The notes beneath the pieces were generated by a model. It was not told the DNA's origin and did no database searches. It saw nothing but the letters and a program-made list of their open reading frames with translations. A program made the position numbers and the translations under genes. A stretch of DNA of 64,000 bases, from assembly GCA_963788655.1 (NCBI GenBank), contig CAWBHS010000058.1, positions 32,001 to 96,000 on the forward strand, written 5' to 3'. This DNA comes from an uncultured Verrucomicrobiae bacterium (lineage in GTDB: Bacteria > Verrucomicrobiota > Verrucomicrobiia > Limisphaerales > JAFGQR01). Positions 1-64,000 of this stretch are shown here, in pieces. Every line of letters begins with the position of its first letter. The stretch's first letter is position 1.

Positions 1-680
1 AATACTTGGTGTTCTGGGATTTAACCGTGTCTTCAATGGCTTCACTGATGGCGATCCCCAGGCTGCCGGGGCAATCCGGATCTTCCTTCAGCAATTGGCG
101 GCCAAACTCCGTTTGATCACTTGGACTGGCATGAACGGTGGCGCCCCAGGTTTCCATCAGGAGCTTCCGATACGGCTTCTGTTGGAAACTCACTTTGACC
201 ATGTACACGTTGCACTCCAAACCGAACAATTTACAGGCCATGGCCAGGGATGACCCCCATTGGCCGGCGCCGGTTTCGGTCGCCAACCGCTTGGTGCCGG
301 CTTCCTTGTTGTAGAACGCCTGCGGCACGGCGGTGTTGGGCTTGTGGCTGCCGGCGGGACTGCCGCCCTCGGTACTTGTAGTAGATGTGGGCCGGGGTTT
401 GCAGGGCTTGCTCCAAGCGGACCGCGCGCAGCAACGGCGTGGGCCGCCATAGGGTGTAAACGTCCTGGACCGGCTCCGGAATATCGACGTAGCGATCCGG
501 ACACATTTCCTGCTGGACCAGGTTTTCCGGGAAGATCGCCGCCAGCATGTCGGGGGTGACGGGTTCCTTGGTGCCGGGGTGCAGCGGCGGCGGCAGCGGC
601 TCGGGGAAATCGGCGAGCAGGTTATACCATTGTTTGGGCATGTCCTCTTGGGACAGGGCGAATCGAATTTTCTGGCTCAT
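1..680 (-). CDS. trpB2: TrpB-like PLP enzyme (tryptophan synthase beta chain 2); runs off the window edge; +1 indel near 371
   Basis: MPKQWYNL...WRPTPLLRA...HIYYKY, then after removing one extra C (TAC C GAG) [14 protein letters not shown]...TETGAGQWG...[11 protein letters not shown], which are TrpB2 motifs including the PLP lysine. Confidence 0.92.
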
Positions 681-916
681 GCGTTCTAGTTACAGGGTTA
701 AAACGCGGCTAGGAATATCGCTTATCCGCCCCGCTGTCAAACATGCAAATTGGTCGGCACCAAAATCGTTCGTGCCATTTGCCCAGGGGTCCGTTAGAAA
801 CCGTCGCATGCGTTTGGCATCCTCAACAGTGGTTCGGGCGAACACCAAAGCGCGGGTACTGCCGCGCCGACCGTGCGACCAAGGTGGTTTCATTCGGCGA
901 TCCGCAAGGCCAGTTT

Positions 917-2371
917 ATGGAGCCCACTAATCCATCCCGTTACCAACCCTTGGATAAGCCGGCGGAAACGGAGCGCGCCACGCTGCGCACACATCAGAAA
1001 GCGTTTCAGATCAATCTCGATCCAGGCAAATACGGCTCGCTCGCGGAGATCGGCGCCGGCCAGGAAGTGGCGCGCTGGTTTTTTCGCGTGGGCGGCGCCG
1101 CCGGCACCATCGCCAAGACCATGTCCGCCTACGACATGGCGGTGAGCGATGACATTTACGGGAAAGTTCCCCGGTATGTCAGCCGGCAACGACTGCTCTC
1201 GATGTTGGACCACGAATATGCGCTCATGGAGCAGCGCCTCAGCCGCGAGCGCGGCGCGAGCACCCGGTTTTTCTCCTTTGCCGACACCGTCGCCGCCAAG
1301 AGTTTCAATCGCCAGGACGACTGCCATGGCTGGATGGGCATCCGGTTTCAAGTCCAGCCGTTCGGGCCGTCCAACGAAATTATCATCCACGTGCGCCTGT
1401 TGGACCGGGAGAATCTGCAACAGCAGGAAGTGCTGGGAATTCTCGGCGTCAATTTGATTTACGGCGCCATGTATTTGCACGAGTGTCCGGTGCGGTTGAT
1501 CCATTCGTTGCAAGACAATCTCGCGATAGAACGTTTCGAAGTGGACCTGATCCAGTTTACCGGGCCCGCCTTCACCGGGGTGGACAACCGCCTCATGAGC
1601 CTGCAATTGGTGCAACAGGGATTGACGAATGCCGCCATGTTCACCGCACAAGGCGAAGTGGTGCAACCGTCCGAAATCCTCTACAAGAAGGCGATCCTGG
1701 CCGAACGCGGCAGTTTCCGTCCCGTCACCAAAGCCACTCTGGATTTGCTACGCTGTGCCCGGGAACAATACGTGCGGGATGCCGGCGTGTCCGAAGACGA
1801 ATTGGTGGTGCTGTTGGAAATGACCCTCAACAACCTGATGGACAATGGAGCCATTGATCATCGCGATTTCCTGGATCGCGCGGACCTGATCACCACGTTG
1901 GGCCGCCCGGTGCTTATCTCGAATTTTGCGCGGCACTACAAACTGGGGGCTTATCTCCAGCAGCATACCCACCAAATGATTGGTCTGGCCATGGGCCTGC
2001 CAACGCTGCGGGAGATCTTCAATGAAAAGTACTATACCGACCTCGAAGGCGGCATTCTCGAATCCTTTGGCCGGCTGTTTAAAAATGATTTGAAATTGTA
2101 CGTGTATCCGTTCCAGGACGAAATGACCGGCGAAATTGTGACGGTCGAAAATTTGCGGGTCGCACCGAACTTACTGCACTTATACCAGCATCTGCTCGAT
2201 AACCGGTTCATCCAAAGCCTGCACGGCTTTGACGCCGGTTGCCTGCCGTTTTACGCGCAACACGTGCTGGCCAAAATCCAAGCCAATGAACCTTCGTGGG
2301 AGACGATGGTGCCGGAGCAGGTGGCGGGGATGATCCGGGAACGCGGGCTGTTCCAGAAGCCGCGAACGTAG
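917..2371 (+). CDS. Conserved protein with nucleotidyltransferase-like C-terminal half (NMN/nicotinate adenylyltransferase-like); family often mislabelled TonB-dependent receptor
   Basis: YGSLAEIGAGQEVARWFFRVGGAAGTIAKTMSAYDM family signature; GSFRPVT resembles the GSFxPxH motif. No signal peptide or beta-barrel pattern. ATG at 917 chosen as start. Confidence 0.6.
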   Translation: MEPTNPSRYQPLDKPAETERATLRTHQKAFQINLDPGKYGSLAEIGAGQEVARWFFRVGGAAGTIAKTMSAYDMAVSDDIYGKVPRYVSRQRLLSMLDHEYALMEQRLSRERGASTRFFSFADTVAAKSFNRQDDCHGWMGIRFQVQPFGPSNEIIIHVRLLDRENLQQQEVLGILGVNLIYGAMYLHECPVRLIHSLQDNLAIERFEVDLIQFTGPAFTGVDNRLMSLQLVQQGLTNAAMFTAQGEVVQPSEILYKKAILAERGSFRPVTKATLDLLRCAREQYVRDAGVSEDELVVLLEMTLNNLMDNGAIDHRDFLDRADLITTLGRPVLISNFARHYKLGAYLQQHTHQMIGLAMGLPTLREIFNEKYYTDLEGGILESFGRLFKNDLKLYVYPFQDEMTGEIVTVENLRVAPNLLHLYQHLLDNRFIQSLHGFDAGCLPFYAQHVLAKIQANEPSWETMVPEQVAGMIRERGLFQKPRT

Positions 2372-2372
2372 G

Positions 2373-2700
2373 CGATGCGGGGTGTCGGATGCCGGATGCC
2401 GGATGCCAGATGCGGGATGGTGCATCCAAGGCAGGAATGAGTGGAGTGGCCCATCAAGCCGGATGCCGGATGCCAGATGCCAGATGCCGGATGCCGGATG
2501 CCAGATGCCAGATGCCAGATGCCAGATGCCGGATGCCAGGTGCCGGATGCCAGGTGCCGGATGCCAGGTGCCGGATGCCAGGTGCCGGATGCCAGGTGCC
2601 GGATGCCAGGTGCCGGATGCCAGGTGCCGGATGCCAGATGCCAGATGCGACCAGGTGCCGGATGCCAGATGCCGGTGCCAGATGCCGGATACTGGATGGC
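2373..2700 (+). repeat. Heptamer tandem repeat array (RGRTGCC)n
   Basis: 26 uninterrupted 7-mers at 2461-2642 (GGATGCC/AGATGCC/AGGTGCC), including 7 copies of the 14-mer GGATGCC-AGGTGCC at 2531-2628. Degenerate units at 2373-2421 and 2643-2700. Confidence 0.97.
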
Positions 2701-2770
2701 GTGCCGCGCAGGCTTTCAACCTTGAACAGGGCGCCCAGGAGCAGCCGGCAAGGAGCGCAATTTTTAGGGG

Positions 2771-2800
2771 TTGACCCCGTGCCGAAAATCGCCGTAACCT
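2771..2800 (+). promoter_or_regulatory. Putative sigma70 promoter (Pc-like) upstream of the cassette array
   Basis: TTGACC-18 bp-TAACCT, about 70 bp upstream of the attI-like core and pointing into the cassettes. Confidence 0.45.
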
Positions 2801-2840
2801 AATCGCGCGTATGGAATTACCGACGGAGTTTCACTAGTTC

Positions 2841-2878
2841 AATATACGAACGGCTGGTTCGTATATTAATTGTTAAAC
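2841..2878 (+). other. Putative attI-like recombination site
   Basis: Inverted repeat AATATACGAAC/GTTCGTATATT followed by a GTTRRRY core (GTTAAAC, 2872-2878) just before the first cassette ATG at 2890. Confidence 0.5.
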
Positions 2879-2889
2879 TAGACCACGTA

Positions 2890-3270
2890 ATGAAAGCAAA
2901 AGACATCATCATAATTGTGCTGCTGCTGGCACTTGCGGTCGTGAGTTACGCTCTTGGTTATCGCAACGGCAAGTTCCGAGACATTGAGAGGCGAGAGGCG
3001 GCAGCCCGCCTCAGCACCAGCCTTCTTCTGTATGCGGTTGCCGAGAAGGGGGACATGGGGAAGTTGCGGAGCGACCTGGGCATAGTCGTCCTCGGGCAGA
3101 CGCGGACCTTCGAAGAGAGATACGGCGTCCCGCACAGCGATGATTGGTTTGCGGAGCGTTTTGCTCACGCACAGACCATCGCTACGCAAATCGAGAGCCG
3201 GCTTGTGCGTTTCAATTCGCCGCGAGATTTCATCCACGCAATAGAGAAAACCAATGCCGCACCAAAATAG
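2890..3270 (+). CDS. Cassette 1: hypothetical protein with N-terminal signal/TM helix (126 aa)
   Basis: MKAKDIIIIVLLLALAVVSYALG; lies between the attI-like site and attC1. Confidence 0.75.
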   Translation: MKAKDIIIIVLLLALAVVSYALGYRNGKFRDIERREAAARLSTSLLLYAVAEKGDMGKLRSDLGIVVLGQTRTFEERYGVPHSDDWFAERFAHAQTIATQIESRLVRFNSPRDFIHAIEKTNAAPK

Positions 3271-3292
3271 ACAAACGCTTGATTCGCGGCAT

Positions 3293-3380
3293 AGCAAACC
3301 GACTGCACCGAACCCCGCGATTACGTCGCCGTCTCAACTTGGAAATCACGGGCGCGGGGTCGGTGGCCGGGATGTTAGCT
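3293..3380 (+). other. attC site 1
   Basis: R'' AGCAAAC pairs with R' GTTAGCT. Inner arms CACCGAACCCCGCG / CGCGGGGTCGGTG pair with one unpaired base. Confidence 0.8.
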
Positions 3381-3391
3381 CGGAGATCCGC

Positions 3392-3706
3392 ATGCTCATA
3401 TTTTTCTCCATTACGGTCGTCGTAATGCCCGCGCTCCTCACGGAGGCAGCGTGCGCGTTCGCCGAGCGGCAGCATCGACGGGCTGCTTGGTACGTAGCGT
3501 TACTCAGCTGCATTGTGACTGGATTTATTGGCGCTATTTTGATTTTTCAGGGAGACGTATTCTATTTGGATTCTTGGCTGGACAACGGCAAAGGTTCGTC
3601 CGTTCGGAATTGCTTCCTGATAGGGAGTGGGGTCGGCCTTTTCCCCGGATTGTTAGTGGTCCGATTTTACCGTGAGAAATTCAGATGCCAGAAAAAACCA
3701 GCCTAA
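3392..3706 (+). CDS. Cassette 2: hypothetical membrane protein, about 3 TM helices (104 aa)
   Basis: GGAG RBS and ATG just after attC1; hydrophobic segments; stop codon TAA lies inside R'' of attC2. Confidence 0.72.
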   Translation: MLIFFSITVVVMPALLTEAACAFAERQHRRAAWYVALLSCIVTGFIGAILIFQGDVFYLDSWLDNGKGSSVRNCFLIGSGVGLFPGLLVVRFYREKFRCQKKPA

Positions 3707-3827
3707 CAAAATCATTTCAGACAACTGGCTTATGCCGATTGGCTTTGATGCCATTTATGAAAATTGAACCTTTAACTTTGAGTCGAAGCACCGGCTTCCG
3801 AGCCAGTGTCTGACTTCGGCGTTCGGC
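3701..3827 (+). other. attC site 2
   Basis: R'' GCCTAAC overlaps the stop codon; R' GTTCGGC. Arms TCAGACAACTGGCT / AGCCAGTGTCTGA pair with one extra base. Confidence 0.87.
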
Positions 3828-3885
3828 CTATGGATTCGATGCCGCGTAACAAACACACTGAAACCACGTCAACACAGGAAAGAAT

Positions 3886-4719
3886 ATGAAAATGAAGAAT
3901 ATCTCAGTCAGCATGGTGGTACTTGCGTCCTTGTTGAGCGCGACAGCCAACGGTTTCCAATCAGGCGAGTATGACGAAGAAGCTTTGCGGCTACTTCGCA
4001 CGATGTCTGGGGCGATTCCTTTGCGGACCACATCACTCCAAAAGACCGCACCCGATTTTGCCGTCCAGAAGCACCCTGGGCTCGCTTGGGGCGAGGCGGT
4101 CGCTGAGGCTAACTCGCGCTTCGGCCAGCGCCAACCTGAGCGGGCGGTTTTCCTCCGAAAATACCTTGGAAAGGGATCGCCCGAGATTCAGCTCGTTGAA
4201 CTGCAATTACCCTCCTCAGGGATTTCCTTTGTCACGGGAAGCGGTATATCGAGAGGATTCGTGTTTGGCCCGGCGGACAAGCCGACCGCGACAATCACGG
4301 TTCGGGTTGTGCCGGGCCAACTCCTCATTGGCGAGCCGACGCTCGACCTCACGACCGCCACGGTAGAGGGAGTAGTTTACAGCCATCTTAAGTTCGATTT
4401 GAACGACCACCTGACTTCCGCTACTCGGCAGTTACCACCAAATTCCAAGGGAGTGACTCTCACAGTGGGACAGAACACCTCAGGCACTGGCGGCGTAAAC
4501 TTTTTCTGGGTGCAGATTTCAGCGCCGGGCGGTGAATCGGAGTCGATCAACTGCACGCCGGACTTGGTGATTAGGGAGCGATGGGTGAGAAGTCCGGGGC
4601 ATCTGGACTTTCGAGAGGTGTATGAGAACGGAATTCTGCGCAGGCGGGTGCATTACAACAAGCGGCAAGTCAAAGGAGGAACGCAAACCTACATCGAACG
4701 AGAAGAAAGGTTTCCGTGA
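3886..4719 (+). CDS. Cassette 3: hypothetical secreted protein (277 aa)
   Basis: Signal peptide MKMKNISVSMVVLASLLSATANG; AGGAA upstream; no family recognised. Confidence 0.75.
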   Translation: MKMKNISVSMVVLASLLSATANGFQSGEYDEEALRLLRTMSGAIPLRTTSLQKTAPDFAVQKHPGLAWGEAVAEANSRFGQRQPERAVFLRKYLGKGSPEIQLVELQLPSSGISFVTGSGISRGFVFGPADKPTATITVRVVPGQLLIGEPTLDLTTATVEGVVYSHLKFDLNDHLTSATRQLPPNSKGVTLTVGQNTSGTGGVNFFWVQISAPGGESESINCTPDLVIRERWVRSPGHLDFREVYENGILRRRVHYNKRQVKGGTQTYIEREERFP

Positions 4720-4729
4720 ATAAACCGTC

Positions 4730-4839
4730 GCATAACACCTGTGCTTGGCCGAACAGCCGGCCCGGTCATCGGTCGGCGCTGGCGTTTCGATTGGTGGCTT
4801 CGTGCTCATTCGCGGCTGTCGGTCAGCTCAGGGTTCATG
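4730..4839 (+). other. attC site 3 (more degenerate)
   Basis: R'' GCATAAC 10 bp after the stop; arms TGGCCGAACAGCCG / CGGCTGTCGGTCA; GTT core at 4833. Confidence 0.68.
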
Positions 4840-4875
4840 AGTAGGTTTTTGGAAACCACATGAGGAGCGGGAAGA

Positions 4876-5060
4876 TCATGTGCTTTTCTGCGTGTCGGCG
4901 ATGAGGCCGCAGATGACGGCGGCGACGGTAAACATCAACTCGCAGTCGTTGTAATAGTCGTCGCGGGCGATTTGTTTCCAGATGTATTTGACGCGGCCAC
5001 GGGGTTGGTGACTTCTTCGCGGCGGACGGCGGAGAGTTGTTGGAGGTTGTCCCAAACGCC
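4876..5060 (-). pseudogene. Remnant resembling the C-terminus of a phage terminase large subunit (GpA family)
   Basis: Manual translation across one frameshift gives LQQLSAVRREEVTNP/RGRVKYIWKQIARDDYYNDCELMFTVAAVICG*. Similarity to the GpA nuclease-domain end is from recall, not a search. Confidence 0.45.
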
Positions 5061-5310
5061 ATTTTAGTCCTCATTGGTGCTCCTTGGTTACCGTTCGAAA
5101 GGCGCAAAAGAGAATTGCCGCACTCCAAGACGCTGTAGCGTCAGTCCCAGCACCAAGCCCATTGCGAAGTTCAAGCCGCATGGATAGGCTTGCGAAAATC
5201 CAAACTCCAGTGCCGGCTTCCACCCCCATTAACCGTTCGACTCCCTGACAGCCGCCGAGTTAAAAGTCCCTACATGGTCGTGGCGGCCCTTCTCGCACCG
5301 CGGACCACGA

Positions 5311-6622
5311 TTACTCGTGCCGCAGGGCTTCGATGGGATCCAGTTCGGCCGCGGTCGAGGCGGGATAGATCCCAAAGACGATCCCCACCGCGGCCGAAAT
5401 GCCAAACGCTACGATCACGGACCACGCGGTGATGATGGTTTCCATGTCGGTGAGTTGGGAAACAATGAAAGGAATCACCACGCCGACGACCACGCCGATC
5501 AAACCGCCACCCACGGACAACACGACCGTCTCCACCAGGAACTGGGTGGTGATGTCCAGTTTGCGCGCGCCCAACGCCCGACGGATGCCGATTTCGCGGG
5601 TCCGCTCGGTCACCGTGGCCAGCATGATGTTCATGATGCCAATACCACCGACCAGCAGCGAGATGGCCGCGATGGAACCCAGCACCAGGTTGAAGATGGC
5701 CTTGACCTGTTCCGCTTTGCGCAGCAGTTGCAACGGCACGATCACCTCATAATCGTTTTGATCGTGAAACTTGTTCAGCAGCGTCTGCACCTGCGGCGCG
5801 GCCGCTTCTACAGCCGCATCATCGCGCATGCGGACCTTGATTTCGTGCAGTTCGACCCGTTCGAAATTCAGGCTCGGAAACTGGCCGCGCACGATGGTTT
5901 CCCCGAAGCGCGATCGGGTGGTTGAGAGGGGCAGGTACACGAACTGGTCGAGCGTCTCGCCCCGGATATCACCGGACTGGCTTCGTTGTTCGGGCGCGTT
6001 GGTTTCGCGCACAATACCCACCACGCTGTAATAGACCGACCCGATCTTGATGGTGTGCGTGAGGGGATTTTGATAGGGAAAGAGTTTCTTGGCCAGCGAC
6101 GCCGTGATCACGCACACATTGGCCTGATGTTCTTCGTCAATTTCGCTGAGGAACCGGCCGGCCAAAATATCGAGGCGCACGATTTCCGGGTAAAAGGACA
6201 GCGTGCCGACAATCTGGCAAGCCGCCTGGTTCTGGCCAAACCGGGCGACGTCGCGGATCAGCCGCATGGGCAACACCCGCAACACTCCGGGAATGGTGGA
6301 CTGCAACCGGGCGCCGTCATCGTATTTCAAACCGTAGGAAATTTCGAAACTCCGTCCGGACGTGGTTACTTCGTCTTGTTTGTCCGGGGGCTTGAGGCTG
6401 CGAATGATGATGTTGTCCGCGCCCAATTCCTTGATCTGTTGTTGGGCTTTGTGACGAAGCCCCTTCCCCGATGGCCAGCATGGCGATCACCGAACACACC
6501 CCGAAGATGATGCCCAACATGGTCAGGCCCGAACGCAGCTTGTGCAGCAAGAGGCTCTTGACCCCCAATTGGATTGCGCTCAGCGAGGTGTATCCGAGCA
6601 GTTTGACGAGCGAAGTGGCCAT
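5311..6622 (-). CDS. MacB/FtsX-family ABC transporter permease; +1 indel near 6454
   Basis: N-terminal [28 protein letters not shown] joins [16 protein letters not shown] after removing one base. C-terminal [28 protein letters not shown]...DPIEALRHE. Confidence 0.92.
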
Positions 6623-6626
6623 GCTG

Positions 6627-7427
6627 CTACGGCGGCGGCGGGCGCGGAGACTGAATCTCGCGTTGCGCCAGATCCCGGTCAATCAGGCCATCCTTCATGT
6701 GCAGGACGCGATGGGCGCGCAGGGCGACGTTGGGATCGTGGGTCACCAGGACGATGGTTTTGCCCTGGTCATTGAGCTGGTCAATGATTTCGAGCACTTC
6801 GGTCCCGGTCTTCGAATCAAGGTTGCCGGTCGGTTCGTCCGCCAGGATCATGAGCGGATCGTTGGCCAGCGCACGCGCAATGGCCACACGTTGCTGCTGG
6901 CCGCCGGACAATTGGGTCGGCCGGTGATCCAGTCGGTCGGCCAATCCGACCAGCCCGGCCAACTCGACGCAGCGGTCGTAAGTCTCTTTGAAGGAATGGC
7001 CCTGGTAGAACAACGGCACCTGGATGTTCTCGATGACGGTCAGTTGCGGGATCAGGTTGTAGGATTGGAAAATGAAACCGATACGTTTGCCGCGTGCTTT
7101 CGAGAGTTCGTCGTCCGGCATCTTCGAAACATCGTCGCCGCCGAGGAAGTAGCGGCCGGCGGTGGGGCGGTCCAGGCACCCCAAAATGTTCAGCATGGTG
7201 GATTTGCCCGAGCCGGACGGTCCCATGATCGCCACGTAGGAACCGGGGGAGACTTCCAGACTGACGTTGCGCAAGGCCAACACAATGTTTTCCTCGCCGA
7301 GAATGTATTTCTTCTCGATGTCCTCGAGCCGGATAATGGCTTCCAGCCGCGGGCGTTCCCGGCGCAAGTCCAGCGCGGCATCGTGGTCGTCGGACCGCAC
7401 TTCGAGGGATGGTTCGTGGGCAATCAT
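6627..7427 (-). CDS. ABC transporter ATP-binding protein (MacB/LolD type)
   Basis: GPSGSGKST Walker A, LSGGQQQR signature, [15 protein letters not shown]. Confidence 0.96.
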
Positions 7428-9280
7428 TCGGCGCGGGTTTCGGGCGAGCGGTTGCGCGGTCCCCGGCCTCCGCCAAAGCTTTGCCGCATGGCGGCCTTCT
7501 CGTTGTCGTCCAATTCCCCGTCGCCGTTCTTGTCGAAACGTTTCAGCATCTCCGCGCGGTTGATACCGGGCCGCTGGCCGCCGGTCTTGCGCTCATCGGC
7601 GCCCGGAGCTGGCACGGAACCCGTCAGGTCAGGACGACCCCCGGGCTCCGCGAGCGGCCCTTTCGTATGGGTGGCGCTTCCGGCGATTGGGGGTCCATTC
7701 GGTCCAGGCCCGTTTTCGAGTGGGCCATTGCCCGCGGTAAAGCCCGCCTGGGGTTCGGGAATTTTGTCGTCTTTGGTGATGATCGCTCCGCCCAAGTCTT
7801 TTTCTTCAACGTCATAAGGCGGCGAAAGGAGCACCTGGTCGCCGGTCTGCAAGCCGGAGGCAATCTCGATGAACTTGGTGTTGAACATGCCCACTTCCAC
7901 CGGCACCGGTTCGGAACTGCCGCCCGTTTTGACATACACCACGGATTGGCCCTTGCGGGTGGTGACGGCCTGGATGGGAACGGTCAGGGCCGAAGGAATA
8001 TTGGTAATGACGATCTCGGCCCGCGCGGATACACCCGGTTTGATGCCCGGCAGTTTGTCGGTGATCACCACTTCGGATTTGTACACTTTCAAATCGGGAT
8101 TACCGAACATGCTTTGGGTGTCGGGCAGGACCGCCACCTTGCTCACCACGGCATGGAACCGCTGATCGGGTATCGAATCCAACACCACGAACGCCGCCTG
8201 CCCGGGATGAATCTTGCTGATATGGGATTCGTGGACTTTGATGCCCACTTTCATTTGGGAAGTATCCGGCAACTTGATGAGCTCCTGCCGCTCGCGCACC
8301 ATGGCCCCTTCCTCGATTAGTGATTGCGAGCTCCAGCGGCTGTGCATGGTCGCGTAGGCCACCAAGCCGTCCTGCGGCGCGCAAATCACGCTTTTCTCGA
8401 GCTGTTCCTTGTCGTCATCCAGTTTCTGTTTGGTCAACGCCAGGGAATTGCTCTGCGTGCTCAAATCGGCCGCCAACGTCGCCAGTTTGCTTTCGCCTTG
8501 GGCTTTGACCCGGTCCAGATCTTTTTTGGCTTCGTCCAGATCCGATTGGTAGGTCGCCATCATTTTGGGATGATCGAAATTGGTCAACATCCACAAGTTG
8601 GTCTGGGCCTTTTCCAACCGCATGGTCAGGTTGCGCACCGTGTTCCGGCCCTGATCAACCGCGTTCTTCGTTTCAAATCCCTTGGCAAACAGCTTTTCCG
8701 ACCACTCGAGGTTATCCTCGGCCAACAACAAGTCGCCATTGGCCGTGCTGATGTCGATCTGGGCGTTCCGCAATTCCTGGAGCTGCTGGCCTTTTTTGAA
8801 CTTGCCCAGATCCAGCTCGGCGAATTTCACTTTCAAGGCGGCGGCATCGATGCTGCTTTGGACGACGCTTTTTTCGATATCGAGATTCTTTTCGGCCTGC
8901 ACGTAGGCTGACTTGGATTTCTCGTAGGCAATTTCCTGTTGATTGACCTTCTCTTCGGCATCCGCCGTGTCCAACTTCACCAACTGCTCGCCTTTTTTCA
9001 CATACGTACCTTCCGGTACAATGTAGATGATGCGCGAATTGCCTTCGACCTCGTTGCGAATCACCACTTCGTTGACCGCCTCCAGCGTGCCCCCCTCGAC
9101 AATGGTTACCAGAAAGTCCCTGCGCTTCACTTCGTAATAGGCGGTTGCCGATTTTTCGGAGCGGACACATCCGCGCAACATCACGAGGCCAAGAACCACC
9201 ACCACGCCCGCGCCAATCGTCCAGCGGGGATGTTGTCGGGCCTTGCCCAGCCATCCAGTCAGTTTTCGAACCATATCCAT
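7424..9280 (-). CDS. Periplasmic adaptor (HlyD/MacA family) with C-terminal EF-hand-like tail
   Basis: TM anchor, VPEGTYVKKGEQLVKLD lipoyl half-motif, long coiled coil, ICAPQDGLV, IKPGVSA; tail RFDKNGDGELDDNEK. Confidence 0.9.
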   Translation of the reverse strand: MDMVRKLTGWLGKARQHPRWTIGAGVVVVLGLVMLRGCVRSEKSATAYYEVKRRDFLVTIVEGGTLEAVNEVVIRNEVEGNSRIIYIVPEGTYVKKGEQLVKLDTADAEEKVNQQEIAYEKSKSAYVQAEKNLDIEKSVVQSSIDAAALKVKFAELDLGKFKKGQQLQELRNAQIDISTANGDLLLAEDNLEWSEKLFAKGFETKNAVDQGRNTVRNLTMRLEKAQTNLWMLTNFDHPKMMATYQSDLDEAKKDLDRVKAQGESKLATLAADLSTQSNSLALTKQKLDDDKEQLEKSVICAPQDGLVAYATMHSRWSSQSLIEEGAMVRERQELIKLPDTSQMKVGIKVHESHISKIHPGQAAFVVLDSIPDQRFHAVVSKVAVLPDTQSMFGNPDLKVYKSEVVITDKLPGIKPGVSARAEIVITNIPSALTVPIQAVTTRKGQSVVYVKTGGSSEPVPVEVGMFNTKFIEIASGLQTGDQVLLSPPYDVEEKDLGGAIITKDDKIPEPQAGFTAGNGPLENGPGPNGPPIAGSATHTKGPLAEPGGRPDLTGSVPAPGADERKTGGQRPGINRAEMLKRFDKNGDGELDDNEKAAMRQSFGGGRGPRNRSPETRAE

Positions 9281-9282
9281 GA

Positions 9283-11040
9283 TCAAAGTTTCAGAATCGA
9301 ATTGGGCGGCGGCACTTGCTCCGTTTCCGGAGCCGTTTCCGCCGCGGGCTTTTCCGGAGCCAGCGACATGGTGATCGCCTCGCGCCGATCCCAAAAATGG
9401 TCCACGTCCGCGTTCATTACCCCGACGTCCAGCAGCAATTGCAACCGGGCGGTCAGGTGATTGACCAGCGCCGCCGTCAGGGCGTCTTGCGAACGGACCA
9501 GTGAATCCTGCGCATCGCGCACATTGCGGACGGTACGGCGACCCGCCTGGAGCGAGAGTTGTTCACCTTCCACCCGCCGTTCGGCAATGGCCACCGCATT
9601 GGTTTGAATAAAATAAGACCGCCGCAACTGCTCCAAGTCACGCAGGCCGCTGTCGATCTGGTCCTTCTTGTTGTCGATCGCCAGGCCCAACGAACGGACG
9701 GCCTTCTCAAAATTAATCAACGACCGCCGGTAAGAGTTGCGTTCATTCAGCCGGTCAATTGGCAAATCCAGCCCCAGGCCCACGCCCGCTTGGATGTCGT
9801 CCGTGCTGAACTTCGTATAATCCAGCGGGGCCACCGGCGAAATCGAGGCATCCGCCTGCAACGTCAAATCAGCTTTTAATTGGTTCGCGGCCACCCGTAC
9901 TAGACGTTCGCTGTCCTCGAACGAATCAATCTGATTCAGCAACTCCAACTGGTGATCAATCGCGATTCTGAGCGCCCGTTCCTTATCCACCGACAGGGCA
10001 ATCAAACCAACCTTGCGCAACTCGTTCAGGGGGGACTCGTCCAATTCAAGGTTCACGCTCAGCGGCAGTCCCAACGTCAACTTGAATCGATCCAAATTGT
10101 TCAAGTACGTGGTGGCGGCCTGAATGTAACTGTTTTTCGCTGTCAACTCCTCACTCCGCGCTTCATCCACGTCCAGCTGGCTTTGCAGTCCCGCCTTGCC
10201 GCGCTCCTCGGTGTATTGAATGGTTTCCAGCCGGCGCTGATAATCGTTGTAGGCGTTCACCAGTTGGTCGCCGTTTTGCAGGATCCGAAAATAGGCGGTC
10301 ACCACATCGACCTTGAATTGACGCTGATACTGACTGAAGGTGCGCACCGCGTAAATGACGTTGCGTTCGGCCTGGGTCAACCGCTCCGCAGCCACCGTTT
10401 TGCCGGCCCCGCGCAACAAGGGCTGGACCAGGTTCACCGAGAAAGCCGAAACCGCTGAACGCGACGGATCGCCGGTGTAGAAACGCAGGAAATCGTTGAC
10501 CAGCCGCAAGGTCAGACTGCCGCCGGACTTCAACAACTGCCCCACCTCGACTGTGCTCCGGGCGGAACGCAAATCCCATTCGCCGTTCTCCCGGCGGTAG
10601 GTGGCAGAGCCGCCGGCGGAAAAAAGCGGCCGGAAGTCATGGCGCGCGCCGGTGAGGGCCAAGGCTTCAAGATACAATTGCTCTTTGGCGGTCTGGTATT
10701 CCCGGCTGTTCTTGACGGCGAGAGCCAGTGCCTCCTCGATGGTCAGCTTCCTGGCGTTCGCTTCCTGGCGCCGCTTGATGATTTCTTCGGCCCGGACCTC
10801 GGCCGGTTTACGATCCGAATAGGGCGTCGTGATGGTAAACGAGGTGGATTTGCCGAACACCTCTTGCTCCGCCTGCTCGACAATCTGGTACACCTCACGA
10901 TCTGCGGACTTGCGATAATGGGAGGTCGAACAACTGGTACAAAAAGCCAGAACCGCGGCGATTGACAGCGCCAGACTCCGGTCCCAAAGGGCCGGTTTCA
11001 ATATTTTTGAAATGAGGGGAAATCGTTTTTGCAAATCCAT
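9283..11040 (-). CDS. TolC-family outer-membrane efflux lipoprotein
   Basis: Lipoprotein-like N-terminus, LTIEEALALAVKNSREYQ, QPLLRGAG, helical repeats; first gene of the adaptor/ABC operon. Confidence 0.88.
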   Translation of the reverse strand: MDLQKRFPLISKILKPALWDRSLALSIAAVLAFCTSCSTSHYRKSADREVYQIVEQAEQEVFGKSTSFTITTPYSDRKPAEVRAEEIIKRRQEANARKLTIEEALALAVKNSREYQTAKEQLYLEALALTGARHDFRPLFSAGGSATYRRENGEWDLRSARSTVEVGQLLKSGGSLTLRLVNDFLRFYTGDPSRSAVSAFSVNLVQPLLRGAGKTVAAERLTQAERNVIYAVRTFSQYQRQFKVDVVTAYFRILQNGDQLVNAYNDYQRRLETIQYTEERGKAGLQSQLDVDEARSEELTAKNSYIQAATTYLNNLDRFKLTLGLPLSVNLELDESPLNELRKVGLIALSVDKERALRIAIDHQLELLNQIDSFEDSERLVRVAANQLKADLTLQADASISPVAPLDYTKFSTDDIQAGVGLGLDLPIDRLNERNSYRRSLINFEKAVRSLGLAIDNKKDQIDSGLRDLEQLRRSYFIQTNAVAIAERRVEGEQLSLQAGRRTVRNVRDAQDSLVRSQDALTAALVNHLTARLQLLLDVGVMNADVDHFWDRREAITMSLAPEKPAAETAPETEQVPPPNSILKL

Positions 11041-11280
11041 CAAACCCGCACATCTACACAGACCAAATCAATGCGGCGGAGGTTACAGTCTTTTCGCAAA
11101 CGAAACTACGCTATATGACAGCACATCCGCAGCCGGTCTAATACCATAGCGGATGGCCGCCCCCGAATGCAAGCCTCTTACGCCCGGCTGATCGCCTGTG
11201 CCGAGCGGGGCTGAAGGGTGAAATCCAAAATGGTCAGGCCCGACGGAGGCTTTTCCGGCACTCACCCAAAATAGAAACTC

Positions 11281-11317
11281 CTTCGGCCTTCGGCTTTCGG
11301 GCTTCGGCCTTTTGGCC
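11281..11317. repeat. Short heptamer array (CTTCGGC-type, about 5 units)
   Basis: cttcggc cttcggc tttcggg cttcggc cttttgg, immediately downstream of the stop of the 11317-13194 gene. Confidence 0.75.
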
Positions 11318-13194
11318 TAATACCAGTTCACGAACAGGTCGCGATGATTGCCCTTTCCGAGGCGTCCCAAGCGTTTCCCATGCGGTCCCACCCACACCAC
11401 TGTGGGCTGGCAATCCGCACTCGTCTCAAGCCGATGCGATCCCGCGGTCAATTCCACAATCCCGCCGGCGAACGGTTTGCCATCGAGCGTTCCGGTCACG
11501 CGGCCTTCCTCCAGCGGTTCGGTGATGCTGGCCCAACCTTCCGGGTAGGTTCCCGCCAAATCGGAACCCGCCAACGTGGCGATGCGATACCGTCCAGCGT
11601 GAACGATTTCAAAATCGTCGCCGCCGTTGGCCAACACTTTGCCCAGCACCCAAAAGTCGTCGGCCACGGACACATAACGTTGACGCATAAACTCATGATC
11701 CTCGTCGGCCAGCCAGTCCAGGCGGTAACTGGGAATGATCACCGCCGCCGGTTGCGCCGTAAGCATGTCCCGCACGGTCGGGCCAGGGCCCTCCAAAAAC
11801 TTCTTGAGGTTCAGACTGTGGAGCAGCCACTGGAAATGGATGCTGCGCCGGGTGGGCACCAGGCCGATGCCGTCATAAACGGGATCTTTGATGGGATCCG
11901 TCACCGCTTCGGCAGTCAACATCAGTTTTGTCTGCCGGTAATTTGGTTGGTCCCAATGGCGCCGGGTTGCGGCGGCGAACGGCTCCAGATGGGCGAACAC
12001 CACGACGCCGATGATCAGCGGTCGCAACGTCGCGCGTTCCGTGATGGAATCGACCACTTGGGAGGCATAGCGGAACGCCAACAGGAAAGCAAAAGGGACC
12101 CAATTGACCAGATTGTAGGGAAAAGGCGTGGGATTGATCACCAAGGCCATAAACGCAACCAGGAACAGCAAAGCTTCCGGCACGTAACCGTCCCACGTCA
12201 AGGCCGCCCGGCCCCGGCGGCGCAGGTCCAGGGTCACGGCCACCAGTGCCGCCGATAGCAGCCCCAGCAGCAAGGGCGTCTGATGCAACAATCGTCCCAA
12301 CGGATGCCATGGAGGGAAGCGATTTCCGTCACTGGAAATTTCCGAGGCCCATCGCAAGATGGCGACGTAGTCATCCCAGATTCCCAGCACCCCATACAAC
12401 ATCCGGAGCACCACGAACATGCCCAGCGCTCCGGCCGCCCAAGCCAAAGCCAGCTTCCAACGGGCGTCCTTGGCTCCGGGCGGGAATACCAGGATGGCCA
12501 AGGAAATGGGCAGCGTATAGGCCATGGCTTTGAACGCCACGAATTGGAGTGCCACAACGAGACATCCCACGACGAAATACGCTGGCCGGCCCGGTGGCCG
12601 TACGCGCACCAGACACCACATCAGCAGCAGACCGCTGAGCAGCACGTTATCGTGCCGGATCTCCATCCCATAATCCCAAAGCGGAGCGAGTGTGGCGGCG
12701 CTCAACAGCGCGATCAACCCCCGCCGGGACAGGAAACGTTCGCCCAGGGCCAGGACCATCAGAACCAGGTTCAGCCAATAGACCTCCCACATCAGGAAAC
12801 GGCAGGAGGTAAACAAATCCGCCGACCGGGTCGCCTGACGAGCCCACCACGCCAACGGCAATTGAAACAGCGACAAGTTGCTGTAGGCCTCGCCAATCCG
12901 TCCGTCTGACAGGATGCGGGCCGCGTTGACATTCTGGCACTCGTCCACTTGATAAATGCGATCGCCGGCCAGCTTGAACGACAGCCAGACCAGGCTCGCC
13001 AACCCGGCAAGCAATAGGATGACCGGCAAGCGCGCCGCCACGGAGCGAGCGATGGCGGCAGCCTGTCCCGAGGCCCCGCTTTGCCGGCGGGGGACGGTGG
13101 CAGCAGTTGCGGCCGCCTCGGCTCCGGTCGTCGATGGACACCCGTCGGGAATCAGGCCATCGGCGCTCGCGGAATATTCGTTAGAATTCTGCAT
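11317..13194 (-). CDS. Polytopic membrane protein, putative GT-C fold glycosyltransferase (ArnT/PMT-like)
   Basis: About 10 or more TM helices; DE motif in the first external loop (RIYQVDECQ); EIRHD motif; soluble C-terminal domain. Confidence 0.6.
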   Translation of the reverse strand: MQNSNEYSASADGLIPDGCPSTTGAEAAATAATVPRRQSGASGQAAAIARSVAARLPVILLLAGLASLVWLSFKLAGDRIYQVDECQNVNAARILSDGRIGEAYSNLSLFQLPLAWWARQATRSADLFTSCRFLMWEVYWLNLVLMVLALGERFLSRRGLIALLSAATLAPLWDYGMEIRHDNVLLSGLLLMWCLVRVRPPGRPAYFVVGCLVVALQFVAFKAMAYTLPISLAILVFPPGAKDARWKLALAWAAGALGMFVVLRMLYGVLGIWDDYVAILRWASEISSDGNRFPPWHPLGRLLHQTPLLLGLLSAALVAVTLDLRRRGRAALTWDGYVPEALLFLVAFMALVINPTPFPYNLVNWVPFAFLLAFRYASQVVDSITERATLRPLIIGVVVFAHLEPFAAATRRHWDQPNYRQTKLMLTAEAVTDPIKDPVYDGIGLVPTRRSIHFQWLLHSLNLKKFLEGPGPTVRDMLTAQPAAVIIPSYRLDWLADEDHEFMRQRYVSVADDFWVLGKVLANGGDDFEIVHAGRYRIATLAGSDLAGTYPEGWASITEPLEEGRVTGTLDGKPFAGGIVELTAGSHRLETSADCQPTVVWVGPHGKRLGRLGKGNHRDLFVNWY

Positions 13195-15209
13195 GTTGCG
13201 TCAAAGGAAGCTCCGCATGACGGTTTGGAATCAACCCGGCCAGTTCATTCGCGCGATTGCCGCCCACGTTGGAACGAGATAGTGACGTTGTCGCCGCCAA
13301 CGTTTTCTTCGGTGTTTCGTCGAGGAAATGCGCCTGGTAAAGCTGCATTCGGCAGTCGCGGTAATGCGGCATCTCGTCGGTGTTCACGACCCTCACAAAT
13401 TGGACCGCTCGTCCGTAGTGTTCCCGGTAGAAAACCTGCAAGGATTCCAGCGAGGTGTGGTTCATCAGGAAGAAGACGTTCGGGCCGGTCCACCACCGAA
13501 AGCGAATAGGGCTTGAGTCCGCGCCGGCGCAACACTTCGCGAAACAACGGGGAGTGCGTGAGCCAACCATAAGGCAGAAGGTCGAAGGGAGCTGCCGCGC
13601 CCAAATCACGATAGATCAAGCATTGTTCCCACACCGCGTCGTGAGGCAAGGTAATGAGAATCGGTTTCGTTCCCGCAGGCAGGAGCGCCTTGATCGGATC
13701 GAACAACTTCTGGCTGATTTGCCTCAGCTCGCGATGACGCGCGTCGGCATACCAGAGGCATTGGCCCAGGTTGAACAGGATCGACGCATAGAGCGCACCC
13801 CAAACCAAAATGGGCAATCCCCACCACCGGGAGCGGGGCGCGTTGGGAGCCGACTGGTCGCGTTGCCCGTGCGTGCGTCGATCAAAGCCGGTGGCCCAAT
13901 ACAGACACACCAGGTTCAGGAACAGCGGCAGGTTGTACGCCACCCGCGGCGGCAGCCGCGCGGTGGTCTGGAGATAAAACGCCAGTGCCACGAATAGCCC
14001 GTAATACGCGGTCAGGGTGACCAAGCAACGCCGGCGATTTGCTCCGGCGGCGAACCAGCACCAGAGCCCGTTGAGCAACGCCAGATTCAGCAAGATGCCG
14101 GAATCGCGGCCCAGCACCGACGCCAGGTGCAACCGGTCCCACGAGAAACGGTTGAGGATCGGATTGCGATTATCATATCCCTTCAACGCGACAACAAACC
14201 GGCGCAGTCGCGGGAGGTCCGCATAGACCGCGGCGTCCGGGAAGAAGCTTTTCGCGAACATCGTTGCATCGTTCTCGCTCCAACCCGCAGCCGAAGCCGC
14301 CCGGGAAGCGTTGCGGGTGAGGGGAGTGCCGTACACCTCGCCGCGCAGTTGGTTGTATTCCCGGAACGTGCGCCAACCCGGATCGCGATCGTAGTACCAG
14401 TGGTCGATTCCGCGCAGGGCCACAAACAACGCCGCGCCGGTCAAGCCCAGTCCCGCCAGCCGCCGCCAGCCTTTCCAGCCGAAACGCTCGAGCAGAAACG
14501 GCACCGCCACCATCGCCAGGAACAGCGCGACTTCCGCGCGGATCATGATCATCAAGGCAATCAACCCGGCCCCGGCAATGGTTTGGAGCCAACGCACCGA
14601 CCGACCGGGGGCCAGCGAATCCACCAGCAGCATTAGCCCGGCGGCGCCCGCCAAAAACGCGGTGGTAGTGAACTGCAGGCGAAGCAGAATGTGAATTTCC
14701 GCGATCAGGAAGAATCCCACATACAGGGCCACCGGCAACCACCCGCGTCGGCGGCGGATGACCACATAGCCAATGGCGGTCAGCGCGACATAGTGGGCCG
14801 CCACCAGGTAAAGAAAATACCAGTTCCATCCAGCCCCGAGGTGATAAAGAGTCCGCAGCAACCAACCAATCGCGACGTGCGTGAACACCAAGAACTCCGA
14901 AGGCGCTCCGGTGTAGAAACCCGAAGCAATCAGTTGCATGGCCAGGTCGTCGTTCGTTTCGTAAGCGGGCGTCGCAAGGGCGAAAAATCCAGCGAACAGA
15001 CCGGCATTGACCAACAACGCCAGGAAAAGTGGCCGGGAGACACCGGTGCCGATCAAGCGGATCAGTTTGGAAAACCGCCCCGAGGCGCCGACCTTCTGGG
15101 CCGGGTCAACCGTTGGACCCAAGGCGGAAGTGATCCTACCGCTCAGCCCACGGTTCCCGGGGACCTCCAGGTCGCCATGGTTGATCGAAAGCTCGTCCGC
15201 GTTCCCCAT
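13181..15209 (-). CDS. Polytopic membrane protein, putative GT-C/GtrII-like glycosyltransferase; +1 indel near 13482
   Basis: YETNDD acidic motif after TM1; many TMs. SVVDRP joins NVFFLM after removing one base, and the restored stop overlaps the next gene start. Confidence 0.58.
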
Positions 15210-15216
15210 TGTCCGT

Positions 15217-15834
15217 TCAGTTGGCGCACCGCATGATCAAGTGCGTGTACGGGATGCGCAACAGGTCGGTACACAAATGCGATTCGATCCTGGCAAATGT
15301 CTTCTCCGCCAGATGAAGGTATTCGTCGCGCCGACGCACAAACTTGCCACGGTCCCGGCGCAATAACCACCGCGCCACGCGGGATTGCTCCGGCACAAAG
15401 CAGCCGTCGTAGGTCATCAAACGTCCGCCTGGCGCCAACGCCTCCCGGGCCAACGCGAACAGTTTGACGGCCCGTTCATCATCGAGATGGTGAAGAACGC
15501 CCGTGGCCATGACCAAGTTGAACGTTCCCAGCTCCCGTTCCAACGTCGCGAGCCCCACGTCGCTGCAGAGAAACCGGCCGCGTTCGCCAAAGCGTTTTCG
15601 CGCCGCGTCAATGTAGTCCGGACTGAGGTCCAGCCCCACGTACTCCACCGCCGGCAGGAAATGCAACACGTCCCCCGGTCCGCAACCAATGTCCAGGACC
15701 TTTTCGCCGGCGCGCGGTTGGACGTAGCCGGACAAGTATTTTTGCCAGGTTTGCTCGCCCCCGACCAAGCGGGAGAACAGCCGGTACGCCACCGGCAGAC
15801 CCAGACCCTTAGCAAGCCAATCAAATAGATTCAT
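15217..15834 (-). CDS. Class I SAM-dependent methyltransferase
   Basis: KVLDIGCGPG motif I, YVGLDLS, GVLHHLDD, LAPGGRL. Confidence 0.92.
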   Translation of the reverse strand: MNLFDWLAKGLGLPVAYRLFSRLVGGEQTWQKYLSGYVQPRAGEKVLDIGCGPGDVLHFLPAVEYVGLDLSPDYIDAARKRFGERGRFLCSDVGLATLERELGTFNLVMATGVLHHLDDERAVKLFALAREALAPGGRLMTYDGCFVPEQSRVARWLLRRDRGKFVRRRDEYLHLAEKTFARIESHLCTDLLRIPYTHLIMRCAN

Positions 15835-15865
15835 TGTTAATTTCGAGTGAATATGTTTGCCAACC

Positions 15866-17089
15866 TCAACCCGCTTCGGCGATCGGGAAGGATCGTTCCG
15901 ATTCCAAATCGGACGCCAGCGACAGCCGCACGATGCGCCCCTTCGTCGTGGCCCGGAACTTCCGGACCGTTTCAATCACGCGACCTTGATCGGCGTGACT
16001 CAGTGAATTGTAAAACGGCAAGCGGACGAGGCGTTGGCTGACGTCCGCGGCAACCCGGCATGGATCGGGCTGCCCGCCAAAGCGTTGTCCCATCGGCGAC
16101 TGGTGCAAGGGCACGTAATGGAACACCGCCAGCACCCCGCGTTGCTTGAGATAGGTGATGAACGCCTTACGGTCTTCGACGGAGGGCATCAGCAAATAGA
16201 ACATGTGATACGCCTGCTCACAGTGCGCGGGCACATAAGGCACTTGGATGTCATTCGCTTCCGCCCATTCGGTCAGTTGCGCGTGATAGTGTTCCCAAAT
16301 CGCCCGGCGGCGTTGCTGAATTTCCCCGGCCTTCTCCAATTGGGCAAAGAGGAACGCCGCCAGCACGTCGCTCATCAAATAGCTCGATCCAATGTCCACC
16401 CACGAATACTTGTCCACCTGGCCGCGGAAAAACCGGCTGCGATTGGTCCCTTTCTCGCGGATGATTTCGGCGCGGTCGATGTAACCAGCTTCATTGATGA
16501 GCAACGCCCCGCCTTCGCCGCAGGTGATGTTTTTCGTTTCGTGAAAACTCTGCGTGGCCAGCGCGCCGAATGTGCCCAGCCACTTCCCCCGGTATTTGCC
16601 GAACAGCCCGTGCGCGTTGTCCTCCACCACAGCCACGCCATGGCGCGCGGCGATGTCCAGGATCGCGTCCATTTCGCAACCCACCCCCGCGTAGTGGACC
16701 GGCACGATGGCTTTGGTCCGCGGGGTGATGAGCGCTTCCAGCCGCCGTTCGTCCAGGTTCAACGTATCGGGCCGGCTGTCAGCAAAGACGATCCGGGCGC
16801 CACGCAAGGCAAAAGCGTTTGCCGTCGAGACGAAGGTGAAGGATGGCACAATCACTTCGTCACCCGGCTGGAGGTCCAGCAGCAGGCCGCACATTTCCAA
16901 CGCGTGCGTGCAGGACGTGGTGACCAGGGACTTCTTGACGCCCAGGGCCTGTTCCAACCAAGCGTGGCACTTCTTGGAATAGGTCTGGTCGCCGGCAATC
17001 TGGCCGATGGTCATCGTCCGAAAAATGTTTTCCAGCTCGCGCCCGAGCAGCGACGACTGGTTGAACGGAATGGAGGGTTGGTCAGACAT
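15866..17089 (-). CDS. wecE: dTDP-4-amino-4,6-dideoxygalactose transaminase
   Basis: TTSCTHALEM, PSFTFVSTANAF, SFHETKNITCGEGG (PLP lysine), EKGTNRSRFFRGQVDKYSWVDIGSSY, characteristic of RffA/WecE. Confidence 0.92.
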   Translation of the reverse strand: MSDQPSIPFNQSSLLGRELENIFRTMTIGQIAGDQTYSKKCHAWLEQALGVKKSLVTTSCTHALEMCGLLLDLQPGDEVIVPSFTFVSTANAFALRGARIVFADSRPDTLNLDERRLEALITPRTKAIVPVHYAGVGCEMDAILDIAARHGVAVVEDNAHGLFGKYRGKWLGTFGALATQSFHETKNITCGEGGALLINEAGYIDRAEIIREKGTNRSRFFRGQVDKYSWVDIGSSYLMSDVLAAFLFAQLEKAGEIQQRRRAIWEHYHAQLTEWAEANDIQVPYVPAHCEQAYHMFYLLMPSVEDRKAFITYLKQRGVLAVFHYVPLHQSPMGQRFGGQPDPCRVAADVSQRLVRLPFYNSLSHADQGRVIETVRKFRATTKGRIVRLSLASDLESERSFPIAEAG

Positions 17090-17154
17090 GGGTTTGGTTC
17101 ATTCGCAGCCGCCGTTCTTCGCCTCTCGCCGCGTTTCAAACGCAACGACAACCT

Positions 17155-17910
17155 TCATGGCACCTCCTCCTCTTCCAGTGCCGAGGCCACGGTTCTTCGA
17201 GGCAAAGGGTCCAATTCGCGAACCCACAACCACTGCCCCTCGGGCGGAAGAAACTTGGCGCCCAATTGGGAATAGACATTCAGTACCGGCGTATTGCGCA
17301 CACTGAACGCCGCGTATCCGACCGCCACGCCCAGGTCCGCGTAAGTTTGCAACGCCTTTTGATACACGTGCGCCCCGCTCACCACGGCGTCCGCCGCCAG
17401 CATCGCCAGGATCAACCACAAGCCTTTCTCGGTCCGCCGGGATAGGAACCATCCCTGCGCCTGGCCCTGGTGCCGTACGCACAAGCACCAGTCCGGCTGC
17501 TCGCTCGCAAGCTGATTCGCCCACCGGGCGTAGCGCTCGTTGAGCTTCTCGATGGTGCAGCCGGGCAGTTGCTGAAACCGTTCGTGCTCGAAGCTGCGCA
17601 CCGCCTTGGGCTCGATGACGAATGATTCTTCACGCGCCGATGGGCAGGTCAACGCCGCCACCGACGCGGAAACGGGGAGCGTCTTGAGTCCCAATCGGAA
17701 TGGGAGTTGAACGTCCACCAGCGCAAAGCCGTGCTTGTGGAGCAAGAAGCTCGATGGCGCGGCTGCCAAGGGCGCTTTGAATTCCACCCAGGAAAACGGG
17801 TCCAAAGCGGCGCGGGTCTCGGCGCAGTCGCCCAGAAAGAAGGACGGATCGTCGATGGTCCCCACGGGTTCGCCCCACCAGGCCGTGTTGTAGGAATTTT
17901 CCTTGATCAT
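17155..17910 (-). CDS. Putative GNAT-fold N-acyltransferase (WecD-like)
   Basis: NTAWWG start, FEHERF...YARW, SVRNTPVLNVYSQLG (GNAT N..A..xY..xG motif); adjacent to wecE. Confidence 0.6.
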   Translation of the reverse strand: MIKENSYNTAWWGEPVGTIDDPSFFLGDCAETRAALDPFSWVEFKAPLAAAPSSFLLHKHGFALVDVQLPFRLGLKTLPVSASVAALTCPSAREESFVIEPKAVRSFEHERFQQLPGCTIEKLNERYARWANQLASEQPDWCLCVRHQGQAQGWFLSRRTEKGLWLILAMLAADAVVSGAHVYQKALQTYADLGVAVGYAAFSVRNTPVLNVYSQLGAKFLPPEGQWLWVRELDPLPRRTVASALEEEEVP

Positions 17911-19094
17911 ACGCGCAAGACCACTTCTTCAAATAATTGACGCCAAAAGTTGGCCCCATCCCAGACGGGTCCAAAATGGTGCATGGCGGCCAGCGGCACA
18001 AACCGCTTGACCGGTGTTGCCACCAATCCTCGCCACCACATCGGATCGTCCGGGTGACGAATACAGTGGCCGACTGTTTGAATGTTGACGGGCAACGTCG
18101 CGACCGTTTGATCCAGGTTCGCGGCCATGATCGCCAGAGTCATCAAGCCGGTTGGTTCGGGAAGCCCCGATGGTCCGGACACCAACACGGCGGCCTGGCG
18201 CGGCGCGGTGGACGCTTGCCAACCTTGCGCGAGCGCCAATTGACGGTGCAGGATGTTGCCTGACGCCACGTGCATCGGGACCTCCTGGCGAACGACTTTG
18301 GACCAGAGGTTGACGAGCCGTTGACGCAGCGCCCCGGCATCCGCCGGCGTACCGTCCAACACGACCACCCGGCGCGGCGACGTGCAGCCGGCCCGTCCGT
18401 AAATGGCAAACACCTTGATCAACGTCATCAGGTGTTCGTCGGACAACGCCGCCAATTCCACCCAAGCCTCTGAAACATGATCCCCAAACGAAATGGCGAC
18501 GCTGTCGGCGGGATGCGGCAGCGCATGCACCGCCGCTACCGCCGAGTCCGATCCAAACACCACCCGCACCTTGGCGGCGGCCGCCATCTCGGCGTTGCGT
18601 GGACTGTTCCGGTCAAATTGTTCAATTTGCACGTGCTCGCGCAGGTATTCGGCGAGATTGCCTTTCGGCAAATGCTCGACCGCGTAGTTGACGAAGGCCG
18701 CCGTCAGGTCATCCGCCCGCGAACCGGTTTTGATCCATAACGGCGCACCGGTGAGGCTGGCGAGGATCAGCGTCAAGGGCCCCAGCAAGCTGACCGTATT
18801 GGGCAACCAGATGGCGATCATTCCCCGCGGTCGCACCAACATCGCCGGAAGGCCATCGGCATCATGCAGCATCTCGCCAAACGACTGACGGAAGGGGTGC
18901 TCGAGATTCGGACGATCTAAAAACAAAGTCAGGTAGGCCCATTCATCACGCGTGAATGGGGCAGGCACTTGCCGCACCATGCTCAGCCGCAACTCCGCCC
19001 AGTGTTGCAACCTCTCGGCCAGATCAAAATCCAAAGCGGCCACAGTCGCGCCCTGCGGAGTTCGAAAATATTGGAGTTGGGCGGAGGATTGCAT
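17907..19094 (-). CDS. LuxC-like acyl-CoA/acyl-protein reductase
   Basis: PRGMIAIWLPNTV, VVFGSDSAV, YGRAGCTSPR (catalytic Cys), HHFGPVWDG. Confidence 0.8.
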   Translation of the reverse strand: MQSSAQLQYFRTPQGATVAALDFDLAERLQHWAELRLSMVRQVPAPFTRDEWAYLTLFLDRPNLEHPFRQSFGEMLHDADGLPAMLVRPRGMIAIWLPNTVSLLGPLTLILASLTGAPLWIKTGSRADDLTAAFVNYAVEHLPKGNLAEYLREHVQIEQFDRNSPRNAEMAAAAKVRVVFGSDSAVAAVHALPHPADSVAISFGDHVSEAWVELAALSDEHLMTLIKVFAIYGRAGCTSPRRVVVLDGTPADAGALRQRLVNLWSKVVRQEVPMHVASGNILHRQLALAQGWQASTAPRQAAVLVSGPSGLPEPTGLMTLAIMAANLDQTVATLPVNIQTVGHCIRHPDDPMWWRGLVATPVKRFVPLAAMHHFGPVWDGANFWRQLFEEVVLRV

Positions 19095-19103
19095 AGTAGT
19101 TTC

Positions 19104-20150
19104 TCAAACATTCGCGCAACCGCGCACTTCCGCCTTGGGCACGCGACCCAACAATTCGAACCGTTGCCCTGACCAACCGCACGGACACTTGCTGGGATGG
19201 AGTTGTCCGCGGTCTTCGGTCAGCACACTGTGGTAGGGTGCGCCCCAACTCAGCACGTTCATCAACTGCAACAGGCCCGGTTGATTCTCCAGCGGCTCCA
19301 GCGTCCACGGGTCCCGCACCAGCACGCCCGCCCAACGCGGCACATGCCGAAAGCCCGCGTCGCACAACGGGAAGATCATACCCACCTGCTCGACCAATCC
19401 GTAATAATCCACCACCCGAGAACCCGGCCCGGCCGTGGCCAGCAAAGCCGCGTCAAACTGCTGCCGGTCCACGCGCCCGGCTTCCAGCCGTTTCCACCCG
19501 CCGCTATGGACAAAGTGTATTTCCGTTTCAGCCAACGCCTGACGAATCTCGTCGGGAATGGTGGCGCTGGCCCACGCTTGCCAGAGCATCCAAGTAAAGC
19601 CATAGACCAGCAGACGCCGGTGTCGGCTCAATACCTCGGCCAACTGATCCCAGCGCATCGAGGCGGGCGTGTCAGCAGCCCCAAGGAGGAAGTGCATTTC
19701 CGTCGCCAACGGCCGGAGGCTCATGGCCGCGGTAATCCGGGCCGAGACTTCGCCCCGCATGCGGAGAGACTGCGCGCTGTCCAAGATGACCAACGGCCGC
19801 TGCCCATCGCCGACCAGTTCGCGCAAAATCGCGGCACTGCTTTGCCCCTGCAATTGGGAACTGCGTTCGTCCAGGACAATCATGCTGGCCGTTGCTTGCG
19901 TCGTGCTGGAACTGCGCAAGGTGCGTTGGTGATTGATGTCCAGTCCCGCAGTTTTCCACACCCGGTGCTTGAAGACGCCCACGTGGAGAAAGGGCAAATC
20001 CTCGACCTGCCGCGCTTCCGTCCATTCCGGCCAGACTCGCCGGTAGTCGGGACAACCCTCCAGATGCCAGCGACACAGCGCGTTCATCTCCGCCAGAAAC
20101 GCGTCGTCATCCCGGGCGGTGAAAGGAGCGGTGTTTAGCAACGGGCTCAT
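19104..20150 (-). CDS. LuxE-like acyl-protein synthetase (in frame with the upstream Fe-ADH in this assembly)
   Basis: LPFLHVGVFK, SSSTT, HSGGWK, DYYGLVEQVG, HSVLTEDRG, GRVPKAEVRGCA; has its own ATG at 20150 with GGAGAA upstream. Confidence 0.85.
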   Translation of the reverse strand: MSPLLNTAPFTARDDDAFLAEMNALCRWHLEGCPDYRRVWPEWTEARQVEDLPFLHVGVFKHRVWKTAGLDINHQRTLRSSSTTQATASMIVLDERSSQLQGQSSAAILRELVGDGQRPLVILDSAQSLRMRGEVSARITAAMSLRPLATEMHFLLGAADTPASMRWDQLAEVLSRHRRLLVYGFTWMLWQAWASATIPDEIRQALAETEIHFVHSGGWKRLEAGRVDRQQFDAALLATAGPGSRVVDYYGLVEQVGMIFPLCDAGFRHVPRWAGVLVRDPWTLEPLENQPGLLQLMNVLSWGAPYHSVLTEDRGQLHPSKCPCGWSGQRFELLGRVPKAEVRGCANV

Positions 20151-21323
20151 GAAAGGGACAAGTTCTCCAACCGGTTGCAACCAGTCAGGACGGACCAGGA
20201 CCGAATTGGTTCGCGTGCAAGGATCGCGCAACACGTTGCGCCATTCCGCGCGCATGACCGGTTGGACCGCGGTGAAGTCCGCGGGATCGAACAGCGTCTT
20301 CAGCACGGAGGAGATTACCTCGGCGGACAAGCCAAACTCGGCAAGCAGCTTTGGCCATCGGTCCGAATTGGTCTGGTTCAATTGCATGACCGGCCACAGC
20401 AAGGTTGAGCAAAGCCGGGCGTGATGCCATCCCCGCTCGGGCTGCTGCCGCTGGAGCGGTCCCTCCAAGGTGTGCGCGAGGCCATGGACCAAGCCGACAC
20501 TGGATTGCGCCTGGCCCGCGCAGGCCAATGCGCTCAACTCGAACCATTGCGGATCGTAGGCCAGCGGCAGCGACAGCATCCGTTGCATCACTTCGGCTAG
20601 CGCCGCCCGCAATTCAGGTTGGGCCAACGGCGACAGGAATCCTTCCAAGGCATGCGCCCAACAATCGCCACACGCGTGCTTCTGGCGCTCGGCGGGCACG
20701 GTCTGCGCCAGTTCCGGCCAAAACACGATGGCGTCGGGAACGGCGTTCGGATCGACGGTGATCTCTTTTCGAGCTGGTGCCGACGCGACCGCTCCTGGGA
20801 GTGCAGCAGTCCCCTGCCGCATTTGTAGGACAGGCGTCCCGCCTGTCTCGGATTCACAGATGGCGGCCGCTCGTTCGTGGGATGTTCCCCAAACAGCGGC
20901 GCCGTCTTTGCCACTCGGGACAGCCGGGACGGCTGTCCTACAATCATCGCCGAGCAGTGGTTCAACAGCGGCAGAGGACTGCCGCACTCCAAGACTTGGC
21001 AGTCGTTCGGACGGACCGTCCACCGAGCGCACGATGATGGGTGATACTTCGGCACCGCTGCCCCACAGGGTCGGAATGGCCGCCAGTTTGATCGCGGGCT
21101 GCCGAACGCGCAGAAACTTGGCGCGGTCAATCAACGTACCGCCACCGGCGACTGCGAGCCATTGAGTCCCCGTTGGCAAGTCGGTGTCTGGCTCTACGAC
21201 TGGCCACGGCAGCCGCGTTCGCAGTCGGTCACGTACACTGGGCGACGCCCAAAGCACTCCATCGCCGTTAGCGGCTTGCTGGAGCTGGTCGAATGACCAA
21301 CTGGTTGGCAGGTTAATCGTCAA
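20147..21323 (-). CDS. Iron-containing alcohol dehydrogenase with an 81-aa in-frame REP-derived insertion
   Basis: GGGTLIDRAK, PTLWGSGAEVS, DCWAHALEG, GLVHGLAH and HH metal ligands; TTG start overlaps the end of the ACP gene. Confidence 0.82.
20794..20993. repeat. Nested REPIN inside a CDS: outer GGAG-tagged REP pair, inner GTAG-tagged REP pair (20825-20941)
   Basis: GGGAGTGCAGCAGTCCCCTGCCGC ... GCGGCAGAGGACTGCCGCACTCCAAG enclosing GTAGGACAGGCGTCCCGCCTGTC ... GACAGCCGGGACGGCTGTCCTAC. Confidence 0.88.
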
Positions 21324-21558
21324 AGCTGATGCCTTTGGCCGCGAGCAAGCGAATGATGTCATCCACGCTTTGAATGCGCGTGGCCTCCTCGGGCGTGGGA
21401 TGGTAGCCAAACGTCTCTTGAATGCCCACCGCCAGCGACACCACGCCAAACGAATCCCACGTGTCCACTTCGTCCCGCCGCAGGTCGAACCGGAATTCCG
21501 CCGGATCGAGGAGGAACACATCCGTGACGAGCTGTTTGAGTTTTATCCGGTTCTGCAT
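21313..21558 (-). CDS. Acyl carrier protein
   Basis: 81 aa, acidic; WDSFG phosphopantetheine Ser motif. Confidence 0.88.
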   Translation of the reverse strand: MQNRIKLKQLVTDVFLLDPAEFRFDLRRDEVDTWDSFGVVSLAVGIQETFGYHPTPEEATRIQSVDDIIRLLAAKGISFDD

Positions 21559-21559
21559 G

Positions 21560-22741
21560 CTAAATCCTTTGGTACCACAGCAGCGACTTGATCCCGGTAG
21601 CCACGGCGCCGCGCACGTCCGGTTTGCCGTTGGGCAACAGCGGAATCGCCTCCGTCGCTTCGATGCGCAAGGGCCATTGCGCCCGCGAATGATGTTTTCG
21701 CAAGGCCCGCAAAATTTCCTGTATCTGTCCGGCCGGCGGCGGGGGTGCCAGCAGCAGGACATGCCCTTCTTCACCGTGCGGGTCCGGCGCCCGATAGAAG
21801 GCCGCCTGCCCGGACCACACGCGCGCCACCGTATTCTGCAACGACGCCAACGAGACTTTCTCGCCGTGACGTTTGAACACCTCGCTGGCTCGCCCGAGCA
21901 ATCGCCAGAAGCCGCCCTCAGTCGCTTGGCCGAGATCACCCGTCTTCACCCAATCATCGGGCGTGATCGACTTGAACTGCGAATCCTCAACGACCCCCAC
22001 CGCTCCGTAGGGACTGCGAAAAAGTAATTCGTTCGCGTCGTTCTGCGTTAATTCGATTCCCGGCAACGGCCGGCCAATGTCCGCGGCTTCCTCGGCCGTA
22101 TCGGCCGGGCGCAGCGTTAATCGCGGCAAGGCTTCCGCGCAGCCGTAGTTGTTAAAGATCATCGCCTCCGGAAACAGCCGGCGCACCAGGGGGAGATTCT
22201 CCTGGGGAAAACGTCCGCCGGCAAAATGGACTCGAATGACGCCCGGAAACGATTCGTCGGAGCAGCATTGACCCAATAGCGGAATCTGCACACCCACCAA
22301 GCAAATCATCGCCTGGCGCGCCGACCGCAACGTGGCTCGCAGCGATTCCGGATCTTTCAATCCTGTCGTCAAGCGTAGCGTCCGATGATGGCACTTGGTC
22401 CATAGCCATTGGTTGACGAAGGCGTAACTGTAAGACAACGGCAACGCCACGATCGTTTCTGCGACCGGTTCGCTGAGTTGCCATTCGTGGAGGACGCCCG
22501 CCAGGTTCTCCGAACGCTGACGTTGACCGACCACAAGCTTCGGGGCGCCGGTGGTTCCCGAGGTCAGCAGCGCATAATGGCCCGTCTGCAATTCTGCGGG
22601 TAATTGCGAGAGCGCGCCATGAATCCAGTCCAAGTCCACCCCCGTCTTGTTGGGCAGGAACACGAACGTGGCATCGTCCTCCCATGCCCGGGGCAACCGT
22701 TGCGGTTCTTGCTGGACTTCCTGTTCCCACAAACACGTCAT
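21560..22741 (-). CDS. Class I adenylate-forming enzyme (acyl-AMP/ACP ligase)
   Basis: LLTSGTTGAPK, NNYGCAE, KTGDLG, LPNGKPD. Confidence 0.9.
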   Translation of the reverse strand: MTCLWEQEVQQEPQRLPRAWEDDATFVFLPNKTGVDLDWIHGALSQLPAELQTGHYALLTSGTTGAPKLVVGQRQRSENLAGVLHEWQLSEPVAETIVALPLSYSYAFVNQWLWTKCHHRTLRLTTGLKDPESLRATLRSARQAMICLVGVQIPLLGQCCSDESFPGVIRVHFAGGRFPQENLPLVRRLFPEAMIFNNYGCAEALPRLTLRPADTAEEAADIGRPLPGIELTQNDANELLFRSPYGAVGVVEDSQFKSITPDDWVKTGDLGQATEGGFWRLLGRASEVFKRHGEKVSLASLQNTVARVWSGQAAFYRAPDPHGEEGHVLLLAPPPPAGQIQEILRALRKHHSRAQWPLRIEATEAIPLLPNGKPDVRGAVATGIKSLLWYQRI

Positions 22742-22747
22742 TGGTCG

Positions 22748-23731
22748 TCAGGCTGCTTGTTGGCGAAGGATGCGCGGTGACTGGCTCCTTTCACCCGCCC
22801 GTTGCCGCACGGTGTAAGGCGGCCGGTCCATGCTCCGAAAGTGCATTCGCGCCAGATACTCGCCGATCACGCCGAGCGCGAACAATTGGGCGCCCGAGAA
22901 AATGGCCGTCATCGACGCCAGAAAGGGAAAGCCAGGCACGCTCGTTCCGCGAACCAGGTAACACGCCACCACATAAGCCAGCACACTCATTCCAAGGAGC
23001 GTAAAGCCGAAACCGACCAGGCTGGCGAATCGTAAGGGCGCGGTGCTGTAGCCGGTCAGCATGTTCAACGCATGAGTCACCAGTTTGCGAAAGGTGTAAT
23101 TCGATGCCCCCGTGTGCCGCGGCACGTGATTCACCGGAATCGCGGCAAAGCGGGTCGTACCCCAGGACAACAACACGTCGATGGAAATGTGCGGACTGCG
23201 GTAATTGCCAAACGCTTCGCGCACGGCCGTCCGAAAAACGCGAAAAGTGCTGACTTTGCTGGCCACGTCCGCCCCGGTGGCACTTTGCAGCGCAATTTTG
23301 GTGATGCGGGAGGCCAGGTTTCGCCACAAGCCGTGTTGCTCCACCTGCGGGGTGCCATACACAACGTCCCAACCTTCGTTCAATTTGGCCACCAGCTTGG
23401 CAATCTCCTCCGGCGGATTCTGCAAATCGTCGTCCATCGTCACCATCACGTCGCCCTCCGCGGCGCGAATGCCACAGAGCAAGGCGTTGTGCTGGCCATA
23501 ATTCCGCATCAAATTGATCCCGCGGACCCAGCCATGACGGGACGAAAGTTCCTGAATCACCTCCCAACTACGGTCGCGGCTGCCGTCGTTGACCAGGATC
23601 ACTTCGAACTTATGGGACAAGGAATCAAGCACCGGTTCAAGTCGTTGAACCAGTGTGGGCAGGATCAGTTCACTGTTGTAAACCGGCACGATCACCGAGA
23701 TGGAATCGACCGTCTCGCATCCGTTGTCCAT
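22748..23731 (-). CDS. GT2 polyprenyl-phosphate glycosyltransferase (ArnC/GtrB-like)
   Basis: SVIVPVYN, VNDGSRD, RNYGQHNA, MDDDLQNPP, two C-terminal TMs, GEYLARM. Confidence 0.92.
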   Translation of the reverse strand: MDNGCETVDSISVIVPVYNSELILPTLVQRLEPVLDSLSHKFEVILVNDGSRDRSWEVIQELSSRHGWVRGINLMRNYGQHNALLCGIRAAEGDVMVTMDDDLQNPPEEIAKLVAKLNEGWDVVYGTPQVEQHGLWRNLASRITKIALQSATGADVASKVSTFRVFRTAVREAFGNYRSPHISIDVLLSWGTTRFAAIPVNHVPRHTGASNYTFRKLVTHALNMLTGYSTAPLRFASLVGFGFTLLGMSVLAYVVACYLVRGTSVPGFPFLASMTAIFSGAQLFALGVIGEYLARMHFRSMDRPPYTVRQRAGERSQSPRILRQQAA

Positions 23732-24051
23732 TCGTGCGGTAGAACTCAGCAAATCATGCGCCACCATCGGAGCTTTCCAGTGCGAGCAACAAATTGATCG
23801 CGCCATTTTGACCCTGGTTTTCGACTTGTTCAAAGGGCGTGCCGCCCAAAAACAAGCTCAGTGACAAGGCAGCGAACATCTCCAAGACCGGGAAGTGCGG
23901 CGAGGCCCATTCGGAGCTGAGAATGCAGTTAGCAGGGAGGATAGGAACATCGCTGCAGAAAGATTTGCTTTTTCCTGATGCTTCTTTCGCGGTGAGTAGC
24001 GCCAGTGAGTCTCAGCCAACCGCCCCCTCTTTGGGCTTTAAGAGTTAGAAC

Positions 24052-24139
24052 TGGTACCGGTGGTCGGACTTGAACCGACACGACTTTTTAAGGTCCCAGG
24101 ATTTTAAGTCCTGTGCGTCTGCCATTTCGCCACACCGGC
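24052..24139 (-). tRNA. tRNA-Leu(TAA)
   Basis: GCCGGTG...TGGCAGAC D-loop, CAGGA-CTTAAAA-TCCTG anticodon arm, long variable arm, GTTCAAGTC T-loop, encoded CCA. Confidence 0.97.
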
Positions 24140-24473
24140 AGGGTTCCGCAGCCAAAGAGTCGCACGCCAGACTCAGCCACGATCATGGTGCCAACAGTCT
24201 TACCAGAACACACTGACTGCACGCAAGCGGACACTCGACCAGTGCGCCAAAGGATTGACCAGCGCCGCTTGCGAACCGGTGGACAGTCTTGAACCCACAC
24301 AAACCCGAGGAGCAATGGCAAACCTTCCCGGGCATCCCTGGACCGAAGTTTTCACCAGCGCTTCCGGGCTGCACCAAGTCCCATTAGCGCTGGTGGCATT
24401 GCCTGCAATCCACAAATAAGGGACTATTGGCAACCGCGGCAAAGTCCGGCAAGCCGGACGCACGCTGGGGATC

Positions 24474-24683
24474 TTGCTGATCGTGCGCATTTACGATTCC
24501 AACCTCGGCTTCGAAATCGCCAGCAAAAGCGAGTTGGTCCGGCAACACCGCCTTCAGGCTTCAACCGACCTGCGCAATTGGACAGATCTGCTTACGTTCA
24601 AGAACACCCAGGCTACAACACTGTACTTGGACGGGGAAGCGCTGCTGTATCCCGGTCGATTTTACCGGGTGGGGCCGCCTTGA
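24474..24683 (+). pseudogene. Orphan C-terminal 'RFYR' domain (gene fragment or mini-protein)
   Basis: LQASTDLRNWTDL...PGRFYRV matches the C-termini of three secreted proteins in this window. No ATG or signal peptide; a REP remnant lies directly upstream (24444-24463). Confidence 0.6.
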
Positions 24684-24757
24684 TTTGCGGGCGCCAGCCA
24701 GCCAACGAGAGGCTTCGGGTAGGAATAGGCCCATTGAAAAGCATTCCTATGTTCCTT

Positions 24758-26377
24758 TCAAAACGGCAGCACCTTGAAGTTGAAGATTCGTTCCGCCATC
24801 CACACCGCCGCCACGCCCATCACTGCGACGGAGCCGAACTTGAGCGCCACGGTTCGGTAATAGAACGACCGGCTGAGAACGAAGGCCAGTGGCAGGAAGA
24901 TGGCCACGATGGTCATTTGCCCGAGTTCCACCCCGACGTTGAAGCCAAACAGGGCGAGCACCAGCGATTCGCCCTTCAGTCCAAACTCGATCAGACCGCC
25001 GGCGAGGCCGAATCCGTGAACGAGGCCGAAGCCCAGCGCCACGATCCATTCGCGCCCGCCGAACCACGGCCGCAAGTTATTCAACGCGGCGGCGATGATG
25101 GAGGCGGCAATCAGTGGCTCCACCAACCGGGCCGGCAGCCGCACCCAGTCCAGCGCCGCAAGACTGAGCGTCACCGAATGGGCCAGGGTGAATGCCGTTA
25201 CGATTTTCAAAATGCGCACGGTTGCTGGTCGCAAGGCGTCAGGCTCCCGCCATCGGCCGTCCTTGTGGCGCAGCACCGCCGGCAAGAGCAAGGCGAGCAG
25301 AAACAGGATGTGATCGGGCCCCTGCCAGATATGGCCAACACCCTCGCGAATAAACGTCCACAATTGCGGCCAGCGCGCATTCGGTTGGATCAACGTAAAA
25401 CCATGCATTGGCCGCGCCGCGGTGAATGCCTCAGTTTCCGTCCTTCCCGCATGCTCGACTCTCAGTAGTCCGCGTGCGTTGGTATCGACGCCAAACAGCG
25501 CGCTACTATTGATTTCCAAGGCAGTAATGGGGTGCGTCACCGCGGCCGTGAATTTAACGCGTTGGTAATGGCCGGTGCTAAGTTGCATTGGCTCCAGGTC
25601 CGTCACCCGAAAGGCCAACTTCCGACCATTGGCCGTTACTTCGAGGCGGGCCACAGTGTCTATCGCCAGCCCCTCAAGCCACAGATCCTGTTGATCGGCT
25701 GGCAGCGACGACCACTTTGCGGACGCCAGTTGCGCACTCACTTCAAGGTCACGCTGGGCCACGTCCCACTGGCCGGTAACAATGTTGCCCGAAACAAAAA
25801 ACGTCAGGAACATTTCGCTGGGCGTGTGCGCCCGGGCGGGAGTGACGATGCCGGCGATCAGCAGAAGCAGCGCACAAATGATGACGCTTGGGAAGGCGGC
25901 AGGGTACCGTCGCAGCCGTCCCGTAGGACAGGCGTCCTGCCTGTCCCCATGGCTCCAGAACCATTCGATCATTTTGAAATGCTCGCAGCCAGTGCTCATT
26001 GTGCCTCGCGAAGCGTTTGGAGTGCGTGGAGCTCGCTCCCGCTTTCGCAAGGGACTACGTGCAGGCAATGAACCAAGCCGCGCGAAGAAGCGATTTCGAC
26101 GCATCGCTACCGCCGAAAGCGCCGGCAAGCCGGACGCACTCCAAACGCTGGCGCGACTGACTGTCGGCCATTCAGGAATGGGTTTGTTCCATTCTACCGG
26201 AATATTAGTCTCGCGCGCTGTTCGGAACCCAGGGTTCCGTCTGCCTCGAAGGCAAGTCTGCCGAGATGTCACCTTGTAGCGCTCAGGCTCCCGGACCGTA
26301 GCCATTCGAGGAGGAAACCTTTTGGCTATTCGAAACCGGCGGGACGCCTGTCCTACGTTGGCGATTGGCCGATTCAT
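24758..26377 (-). CDS. HupE/UreJ-family membrane protein (putative Ni/Co-type metal transporter) with REP-derived N-terminal insertion; start uncertain
   Basis: EGVGHIWQGPDHILFL, TAFTLAHSVTL, FGLVHGFG, FNVGVELGQ; signal peptide ending ARA-H; ATG at 26377 overlaps the upstream stop (ATGA). Confidence 0.88.
   Translation of the reverse strand: MNRPIANVGQASRRFRIAKRFPPRMATVREPERYKVTSRQTCLRGRRNPGFRTARETNIPVEWNKPIPEWPTVSRASVWSASGLPALSAVAMRRNRFFARLGSLPARSPLRKRERAPRTPNASRGTMSTGCEHFKMIEWFWSHGDRQDACPTGRLRRYPAAFPSVIICALLLLIAGIVTPARAHTPSEMFLTFFVSGNIVTGQWDVAQRDLEVSAQLASAKWSSLPADQQDLWLEGLAIDTVARLEVTANGRKLAFRVTDLEPMQLSTGHYQRVKFTAAVTHPITALEINSSALFGVDTNARGLLRVEHAGRTETEAFTAARPMHGFTLIQPNARWPQLWTFIREGVGHIWQGPDHILFLLALLLPAVLRHKDGRWREPDALRPATVRILKIVTAFTLAHSVTLSLAALDWVRLPARLVEPLIAASIIAAALNNLRPWFGGREWIVALGFGLVHGFGLAGGLIEFGLKGESLVLALFGFNVGVELGQMTIVAIFLPLAFVLSRSFYYRTVALKFGSVAVMGVAAVWMAERIFNFKVLPF
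25923..26356. repeat. GTAG-tagged REPIN enclosing a 181-bp GGAG-tagged palindromic element (26001-26181)
   Basis: GTAGGACAGGCGTCCTGCCTGTC ... CGGCGGGACGCCTGTCCTAC; inner AGCGTTTGGAGTGCGT ... ACGCACTCCAAACGCT. Confidence 0.87.
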
Positions 26378-27627
26378 CGTTGCACTTGCGGAGGAGTCGA
26401 ATTCGCAGCGGCGAGGCCTTCACGAACGCGCTGCTCCAGTTCCGCCATGGCCGGCACATTGCGACGGCTGGGGGGTAACTTATCCAAGGCCGCCAAGGCC
26501 TCCTGAAAGGCTTCGGTGGCTTCCTTGGTCCGACCGGCTTGTTGGAGAATTTCACCGCGGCGCACCAACCAGCTTTCCTTGCGCGGGAACTGGGCCATGG
26601 CCCGATCGAGCCGTGCCAGGGCAGCGTCCACGTGATGCTGTTGCAGTTCCACGTCGATCGCCTGCATCTGCAGCGTCACCAGCGGACCAAGCCGGGACAT
26701 ACCTTGGTCCAGCCCCAGCAAGGCAACCGTGAGGTGATCACCCCCTTCGGCGGCCAGTGCTTCGGCGCGTTCGATGAACAATTCCGGACCGGGCGCGGAC
26801 GAGTGATCGATGGCCCGCGCATAATCTTCCGCCGCCGACAAACGTTCGCCCAATTTCACTTTGGCGCGCGCACGGGTGATCAGCGCTTCGACGTGATGCG
26901 GCGTGACCTCCAGGAAACGGTCCGCCGCCACTTTGGCGCTCTCGTACCATCCGGCGTCGAGAAACAAGCGGGCGCGTGCCAGGTGCAGGACCGGCCATTG
27001 ATTGCTCAGCCCTTCCGCCCGCTCGAGGTCGGCCAATGCCGCGTCCCAGGTGCCGTGAGCCTGGTGGAGCAGGGCGCGACGCAAATAGAGCACCGGGTCA
27101 CGCGGCTGTGCTTCGATTTCTTTTGTGAGCAGGAGAATTTGCTCGTGCAGCCCGCCATGGGCCCAGGCGCTGGATACGAATCCGGCACAAAGCCAGATCA
27201 AGGCGAGCGCGGCAACAAGGCGCCAAGTAGTTGCCCTGGGCCGTAGCAATTGAGTAGGACAGGCGTCCCGCCTGTCTCGAACGGCAGCAAGCCGGGGATT
27301 TAGTTTGCGGCGCCAAAACCGCCTCAACGTCATCCAAGAGTGAGGAAAGCCCCGGGTGATTCGAGACAGGCGAGACGCCTGTCCTACAAAAACGCGCGCG
27401 ACAACTGTTCCAATGCACCGAAACAGTACCATTCCTGAATGCCCGACAGTCAGTCGCGTCAGCGTTTGGAGTGCGTCCGGCTTGCCGGCGCTTTCGGCGG
27501 TAACGCGACGTGGCAGTTCCTTCGAGACGTGTCTTGGCTCTTTGCAGGTGCGCCATCCCTTGCGAAAGCGGGAGCAAGCTCCACGCACTCCAGACGCTTC
27601 GCGAGGTACGATGATCACTGTTGTCAT
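26374..27627 (-). CDS. Secreted tetratricopeptide-repeat protein; REP-derived N-terminal extension, start uncertain
   Basis: Signal peptide ending AWA-HGGLHEQI; repeated TPR helix pairs (LYLRRALLH, ALITRARAK, WLVRRGEIL). Confidence 0.85.
   Translation of the reverse strand: MTTVIIVPREASGVRGACSRFRKGWRTCKEPRHVSKELPRRVTAESAGKPDALQTLTRLTVGHSGMVLFRCIGTVVARVFVGQASRLSRITRGFPHSWMTLRRFWRRKLNPRLAAVRDRRDACPTQLLRPRATTWRLVAALALIWLCAGFVSSAWAHGGLHEQILLLTKEIEAQPRDPVLYLRRALLHQAHGTWDAALADLERAEGLSNQWPVLHLARARLFLDAGWYESAKVAADRFLEVTPHHVEALITRARAKVKLGERLSAAEDYARAIDHSSAPGPELFIERAEALAAEGGDHLTVALLGLDQGMSRLGPLVTLQMQAIDVELQQHHVDAALARLDRAMAQFPRKESWLVRRGEILQQAGRTKEATEAFQEALAALDKLPPSRRNVPAMAELEQRVREGLAAANSTPPQVQR
27254..27387. 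repeat. GTAG-tagged REPIN (inverted REP pair)
   Basis: GTAGGACAGGCGTCCCGCCTGTCTCGAA ... TTCGAGACAGGCGAGACGCCTGTCCTAC. Confidence 0.9.
27429..27609. repeat. 181-bp GGAG-tagged palindromic element, inverted copy of 26001-26181
   Basis: Its reverse complement aligns end to end with 26001-26181, with conserved arms and a diverged central spacer. Confidence 0.88.
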
Positions 27628-27672
27628 AATATTCGATGCGGTTTTTGGTCTGTCCCGGCTCGTATTTCCATC

Positions 27673-30600
27673 CTACTGACTGCTCACCCGGATGCGGTAA
27701 AACCGCGCTGGATGTTTTGGATCAAGCGGCACCGTGATAGTTTGTGAACCGGCGGCGAAGGTGAGGTTCGTCCAGTTCTGCCACGGGGTTTGCTCCGTCA
27801 GGTCATCTTTATACTCCACGATATGGTTTACTCCCGGAACGCTCTGGACGATGAAGCTCAAGGAGGTGCCATTGCCGGTAAGGAACGGCGGCTCAATCTC
27901 CGGCGCATCGGGGCCATCAACGACCGACTTCAGCAAAGTGTAGTGGTCGAGGAAGGTGCTGTTGATCCCCAGGAATTTTACGTCGAGCCGGCCGCCGTTT
28001 ACGTCCAGGAGGATCGAGCCGAGTTGATTCAGGGAAATGAAATGGGCCGGGTGATTCAACGGCCCACCCGTAATCTGGCCGCTACTGCCACCAACCATGT
28101 AAACGACGCCTTGCCCCTGGTCGTTTTTGTGATAGGCACCACTGTCCTCTTCTCGTCCGCTGCCCCCGTCGATTTTCATGGCCTCAGTGAGCGTGCTGGA
28201 AAGCCCATAATGACCATTCAGCAGATAGGAGCGTTCGAGGCAATGACTGTGGCCGGAGAGCACCAGGTCCACGCCATAGCTCTCCAAAATCGGGACGATG
28301 TTCTCGCGAAGCTCGATGAGTTCGGTCTCGCGATCGGAGTCGTGGCTGCCTTTCGTGTACGGCGGATGATGGAAGAAGACGACCACCCAATCCTGCATGG
28401 TGGCGGACAGATCGCTTTCCAGCCATTCGGCCATCGAGCTGGTGGCGCTGCGGGTGCTGGTCATCGAGTCCAGGCAGACGAAGTGGACGTTGCCGTAGTC
28501 GAACGAATAGTATTTTTCCGTTCCCGAGGCAATTCCGCCCGCCTCACCGTTCTGGGGCAGGGAAAAAATGTCGAGATACGGAAAGGAGGTGGCCGTGAAG
28601 GACTGATCGGTTTCGTGATTGCCGATGGTAGGCCACAGGAAGAGATTGCGCAGCGTGGAGGGATACATGTCAAACAACGCGATTTGATGCTGCTGATCGG
28701 TCCCGGCCGGATACGCATTGTCCCCCAGCATCATCCAGATGTCCGCGGGCCCGTTGGTGGCGGCAAAGCGGTAATACGCTTCGCGCACGTTGGCCTGATT
28801 GACCTCGCCGGACGCGCCGTAGCCGGCGGTGCCGGAGTCGCCCAACGCCCAAACGCGAATATGTCGGCGGGTGCCGGGCACCGGCGACGTGTTGAACCAA
28901 TAGTTGGAACCGGCCTTGGCGCCGCCCGCCAGTGTGTAGTCCGAACTGCCAATGGCGTAGTAGTATTGCGTGTCGGGCTGCAAGCCGCTGACTTGGACAA
29001 TGTGTTCCGTGGTGATCTCGTTTTGCACGGCGCGGTTCGTCAGACTGTCCAAGTCCGTACCGTAGAGCACAACACCATCCGAACTCTCGCTGGTACGCCA
29101 CCGCACGATGCCGCCGGTGGGGGTGCCGCTTTGGAGGTACGGACCTCGGGTGACCAACGGCAGCGGCAGGTTGGTATCCAGCAGATACGTCCACCCTTCC
29201 CCCGCAAACGGATTGGGCGGCGAAGCCAGGTCGTAAATGTCCAAGGGATCCGCCCAAGACACTTGCACCAGACCCGGCTCGGGTTGCTCGAACAGGAACG
29301 TGTATTCCACACCTTCGTTGCTGACGCTGCTGGCCGGCACGCCATTGAGCAACAGGTCAGCAGCGTCCAACCCCGCCACCCTTTCATTGAACGTCATAAG
29401 AATCCGCGTCAGATTTCGCAACGTTGCTTCCGGTGCCGGATTCACGTTCACCAAGGCCGGTGGAATACTGTCCACGATTTGGTAGGTCCAAGTCGCGCCG
29501 GGCCCGGTGGCATCAAACGGATTATTGACCGGCAAGGCCTGGTCATAAATGCCGTGGCCAGGCGCCCAGCTAACGACTGCCACCGAAGCGTTGGGCGGTG
29601 GAAAAGCAAAAGTATAGGTCGCGCCATCACCACTGACATTCGTCGCCGCCATGCCATTGATGAGCAGGTCACTGGCATCCACTCCCCGTACCGTTTCGGT
29701 GAAGGTAACGGTCACATGGTCAAAGACTGTCACCACGCCGTTCGTGGAAGGATCCTGCGTCGCCACGGTGGGCGGAGTGTGGTCCAGCAACGTGTAGTTC
29801 CACGTCGAGCCGGGGGCGGACGGGGCGAATGGCACCGGCGGATCTTCGGTGTCGGTAATCGCGAGGTCGGAGGCCCACGTTACAAAAACCAGTCCGTACG
29901 GCGGCTGCCCGAACGCAAACGTGTAGGTGTCGCCACTGCCGGTCACCCCGTTGGCGCCCACGCCATTGACTTTCATGTCCCCGGCTTTCACCCCCATCAC
30001 CGGCTCGCTGAACGTCACGGTGATCTGCGTTAGATCGTTGACGGTCGCACCTGCCGCGGGCATCTGGCCAACCACAATGGGCGCGCTGGGATCGAGCAGG
30101 TTGTACTGCCAGGTCGCTCCCGCGCCGGTTCCGTTAAATGTCCGCGCTGGGGTATCGAAGTCCGCGATGCCGTGGCTGGCGGCCCAGGTAATGGCCACCG
30201 TGCCGAACGTCGGTTGCGGGAAGCTGAAGGTATAGACCTCGTTTTCGGCACCGCTGGTGACCGAACGTCGCCGGCACGCCGTTCACCAGGAAGTCCGCCG
30301 CGTCCACACCGCTCACCGGTTCGTTGAAAGTTACGGTAACGTTCGTCAAGTCGAACCGGCTGCCCGCCGGCGGGTTGACGCGAATGACACCCGGCGCAAC
30401 CAGACTGGAATTGTACCGGTAGCAATTAAGCTGGGCATCGAAGTTGAAGTCGTCGTTGGTGGCCGCGTAATTGAAGGCCTGGATGGCCAGAACATTCGTG
30501 CCTTCGTGCAAATAACCAAACGGATCGGGCAAGGCGTAAATGACCGTCGCGGCTCCATACGGAGCCGTTTCGGCGACTTCCGATAGGGCCGTGCCATAGT

Positions 30601-33600
30601 AGGGCAGATCACCCAGCGAGACGTTGTAGCGATACACTTCAACGCCGTTGATCCAGGCGATGAATCCGTCGTCGCTCTGCGCTTTGAGCAGCAGGTTGGT
30701 GATGCTGAGCGCTTTCGTGACCTGGAATTCCTTGCGGAGGAAGAGGCTCGAGTAGTGCTCCCGCATGTCACTGAGCAGCGAGCCGCCTTGGTTGTAGCTT
30801 TCGTAGGGGTCGCCGTAGAACATCGGCGCTGGCAGATCGTCCCAACTCGAGGCATCGAAACCCGGCTCGCGCCAGGCGCTGGATGGTGCGGAAGCTTCGG
30901 CCAGGCCGCGTAACAGACGCCAGGCGCTGTTGGTCTGAATCAACACCGAATTCGCGTTGACCACATACGTCCACGTTGGTGGCGACGGCGCAAAAGCGTT
31001 CGCCGGCGTGGCCTGATCGGTAATGCCATGATTGGAGGCCCACCGCACAATCGTCAGCCCGTACGGCGGCGGCGGGAAGATGAAGGTGTAGGTGGAGCCG
31101 AATCCGGCCACGCCCGTGGCGGGCGCATTGCGCACCAACAGGTCGGCCGCATCCACGCCCACCACCGGTTCGCTGAAGACCACGGTGATTTGACTGAGGT
31201 TGGTCACGCTGGCGCCGACCGGCGGATCAAGCGCAAGCACTGTGGGCGCCACGTTGTCCGGGATCGTATAGCTCCAACGCGCGCCCGCTCCATTTTGATC
31301 GAACGGCAGCGAAGCCGGATAACCCTTGTCGGTGATCCCGTGCGCCGGCGACCAGGTGAGGTAGGTGGAGCCGGGCCCGGGCGGGGTGACGGTGAACGTG
31401 TAGTTGGATCCGTTGCCGTTCACCGCGATGGCCGGCGTGCCGTTGACCAACAAGTCGGCGGCATCCACGCCATATACATCTTCGCTGAACGTGACTTCAA
31501 TGGTCGTCAACTCGGCCAACGTCGCTCCGCGCGGCGGATCGATGACCGCAACGACCGGCGCGATCGTGTTGGTTAGCGGAGGAGTGATGATGACGGTGAA
31601 CACCGGGGACGTTGCCTGCAAGCCCGACGCGTCGAACGCCACCGCCGTCAAATCCGATACCCCAAAAGCGGCATCTGTCCAAACCATGCTGTAGGGGGAG
31701 GTGGCGTCGGTGCCAATCAACGCGCCGTTCGCCAGGAACTGCACGTTGGTGATCCCGGCCACCGAGCTGGCCGTGGCGGCAATCTCGAGATCGGTGAACC
31801 CGAAGAAGTCGTCTTCGTGCGGCTCGGTCAGTACGATGTATGGCTTGGCGCCGACTTCCTCCAATCGCACCGCCACCGGCGCGTAGGCATAAGGCCCGGG
31901 CGGATCATTGCCCGGGGCCGGTCCCTGATAAAGCGTGGATACGATGGTAAACGTGCCATCCACGCCCGGCGCAATGTCGTCCCAGCCCACCACGTCGCCG
32001 GTGGAGTTGTCGCCGGTGTTCATCGCCGCTTCATCCGGATACAATGCTCCCGGACTCGTCGTGCTGGTCAGCACGTTGGCGGTGTGCGCCGCCGTGAACG
32101 CCCGGGCGCCAATGATGGCGAACAACGTCCAGCGGTTCTTGAAATCCGCCACGCCGCCCACGGCGGTGCCCCGGAAGTTGTAGCGCCGGTTGGGATCGAG
32201 GCCGGAGAAGAAATGGAACACGACCGATTCCCGGTTCAACACAATGGCATGATTGGCCCCACCCGAACCGAAGTCGATGTAGCTGTTAAAAATGTCGTAG
32301 GCGGGCGTGCCCGATGGCGGCGCTCCGAATATCGGGTCGCCCATTGCGCCCAAGGCGAAAACGCTCAGGAATGCCGACACCGGTTGGCCGGAGGCAATGT
32401 TCCGGAGAATTCCTTCCTCCCCGGGAGCCCCATCTGCCGTGCCAAAGGCATTCCAGGCGCTGGCATAGGGATGGGTGTTGGGACCGGCGTAGTGATCGTT
32501 ATAGGCCACCCAGCCAGAGGTGCGCTCAAACACCGTCACGGTGATTGGTTTCGTGTTGTGCGCGCCGCCATTGTCAGTCGCCACCGCGGCAAAATGATAG
32601 ATACCGGGGGGCCGGCCGTTCACCTGGAACGTCAGCGCGTTGGTTGACGTAGCAAGCAGCGTGTTTCCTTCGAACAGGGACAGGTTGGTGACGGTACCAT
32701 CCGGGTCGGATGCTTCGACATCCAGGACGATTTGGGCGGGGTTAAAGAACCAGTCGCCATCGGCCACCTGAAGAAATTGGATCACTGGCAGTTGATTGCG
32801 AATGATCTCCGGCAGTCCCAGCAATTGGAGATCGAAACTCAGATCGGAGCTGTCGGGTGCTTGTTGATGAATTTCGACCGCCAGTAGATTGGTGCCCGCC
32901 ACCAAGTCAGCAATGTTCAGCGTGACCGTGTCCACCGTATCTTCCACGCCGAAGCCCGTGGCCAGCGTCGTGTACGTGATCGGCTCCGGCGCCGGTGGCA
33001 GATTGTCCGTGCGGAACACTTCCTTGCCGTTGAGATACACCACGCCACCGTCGTCGCGCAGAAGCGACAGCGTCAGGCTGCTAAAGGACGCCGCATTTTC
33101 GACGACAAACGCCCGCCGGAAGTAGGTCGTGATGTATTTATTATTTTCCTCGGGGCCGAAACTGACCACCGTGGTTTCGTCACCATCGCCATACCCCAGT
33201 TGGGCCGGACCGTTGCTCCAACCGCGGTCATCAAAGGCCGCGGCAAACCAGTTGGTGCCCTGGTCCGAACCATCGTCAAGATACTTCCAGTCCGAACCGT
33301 CCGACACCACCGGCTCGGCCACGGCAATCCAGACAAGCGTTGAGAGATACGTGTTCCCTAATTCGTCAGTACCCCGGGCACTCAACCGGTGCAATCCCGG
33401 AGTCACTTCACCCCAAACAGTGCTGTAAGGTTCGGTGTTATCTTCTCCGACCGTTTCGCCATTCACCAGAAACTCGACGTTCGTGATCGTGCCGGACGGC
33501 AGCACTGCCACTGCCCGGAGGGTGATCGGATTGGCGTTCAGAAACGTGTCACCGTCCGCCGGCGATACCAAGGTCATGCCTACATTGAACACCGCCACGT

Positions 33601-36190
33601 TGACAATGGCTGACGTTGCGCTCAGGCCGATTCCATCAGTTACGACCGCATACAGGTGGTTGGTGCCGGCTGGAAGATTGTTCGCCGTGACGCTGTACGG
33701 TTCGTTCGTTGACGTTCCAAGGAACAGTTCACCACTATAGAAATCCACTGTGACAACCGCCGCGTGGGGCGAACTGGCAGTCGCCGACAGCGTCACCTCG
33801 TCGCCCGTCATAAAGACACTGTTATTGGCCGGTTCGGTCAGGGTGACTGACGGCGGCATTTCCAGGTGCAACTCGATTGTGCCTGTGGCTGGCGGCGGCG
33901 GCGGAAAACCGAAATTACGCATACCGCCGATTTGAATTTGGTATTGCGTCCCCGCCTCCACATTGAAGGTCACCAGGCTCACGTCACTCGATCCGGGAGC
34001 GTTGTCGTTGAAGGCGACTTGGCGCAGATTGCTGACGTTGTTACCCGTATAAACGCCCAGGGACGTGTTGAAGCTGCTGCCAAACGTGTCAATGCGCACC
34101 GTTCCACTGATGGGCGCCGTCCAACTCCACCACAACGTCGCTCCGTAGCCTTGGAAGAAACTGCCCGTGGGTTCCCGGTTCTCGGTCGTGGCGCCGTTGT
34201 TGGAACCCGTGGCGCTGGCCACCGGACCGACCAGCGTAATGCGATTGTTAAAATTGTCATTGGCCAACGGATCATAAACGCCCGCCACCTGATTGGTCGC
34301 AGTGGAAGTGATTCTTCCCAGACTGTCGGTGGCGACCGCATGGATCGTGTGGCTGCCCAGCGCAATCGCAGGCACAACCAGGGTGTATGGAGCGGTGCTG
34401 ACCGTTCCCAGTGACAGTTCATCCAGGAAAAACTCGACGTTATCCACCGTCACTGGAAGGGCGACGGAAACAGTGGCGCGCGCGGTAAATCCAGCATTGG
34501 TCGCGATGTTCTGCCCGTTGTTCGGACTGGTCAGCGTCGCCGCCAGCGGATTGGGCAGGATGGTGATGACATTGCTGGTGGAGTTGGCTTGTTGCGCGTC
34601 CGGCAGGGAACTGTCCGTCGCGTGAACGTAACTGGTGTAGCTGCCTACCGGCAAAATGCCCAGGTTGGTCGCAAAGGGCGGCGTGTGCAGGGTACCGACC
34701 GGTAGGTCATTAGTGTAAAACGTCGCCGTGTAAGGCGCCGCGCCGCCGCCAACAAATGCACTGAGCGATACCGCTTCGCCATAACTGTAAATGGTGCCGT
34801 CCTCCGGGGACAGGATGGCCGCCAGCGGCCCGGTGATATGAATGGTGTGCATCGGCGAATTGCTCCCCCACCCCAACGCATCCGTCACGGTAGCCTGAAC
34901 GGTGTGATCCCCGACAAACAGCGGTCCAAAACTGTGCTCGTACGGCGTCTCAATCACCGGTTCACCATCGGCCACGTCGTCCAGGAAAAATTGCACGCTG
35001 TATGGCGGCAGCCCGCCAGCGACAATGACCATGCCTGGCACCACGACGTTATGATCAAACGAAGCATCCGGTTCCGGTTCCGCCAGCGTGACGGCGAGCG
35101 GATCGGCCACCAGAAACGTGTTGGTCGCTGAAACGGCAGTGGCCGGCGTCTCCGCGCTGTCAGTGGCCACCGCATACAAGCCGTAATTACCCGCTGGCAG
35201 GTCCGCCAATTCTATCGTGTACGGCGGTGTAGCACTCGATCCCGCGGAGGCGAACACATCATTGCCAATCCCACTGTTGGTAAAATATTCGACCGTGTAG
35301 GGCGCCGTACCACTGACGACGCGAACAGCAGTGCTGACGGGACTGCCCGCGACAAACACCGCGTCCGAGCCCGGCTCGTCCAGCAAACACGCAAAGGCCA
35401 CCGGCATGCCCGCCGTCACCTGCAAGGAGAAATTGTCAATCTCATTGGCCACGTCGTCTCCGAACCCCGCAGCATTATCGTCCACCCAGACCACATACAG
35501 ATTGGCTCCGTCCGGCCAATCCACGTCCACGCTGGCGCTCATCGGTGTCGTGCCGTCGGCTGAAGCCGTGGTATTCAAGGCCGGTACATTAGTCCAACTG
35601 CCGGCTTCGCCAGTGAGACTGAAATACACTCGGGTTCCTTGTCCGCTGTCCTCGGGAATCCCTTCACCCGCGAGGGTGAGCAAATAGCCGATCGTAAGTT
35701 GCGTGGCATTGGTTTTGGTGTTGTTCACGAACTGGCCCATCAGGACCGTGTAACGGTTGCCGGTAGGCCGGGTGAGCAGGTACAAGCCGCTGGAACTCCA
35801 CATCGCCGCTCCGTTCTTGGCCGGCGGATCCTCGGGATCGGACAGCGTAGGGGCGACCACGAGGTCGGCCGTAAGGTTGGCGTTTACGTCCGTGTCCATA
35901 TCGTAATTGTCCGACGCCGAACCCACAGCACTGTAAGTTGACCAGTCCGCGGCCACGGGTTGAAGCTCGAACGAATTGGTGTAGCCGGACCCGGCGTTCA
36001 CGCTGGCCGCATTAGCCCTGACCGTAAGGCACAGCGCCGCGACCAGAACCGCCATGGTCCAACGGCGCCGAAGCTTAAAGGCCAGAGCGACAACGGCGAG
36101 GGTACACATCAGGTTGCTCATGGGACTCCTGACACTGAATTGAGAAGGCACGGCCGGCGCCCGAAAATCATGGCTCAAACTTGGGTTCAT
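27673..36190 (-). CDS. Giant secreted protein (~2,840 aa): Ig-like repeats, beta-sandwich/lectin-like domains, purple acid phosphatase module, RFYR C-terminal domain; +1 indel near 30264
   Basis: Signal peptide ...VRANA. NGVPAT joins SVTSGAENEVYTFSFPQP after removing one T. All five PAP motifs present (GDSG, GDNAY, GNHE, FFHHPPY, GHSH). Confidence 0.88.
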
Positions 36191-36787
36191 TGCTTCTTTT
36201 TGTCTTATTTATTTTGTGACTATACCTTATCTATGCGCAAAGCTGACTAAAAGTCCGCAAAGTTTTTTCAGAGGACACTTTTTTCACGACGTTGAAGCGT
36301 TGAAGCACAGGCGTGGTGGCGACGAATATGAGAGAAAATGGGCACTCTGATTCCCAACTGCAATTCAGTGGCTCAAAGCTGGGGCGAGGGGGTGAGGGAT
36401 TTAGCCGCGGTGCCGGCGTGAAGAAACCGCCCTGAGTTCGGATCGGACCAGTCGCCGCAGTGGCGAACTGGAGGCGCGGAGCGTGCGGAGGGAGGCCAGT
36501 CTCTTACCGACGCCCTGGTGCGATGCACGCTCAACACCAAAAAACTACTGCATAGATACGGCTTATCCAGCTCAAAAAGCAAAGGGCGAAGTAACGCACA
36601 ATTGAGACAGGCGCTCCCGCCAGGCGGGATTGAATACCGCTCCTTAAGAGCGACTCCTTACGGAGTGATTCGTCTTGCGAATATGTCCTGACGCCCCGGC
36701 CTGAAGTCTCATGGCCGGCTTTTGGACCCGTGCTATCACTTCGCCGGTTCTGTGGGTAACACAAGAAGGCGCGGAAGCAAACTGAAA

Positions 36788-36810
36788 GTTATTCACCGTT
36801 ATTCACCGTT
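36788..36810. promoter_or_regulatory. 10-bp direct repeat, possible activator binding site
   Basis: GTTATTCACC GTTATTCACC GTT in the divergent intergenic region. Confidence 0.4.
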
Positions 36811-36905
36811 TCCGATTGCAAAAACCTGTTCCCTCTTCGGCTGACGAGAGTTAATCTGCGCCCATGCCCGCTGCGACAATGGCACTGTCCGAACAAACTG
36901 GGAAA

Positions 36906-36920
36906 CGGCACAAAGTTTGC
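36906..36920 (+). promoter_or_regulatory. Putative sigma54 (-24/-12) promoter
   Basis: CGGCACAAAGTTTGC fits YGGCAC-N5-TTGC with GG-N10-GC spacing, 47 bp before the ATG at 36968. Confidence 0.55.
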
Positions 36921-36967
36921 CCCTGCTGTGTACGCCTTAATAATTTCACGCTGACGGCCACGACGTC

Positions 36968-39799
36968 ATGAATCCGTTTGCCCATTCTTTAAGCAACAAA
37001 CCGTCGTCATTGCGGAGCATGTTCTCCGGGCGGCTGGCTTGGCTGACGTTGGTGATCTGTCTGGGGCTCGGCTTGGTCGTAGTGGTGTGGCGGGAACGTT
37101 CACAACGGGCCGCCGCCCAGGCCCAAGCCCGCACCGAAGCCATGGCTCGCGGCTTGGCAATCGAATCACAATTCTCGCAAGCCACCGCGGCCCTTGAAGT
37201 CTTGGGAGCGCTGGTCAACCAAACCCGCGGTGTGCTGCCAAATTTCCCGCAAGTGGCGGCGCAGTTGTTGGCGGTGCATCCTGCGGTGGCTACGCTCGAA
37301 TTGCAGCCGCGCGGAGTGGTTGCCAACGTGGTGCCCCGTGCCGGTAACGAGCGGGCCCTCGGCTTCGACGTGCTCAAAGATCCGCAGCTCAGTCCCGGCG
37401 CCTACGCCGCCATCCGCGGGCGCCGCTTGACCGTCTCGGGACCGCTGCGGCTGCCGCACGGCGAAGCGGGCCTGATCGCGCGCCTGCCAATCTTTCAGCG
37501 CGGGCGGGACGGCAAAGAATATTTCTGGGGCTTCGTGGCGGCGTCGATCCGGCTGCCGGATCTCCTCGCGCGCGCTCGCTTGGCTGACTTGGTCGCGCGT
37601 GGCTACGATTACGTCTTCTACGGGCCACCGACCGCTCAACAGGCTGCCGTGAGCCTCGCCGCGCACGGCAAGGTGTCTTCCCGGAAGGCAGTGGTCCTAC
37701 CCGTCCACGCCCAGAACGTTCAGTTCGGTATTGCGGTCCAGCCGCGCGGCGATTGGTTCAACACGATGAAGTTGGCCCTGGAAATCCTGGCGGTCGGAGG
37801 ATTGGCAATAATGGTCAGCCTGCTAGTCAGTTTTTTCCGTAAAGGAAACGATTTGCAGGCGGCCTTCGCCCAAGCAAAAGCCGAACTGGCGCAGGTAGCT
37901 GCCGAACAGGAGCGGGGGCAGGACGAATTGCACTTTGCTCGCGAGGCGGCCACTGCGGCCCAGCAAGAGCTCGAGCAATTGAAAAGCAACGCGGCGGACT
38001 TGGGAGAGCAATTGGAGGAAGCCAGCCGAACCGCCGAAGCAGCAGCGAACGACCAAGCGGCCAAGCTGCGGCAAGCCCAGGCGACCAACAGCGAACTGCA
38101 AGCTCAAGCGGAAGCCGATACCCGCAACGCACGAACAACCGAAGAATCATTGCGCGCTCAACTCGCGGAAGCCAACACCACGATTGACAAGTTGCAAACC
38201 CAGTTAGAGGCCGCCATCCGCAATGGGGAAGAAGCCACGCGGACTGCCCAAGACAAATTCAATCAGCAAGCGCAAGTCAGCGCGGAGTTGGAGAGTCGCT
38301 TGCAGGAGGCTGCGGCTAATGCCCAGACAATGGAATCGGCCAGTGCCGCCAGACTGCAGGCGGCCGAGCAAACTATCGGCAATCTTGAAGCGCGCTGGGC
38401 GGCTGCAACTGAGGCTCCAACCGAGGTGGCGTCCGCCGCAGCCACGACAACTTCATCGGAGGAAGCCAACGATTCGACCGCCGGCGTAACCGGCTCAGAA
38501 GAAGTGAATGAACCCGAAACTCAGCCCGAGGAAGCCGACACCGATTTTGCCGGTTCGGCACCCCCAGCCGACCCTCCGGCTGCCCCCGTGGATGTCGCTT
38601 CCAACGAACGTGCTGCCGCCAGCGGATTTGATATTCCCGCAGCGGATGAAGCCGGTAACGAGCCTGGCCAAACCGACGAAATGCCTCCCGATCCCGACGC
38701 CGGTCATGTCGCAATCCCACCTGATACTGAGCGGCCGTCGGAAAACTCGTCGGACTCCGACGTTGGGGTTGAAGTTCCGCCATCCAACAATTTGGACGCC
38801 GCGCCGCCGGAAGTCAGGACTCCAAATCTCCCCCCCACCAAATCGGACAAGCCGGCCCGTCGCAGAAAGAAACGCGACAAGCACCAATTGAGTTTGTTCG
38901 ACGAGGAAACCGACGGTGTCCAAAGTGTGGCCGTGGACGAGCTTGCCTCGAAGCCGCCGACTCAAGAGCCCGCCGCCGAGACGCATCTGGCGGAGGCTAC
39001 CGCACCGGTTTCGTCAAATGCGCCGGTCGAGGTTTTGGCGCCCGAAGCCGGTTCCTCCTCAGCAACCGTTGAGTTCAGCCAAGTCAACGGAACGATCGGC
39101 GATGTCCAGCCATCGGCGTCTGAATCGCCCGAGCTGAAAACCAATAAAGCGGCTGCCTCATTGGCAGCGGATCTCGACTTGCCGAAAATTGACGGGCTCA
39201 ATCCCAGGGAAGGCTTGGTGCGTTTTGATGCGGACCCGAAGCTGTATCTGAAAGCGCTGCGGCAATTCGTCGATCAACACACCCGCGCACCGGAACAAAT
39301 CCGCGACTTTCTGGTGCAAGGCGATGCCACCGGCGCGCAGCGACGGACGATTGTTTTGAAACACGCCGCCCAAGCGCTTGGCGCCGGGCAGGTCCAGGTG
39401 ACCGCCGCCAATTTGGAGCGCGGCATCCAGGCGGAATCCGATCCTACCGACATTGAGACCCTTTGGGCCGAACTGGAAGACGTGTTGAACAGTTTCATCA
39501 CTGATCTCAAATCCGCTTTGAAACCCCGGGAGGATAAGCCGGCAAAACTCCGCCAACTCCCGCCGACACCGCCGGTCGATCTCGCCCAACTCCGCACCGC
39601 GATCAAGCAGATTCTGCCGTTGCTGGCCGACGAAGATCCCGGTGCCAAAGACTGTCTCAAGGATAATCGCACCACCTTCCGATCCGCCTTCACGCCGGAG
39701 ACGTTTGTAGAATTTGAACAATGCGTCAAGCAACGCAGCTTCGCGGCCGCTTTTGAACAATTGAAGAAAGCAGTCAAGAAACACGGCATCCACGTTTGA
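36968..39799 (+). CDS. Membrane protein: TM-CHASE-TM, coiled coil, acidic disordered linker, degenerate HPt domain
   Basis: GNERALGFDVL, VSGPLRL, RLPIF...FWGFV (CHASE). C-terminal IDGLNPREGLVRF...LYLKALRQF...LKHAAQALGA (HPt-like). No kinase or receiver motifs. Confidence 0.8.
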   Translation: MNPFAHSLSNKPSSLRSMFSGRLAWLTLVICLGLGLVVVVWRERSQRAAAQAQARTEAMARGLAIESQFSQATAALEVLGALVNQTRGVLPNFPQVAAQLLAVHPAVATLELQPRGVVANVVPRAGNERALGFDVLKDPQLSPGAYAAIRGRRLTVSGPLRLPHGEAGLIARLPIFQRGRDGKEYFWGFVAASIRLPDLLARARLADLVARGYDYVFYGPPTAQQAAVSLAAHGKVSSRKAVVLPVHAQNVQFGIAVQPRGDWFNTMKLALEILAVGGLAIMVSLLVSFFRKGNDLQAAFAQAKAELAQVAAEQERGQDELHFAREAATAAQQELEQLKSNAADLGEQLEEASRTAEAAANDQAAKLRQAQATNSELQAQAEADTRNARTTEESLRAQLAEANTTIDKLQTQLEAAIRNGEEATRTAQDKFNQQAQVSAELESRLQEAAANAQTMESASAARLQAAEQTIGNLEARWAAATEAPTEVASAAATTTSSEEANDSTAGVTGSEEVNEPETQPEEADTDFAGSAPPADPPAAPVDVASNERAAASGFDIPAADEAGNEPGQTDEMPPDPDAGHVAIPPDTERPSENSSDSDVGVEVPPSNNLDAAPPEVRTPNLPPTKSDKPARRRKKRDKHQLSLFDEETDGVQSVAVDELASKPPTQEPAAETHLAEATAPVSSNAPVEVLAPEAGSSSATVEFSQVNGTIGDVQPSASESPELKTNKAAASLAADLDLPKIDGLNPREGLVRFDADPKLYLKALRQFVDQHTRAPEQIRDFLVQGDATGAQRRTIVLKHAAQALGAGQVQVTAANLERGIQAESDPTDIETLWAELEDVLNSFITDLKSALKPREDKPAKLRQLPPTPPVDLAQLRTAIKQILPLLADEDPGAKDCLKDNRTTFRSAFTPETFVEFEQCVKQRSFAAAFEQLKKAVKKHGIHV

Positions 39800-39804
39800 T
39801 TCGG

Positions 39805-40157
39805 CAACGGGCTGCCGGCGTCCCGCCGACAGAAACGAACACGAATCGTGCGTCCAAATTCCCGTCGCCACTGCGACCGTAGAATTGCAGCAAGGGGGGA
39901 ATCGCGCCCGCCCCGAAGCCGCCAATCGGTTCCCCACTTTTTGGCGCCACCGCACCGACGCGTTCTAGAAAAGCTACCTCTCTCCTTATCCGATAAGTAG
40001 TTGGCGAGGCACCAACCGCAGCGCCTGGAGGTGGCGCACACCCCGGAGGAATTGAAAGGCTCTGATTCGGTTGGAGCCGCTATTTCCATTCGGTCTGCCG
40101 GCAAGATGCCGGCACCACGTTGCGCCAGCGTGCTGCCGGCGTCCCGCTGGCAGAAAC
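39805..40157. repeat. Third REP-like palindrome family (CTGCCGGC-N-GCCGGCAG), 3 copies
   Basis: GGGCTGCCGGCGTCCCGCCGACAGAAAC (~39809), CTGCCGGCAAGATGCCGGCACCACG (~40095), CGTGCTGCCGGCGTCCCGCTGGCAGAAAC (~40128). Confidence 0.7.
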
Positions 40158-40200
40158 GGAGGCCACGGCGCGCACAAACCGGTTTTGGCAAGTGCTCCCT

Positions 40201-40345
40201 CCCCAAGGTCCAATGTCCAACGCCCAAGAACCAATGAAGGCCCCAAGTCCGAAGCGCCAACCCGAACAGGAATGGCCAGCAACTGTTTGATCGGGCCTTG
40301 GACATTGGACCTTCTCTGGTCATTGGCAATTGATCATTGATCATT
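40201..40345. repeat. Inverted pair of heptamer arrays
   Basis: AAGGTCCAATGTCCAACGCCC (40205-40225) and GGGCCTTGGACATTGGACCTT (40293-40313) are 20/21 complementary, embedded in NNCCAAN and GRNCATT 7-mer runs. Confidence 0.8.
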
Positions 40346-40577
40346 CTCCAAACGTTCTGTTCCCAACTGCCGGCCAGATGTCCGACGCACGTTCGGTCAG
40401 TACCATCACCTTTGAACTCACACTCCAAATTTGCCAGTTGACAGCCCAGAGCCTGGCTTTACGGTTCCAGAGATTCTTATTAAAAGGATAGGCCGGACTG
40501 CTGGATAATTGGGCAGCCTCTTGGGGTTGGGCTCAACGGCAGCAGGCCACCAACAAACCAAACAATCCGAAACCGTC

Positions 40578-42857
40578 ATGAAAAACATCGATCGACTTCG
40601 AACCACGTTTCCCGTCTCGAACTTCACGCACTCCGCGTTCTGCGGGGCAATGGTTACGCTCGCCTCGCTGCTGGCCGGAGTAACGAACGGGAGCGCCCAA
40701 CCGCTGACGCGCGCGCAAGCCGTGGACGCCTTACTGGCACCCGGCAGCGGCGTCACTATTGACACCAACAACAGTCCCGTCTGGTCTCCATTTCAGGACT
40801 TTGGATTTGGCGCGGGCCGCGAAGGCTTGCTACCGGCCGGAACGGTCGTTGATCCCGCCGTGTTGGGCCGACTTCCATTCCCGGGGCCAGGGGTCACGGC
40901 CGCACAAGACGCGTATTTCTTTTGGGTGGATGATCTCCCGGAAGCCCACTTCCAGCACCCCGTGCGTTTTGTGTTGTTGAATGCCGGCATGGCCGCACCG
41001 AACGTGGCCAACGGCGGCATCGTGGTGGCGGACGAGGGCTGGTGGCCGGTCCTCACCTTGACGAACGGCGCCAGCCAGGAGTTCTTCGCCGCGTTGGAAG
41101 ATCGGTCCACGTCCGATCCCGCCGGGCCTGACAATCCGCAAGGGCTGGTGGCCGGCCTCGCGCCGCTGCCACCCGCAGATGCTGCTTCGGCCCCGTTGAC
41201 ATTCCTCTCAAACTTGAGCGCGCCTCTCAGCGTTGTGGCGAGCGGGCAGAATGCTTGTGGCCTGATTGTGCGGGGCAGCGCCGGGGCCGATTTTGCGGGC
41301 GACGTGGACCGTTTTGCCAATGATATGCACAACCATTATGGCGTCCCCACCAACCGGATTATCAAAGCCAACAACGGCCAACCCGCGACCAGCAACGATC
41401 TCGCCACCGCGATCACGATGATCTGCACATCATCGCCGCCGTGCGACAAAATTTTCGTGCGCTTGACCTCGCATGGTTCGATTGGTGGTTTCAAGCTGGC
41501 CGACGGCAGCATTTCGGCCACCGACCTGTGCAAGCTTTTCAAGAAACTCGCGGCCAAGGGAGTGCCGATTTGCCTCTTGATCGAAGCCTGTCATAGCGGA
41601 AGCCTGCTTGATCCGCACGATTGGAATTTTCCGGCCGGCAGTGTAATTCTGACGGCGGCCGGAACCAATGAATCGTCATTTGGCGGATCGTTCCTCGACG
41701 GGACCAATCGTTTCACGGGTTCACTGTATCCTTATGCCCATTCTCAATGCCTGAACGCCAATCCGACCAACACTCCCGGTTTGGACAGCAATGGCGATGG
41801 CGACGTGGGCGACGACGAAGCCCACGCCTGGGTGCTCAAGGTTCAACCGTGTTACTCTTGGACGGTACACACGAACCAGATGTATTATCCCGCTGGCCAC
41901 GGCACCAACTACAATCCCCACCCGCAAATGCGCACGGTGGGCAGAAATCCCACCAAGATCAATCTCAACGTCTGCAACGGGACCGGCCAGCCCAAAACCG
42001 ATTTCCACATCGTCTTCCGAGGCAACGTGGCGGGGGGCATTCAAGGGGCCTGGCATTCCGATGCGCAGGATCACGTGCAGTTGGGTAATTCCTGGGGCAC
42101 CGACAACACCGTAACGTACGATACGAACCGGGATGAAACGACGGTTTCATGGATGGATGAAGGCAGTCCCGTGCAGTTCGGGGAATACATCCACTTTGGC
42201 TATTGGCCGAACAACGGTGGTCTGCGGCCGGTGCGCCAGTATTGGTCGCCCACCGGCAATCCGCCGAGTGCCCCGGATCGCGTGCCCACGCAACATTCTT
42301 CCGTCCAATCCGGTGCCGACGGCCACTCTGCGGTCGTCCACATCATCAGTTACGGCGAAGCAAATGACGGCTGGGGGCAGTTTCAATTCGGGGAAGTGTT
42401 GGTACGCTATTCGCCGAACGATATCCCGTTGGAAAGCCTGAATTCCGACGGCGTGGGCGAACTACCTCCCCTGCTGGCCACCAACTTCTTCCTTTCACCG
42501 GATGAGCCGTTTGAATTCACCGTGCCGGTGCCGGTGCAACCAGGCGATCCGCAACCGTCCTTGGTTCTGCAAAAGCAGTTGATGTCCGAAGTCAGCCAAA
42601 ATCAGAGCATCCCGCTGGAAATCATCCCGCTGGAATTGACGGCCCCAGCACCCGCCTTGAACATCCTCAAGGACGGCGACACTATCCAGGTGACGTGGGA
42701 GGCCCCGGTGGATTACATCTTGGAGGTTGCCCCGGGCTTCGATGGCCCATGGACGCCGCTTTTCACCGCGACGAGCCCGTTTGTGGAAACTGTCTCTCCC
42801 AGCACGCCACTTAAATTGTATCGGTTGCACTGGTATTCGTCCGCGGGCACTCGCTAA
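40578..42857 (+). CDS. Secreted clan CD cysteine peptidase (C13/caspase-like fold) with C-terminal YR domain
   Basis: IFVRLTSHG and LLIEACHSGS His/Cys dyad motifs; EF-like DSNGDGDVGDDEA; signal peptide; ends GPWTPL...KLYRLH. Confidence 0.78.
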   Translation: MKNIDRLRTTFPVSNFTHSAFCGAMVTLASLLAGVTNGSAQPLTRAQAVDALLAPGSGVTIDTNNSPVWSPFQDFGFGAGREGLLPAGTVVDPAVLGRLPFPGPGVTAAQDAYFFWVDDLPEAHFQHPVRFVLLNAGMAAPNVANGGIVVADEGWWPVLTLTNGASQEFFAALEDRSTSDPAGPDNPQGLVAGLAPLPPADAASAPLTFLSNLSAPLSVVASGQNACGLIVRGSAGADFAGDVDRFANDMHNHYGVPTNRIIKANNGQPATSNDLATAITMICTSSPPCDKIFVRLTSHGSIGGFKLADGSISATDLCKLFKKLAAKGVPICLLIEACHSGSLLDPHDWNFPAGSVILTAAGTNESSFGGSFLDGTNRFTGSLYPYAHSQCLNANPTNTPGLDSNGDGDVGDDEAHAWVLKVQPCYSWTVHTNQMYYPAGHGTNYNPHPQMRTVGRNPTKINLNVCNGTGQPKTDFHIVFRGNVAGGIQGAWHSDAQDHVQLGNSWGTDNTVTYDTNRDETTVSWMDEGSPVQFGEYIHFGYWPNNGGLRPVRQYWSPTGNPPSAPDRVPTQHSSVQSGADGHSAVVHIISYGEANDGWGQFQFGEVLVRYSPNDIPLESLNSDGVGELPPLLATNFFLSPDEPFEFTVPVPVQPGDPQPSLVLQKQLMSEVSQNQSIPLEIIPLELTAPAPALNILKDGDTIQVTWEAPVDYILEVAPGFDGPWTPLFTATSPFVETVSPSTPLKLYRLHWYSSAGTR

Positions 42858-42902
42858 GCCGCATCGATTCAGCCTGCCATGGTCGCCGACGTGTGTTAGC
42901 GG

Positions 42903-43796
42903 CTATGGTGACTCCACGGGCGTCAAACCTGCCGTCCATGCACAGCCACGACGCATCAATTCGCCGACGCCAGGGTTGTTGGTATAGGCCTGAACGTCAT
43001 GCCCCAGCGGCGTATGAAACACGCGGCCCTGGCCATAGCGCAACACGAAGGCCATGGGATAATCCTTCTGGTCCACCTTGGAAGTCGCCTTGGCCACGAC
43101 GTGAATGGGCGCGTCACCATCCAGACACGTGTACAGCTCGTCCACCGTCGTGAAGGGCTTCAGGCCTTTGGCGATGGGATGCTCTGAATCAGCCATCCTC
43201 ACGGTGAATTGACCGTGCGGATCGTGCGGACGCAGCTTGGGATTCCAGATGCGGCCGGCCAGCTTCGCGAACTCGGGCCATTCGTTGTTGTCCCAGGCGC
43301 CGCAGGCAAAGTGTGTCAACATCAGCCCTTTGCCCCCCGCCACAAATTGCCGGAGGTTCTCCCGGGCAGCGGGGCCGGGCCCCGGCACTTCCCAATCCAT
43401 GAAGTGCAGGATTACCACGTCCCAGGCATTCAACTTCGGCGACGCCAGGGCATTCGGATCGTCCACCATCCGCACGTGGAGCCGCCGATCTTGCTCGAGC
43501 AATCGCTTCAACACCCGCGCCGTCTGCCGCCACAAGTGGCCGGGATAATCGATCCCCGTTACCAGGAGCACTTTGGTGCCTGTTCCGGTGGGCGGATCAA
43601 GCTCCACCGCCAGTTTGGATCCTGGTGAACCCGGTTCGGCAACGTTGGCGTTGGGGTCGTTCCTGGCACTCGCAGATGCCGAGGGCGAAGGCCCCTGGCC
43701 ACCAACAACCGAAGCGGGCACGACCAGCGCAGCGAGGGTGATGAGCAGGGCAGTTTTGAAGATGGAATGGTTGGCCGGTTTCGAACTAAGTTTCAT
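42903..43796 (-). CDS. Secreted ThuA-like domain protein
   Basis: KVLLVTG, GGKGLMLTHFA, HPIAKGL, DELY, YGQGRVFHTPLGHD. Confidence 0.88.
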   Translation of the reverse strand: MKLSSKPANHSIFKTALLITLAALVVPASVVGGQGPSPSASASARNDPNANVAEPGSPGSKLAVELDPPTGTGTKVLLVTGIDYPGHLWRQTARVLKRLLEQDRRLHVRMVDDPNALASPKLNAWDVVILHFMDWEVPGPGPAARENLRQFVAGGKGLMLTHFACGAWDNNEWPEFAKLAGRIWNPKLRPHDPHGQFTVRMADSEHPIAKGLKPFTTVDELYTCLDGDAPIHVVAKATSKVDQKDYPMAFVLRYGQGRVFHTPLGHDVQAYTNNPGVGELMRRGCAWTAGLTPVESP

Positions 43797-44341
43797 AAAT
43801 CGTGTTTCAGCGATCGTGTTCTTCCCAACCGCAGTTCCCGAAAAGGGTGCTCGCAGTGGCCACTTTCAGGTCCACCATCCGCGCCTGGAATTCGCCGCCA
43901 GTCATACACGATCCACGCTCCGTCACGCAATTCCTTTAAATTGGAAACGTCCGGGCGTCCGGGCTGTCGGCAAGGCGGCGGTTTCCACCTCACGCTCGCG
44001 GAGTGACTGACGCGGCTCCAGCCATGGCTCCCGAAGCGGGCGCGTTCCGTTCGGAATGCAATAACACTGGACAAGCGAACGACTTGTCGCTACTGTTCGG
44101 GCGTGTTTCCACCGAATTTCGCAGGTGCTTTATGGCATTTAACGGCCTGCACTGGGCAGCATTCGCAACGATTCGCTGCCACTCCGGCAGTTTCTGGACG
44201 CCCCTCCGCTGCCGGATTGGCCACGTCAAAACGCCTCGATTCGGCGGGAAACCAAGTGGTGTAGTTGTTGCCGAAACCCTCGGCTGTTTGTTCACGTTTA
44301 GTGTCTTGAAGGCAATTCATTGCCGGTCGTTTAGAGTCATC

Positions 44342-47300
44342 ATGAAATTCCATCGTATCTTCCACGTTCGAGCTATCTTGGCCGTTCTGCTTCTCCCTGC
44401 TTGTTTTGAAGGGCTGGCGGCGGAGGGCAACTTTGCCGCTTACAACGACCACAGCCCGGGCGGGGGCACTGCGCCCAACGTCAATACGTATTCCCTGGGG
44501 CAAGGCGGCCAAACGGCGGGCGGCCCCTTGATCGATTTTAGCTCGGGCGCTCCCGACAGTCCGAACCAGGTAAGCGTGTCGATCACGGGTGCGGGTGACA
44601 TCGTTGGCACCGAAGGTACCTCGGGCAGCCCGGATGCCGGCACGCCGGCGGACCAAATTTTTGGAGGCAAAATCGACTGGCTGTCCAGCGCGATCTATTT
44701 CAGTCCCGCCCCTTACGACTCGGCGGTCATTTTCACGTTCAGCAACCTGAATCCGGGCATGAAATACCGCTTTCGAGGCACCGCCGTGCGCGGCAACAAT
44801 TATGACGGTCGGTGGACCCTCGCCACGTTGACCGGCGCCAGCAGCGCTTCACCCGCACACATCACCGGAGTGGGTTCGCCGGGAATTATCACCAATGGCT
44901 GGGCACCTTATGGCGACAGTTTCGCGGCGGAAACCCAAGCCGCGTGGAACAGCGGCCATAACCTGTCGGGCGATGTGATCGGTTGGGACAACATCATTCC
45001 CGAGGGCAACTCATTCTCGGTGATTTGCTCGAATTATCATGCCGTATCTCTCGAAAGCCCGCTGGGGCCTCTGGAAGACAGGTACTGTTACGCCTTCGCT
45101 GCCTTCATGTTGGAAGAGTCGCCCAGCGGGCCAACGGTCGCCCTCACCAGTCCGGCGCCCGACGCGCATTTTACGGCGCCCACGGACATTGCCCTGGTGG
45201 CGGTGCCAGCCAATTTCTCCAATGCCATTCAGATGGTCGAATTTTTCGCCGACACGGCCAAGATTGGCGAAGCCCCCGCCAGTCCTTATGAATACACCTG
45301 GCCGAATGCAGGAGCCGGTGATTACGCCTTAAGTGCGGTGGCCACCGACAGTTTGGGAATCATGGCCACCTCCGCAATCGTCAACGTGACGGTCACCGAA
45401 CCCGACACGACCCCGCCCACCGTGAGCATTACAGAACCCGCGAACGGCGCCGCGTTCAACACTGGCACCGAGATCACGATCACCGCCGATGCCAACGACA
45501 CGGGCAGCGGCGTCAGCACGGTCGAATTCTTCCAAGGCACCTCCAGTCTGGGCGAAGCCACGGCCACTCCCTTCAGCCTGCTGTGGAGCGGCACGCAGCC
45601 GGGCAGTTACACCTTCACCGCCGTCGCCATCGACAACGTGGGATTGCGCGCCACGTCGGCCCCGGTGATGGTCACGCTCACCGGACCCGCCATCTCAGCC
45701 GGAGGCTTGGCGTTTGACGGCCAGAACGATTACGTCACGTTTGGCGAGGCGCCGGGTTTAGGCGTGCAGGCCTTTACCATCGAAACCTGGTTCAATTGGC
45801 GTGGTCCAGGCACCGGGGCGACAGTTACCACCGGTGCCGGAGGCGTGCAAGAGGCCATTCCGCTGGTGGCGAAAGGGCGCGGGGAAGAAGACGGCACCAT
45901 TCGAGACATGAATTTCATTCTAGCCATCAATGCGGCGGATAACCGGTTGGCCGCTGATTTCGAAGAAGGCGCCACCGGACCTTCGCCGGGCTTGAACCAT
46001 CCGGTGTATGGCAATACGCCAGTGACACCCGATGTGTGGAACCATGCCGCGGTGACCTTTGACGGCACGAACTGGCAACTGTTTCTGAACGGTGTGCTGG
46101 AAACCAACACGTTCGTCGGCCAGCCACCGCGATGGGACAGCATTCAATACGCTTCGTTGGCCTCGGCCCTCGATTCGAGCGGTTCCCCGGTCGGCTATTT
46201 CGCCGGCGTGCTGGATGAAGTCCGCATCTGGAACTACGCCCGTTCGGCCGAACAAATCGCTGACAATCGCGCCCTGGAAATCGCCTTCGCACCCGGACTG
46301 ATCGGCCGCTGGTCACTGAATGAAACCACCGGAACAACCGCGGAGGACACCGCCGGCGGCAGCATCGATGGCACGCTCCATAATGGCCCGGTATGGACCA
46401 ATGGGTATCCGTTTTCTTCCGCGCCCAGCGTGACCATCACCAACCCAGTCAACAACGACGTGTTCGTAACGCCCACCAACGTCACCATCATGGCCAGCGC
46501 GATGGACGGCGATGGCAGCGTCACCAACGTTCAGTTCCTCGAAGGCAATGCCGTGCTCGGCGATGATGCCGACGAACCGTTCTCCTTCACCTGGAATAAT
46601 GTGGCGCCCGGCCGGTATGTCCTGCGGGCCGCCGCGACAGACAACAGCGGCTTGAGCAGCACCTCGGCACCCGTAAACATCACCGTCGAAAACGCCATCG
46701 TCCGCCTCACCGAACCCTCCAACGACACCCAATTCGTGGCTCCGGAGAATATCACGCTGACCGCGGAGGCCTCGGATACGGATGGCGCCATTACGCTGGT
46801 AGAGTTCTTTGAAGGCGCCACGAAAATCGGCGAAGCCAACAGCCGGCCTTTTAGTATCGTATGGAGCAACGTGCCGGCGGGCAGTTATTCGATCACGGCC
46901 GTGGCCACGGATATTCATGACACAGCCAACACCTCGGCCCCAGTGAACATCACCGTGGTACCGAACACTCCGCCGACTGTGGCCATCACCTCGCCCCCCA
47001 ACTTCGCGACGATCTATTATCCGAGCAACCTGCCCATTGTCGTAGCGGCAACGGATAGCGACGGCAGCGTGACGAATGTGGATTTCTACGGCGATGGCAC
47101 CAAACTCGGCCAACGCCCCGGAACGCCCAGTCCCTCCACATTGACCTGGACCAACATCCCCCTCGGCGTTCACGCCTTGGCCGCCGTGGCGACCGATAAC
47201 AAGGGCATCTCTGCCACCTCCACCGTGGTGAATATCACTGTCGAAATCAACGAACCGCCCACGGTCCAGAGCGTCAATCCGTCGGCAGGCAACCTCGGCA

Positions 47301-50300
47301 GCCTGACCTCGATCCAGGTCGCGTTCAGCGAACCAGTCACTGGCGTGGACGCCGCCGATCTGCTGGTCAACGGCGTACCAGCTACGCAATTAATTGGTGC
47401 TGGCACGCTGTACGTTTTCAGTTTCCCTCAGCCGGACTACGGCCCGGTGGCAATCACCTGGGTCAGCGATCCGGGCATCATGGATACCGGTGTGCCCACC
47501 CTGGCGTTTGATCCCACCGGCGCAGGCGCAACGTGGAATTACAATCTGATCGACAGCACCCCGCCCACGCTGATGGCGATTAGTCCATCCGCCGGTTCCA
47601 GCTTGACGAATCTGACCGCGGTGCAAGTCACGTTCAGCGAACCGGTGATGGGCGTAAACGCCAGCGACCTGCTGGTCAACGGCAATCCGGCCATCGGCTT
47701 GGGAGGATCGGACGCCAATTACACGTTCTCCTTCCCGCAACCGCTCTATGGCAACGTCAATTTCACCTGGGCCAGCGGCCACGGCATCGCGGATTCGTCC
47801 TCGAATCCTTTTGACGGCAACGCTCCGGGCGCGACCTGGCAATACTACCTCGAGGCGCCGCGTACCGTCCTGGTGGCCACCAATGCCACCTATCGCCTGT
47901 TCGAGGGACTGTCCGAAGCGTCCGATCCGATGGACGCCTGGCGCGCGCCCGATTTTAATGATTCGTCCTGGACCGAGGCGCCCGGGCCGTTCTACTACGA
48001 CTCCAGCGGCACGTATTACGGCAACACCCTGCTGGCCAACATGCCGGGGCAGTATTTGACCATCTACCTGCGCTATCCGTTCGTGGTGAATAATCCTGAA
48101 ATCCTGACCAATCTCGTGTTCGTTTCCCGATCTGACGACGGCTTCGTGGCCTGGTTGAACGGGCAGGAAATCTTCCATTCGCCCACCGTGCCATACGAGG
48201 AAATTCCCTACACCTACCCGAACAGCATCTATGTGACGAGCGCCAACGAACCGTTGCCGTTCATCACCAACACCATTGCCGTGCCCTCCACGGTGTTGGT
48301 TCCGGGAACCAACTGGCTGACCATCCACGCCTGCAACACCAGCCTTAGCAGCAGCGATTTCATGATCGACTGCCAACTGTATGTGACCGCGCTCGATCCG
48401 TCGGTTTCGCCGCCGGTCATCAGTTCCGTCAGCCCACCCGCGGGCGACGTGTTCAATCTCAACTCGATAACGGTGCGGTTCTCGGAAGCAGTCGCCAACG
48501 TCAATGCGGCGGACTTGCTCATCAACGGCGTGGCGGCGACGGACCTGACCGGCGCCGGCGACACTTGGACGTTTGACTTTCCGCAACCCGATTACGGGCC
48601 AGTCAGCGTCACCTGGGATGCCAACCAGGGCATCATGGACTTGGATGATCCGCCCAAACCGTTTGATGGAACCGCTCCCGGCGCGACCTTCCAATATTCG
48701 TTGCTCAACCCGAACGCGCCGACGGTGCTCGGTCAGAATCCGCTGGCCGGCGCCACCATCAACAACTTGACGCAAGTACAGGTCACCTTCAGCAAGGCGG
48801 TCCAGGGTGTGGATGCGGCGGATCTATTGGTGAATGGGGTGGCCGCGACGTCGGTCACTGGCACTGGCGGCGCACGGACCTTCACGTTGGCGCAACCGGC
48901 GTACGGTTTGGTGACCGTCACGTGGGCCGCCAATCACAACATCACCGATACGGAGAGCCCGACCAATCCCTTCGACGCCTCGCGGCCGGGCGCCACGTGG
49001 CAGTACACGTTGATTGACCAAACGCCGCCAACGATAGTTTCCCAAACTCCCGCCGCCGGCACTTCCGTGACCAACCTGACGGAATTGAGCGTCACCTTCA
49101 GCGAATCCGTGATGGGCGTAAACGCGAGCGATCTGCGCATCAATGGTTCACCCGCCACGGGGGTGGATGGTTCAGGCGCGCAATACACGTTCACTTTCCC
49201 GCAGCCCAACGCCACCATCGTCAACATTACCTGGGCGCCCGCCCATGGCATCACCGACCTGGCCGAGGTGCCGAACCTGTTCGATGGGACTGCTCCCGGC
49301 TCGACGTGGGTTTATTACACGCCGGACAATGTGGCGCCCACCGCGGCCAGCATTGATCCGCCGCCGGGTGCTACCATTCGGTCGCTCTCACAAATCTCGG
49401 TGTTGTTCACCGAATCGGTCAGCGGAGTCGATGCCAGCGATCTATTGATCAACGATGAACCGGCGCCCAGCGTCGTGGGCAACGGCGCGGGTCCCTACGT
49501 TTTCCAATTTGCCCCGCCGCCCACGGGCGAGGTCCACGTCGCCTGGGCTTCGGCGCACGGGATCCGCGATTCGGCTCAGCCGCCCAACCCGTTTACCGGA
49601 GGTGCCTGGGGGTACAACTTCAATCCCAACGCCCGGTTTGAAGGCTCCGTCGTCTTCAACGAAATCATGTATTCGCCCTATTCTACAGAAGACGCCGACG
49701 AATGGATCGAGCTTTACAACACCACTGCCGACACCATCAACCTGAGCGGTTGGCGTTTCAGCCGCGGCGTGACGTTCACCTTCCCGAACGTCTCCGTGCC
49801 GCCGCACGGCTATCTGGTCGTGTGCGCCAGCCTCGCGGCCTTCCAGGCGAAACATCCGAGCGTAGCCAACGTGGTCGGTGATTGGGTGGGCCGCTTGAGC
49901 AACATCGATGAGAGCCTCGAACTGAAAGACGCCAACGGCAACGTCGTCAGCCAGATTCATTATGCCGACGAAGGCGATTGGGCGACGCGCGTCAGTGGTG
50001 ATGGCCTCATGACGGTTCACCAGTTGACCAGCAGCGGCACGACGGCGCGCGCCACGGCTTTGGGCATCTACCAAAATGGCGATCAGATGACCATTTCCGG
50101 TGCCGATCAGCCGGAATACAACGGGACGTATTCCATCTCCGGCGTCTCGTGGAACGGCCGGGCACCAGTCACCTCCTTCACCTACAACATGCCCAGTCCC
50201 GCTTCGTCACCGGCCACCGGCTATATCGTTTGCCGCCAGGAAACCGATCTGGGAGTGCGCGGCTGGTCGTGGGCTTCTTTGGCGGACGGCTTCGGGCGCT

Positions 50301-53300
50301 CGATAGAATTGTGCAATCCGGAGTTGGTGACAGGCAATGGGCAAAACTGGCAGCCGAGCCTGACGCCCGAGGGCACCCCGGGACAGCCCAACACCGTGCT
50401 CACCAATGACGTCGCACCGATCATTTCCGACGTGTTGCACTCGCCGTCCGTGCCCAAGCCGGCGGATACGGTGTTTGTGACCGCCCACGTGCTGGACGAG
50501 GATAGCATCGGCCTGACGGTGGACTTGTTCTATCGCAATGCCAGCACCACTTCACCAGGCGCCTTCACCCGCGTGGACATGTTCGATGACGGTCTGCACG
50601 GCGACGGCCAGGCCAAGGACGGTCTTTACCGCAGTTCCGTGCCGGCCCAGGGCAACGCGACGATCATCGAGTTTTACGTGCGGGCCACCGACGTGAACAA
50701 CAATGTCCGCACCTGGCCCGCTCCCGCGCTGATGGCCGATGGTTCCTGGACGCAGGAGGCGAACGCCCTGTATCAAGTCGATGACGATCTGGCGCCAGCT
50801 AGCCCCGCCAACGCCACGCAACCGTTCTATCGCATCATCATGACCGAAACCGAGCGGCGGCGCTTTGACAACATCAACCGCGAAAGCGACGCCTGCATGA
50901 ACGCCACTTGGGTGACTTACGATGTCGATGGCTATCAAGTTCGTTATAACGCGGACGTGCGCATCCGTGGCGCCGGATCGCGCGGTCGTCCCGTCCCAAA
51001 CAACCGCGTCAATATTCCCTCCGATCGCCGGTGGAAAGGCCAGCGTGAAATCAACCTCAACACCCAGTATATCCATGCCCAGTTGGCCGGCAGTTCCCTG
51101 TCCGCCAAGGCGGGCATGCCCGCGGCCCGCGGCCGCGTCGTCCAAGTCCGCTTCAACGGTTCGAATCGGGCGAGCAGCTTGCCGGCGGGCCAGAGCGGAA
51201 GCGGCGACGGCTTTGGCAGTTACTACCATTTTGAAGCCTTCAATGGAGATTGGGCGCAAAATCTCTTTCCGCTGAACAGCGGGGGCAATATCTATCGCGG
51301 CTCCAAGTATCCGTGGAACGCCAACCTTGATTACCTCCTGGGCTCGACGCCTCGTCACCAACACCGGCCTCGATTTTGTCAACTACGTCAACCACGGTTA
51401 CAGCAAAGCCTCCAACCACGGGGAGAACGATTGGACCGATCTGTACCGCCTCACCTGGGCGCTGACGATGATTCCCAATGACGCAGACTACGTCCAGGCA
51501 GTCAGCACCAACATGAATCTCGAACTGAGCATGCGCTTCTTCGCCCTCTGCAACGCCATCGACTACCGCGAAACCTCACTCTGCATTGGCGTTGGCGATG
51601 ACTACGCCATGTACCGCGGCACTACCGATCCGCGCTTTACTTTCCTGCCGCACGACTTCGACACCATCATGGGACAAGGGGACACCAGCGGTTCGACCAG
51701 TCGCTCGATTTGGACCATGGTGGATAGTCCCTCGACCACCGATCCCAGTCAGCGGGCCAACTTCCTGGCGCGTTTCATGCGCCATCCGAAGTTTGCGCCG
51801 ATCTATTTCCGCGAACTCAAACGCCTGTGCGACACGGTGCTCCTGCCGGAGGAATTCAATCCGCTGCTCGACGAAACGCTTGGCGGTTGGGTGCCGGAGA
51901 ATACGCGCACTTCCATGAAGAACTTCATGGCGCAACGCCGCGCATCGATTTTGTCGCAACTGCCGCTGACCTACACGGTGAACGTGCCGCTCAGCCAATC
52001 CAGCGGTTACTATCGCAGCACCAGCGCCACAGCCACCCTCAACGGCACGGCCAACGCCCTCGACACCGCCACAATTCTGGTCAACGGCGTCAACGCCAAT
52101 TACACGGTGTGGCAAGGCACTTGGACCAGCAGTGTCGCCCTGCAACCGGGCGTCAACCGCGTCGTGGTTCAATGCCTCGATACCAATGGCGTGCCAACGT
52201 ACGCGCAATCGGTCGAAATCTGGTATGACACGGGCCTCGGCACTCCCGTCTCCGGCAGCATCGCCGCCAGCACCGGTTGGTCGGCGGCCAGTGGTCCGTA
52301 TCATTTGACCGGCAACCTGACGATCAATTCCGGCGCCACGCTCACCATTCAGCCCGGCACGACGCTCTATCTCGATTCCGGCGTCAACCTCACCGTGGCC
52401 AACGGCGGGCGCCTCGTAGCCGAAGGCACGGAACTGGCACCGATCCATTTCATGCGGCCGCCGGGCACCTCGGGGAGTTGGGGTGGAATGACGATCAACG
52501 GCGGGGCCAGTTCGCCCGAAACTCGCATTGCCTACGCGCATTTCCAAGGCAACGGCTCGACCGCCATTCATTCTTCGGGTGGCACCGTCTTCCTGGATCA
52601 TCTGACGTTCGGCTCGACCGGCCACCAATACGTCTCGTTGGATGGTTCGTCGTTCGTCGTCAGCAACTGCGAGTTCCCCACCCCGACCGGTTCATTCGAA
52701 CCCGTCCATGGCACCGGCGGCATCAAGAGCGGCGGCCGGGGCATCTTCCTGCGTAACTTCTTTGGCGCGGCGAACGGCTACAATGACGTGGTCGATTTCA
52801 CCGGCGGCAATCGGCCCAGCCCCATCGTGCAGTTCATCAATAATGTCTTCATTGGCAGCGGGGATGACCATCTGGATCTCGACAGCACCGACGCCTGGAT
52901 CGAGGGCAACATCTTCATGCATGCCCACAAGAACGGTTCGCCCGACACCGCCAGCGCCGTCAGTGGCGGCAACGACGACGGACAGGCTTCCGAGATTACG
53001 ATCATTGGCAACATCATTTACGACTGCGACCAGGCTGCGATGGCCAAGCAAGGTGATTTTTACACGCTGATCAACAACACCATCGTTCACCAAACCCACC
53101 AAGGCGGTCTGGATACGGAAGGCGCCGTCGTCTGCGTAGCCGACGACGGTACCGCGCAAGCCGCGGGGATGTATCTCGAGGGGAACATCCTGTACGACGT
53201 GGAACAACTGGTGCGCAACCAAACCACCGCCGTGGTGACGTTCACCAACAACTTGATGCCACTGCCGTGGGCCGGCCCCGGCGGCGACAATTCAAGCGCC

Positions 53301-56300
53301 GATCCGAGGTTGCAATACATCCCGCAAGTGGCGGAGACGACCTTCACCAACTGGGCCTCGGCGCAAGTGCTGTGGGATTGGTTCCGCCTGCGCCCCGGCT
53401 CTCCCGCCGCCGGCACCGGCCCCAACGGTCAGGACAAAGGTGTGCCGCTGCACCTGACCAGCAACTCAATCCTTCAGCCGCTCCTCGGCGTGTCGATTGC
53501 CGGCGCACCCGTCGGCAGCACCCCGCAAACCAGTGCCACGTTGACGATTGGTGTGAACCGCATCGGCAGCGGCCTTTCCGCAACGGGTTGGCCCGACGGC
53601 TCCGGTTACACCCATTACCGCTGGCGCTTGGATGGTGCCGTCTGGAGTGCGGAGACGCCATTGGCCACGCCCATTTCGCTGACCGGCCTGCCCAACGGGC
53701 CCCACTATGTTGAAGTGATTGGCATGAACGACGCAGACTCGTATCAAAACGACGAAGTCCTGGGCCCGGACGCTGGGATCACCCGCACGCCGACTTGGAT
53801 CGTGAGTCCGGCGGCCTCGGATGTTCGGCTGAATGAAATCCTGGCGCGGAACGACTCGGCGGTGCCCGTTGAAGGACGGTTCCCCGACTTGATCGAACTC
53901 TACAACGCCGGATCGGCTCCGGTGGACCTCACGGGAATGGGCCTCACCGACCAACGTGGAACACCGGACAAATTCCTCTTCCCGGCGGGAACCATTCTGG
54001 CCGCGCACGAATACCTGGTGCTGTATGCCGACAACGAAACCACCCCGGCGGGATTGCACCTCGGGTTCGCGCTCAACGCGGACGGCGACGACGTTTCCCT
54101 GTTCGGAACGAACGGTGTCTTGCTGGACTCCGTCGCCTTTGGCGCGCAATTGGCGGACCGCTCGATTGGCCGGCTGGCGGATGGACAATGGGCGTTGGGT
54201 CAACCCACTTTCGGTTCGGTCAATGTGCCGGTCGAGGTCGGCGACGAACACGCGCTCCAGATCAACGAATGGCTCGCGAGCAGTCCGCTGTTCGGCTACG
54301 ACTTCATTGAACTCTACAATCCGGGTGCGCTGCCCGTTTCGCTGGGTGGACTGTTCTTGACGGACAATCCGATTGACTGGCCCGACCGCCATGCCATTGC
54401 GGACCTCACGTTCATTCCGGCCTACGGCTACCGCGTGTTCATCGCGGACGGCCAACCGGGCAGCGGTCCCGATCATCTCAACTTCGCGTTGTCCGCGGAC
54501 CTGGGCACCATTGCCTTGTTCGATACGTCGCTCGGGTTGATTGACTGCGTGTATTATCCGCCGCAACAGGCGGACATTTCGCAAGGCCGCTCGCCGAATG
54601 GCGGAATGAACATCGTCACGTTCTCTCAACCAACGCCGGGCTCCGCCAATCCTGGTCCGACGTTCGAACTCGGCTTCGGCCTCGCGCTGAACGAACTCAT
54701 GGCCAACAACAGCAGTTACACCGATGCCGATGGCACCATCACCGATTGGGTCGAACTCTACAACGGCACCAACGTCACAACCTCGCTCGCCGGCATGAGC
54801 CTGAGTGACAATCTGGCCGATCCGCGACGCTGGGAATTCCCGGCCGGTGTCTCGATCCCTCCTTTCAGTTACTTGAAGATCCGGTGCGAAGGCAGCCTGC
54901 CCGCCTCGACCAACAATGAAGCCTTGCTCAATACCGGCTTCGGCCTCAAGGCCAGCGGCGGCGGCCTGTATCTCTTTGACACACTGGCCAACGGCGTCGG
55001 TCTGCTGAGCGGAATTACCTACGGTCTGCAGGCGGTTGATTTCACCATCGGTCGCGTGCCGGATGGTTCGACCAATTGGACCCTCACGCTACCCACGCCC
55101 ACCACCGCCAACATCGCCGCCAGCTTGGGCTCGCCGGCGCTGGTGCAGATCAACGAGTGGATGGCCGAACCCACTTCCGGTGCCGATTGGTTCGAACTCT
55201 ACAATCCAAGCGGCCAACCGGTCGCCTTGGGCGGCATGTATCTGACCGACAATCTGACGCAGCCGACGAAGTCCCGCATTCCGGCGTTCTCCTACCTCGG
55301 GGCTGGGACCAACGGGTGGCAGAAATTCGTTGCCGACAGCGATCCCGCCGCCGGCGCCGATCATGTCGATTTCAAGATGAACGGCGACGAAGGCGAAGAA
55401 CTGGGATTGATTACCGCGGCGGGCGTGTGGATTGATGCCGTGCAATACCTGCCCCAACTTCCCGGCGTCTCGGAAGGTTCCTTCCCCGACGGCAGCGACA
55501 CCATCGTCCGCTTCCCCGGCACCGATTCGCCCGGCGAATCCAATTACCGCTGGTTGACGGACGTGGTGATCAACGAAGTGATGACCCACACGCCCATCGG
55601 CTCGCCCTTCGAGGATGCCATCGAATTGCACAACGTCACTGACGCTTCGGTGGACATCAGCAGTTGGTGGCTCAGCGATTCCCGGAACTTCCTGCAAAAG
55701 TTCCGCATCCCCGACGGCACGATACTTCCCGCCCAGGGTTACCAGGTCTTTTATGAAAACCAGTTCAACTTTGATCCAATCAATGATCCGGAGCGCAGCT
55801 TTGCCTTGAGCGGCGCGCACGGGGATGATGTGATATTGTCATCCGCCGACGCCACCGGCGAGTTGGATGGTTACCGGACCCGCCAGAAATTCGGAGCCGC
55901 CAGTGCCGGGGTGTCCTTGGGCCGCTACGTGGACAGCCTGGGGCAACCGCAGTTCGTGGCGTTAAACGCCCGGACCTTTGGGGCGGATGATCCGGCCACG
56001 GTCGAAGAATTCCGGATGGGCACCGGCGAATCGAACGCGTATCCGCTGGTCGGTCCCATCGTGATCAGCGAAATCATGTTCAATCCACCGCGGCTGGGTA
56101 CGAACGACAACGTCCGCGACGAGTATATCGAACTGTACAACTCCAGCATGGTACCGGTGCCCTTGTATGATTCGATTTATCCTACCAACACCTGGAGCTT
56201 CCGCGACGGAGTGGATTTCACCTTCCCCACCAACATGTCAATCGCCTCGGGCGACTTCGTGTTGGTCGTGAGCTTTGATCCGGTCACTGACCCCGATTCG

Positions 56301-56999
56301 CTGGCGGCCTTCCGCGCCACGTATCAATTGAATGCCAGCGCCACCATTGTCGGCCCCTACAGCGGCAAATTGAACAATGACGGCGAGAAGCTTGGCCTCT
56401 ACAAACCGGACGTGCCCGTGAACGAAACCAACCAGGACGACAGCGTTACCGTGTTTGTGCCCTCGGTGCTGGTCGAACAGGTCGATTATCTGCCCGGTTT
56501 GCCGTGGCCGATTGGCGCCAGCGGGACGAGCAACTCGTTGCAGCGCGTGAGTGCCGCGGAGTTTGGGAATGATCCCGCGAACTGGATCGTCGGCGCGCCC
56601 AATCCCGGACCGCAAGCCGTCGTGCTCGACAGCGATGGCGACGGCATGCCCGACGCGTGGGAAGACGCCAACGGACTGAAGGCGAATGATCCCACCGACG
56701 CCTCGGAAGACCCCGATGGTGACGGCCTGACCAACCTGGAAGAATACCGGGCGGGGACCAATCCGCACGACGGCACCAGCAGCCTCGCCGTGACGATCAC
56801 CACCAGCGGCGGCATGGAACTAAGCTTTGTGGCGGTCGCGGACCATTCCTACACGGTGGAATACCGGGATTCGTTGAGCGAAGGAACCTGGTTGCCACTC
56901 GAACTCGTGCCGGCCCTCAGCACTCCGGCCACCCGCGTGGTCAACGTGTCCGATCCGGAATTCTCGGCCACCCGGTTCTACCGCATCCGCACGCCGTAA
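44342..56999 (+). CDS. Giant secreted protein (~4,220 aa): Ig repeats, LamG, CotH kinase, parallel beta-helix, multiple lamin-tail domains, TSP3-like repeats, RFYR C-terminal domain; +1 indel near 51350
   Basis: Signal peptide MKFHRIF...GLAA. LamG motifs WNHAAVTFDG/LDEVRIW; LTD motifs NEIM/EWIELYN repeated; CotH-like VRIRGAGSR, GDDY, PHDFD; DSDGDGMPDAWE. LLGST joins LVTNTG after removing one C. Confidence 0.88.
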
Positions 57000-57143
57000 A
57001 CCGGGGTGCGCGCCAACACCAACGTGCCACGCGAATGCTCGCGTTGGACCACCGTCACGAGACGTTCAAAGACTGGTCCGCCCGAGGCTTGCTTATTGCC
57101 GATATTACCGGATTGGTTTCCGGCAGACGCTGAGATTGCTTTG

Positions 57144-57749
57144 CTAGCGAAGACTCCGCGTGCGATCCGAACGTCCGTAACGGACCAGCACCCACGCGGA
57201 CGTCGCGCCGGCCAGAAAGCCGCAAACATGACCGGCCCAGGAAATCCCGGGTTGCGCCGGCAGCAATCCCCACATCATCCCGCCATACAGAATGCCCACG
57301 ATTAATCCACTCAGAATGGACACGGGATTAAAATCGATGAGGCCCCGCACCATCAGGAAACCGAAATAACCGAAGATCAAGCCACTGGCACCGATGTGAA
57401 CCGTATGCGCCGTTCCGATCAACCAAGTGCCCAGACCGCCCAGGAGAACGATAACCACGCTGACCTCGAGGAACTCTTTGATCCCCCGCAGCATCACGAA
57501 CCAGCTCAAAACCAGAAGCGCCGTGGTGTTCGCCGCGAGGTGCTCCCAGTTGCCATGCAGGAAAGGCATGAACAATATCCCCCCCAGTCCCCGAAGTTCG
57601 CGCGGGCGCACTCCGTAAACATCCAGTCTCCCGCCGAGCAGCCAGTCCACGGCCTCGATGCCCCACAGGAGCACCAGGATCAGCGCCAATACGGTCAATC
57701 GCTGTGGGATCGTTGAACGTCTCTTCAATTCGACTTGATCGGAATCCAT
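57144..57749 (-). CDS. Rhomboid intramembrane serine protease
   Basis: PFLHGNWEHLAAN, HIGASG (Ser), SWAGH (His). Confidence 0.93.
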   Translation of the reverse strand: MDSDQVELKRRSTIPQRLTVLALILVLLWGIEAVDWLLGGRLDVYGVRPRELRGLGGILFMPFLHGNWEHLAANTTALLVLSWFVMLRGIKEFLEVSVVIVLLGGLGTWLIGTAHTVHIGASGLIFGYFGFLMVRGLIDFNPVSILSGLIVGILYGGMMWGLLPAQPGISWAGHVCGFLAGATSAWVLVRYGRSDRTRSLR

Positions 57750-57835
57750 GTTGATCCGGTTACCAGATTGGACGAGCGCAGAGCCGGATTACCGCCCCGT
57801 CCATCGCCAGGATCGTTCCTCGGCCGGATGGATGT

Positions 57836-58450
57836 CTATTTAAGATGAATCTCCGGATCATCCTCGTAGGCGGAGTCGAGGTGGCAAAGCAGGTGGAGCA
57901 CGAGCGCGAAGATTTGGAAGAGGGATTTGAGTCGTTCCACGTCTTTGATGACCCCGACTACGCGAAAATAAAGCTCGTCCACCCCTGCCGGAAACTCAGC
58001 GCCGAACCATCCTTCATCGTCTTTGACTTCGAGGTGAAAATCGGGCTGCGCGGCAATCATTCCCCGCAACGTTTCGTGCGCACACAGGCTTCTCACCTTG
58101 GCGGGATCGTTGCCCTGGATAATGAAGGGTTCATCGAACGCCGGATATCCCACGCGGATGTCCTCCATTCCCATCATCTTCCCGAGTCCGCTAAAGATGC
58201 TCTTGCGATAAATGCGAAATCGAAAGCCATCCTTGTTATAATAGGGAGCCCGGAGTCGGGTGTAGGTGGTGCTGCTCTTACCGGTGGAAACCGTGTACGT
58301 GTCGAGCGTAATGGTCCAGTCCTTCACCTTGATCATCACCTTGGAACCCCGCCAGAATCCGCCATCGACATATTGCGCACCCGTCTCCACGCAAAGACGC
58401 CGCCATATTTCTTCCCGGCTGGGACCAAACAATTGTCGCAGAAAGCCCAT
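57836..58450 (-). CDS. Conserved hypothetical protein (DUF3137-like)
   Basis: LFGPSREEIW, WTITLDTYT, YTRLRAPY, GVDELYF; family assignment from recall. Confidence 0.6.
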   Translation of the reverse strand: MGFLRQLFGPSREEIWRRLCVETGAQYVDGGFWRGSKVMIKVKDWTITLDTYTVSTGKSSTTYTRLRAPYYNKDGFRFRIYRKSIFSGLGKMMGMEDIRVGYPAFDEPFIIQGNDPAKVRSLCAHETLRGMIAAQPDFHLEVKDDEGWFGAEFPAGVDELYFRVVGVIKDVERLKSLFQIFALVLHLLCHLDSAYEDDPEIHLK

Positions 58451-58499
58451 GCGCCCAAGGGTGCCCGAATCAGGAAGGGCAAGCAATCCTCGCCATTCA

Positions 58500-58526
58500 C
58501 CAATGGGACCAATGGGACCAATGGTA
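58500..58526. repeat. 9-bp tandem repeat, 3 copies
   Basis: CCAATGGGA CCAATGGGA CCAATGGTA in the divergent intergenic region. Confidence 0.7.
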
Positions 58527-58716
58527 ATTGATAGCCAAATACCCTCAACCGCATCTCCACGGTAATATCGCCGGTTTCATCAGCAGCACCTTCTGAAGGA
58601 AACCGATCGTAGAACTTTTTTGATCGTCAAATGCACGCTTTTCTTTTTTACCATCCCTGGTCAGACTTTTGACCCAAGATCATGATGTCAACATCAGTGA
58701 CCTGCCTTAAAAAGAA

Positions 58717-59733
58717 ATGAAGTCTATGAGTTTATCGACCGCCATCATTCGCTTTCTACGCCATACGGGACCGCTGCTTGTGCTGTGCGGCATGGTTCTC
58801 ATTGCATCTAAAGCAACCGTAGTTTTCAGCCAAATGGCCAGCCCCGAATTCCGCAAGCCAGCGACGGAAGCCGAGCTGCGCTATTGGTTGGACAACATGG
58901 TGCGCTATCATCGCTTCAGCGTAGCGGAGGTCTCGGCCGCCACCGGCTTAACGGCGGTCGAGGTCACCGCCGCGTTGACGAAATTCCACTTGGTGGATGC
59001 GCGTCCGGCCCAACGCCAACCTGGCGATCCGTTGCGCGTGCTGCCGTATCCCGGCGGACGCCATCCGCGCATTGGTTTTCTCGAAGGGGCCATCAATCCA
59101 CAGCGCGAGACCAAGTTCAGCGTGTTTACCCCGTGGGATGACGCCAGCTATGTGGTCGTGGATGTGCCCGAAGCCATCTTCTCGAATCTCGGCTTGACCT
59201 ACCTGGCCCATACGCACATTCCCACCATCTGGACCGAACGGCAGATCAAACTGCCCCGGCTCGAGTGGAATCGACATCCCGACGGCACCCTGGAGACGGA
59301 ACGGACGTTGCCCAATGGCATCGCCTTTGGCGCGAAAGTGGTCCCCGCGACCGACGCCGTGCGGATGGAACTTTGGCTGCGCAACGGCACTCCGAAAAAG
59401 CTGACGGGACTGCGCGTGCAGAATTGTATCATGCTCAAGTCCGCCGCCGGCTTTAATCAGCAGACCAATGCGAACAAGGTCTTTGCCAAGCCCTGGGCCG
59501 CGGTGCGTTCCGGGGATGGCAAGCGCTGGATCCTTACCGCCTGGGTGCCGTGCCAGCGAACCTGGGCCAACGAACAAGTGCCCTGCCTGCACTCGGATCC
59601 CCAATTCGCCGACTGTGATCCCGGCCAAACAGTGCGGGTGCGCGGTTGGTTATCGTTCTACGAGGGCACGGACGTTCAGGCTGAATTCAGGCGGATTGAC
59701 GCGACCGGATGGGCGTCGTCCCCCCTTGAGTGA
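58717..59733 (+). CDS. Conserved hypothetical exported protein
   Basis: N-terminal hydrophobic segment; LPYPGGRHPRIGFLEGAI, YLAHTHIPT, PCLHSDP; host-like codon usage. Confidence 0.75.
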   Translation: MKSMSLSTAIIRFLRHTGPLLVLCGMVLIASKATVVFSQMASPEFRKPATEAELRYWLDNMVRYHRFSVAEVSAATGLTAVEVTAALTKFHLVDARPAQRQPGDPLRVLPYPGGRHPRIGFLEGAINPQRETKFSVFTPWDDASYVVVDVPEAIFSNLGLTYLAHTHIPTIWTERQIKLPRLEWNRHPDGTLETERTLPNGIAFGAKVVPATDAVRMELWLRNGTPKKLTGLRVQNCIMLKSAAGFNQQTNANKVFAKPWAAVRSGDGKRWILTAWVPCQRTWANEQVPCLHSDPQFADCDPGQTVRVRGWLSFYEGTDVQAEFRRIDATGWASSPLE

Positions 59734-59996
59734 TTTCCACCATCGCTACGTATCCTGCCAGACGGCCATTTTCATCACCGTTGATTCGCGCTGTTGAACC
59801 GCGATTCTGCAAGCCGCACCGATTCATACTGTTTGGGCCATTTCACCCCTTCACCCCATTAATGGGCTCCCACACAATTGGGCTTGCCAACGACTACCGA
59901 ATGCAAAAGATAAGTCACGTTTAACGGCAAATCGGCCGGCACCGGTCCCTGGTTGGACCCAACAAAACAAAACATCAAACCGCAAAGGAAAGGCGT

Positions 59997-60596
59997 ATGA
60001 CAAAGATACTGGTGCTCTATTACTCGATGTACGGTCACATTGAAACCATGGCTCACGCCGTGGTCGAAGGCGCGCGCTCGGTCGAGGGCGTGGAGGTCAC
60101 CCTCAAACGGGTGCCTGAATTGATGTCCGAAGACGTGGCGCGGAAAGTGGGGGCCAAGCTCGATCAACCCGCGCCCCTGGCCTCACCCAAGGAACTGGGC
60201 GATTACGATGCCATCCTTTTCGGAACGCCCACCCGTTTCGGCAACATGGCGGCGCAGATGCGCAATTTTCTCGACCAGACCGGCAGCCTCTGGCTCAGCG
60301 GCAAGTTGGTCGGCAAAGTGGCCAGCGTGTTCGCCAGCACCGGTACGGGCGGCGGCAACGAATCGACGATTCTCACGTTCATCCCCACACTGTTGCACCA
60401 GGGAATGATCTACGTGGGGCTGCCGTACACCTGCCCGGAATTGACGAACCTCAGCGAATTGAAGGGGGGTTCCCCATACGGCGCCGCCACCATCGCCGGC
60501 TCGGACGGTTCGCGCCAACCGAGCCAAATCGAGCTGTCGATGGCGCGGTTCCAAGGCCGGCACGTGGCCACCATCGCGCACCGTTTGACGCCGTGA
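59997..60596 (+). CDS. wrbA: NAD(P)H:quinone oxidoreductase type IV
   Basis: [48 protein letters not shown]. Confidence 0.96.
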
Positions 60597-60731
60597 GGCA
60601 AATTGAAGGATTGTTGACAGGCGTCAATTCTATTGGTGCCAATTGGGGTAAATTCAGGACGAACGGTGACCGGCTGCTCGAGCATCGGAGTATTGCTGAC
60701 TGTGGCTTCCCTGGTTACCGGACCAACAATA

Positions 60732-61088
60732 ATGGCGCTGACGCACAAACGACTGATTCGCGAACACCGAACGATTTCGGCAATGCTGAACCTGTATTGC
60801 CGCGATCATCATGATCCGATGGACGGGCTTTGCCCCGAATGCCAGTCGCTGCTGGAGTATGCGGAGCAGCGGTTGGAACGTTGTGTGTTTCAAGAGCACA
60901 AACCGACGTGCGCCCATTGCCCGGTCCATTGCTATCGCGCCGAGTATCGGGAGCGGATCAGAGAGATGATGCGCTACGCGGGACCGCGCATGCTATGGCG
61001 GCATCCGCTTCTGGCCGTTCGGCACCTGCTGGATGGCCGACGGGAAGCGCCGGACTTGAAAGCCGTCGCGGCTGGTTCGAAAGGATGA
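60732..61088 (+). CDS. ygbA: YgbA / nitrous oxide-stimulated promoter family Cys-rich protein
   Basis: YCRDHH, CPEC, KPTCAHCPVHCY, MRYAGPRMLWRHP. Confidence 0.88.
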   Translation: MALTHKRLIREHRTISAMLNLYCRDHHDPMDGLCPECQSLLEYAEQRLERCVFQEHKPTCAHCPVHCYRAEYRERIREMMRYAGPRMLWRHPLLAVRHLLDGRREAPDLKAVAAGSKG

Positions 61089-61269
61089 AAGGGAAGACAC
61101 TTCTTAAACCCAGCTTCGCGCAGAGAACCCTCGATGAGTAGCAGCAGACGTTGAGTTTCCAACCACCTCCGGCTGGCCTGGCAATTTGCCCGCGGATTTG
61201 GGTCCCGGCCATTTCCGGCATTGGCCCAAGCCCGTTCCGGTTGCTACGCTCGCTGCCATCAACACGATT

Positions 61270-63843
61270 ATGAAGACACAACGAGTTGTTTGGCCCGTGG
61301 CTGGTTTATTCTTCGGGCTTCTGAGCGCAAGCTGCGGCACGGCTCTGTTCGCCGCCGAAAATCCCTCGTCCATCTCGCTCGCCGGTTCCTGGCGTTTCCA
61401 GTTGGACCGGGAAGACGTTGGCCAGCGGGAGAAGTGGTTTTCGCGCTCGCTGCCACAAACGATCAACCTTCCCGACGCGCTGCAAAACCAGGGCTTCGGC
61501 AATGACATCACGGTGGACACCCAATGGACCGGCGAGGTCGGCACGGACCGTTGGAAGAACGAACCGCAATACGCGAAATACCGCCAACCCGGCAATCTCA
61601 AGATCCCGTTCTTCCTCCAACCGGAGAAGCATTACGTCGGGGCCGCGTGGTATCAACGGGACCTCGAGATTCCCGCGACTTGGCAAGGACAGCGCGTGGT
61701 GCTGACGCTGGAACGTCCGCACTGGGAGACGCGCGTGTGGCTGGACCAGCGCGCAGTGGGCACAAACAATAGTCTCAGCACTCCGCACGAATACGATCTG
61801 GGCACGGGCCTCACGCCCGGCCGGCACACGCTCACGATTCGGGTCGATAATCGCATTCTCGTGGATGTGGGCGATTGGTCGCACAGCGTTTCGGATCACA
61901 CGCAAGGCAACTGGAACGGGATCGTGGGCAAACTCACGCTTTCAGCCACCAGCCCAACGTGGCTTGAGGACGTGCAGGTTTACCCCCAAGTCGCGACCAA
62001 AACAGTGATGGTGAAAGGCAGGATCGGCAATGCCGCGGGCCAAGCCGGCCAGGGAACGCTGAAGTTGTCGGTGAAGCCGTTCACCGCACGCAACCACGCT
62101 GGCCAGGATGAGCGTGCCACTTTAAACCAATCCCAAACCGCACCAGTTGCTTGGGATGCTCGCGCCGGCACTTCGAAGCCAAAGTGCCAATGCCATCGAA
62201 CGCGCAGCTTTGGGACGAGTTCAATCCGAGGCTTTACCGGCTTTCGGCGACACTTCAAAGCGATGGAAACAATCCTCTCAAACCAGCCGCCCTCCGTGCG
62301 GGAGGTCGCCTTCGGCCTGCGCTCCGTCGGCACCACGCCGGACAAGCTCATCACGATCAATGGCCGCAAGACCTTCTTCCGCGGGACACTCGAATGCTGC
62401 ATCTTCCCAAAGACCGGTTACCCGCCCACCGACGTCGAATCGTGGCGGCGCATCATCCGCATCGCCAAAGCGCACGGTTTGAATCATATCCGGTTCCACT
62501 CCTGGTGCCCGCCCGAGGCGGCCTTTGTGGCGGCCGACGAATTGGGTTTCTACTACCAGGTCGAGTGCGGCGTGTGGACGCAACCCGGCAATGGCAAGCC
62601 GATCGATCGATGGATTTACGACGAAAGCGAACGCATCGTGCGCGCTTACGGCAACCATCCGTCGTTCGTCCTGTTCACCCATGGCAACGAACCGCACGGG
62701 CCGAACCGCGACAAATTCCTGGCCGGCTGGGTTAATCACTGGAAGCAAAAAGATCCACGCCGGTTGGTCACCAGCGGCTCGGCCTATCCGCAATTGCCGG
62801 AGAACCAGTATCACGTCTATCACGGCCCGCGCGGCCCCAAAGGCTGGGGCGGCAAGGATTACACGGAGGCCGTCAAACAGTTCGACGTGCCGGTGATCGT
62901 CCACGAAATGGGGCAATGGTGTGTCTATCCCAACTTCGACGAGATGCCCAAATACACCGGGCCGCTCAAGCCGAAGAACTTTGAGATCTTCCGTGATTCG
63001 TTGGCCGAACACGGCATGTTGGATCAATGGCGCGACTTTCTGAAAGCCTCCGGCAAACTTCAGGTCTTGTGCTACAAGGAGGAAATCGAGGCGGCGTTGC
63101 GCACGCCCGGCGTCAGCGGCATCCAGTTGTTGGACCTGCACGATTTTCCCGGACAAGGCACTGCGTTGGTCGGCGTGCTGGACGCGTTCTGGGACAGCAA
63201 GGGTTACGTGACGCCCGAAGAATTCCGCCGGTTTTATAACCGCACCGTGCCGCTCGCCCGCCTGCCCAAACGAGTGTGGACCCGGGACGAAACAGTCACC
63301 GCGGAATTGACGGTCGCCCATTTCGGTCCGGCACCGCTGCCAGATGCGCCAGTATCCTGGAAGCTGCTGGACGCCTCTGGCAAATCAGTAGCCGGCGAGA
63401 AGCTGAAGACACGGACCATTCCCGTGGACCGTTCGGTGGCGTTGGGCAAACTCGAATTGGCTTTGCACGCGTTGCCCGCTCCGGCCAGCTACAAGTTGGT
63501 TCTTAAGATTGGTCCGCTGCCCTCCCCTGCCCCATCCGGATCATCCGTATTCGAAAACGACTGGAACCTGTTCATCTATCCGGCGAGCGTTTCCGCCGAC
63601 GCGTCTGCGGACGTCTTGGTGAGTGATACGTTTAGCGAGGCCGTCCGAGGCCGCCTTGCGATTGCTGGGCCGAATGCGGCGGGTTTACGTCGGGCGCTTT
63701 TTGATGCGGTGACGATCGCTGCTTGGTACGTGCAAGATCTTTTCTTGAAAGCGATCAAGAAAATGGGTTGGGCCTGGCAGGTGGTGCTCACGCAGGAGCA
63801 ATCGCTGAGGATTTCGCTTGACTGTATTCGGTCCAAGGATTAG
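61270..63843 (+). CDS. Glycoside hydrolase family 2; compensating indels at ~62170 and ~62291; 3' end probably truncated near 63660
   Basis: Signal peptide; LAGSWRF, WYQR, GNWNGI, LNHIRFHSWCP, NHPS...GNE, HEMGQW. The conserved LWDEFNPRLY lies in an alternative frame. Confidence 0.85.
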   Translation: MKTQRVVWPVAGLFFGLLSASCGTALFAAENPSSISLAGSWRFQLDREDVGQREKWFSRSLPQTINLPDALQNQGFGNDITVDTQWTGEVGTDRWKNEPQYAKYRQPGNLKIPFFLQPEKHYVGAAWYQRDLEIPATWQGQRVVLTLERPHWETRVWLDQRAVGTNNSLSTPHEYDLGTGLTPGRHTLTIRVDNRILVDVGDWSHSVSDHTQGNWNGIVGKLTLSATSPTWLEDVQVYPQVATKTVMVKGRIGNAAGQAGQGTLKLSVKPFTARNHAGQDERATLNQSQTAPVAWDARAGTSKPKCQCHRTRSFGTSSIRGFTGFRRHFKAMETILSNQPPSVREVAFGLRSVGTTPDKLITINGRKTFFRGTLECCIFPKTGYPPTDVESWRRIIRIAKAHGLNHIRFHSWCPPEAAFVAADELGFYYQVECGVWTQPGNGKPIDRWIYDESERIVRAYGNHPSFVLFTHGNEPHGPNRDKFLAGWVNHWKQKDPRRLVTSGSAYPQLPENQYHVYHGPRGPKGWGGKDYTEAVKQFDVPVIVHEMGQWCVYPNFDEMPKYTGPLKPKNFEIFRDSLAEHGMLDQWRDFLKASGKLQVLCYKEEIEAALRTPGVSGIQLLDLHDFPGQGTALVGVLDAFWDSKGYVTPEEFRRFYNRTVPLARLPKRVWTRDETVTAELTVAHFGPAPLPDAPVSWKLLDASGKSVAGEKLKTRTIPVDRSVALGKLELALHALPAPASYKLVLKIGPLPSPAPSGSSVFENDWNLFIYPASVSADASADVLVSDTFSEAVRGRLAIAGPNAAGLRRALFDAVTIAAWYVQDLFLKAIKKMGWAWQVVLTQEQSLRISLDCIRSKD
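63670..63830 (+). mobile_element. Possible degenerate DDE (IS4/IS701-like) transposase fragment fused to the GH2 3' end
   Basis: FDAVTIAAWYVQDLFLKAIKKMGWAWQVVL resembles the D-x-W-Y...FL...G-W segment of DDE transposases; abrupt change in codon style at ~63660. Confidence 0.4.
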
Positions 63844-64000
63844 GCAGTGACCTTATGAAGCCACACTCATGGCGTGCCCTTGCCAGAATCGCTACCGGTA
63901 GCTGCCAAGCATCGCTTTGCCTCTTTTGGTTTGCGGCAGCATGCTCAAGAAACGCTCAATCGAATCCTCAAAACGACCAGCAATCTGCAAAACATGACTC

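Follow-up and report, generated by a model that had tools for sequence, protein, structure and literature searches.

The validated CotH of Bacillus, a stand-alone protein of about 360 amino acids, works within the mother cell, where it can draw on ATP to phosphorylate proteins of the coat. A preliminary description of the locus treated here had started from the premise that CotH kinases act outside the cytoplasm, which needs correcting in this respect. Structures have been solved for the B. cereus protein (5jd9 and 5jda), and for B. subtilis CotH the substrates CotB and CotG and the inactive forms D228Q and D251A have been reported (PMC7821199). In Gram-positive pel loci, a cotH-like gene is described beside genes for a polyphosphate polymerase, DUF4956 and DUF4832; in these non-spore-formers it is associated with the production of an extracellular polymer, and a role different from spore-coat phosphorylation has been suggested for it (PMC7112168). 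Some fungal CotH proteins are described as receptors of a host protein (PMC9973265).

Lamin tail domains (LTDs) of bacteria are reported mainly to accompany hydrolases, including calcineurin-like phosphoesterases, or to form tandem repeats (PMC6085458). Such a domain is carried, for example, by ExeM of Shewanella oneidensis, a secreted enzyme with phosphate esters as substrates, in which a single LTD is combined with nuclease domains. Known purple acid phosphatases (PAPs), such as 6gja, 6git, 4dhl and 1qhw, have about 300–570 amino acids; the combination of an N-terminal PAP domain with a metallophosphoesterase domain recurs in one of the genes described below.

Architecture of the two genes

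The window, the whole stretch of 64,000 nucleotides that was analysed, comes from an uncultured Verrucomicrobiae bacterium and holds two divergently oriented giant genes, here called A and B, with the following features (coordinates are those of the window).

27673..36190, minus strand: gene A, giant secreted stalked purple acid phosphatase, about 2839 codons in two frames (ORFs, translations, Pfam)
36005..36190, minus strand: N-terminal leader of gene A, a hydrophobic signal-peptide-like stretch (...MAVLVAALCLTVRANAAS), read by eye
32813..33304, minus strand: jelly roll ("sandwich") no. 1 of gene A, outside the cassette (local HMM, E 3.3e-20)
31817..32518, minus strand: Ndom of gene A (local HMM, E 3.8e-126; BLASTP)
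29164..31564, minus strand: cassette of gene A, with Ig, Ig, jelly roll (30407–30946) and four Ig modules
30262..30268, minus strand: frame change of gene A, one extra base, in the third Ig module
27964..29133, minus strand: PAP head of gene A, Pur_ac_phosph_N and Metallophos (Pfam)
27676..27918, minus strand: C-terminal tail domain of gene A, ending RFYRIR
36968..39799, plus strand: intervening gene, CHASE-domain sensor protein, 943 aa (Pfam)
40509..42857, plus strand: intervening gene, Peptidase_C13-like protein, 782 aa (Pfam)
42903..43796, minus strand: intervening gene, ThuA-like protein, 297 aa (Pfam)
44342..56999, plus strand: gene B, giant secreted stalked LTD-CotH protein, about 4219 codons in two frames (ORFs, Pfam)
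44423..45157, plus strand: Ndom of gene B (local HMM), immediately behind a signal-peptide-like start, MKFHRIFHVRAILAVLLLPACFEGLAAEG, read by eye
45716..46261, plus strand: Laminin_G_3 (concanavalin-like) domain of gene B, amid Big_7 Ig repeats (Pfam, 71.5 bits)
47249..49630, plus strand: cassette of gene B, with Ig, Ig, jelly roll (47867–48400) and four Ig modules
49640..49963, plus strand: lamin tail domain no. 1 of gene B (Pfam LTD, 67.2 bits)
50900..52016, plus strand: CotH kinase-fold domain of gene B, motifs YRETSL, GVGDDYAMYRG and HDFDT; the frame change falls within it
51338..51366, plus strand: frame change of gene B, inside CotH
53808..56500 (limits approximate), plus strand: six more LTDs of gene B (Pfam LTD, 6 stretches, 235.2 bits; local HMM)
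56709..56771, plus strand: bacterial TSP3 repeat (calcium-binding type) of gene B (Pfam, 27.6 bits)
56772..56996, plus strand: C-terminal tail domain of gene B, ending RFYRIR

Gene A is read from two overlapping minus-strand ORFs (30134–36190, 2018 aa, and 27673–30198, 841 aa). Gene B is read from the ORFs 44003–51481, in which the real start is the Met codon at 44342, and 51327–56999; an intact protein from another genome (P0009, 4153 aa) is colinear with it along the full length. Three unrelated genes separate A from B, and the two therefore have no promoter region in common.

The cassette is a colinear block of about 800 residues (31564–29164 in gene A, 47249–49630 in gene B). In BLASTP, residues 1470–1975 of gene A match 1013–1513 of gene B at 42% identity (E 2e-97), and residues 1–344 of the C-terminal piece of gene A match 1534–1876 of gene B at 52% (E 5e-104). 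A module HMM finds two Ig modules, a beta-sandwich and four Ig modules in both genes alike. Much of this had been read from the letters in the preliminary description: the common block of about 2.4 kb, its limits and its modules, the complete PAP right after it in one gene and the LTD/CotH module in the other, and the RFYR domain that closes both proteins. The alignments and profiles bear this out. The tail domains are 36% identical over 69 residues (E 3e-07), both ending RFYRIR, and all four Pfam families that had been named as a check (CotH, Metallophos, Pur_ac_phosph_N and LTD) score above their cut-offs. The ORFs of this genome contain 28 RFYR tail domains, of which 27 stand at the extreme C-terminus.

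The second domain common to A and B (local HMM, BLASTP), which we call Ndom, is an all-beta domain of about 240 amino acids and of unknown family; its predicted model (pLDDT 66.8) gave no fold match at E<=0.001. The jelly roll of the cassette is galactose-binding-like: in gene B its predicted model (pLDDT 91.3) is similar to the sugar-binding domain at the N-terminus of GH2 beta-galactosidases (6sd0_A, E 4.9e-07, TM 0.53).

The PAP head of gene A starts directly after the shared block, with Pur_ac_phosph_N (37.8 bits, cut-off 30) followed by Metallophos (57.6 bits, cut-off 21.5). The metal-ligand blocks of PAPs, which we take to be DxG, GDxxY, GNH(D/E), VxxH and GHxH, together hold seven ligands including the Tyr of GDxxY. 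In the translated head the blocks GDSG, GDNAY, GNHE, FFHH and GHSH are all found. Its closest solved relatives are 6gja and 6git, both "Purple acid phosphatase" (E 4e-18), and GNHE and GHxH align with 6gja. To judge by its sequence, the head is a complete purple acid phosphatase with all five metal-ligand blocks intact. Unlike the known PAPs, it is mounted as a C-terminal head on a giant protein (about 2839 codons), with more than 2300 Ig-like and jelly-roll residues before it and a tail domain after it.

Past the cassette, gene B continues with an LTD, CotH, six LTD stretches and the TSP3 repeat (Pfam). With LTD above the Pfam cut-off in both frame pieces, gene B is a lamin tail domain protein. 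In contrast to ExeM, it has seven LTDs around CotH and no nuclease domain; and whereas Bacillus CotH stands alone, the CotH domain of gene B lies at about residue 2200 of a secreted protein of 4219 codons, between LTDs. The CotH proteins of pel loci also differ from gene B in that they are not giant stalk proteins.

The CotH head and its active site

Is the head of gene B really a CotH? The domain scores 34.2 bits in Pfam (cut-off 23.8) from the second frame piece alone, and intact CotH paralogues score 61–136 bits. A profile of stalk-type CotH domains aligns with nearly the entire domain of 5jd9 (E 1.8e-09). Judged by Pfam and by homology to the solved CotH, the head is assigned to the CotH family. 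The YALY strand of Bacillus CotH is kept, as is the D-x-D metal-site motif (HDFD in gene B, aligned with WDYD of 5jd9), which includes the metal-binding Asp at the probable position of B. subtilis D251.

The catalytic Asp is another matter. D228 and D251 of B. subtilis CotH were placed on 5jd9 tentatively, by their spacing. In an ungapped alignment to 5jd9, gene B has Ile at the catalytic-Asp position, and the residue found there in 66 stalk-type domains is N (48), R (9), V (4), I (2), T (2) or S (1), and Asp in none. When the stalk-type profile is aligned with that of canonical CotH paralogues, an invariant Glu falls on this position, by way of a two-residue gap. The HN of Bacillus CotH is replaced by an invariant DD in the stalk type. 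All 66 stalk-type domains keep the Glu of ETSL, both Asp of GxGDDY, RF, and HDxDT, and this invariance of acidic and glycine residues points to catalysis or to metal or nucleotide binding. The active site of the stalk-type CotH appears to be remodelled but invariant, and its kinase activity is putative.

A family of cassettes with exchangeable heads

The cassette is found far beyond this locus. Among 8000 database proteins scored, 1203 match it at E<=0.001, and the 120 matches listed cover 73–100% of it (nearly all at least 97%) at 45–69% identity. The relatives, which have the same cassette and head types as A and B, are giant proteins of Verrucomicrobiota with automatic names ("Ig-like domain-containing", "lamin tail domain-containing", "acid phosphatase type 7", "metallophosphoesterase"); three of them belong to Fontisphaera persica. 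No published description of the cassette or of its three heads was found in the literature.

One of three heads follows the cassette in this family: LTD-CotH-LTDn (the majority), PAP, or an NPP/alkaline-phosphatase-type phosphodiesterase. By local HMMs, the 121 classified cassettes divide into 83 with CotH, 17 with PAP, 19 with an NPP-type or no recognised head, and 2 with LTD only; the NPP head, Pfam Phosphodiest, was confirmed in two loci. The heads seen on the 120 listed cassettes all handle phosphate esters; on the view that the scaffold is neutral, glycosidases or proteases might be expected too.

In a cassette tree (FastTree, 121 rows), gene A is sister to a PAP paralogue on another contig of the same genome (support 100, 74% identity), and gene B is sister to P0009, a CotH protein (support 99, 69% identity). 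The tree calls for at least 13 changes of head type (minimum possible 3; shuffled mean 35.5). The preliminary description was thus correct to see paralogous scaffolds with swapped heads; the swapping is a trait of the whole family, with its 1203 matches, and not special to A and B.

This genome carries 44 stalk Ig modules in 15 ORF pieces on nine contigs, about 13 genes by count, and all but two of its stalk-cassette genes have LTD/CotH. The CotH genes cluster with one another: 17 of the 38 CotH domains have a second CotH within 15 kb, whereas 500 random placements gave 4.0 such domains on average and 14 at most.

Why, then, do A and B lie near each other? Most likely because members of the family cluster. 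A and B are members of one very large Verrucomicrobiota family of giant secreted modular proteins, and their proximity probably reflects family clustering rather than a dedicated kinase–phosphatase unit. Gene A would be a stalk-displayed phosphomonoesterase that works outside the cell and splits phosphate off organic phosphate esters, a role suggested by its family only. Gene B would display a putative CotH-fold enzyme flanked by seven LTDs, its active site remodelled and strictly conserved. By means of the Ig/jelly-roll stalk and the C-terminal tail domain, these heads may be held on the cell surface or further out, possibly attached to a glycan.

A writer/eraser pair or a looser coupling?

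The preliminary description had gone further and proposed a dedicated pair of kinase and phosphatase, with co-occurrence and synteny across genomes as the check. Membership of A and B in a very large head-swapping family makes such a pair unlikely: the cassette is family-wide, A and B are not closest relatives, and in this genome PAP genes number 3 and CotH domains 38. Co-occurrence fails in two of the 31 related genomes searched, G005 (E 1.5e-151) and G026 (E 1.2e-147), which have relatives of the PAP head and no CotH match. Among the same 31, CotH is found in 23 and a match to P0002 in 27; G014 has 26 CotH matches, and the PAP head is covered by none of the matches listed for this genome, beyond which there are 100 more. 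Nor does synteny go beyond the clustering of the family. Of the three PAP genes of this genome, one has a CotH domain within 15.3 kb, a distance that takes in 10.5% of the genome, and the 106-kb contig with the closest PAP paralogue of gene A has no CotH. Of the stalk-PAP loci of at least 13 kb, 3 of 8 (L029, L050 and L053) have an LTD/CotH gene inside the 10-kb flank; PAP or NPP is near 5 of 40 CotH/LTD loci of that size. These counts are lower bounds, since 10-kb flanks would miss a spacing like that in the window.

A looser coupling is nevertheless conceivable, in which CotH and PAP/NPP heads are aimed by one stalk at one target outside the cell (for example extracellular DNA, a protein or a phosphorylated glycan of the matrix), the former adding or transferring phosphate and the latter removing it. 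The head types among the 120 cassette proteins listed are limited to phosphate chemistry (CotH, PAP and NPP), and one of these proteins (L038, the same as P0106) is a natural fusion, in which cassette-LTD-CotH-LTD x3 is joined to an NPP head in a single, contig-long open frame. Besides the window and the three PAP loci with LTD/CotH neighbours, the sole NPP-head locus of at least 13 kb (L072) has an LTD/CotH neighbour, with LTD genes following the NPP gene. G001, a genome of the same genus, has giant PAP and CotH genes, both intact, with the PAP gene 0.8 kb upstream of the other; this site is also L029 and enters the count once. The invariant acidic residues of the stalk-type CotH would also argue for a working catalytic site, and LTDs have been reported beside calcineurin-like phosphoesterases and extracellular nucleases (PMC6085458).

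Against coupling stand the lack of one-to-one pairing, the PAP heads in genomes without any CotH, the few CotH/LTD loci with a phosphoesterase nearby, and the separate places of the A and B cassettes on the tree. Unlike LTD-bearing phosphoesterases, the PAP heads of this family go without LTDs: 786 giant PAP proteins were found, and neither CotH (PF08757) nor LTD (PF00932) occurs in the Pfam lists of any of the 120 listed, so that a PAP–CotH fusion is absent from them. In the crAss-like Bacteroides phage crAss002, the "phosphatase" gp19 (Metallophos, 30.3 bits; a weak LTD of 25.5 bits, under the cut-off of 34.3) directly precedes gp20, a gene of 2622 aa, but CotH was not confirmed in gp20, where Pfam finds leucine-rich repeats only and hhalign against canonical CotH gives a probability of 0.07. 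Finally, we know of no ATP source for a protein secreted into soil. On balance we regard functional coupling as unlikely.

A more far-reaching form of the idea takes the cassette as the mark of a set of tools with which soil Verrucomicrobiota handle phosphate esters outside the cell. The dozens of CotH heads per genome, with their remodelled Glu/Asp-Asp active site, would be extracellular phosphotransferases acting on matrix glycans, proteins or extracellular DNA, with a donor other than cytoplasmic ATP. The PAP and NPP heads that share their stalk would remove these phosphate esters again or harvest them, giving a bacterial extracellular phosphorylation cycle. This is speculative and quite unlikely to hold as it stands.

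Frame changes and the fibre alternative

Reading through gene A or gene B takes one frame change each, and if these changes are real, one or both genes would be decaying pseudogenes that no longer function. In gene A, the single change lies at about 30264, inside an Ig module, and a soil-metagenome contig (run X2, 151 nt, depth 2.6) that differs at 2 other letters lacks the extra base at this point. The break in gene B adds about 13 residues relative to the paralogues, more than a one-base error would yield and so possibly beyond a one-base indel, and no near-identical contig covering the site was found. Gene B may thus truly be broken in this organism. Against decay, the domain motifs are intact on either side of both breaks, several other family genes of this assembly (115 contigs, 86% complete) are also split into overlapping frame pieces, and relatives have intact frames of 2806 aa and 4386 aa. 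Assembly errors are thus more likely than true gene decay, at least for gene A, and we consider the pseudogene explanation very unlikely.

It is highly improbable that gene B is a non-catalytic adhesin, its CotH fold a binding module, as reported for fungal CotH invasins, and the whole protein a surface fibre for attachment. The build does suit a fibre, with Ig-like modules by the dozen, a jelly roll of sugar-binding type, LamG, TSP3 repeats and a tail domain; several relatives have 38–52 CotH matches per genome, an expansion common among surface proteins; and some fungal CotH proteins serve as receptors of a host protein (PMC9973265). But the acidic and glycine residues of the catalytic loop and metal site are strictly invariant in 66 proteins that are otherwise about 50% identical, and the sister heads, PAP and NPP, are plain enzymes.

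Significance

If the ordinary reading is true, that A and B are clustered members of one large family, they stand for a family of stalked exoenzymes that is very large, has not been described so far and belongs to abundant soil Verrucomicrobiota. Fibres several thousand residues long would carry phosphatases and phosphodiesterases, a point of relevance to the mining of organic phosphorus by these bacteria. The CotH head is of more interest. Each genome has about 40 copies, every one with predicted secretion, and their site is invariant yet unlike that of the validated Bacillus kinase; among the 120 cassette proteins listed, this head has its stalk in common with phosphoesterases only. The family offers many natural variants, including one CotH–phosphodiesterase fusion, for testing a kinase-fold enzyme outside the bacterial cell.

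Two giant genes on one stalk

Genes A and B lie on a 122.6-kb contig, of which the window is a part, in an assembly of 8.96 Mb (115 contigs, 86% complete, 5.6% contamination) that is called G000 below. Each is read as two open frames; their parts and neighbours are as follows:

30134-36190 and 27673-30198, minus strand: gene A, two overlapping open frames (2018 and 841 aa)
44003-51481 and 51327-56999, plus strand: gene B, two open frames
31564-29164 (A) and 47249-49630 (B): shared block (stalk or cassette)
31817-32518 (A) and 44423-45157 (B): Ndom, a further domain of ~240 aa common to both
between A and B: three unrelated genes, for a CHASE sensor, a peptidase C13-like protein and a ThuA-like protein
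26374-27627, minus strand: 417-aa TPR protein, directly downstream of gene A
24758-26377, minus strand: 539-aa HupE/UreJ_2 protein, in stop/start overlap with the TPR gene
19104-21521 and 21560-23833, minus strand: 805-aa protein with a LuxE acyl-protein synthetase domain and a weak Fe-ADH match; its neighbours are an AMP-binding enzyme and a family-2 glycosyltransferase

The last group (19104-23833) is possibly a lipid or polymer modification cluster, unrelated to what is described here for A and B. The leaders of both proteins were judged by eye, and the likely start of gene B is a Met at 44342, where a signal-peptide-like stretch begins. By Pfam, gene A runs from Big_7 Ig repeats through Big_12/Big_5 Ig modules to Pur_ac_phosph_N (37.8 bits) and Metallophos (57.6 bits), that is, a purple acid phosphatase (PAP) head. 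Gene B starts with Big_7 repeats, Laminin_G_3, Big_12/Big_5 modules and a lamin tail domain (LTD); CotH follows, at 34.2 bits for its part on the second frame piece, and then come a further six LTD stretches and a TSP3 repeat. The preliminary description had given both proteins a colinear block of two Ig modules, a beta-sandwich and four more Ig modules, followed by a PAP in one and an LTD and CotH in the other, and this was borne out: in BLASTP, residues 1470-1975 of A align with 1013-1513 of B at 42% identity, and residues 1-344 of the second A piece with 1534-1876 of B at 52%, while a module HMM recovers the same order in both. The two proteins also end, as described, in the same RFYR domain, a tail of ~75 aa that closes with RFYRIR.

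Are the broken frames real? Gene A shifts frame at ~30264, in the third stalk Ig module, and the downstream frame resumes the module perfectly (...SVTSGAENEVYTFSFPQPTFGTVAITW...). One soil-metagenome contig (run X2, 151 nt, depth 2.6, two other differences) has one base fewer at 30264 and, thin as this evidence is, points to gene A being intact in nature. In gene B, the shift falls between 51338 and 51366, inside the CotH domain, where there are ~13 residues more than in paralogues, and no near-identical metagenome contig spans this interval. Only three soil-metagenome runs, all from one study, share sampled words with the sequence, at small shares (0.06-0.07), and no RNA run is among the listed holders. 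Several other giant family genes of G000, on contigs C10, C60, C72, C74 and C87, come in two to four overlapping frame pieces (the split genes are loci L002, L005-L007, L009 and L010), which suggests frequent indel errors of assembly. Since these genes are also split and the frames of relatives are single and intact (e.g., 2806 and 4386 aa in the same-genus genome G001), the breaks in A and B are probably assembly errors, with gene B the less certain of the two.

A cassette that exchanges heads

Searched with an HMM of the stalk Ig module, G000 has 44 such modules; they are spread over nine contigs and 15 ORF pieces, which we count as ~13 genes, and Pfam places LTD and CotH in all but two of these genes. 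Of the stalk genes in G000, only gene A and its 2313-aa paralogue on contig C9 have a PAP head; the one remaining PAP gene, on contig C74, lacks a stalk. Of 8000 proteins scored in the protein database, 1203 match the cassette of gene B at E<=0.001. The best 120 of these have a coverage of 73-100% (nearly all at least 97%) and an identity of 45-69%, and local HMMs find the order Ig2-sandwich-Ig(2-4) in nearly all of them. By name, they come from Fontisphaera persica and from MAGs of Verrucomicrobiae and Limisphaerales, among others. Typical Limisphaerales-type cassette genes also turn up in records titled Bifidobacterium, Bifidobacteriaceae or Akkermansia (L025, L042, L050, L060, L064, L066, L069, L070, L072, L074, L075, L078 and L088), whose bin labels therefore look doubtful.

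Which heads are carried by these cassettes? Of the 121 that were classified, which comprise genes A and B of the window and 119 listed proteins, 83 have LTD-CotH, 17 PAP, 2 LTD only, and 19 an NPP/alkaline-phosphatase-type head or none that was recognised. The NPP-type group was recognised by PF01663, PF01676 or PF00884 in precomputed Pfam lists, and Phosphodiest was confirmed at two loci. On a FastTree phylogeny of the cassettes, that of gene A is nearest to the C9 paralogue (74% identity, support 100), within a mostly CotH clade, and that of gene B is nearest to the database protein P0009 (69%, support 99), followed by an NPP-head protein. Head type needs 13 changes on this tree, where the minimum possible is 3 and the shuffled mean 35.5. 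The tree and the head changes thus make swapped heads on the same stalk a recurrent process of the family. The paralogous scaffolds with swapped heads that had been proposed for A and B therefore stand as far as the shared stalk and the swap are concerned, but they are not specific to this pair. A local duplication with a head swap is rejected, because A and B fall into different clades and so are not derived from each other.

The sandwich, modelled from 23 sequences (pLDDT 91.3), gave 238 matches at E<=0.001 in a structure search and resembles the sugar-binding jelly roll at the N-terminus of GH2 beta-galactosidases (6sd0_A, E 4.9e-07, TM 0.53). Ndom is predicted to be all-beta; the structure predicted from 7 sequences is of low quality (pLDDT 66.8) and matched no known fold at E<=0.001, and a protein-atlas search returned unnamed clusters only (best score 0.92) and weak leads. 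At another G000 locus (L110, G000:C81:126000-130200), a copy of Ndom that lacks the Ig cassette sits just upstream of an NPP-type phosphodiesterase head; Ndom therefore travels with phosphoesterases outside the stalk family too. The RFYR tail is generic in G000, being found in 28 ORFs (among them C9:55206-62144 and C57:209496-223511) and at the very C-terminus in 27 of these; perhaps it serves this lineage as a signal for sorting or anchoring. NCBIfam has no family for either the tail or the cassette.

The catalytic heads

The PAP head of gene A has all five blocks of metal ligands (GDSG, GDNAY, GNHE, FFHH and GHSH). The closest solved proteins are the purple acid phosphatases 6gja and 6git (E 4e-18), and, going by its family, the head would act on extracellular phosphomonoesters.

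For the CotH head of gene B, a phmmer search of solved structures with the first piece of B matched Ig-type domains only and no CotH, so that a profile was needed; the stalk-type CotH profile matches Bacillus cereus CotH (5jd9) at E 1.8e-09, and the canonical small CotH paralogues of G000 match it at E 1e-27. The D228Q and D251A variants of Bacillus subtilis CotH are catalytically inactive (PMC7821199). Mapped by spacing, D228 would be the Asp of NFDGF and D251 the first Asp of WDYD in 5jd9. In an ungapped alignment to 5jd9, the column of the putative D228 counterpart in 66 stalk-type domains holds N (48), R (9), V (4), I (2), T (2) and S (1), the window's CotH having Ile at this column, and the HN of 5jd9 is replaced by an invariant DD. 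A profile-profile alignment with the canonical paralogues (probability 98.9) instead pairs the catalytic Asp with an invariant Glu (YxETSL), NN with DD, and the invariant Asp with the second Asp of HDFD. The Glu, GxGDD, RF, HDxDT and GD are conserved in 65-66 of the 66 stalk-type proteins. Judged from these substitutions and this conservation, the active site appears remodelled but under strong constraint. The validated Bacillus CotH works in the mother-cell cytoplasm, and no ATP supply is known for a protein secreted into soil.

Do the two genes form a pair?

The preliminary description took A and B for a candidate pair of extracellular phosphorylation writer (CotH kinase) and eraser (PAP); such a dedicated unit is not supported: copy numbers, co-occurrence, neighbourhood and fusions all speak against it. 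G000 has 38 CotH domains above the cut-off and only 3 PAP genes. There are 39 CotH matches in G001, 42 in another relative, G015, and up to 52 in one relative. CotH has expanded strongly in this order, mostly in giant ORFs: several genomes have 38-52 matches each, and 8 of the 31 have none. Across the 31 related genomes, CotH is present in 23 and the PAP piece is matched in 27, and the expected co-occurrence of kinase and phosphatase fails, as G005 and G026 have close PAP-head relatives without any CotH match. G014 has 26 CotH matches, and none of its listed matches to the PAP piece, beyond which there are 100 more, covers the PAP head.

Nor does position favour a unit. The 106-kb contig with the C9 PAP paralogue is free of CotH, and the nearest CotH to the C74 PAP gene is 31 kb off. 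Gene A is 15.2 kb from the CotH domain of B, and 10.5% of the G000 genome is as close to a CotH domain as this. Clustering of family members occurs in any case: 17 of the 38 G000 CotH domains have another within 15 kb, vs 4.0 expected at random. The cassette profile found 321 relatives, of which 80 were kept and 77 loci fetched, 45 of them of at least 13 kb. Among these longer loci, an LTD/CotH gene lies in the flank of 3 of 8 stalk-PAP loci (in tandem at L029, which is the same place as the G001 pair; convergent at L050; two genes downstream at L053), and a PAP or NPP lies near only 5 of 40 CotH/LTD loci; at one locus, L072, LTD genes follow the NPP gene. These counts are lower bounds, since 10-kb flanks miss an arrangement like that of the window.

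Fusions are scarce. Of 786 giant PAP proteins found, 120 were listed with their Pfam domains, and neither CotH nor LTD is among these domains in any of the 120. One open frame spans the whole of an 11.2-kb contig (L038:2-11149, plus strand; protein P0106) with cassette, LTD, CotH, three LTDs and an NPP head. This natural fusion of kinase-fold and phosphoesterase heads is a single example from a MAG contig, possibly an assembly chimera. In G015, two PAP-head matches 4.7 kb apart (G015:C4:149921-155878, minus strand), both reported in 2992-aa open frames, may belong to a single giant protein that carries two phosphatase heads. At a distance of 6.5 kb from them there are two small CotH genes.

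A probable family of stalked exoenzymes

Bacterial LTDs occur mainly with hydrolases, including calcineurin-like phosphoesterases, or as tandem repeats, and their role is not settled (PMC6085458). Elsewhere, cotH-like genes with a polyphosphate polymerase and DUF4956 lie beside pel loci of non-spore-formers, and a different function is suggested for them (PMC7112168). Phages gave 2 weak, unannotated tblastn matches to the PAP head and none to canonical CotH; gp19 of crAss002 is a metallophosphoesterase with a sub-threshold LTD and adjoins a 2622-aa gene (gp20), in which neither Pfam nor hhalign finds a CotH domain. Literature searches found nothing on this architecture, on CotH with a lamin tail domain in Verrucomicrobia, or on CotH with purple acid phosphatase, and the available parts of the literature on Fontisphaera, Limisphaerales and Pedosphaerales contained nothing on the cassette architecture.

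Genes A and B are thus most likely clustered members of one large family of stalked exoenzymes, in which gene A would be a displayed purple acid phosphatase and gene B a displayed CotH-fold enzyme. A looser link between CotH and phosphoesterases is kept alive by the fact that only phosphate-chemistry heads are seen on the cassette, together with the one fusion. One conserved cassette carries only CotH, PAP or NPP heads among the best 120 of 1203 proteins, and there are ~40 CotH genes per genome that are predicted to be secreted. As far as the literature was searched, this pattern is undescribed, and it is worth following up.
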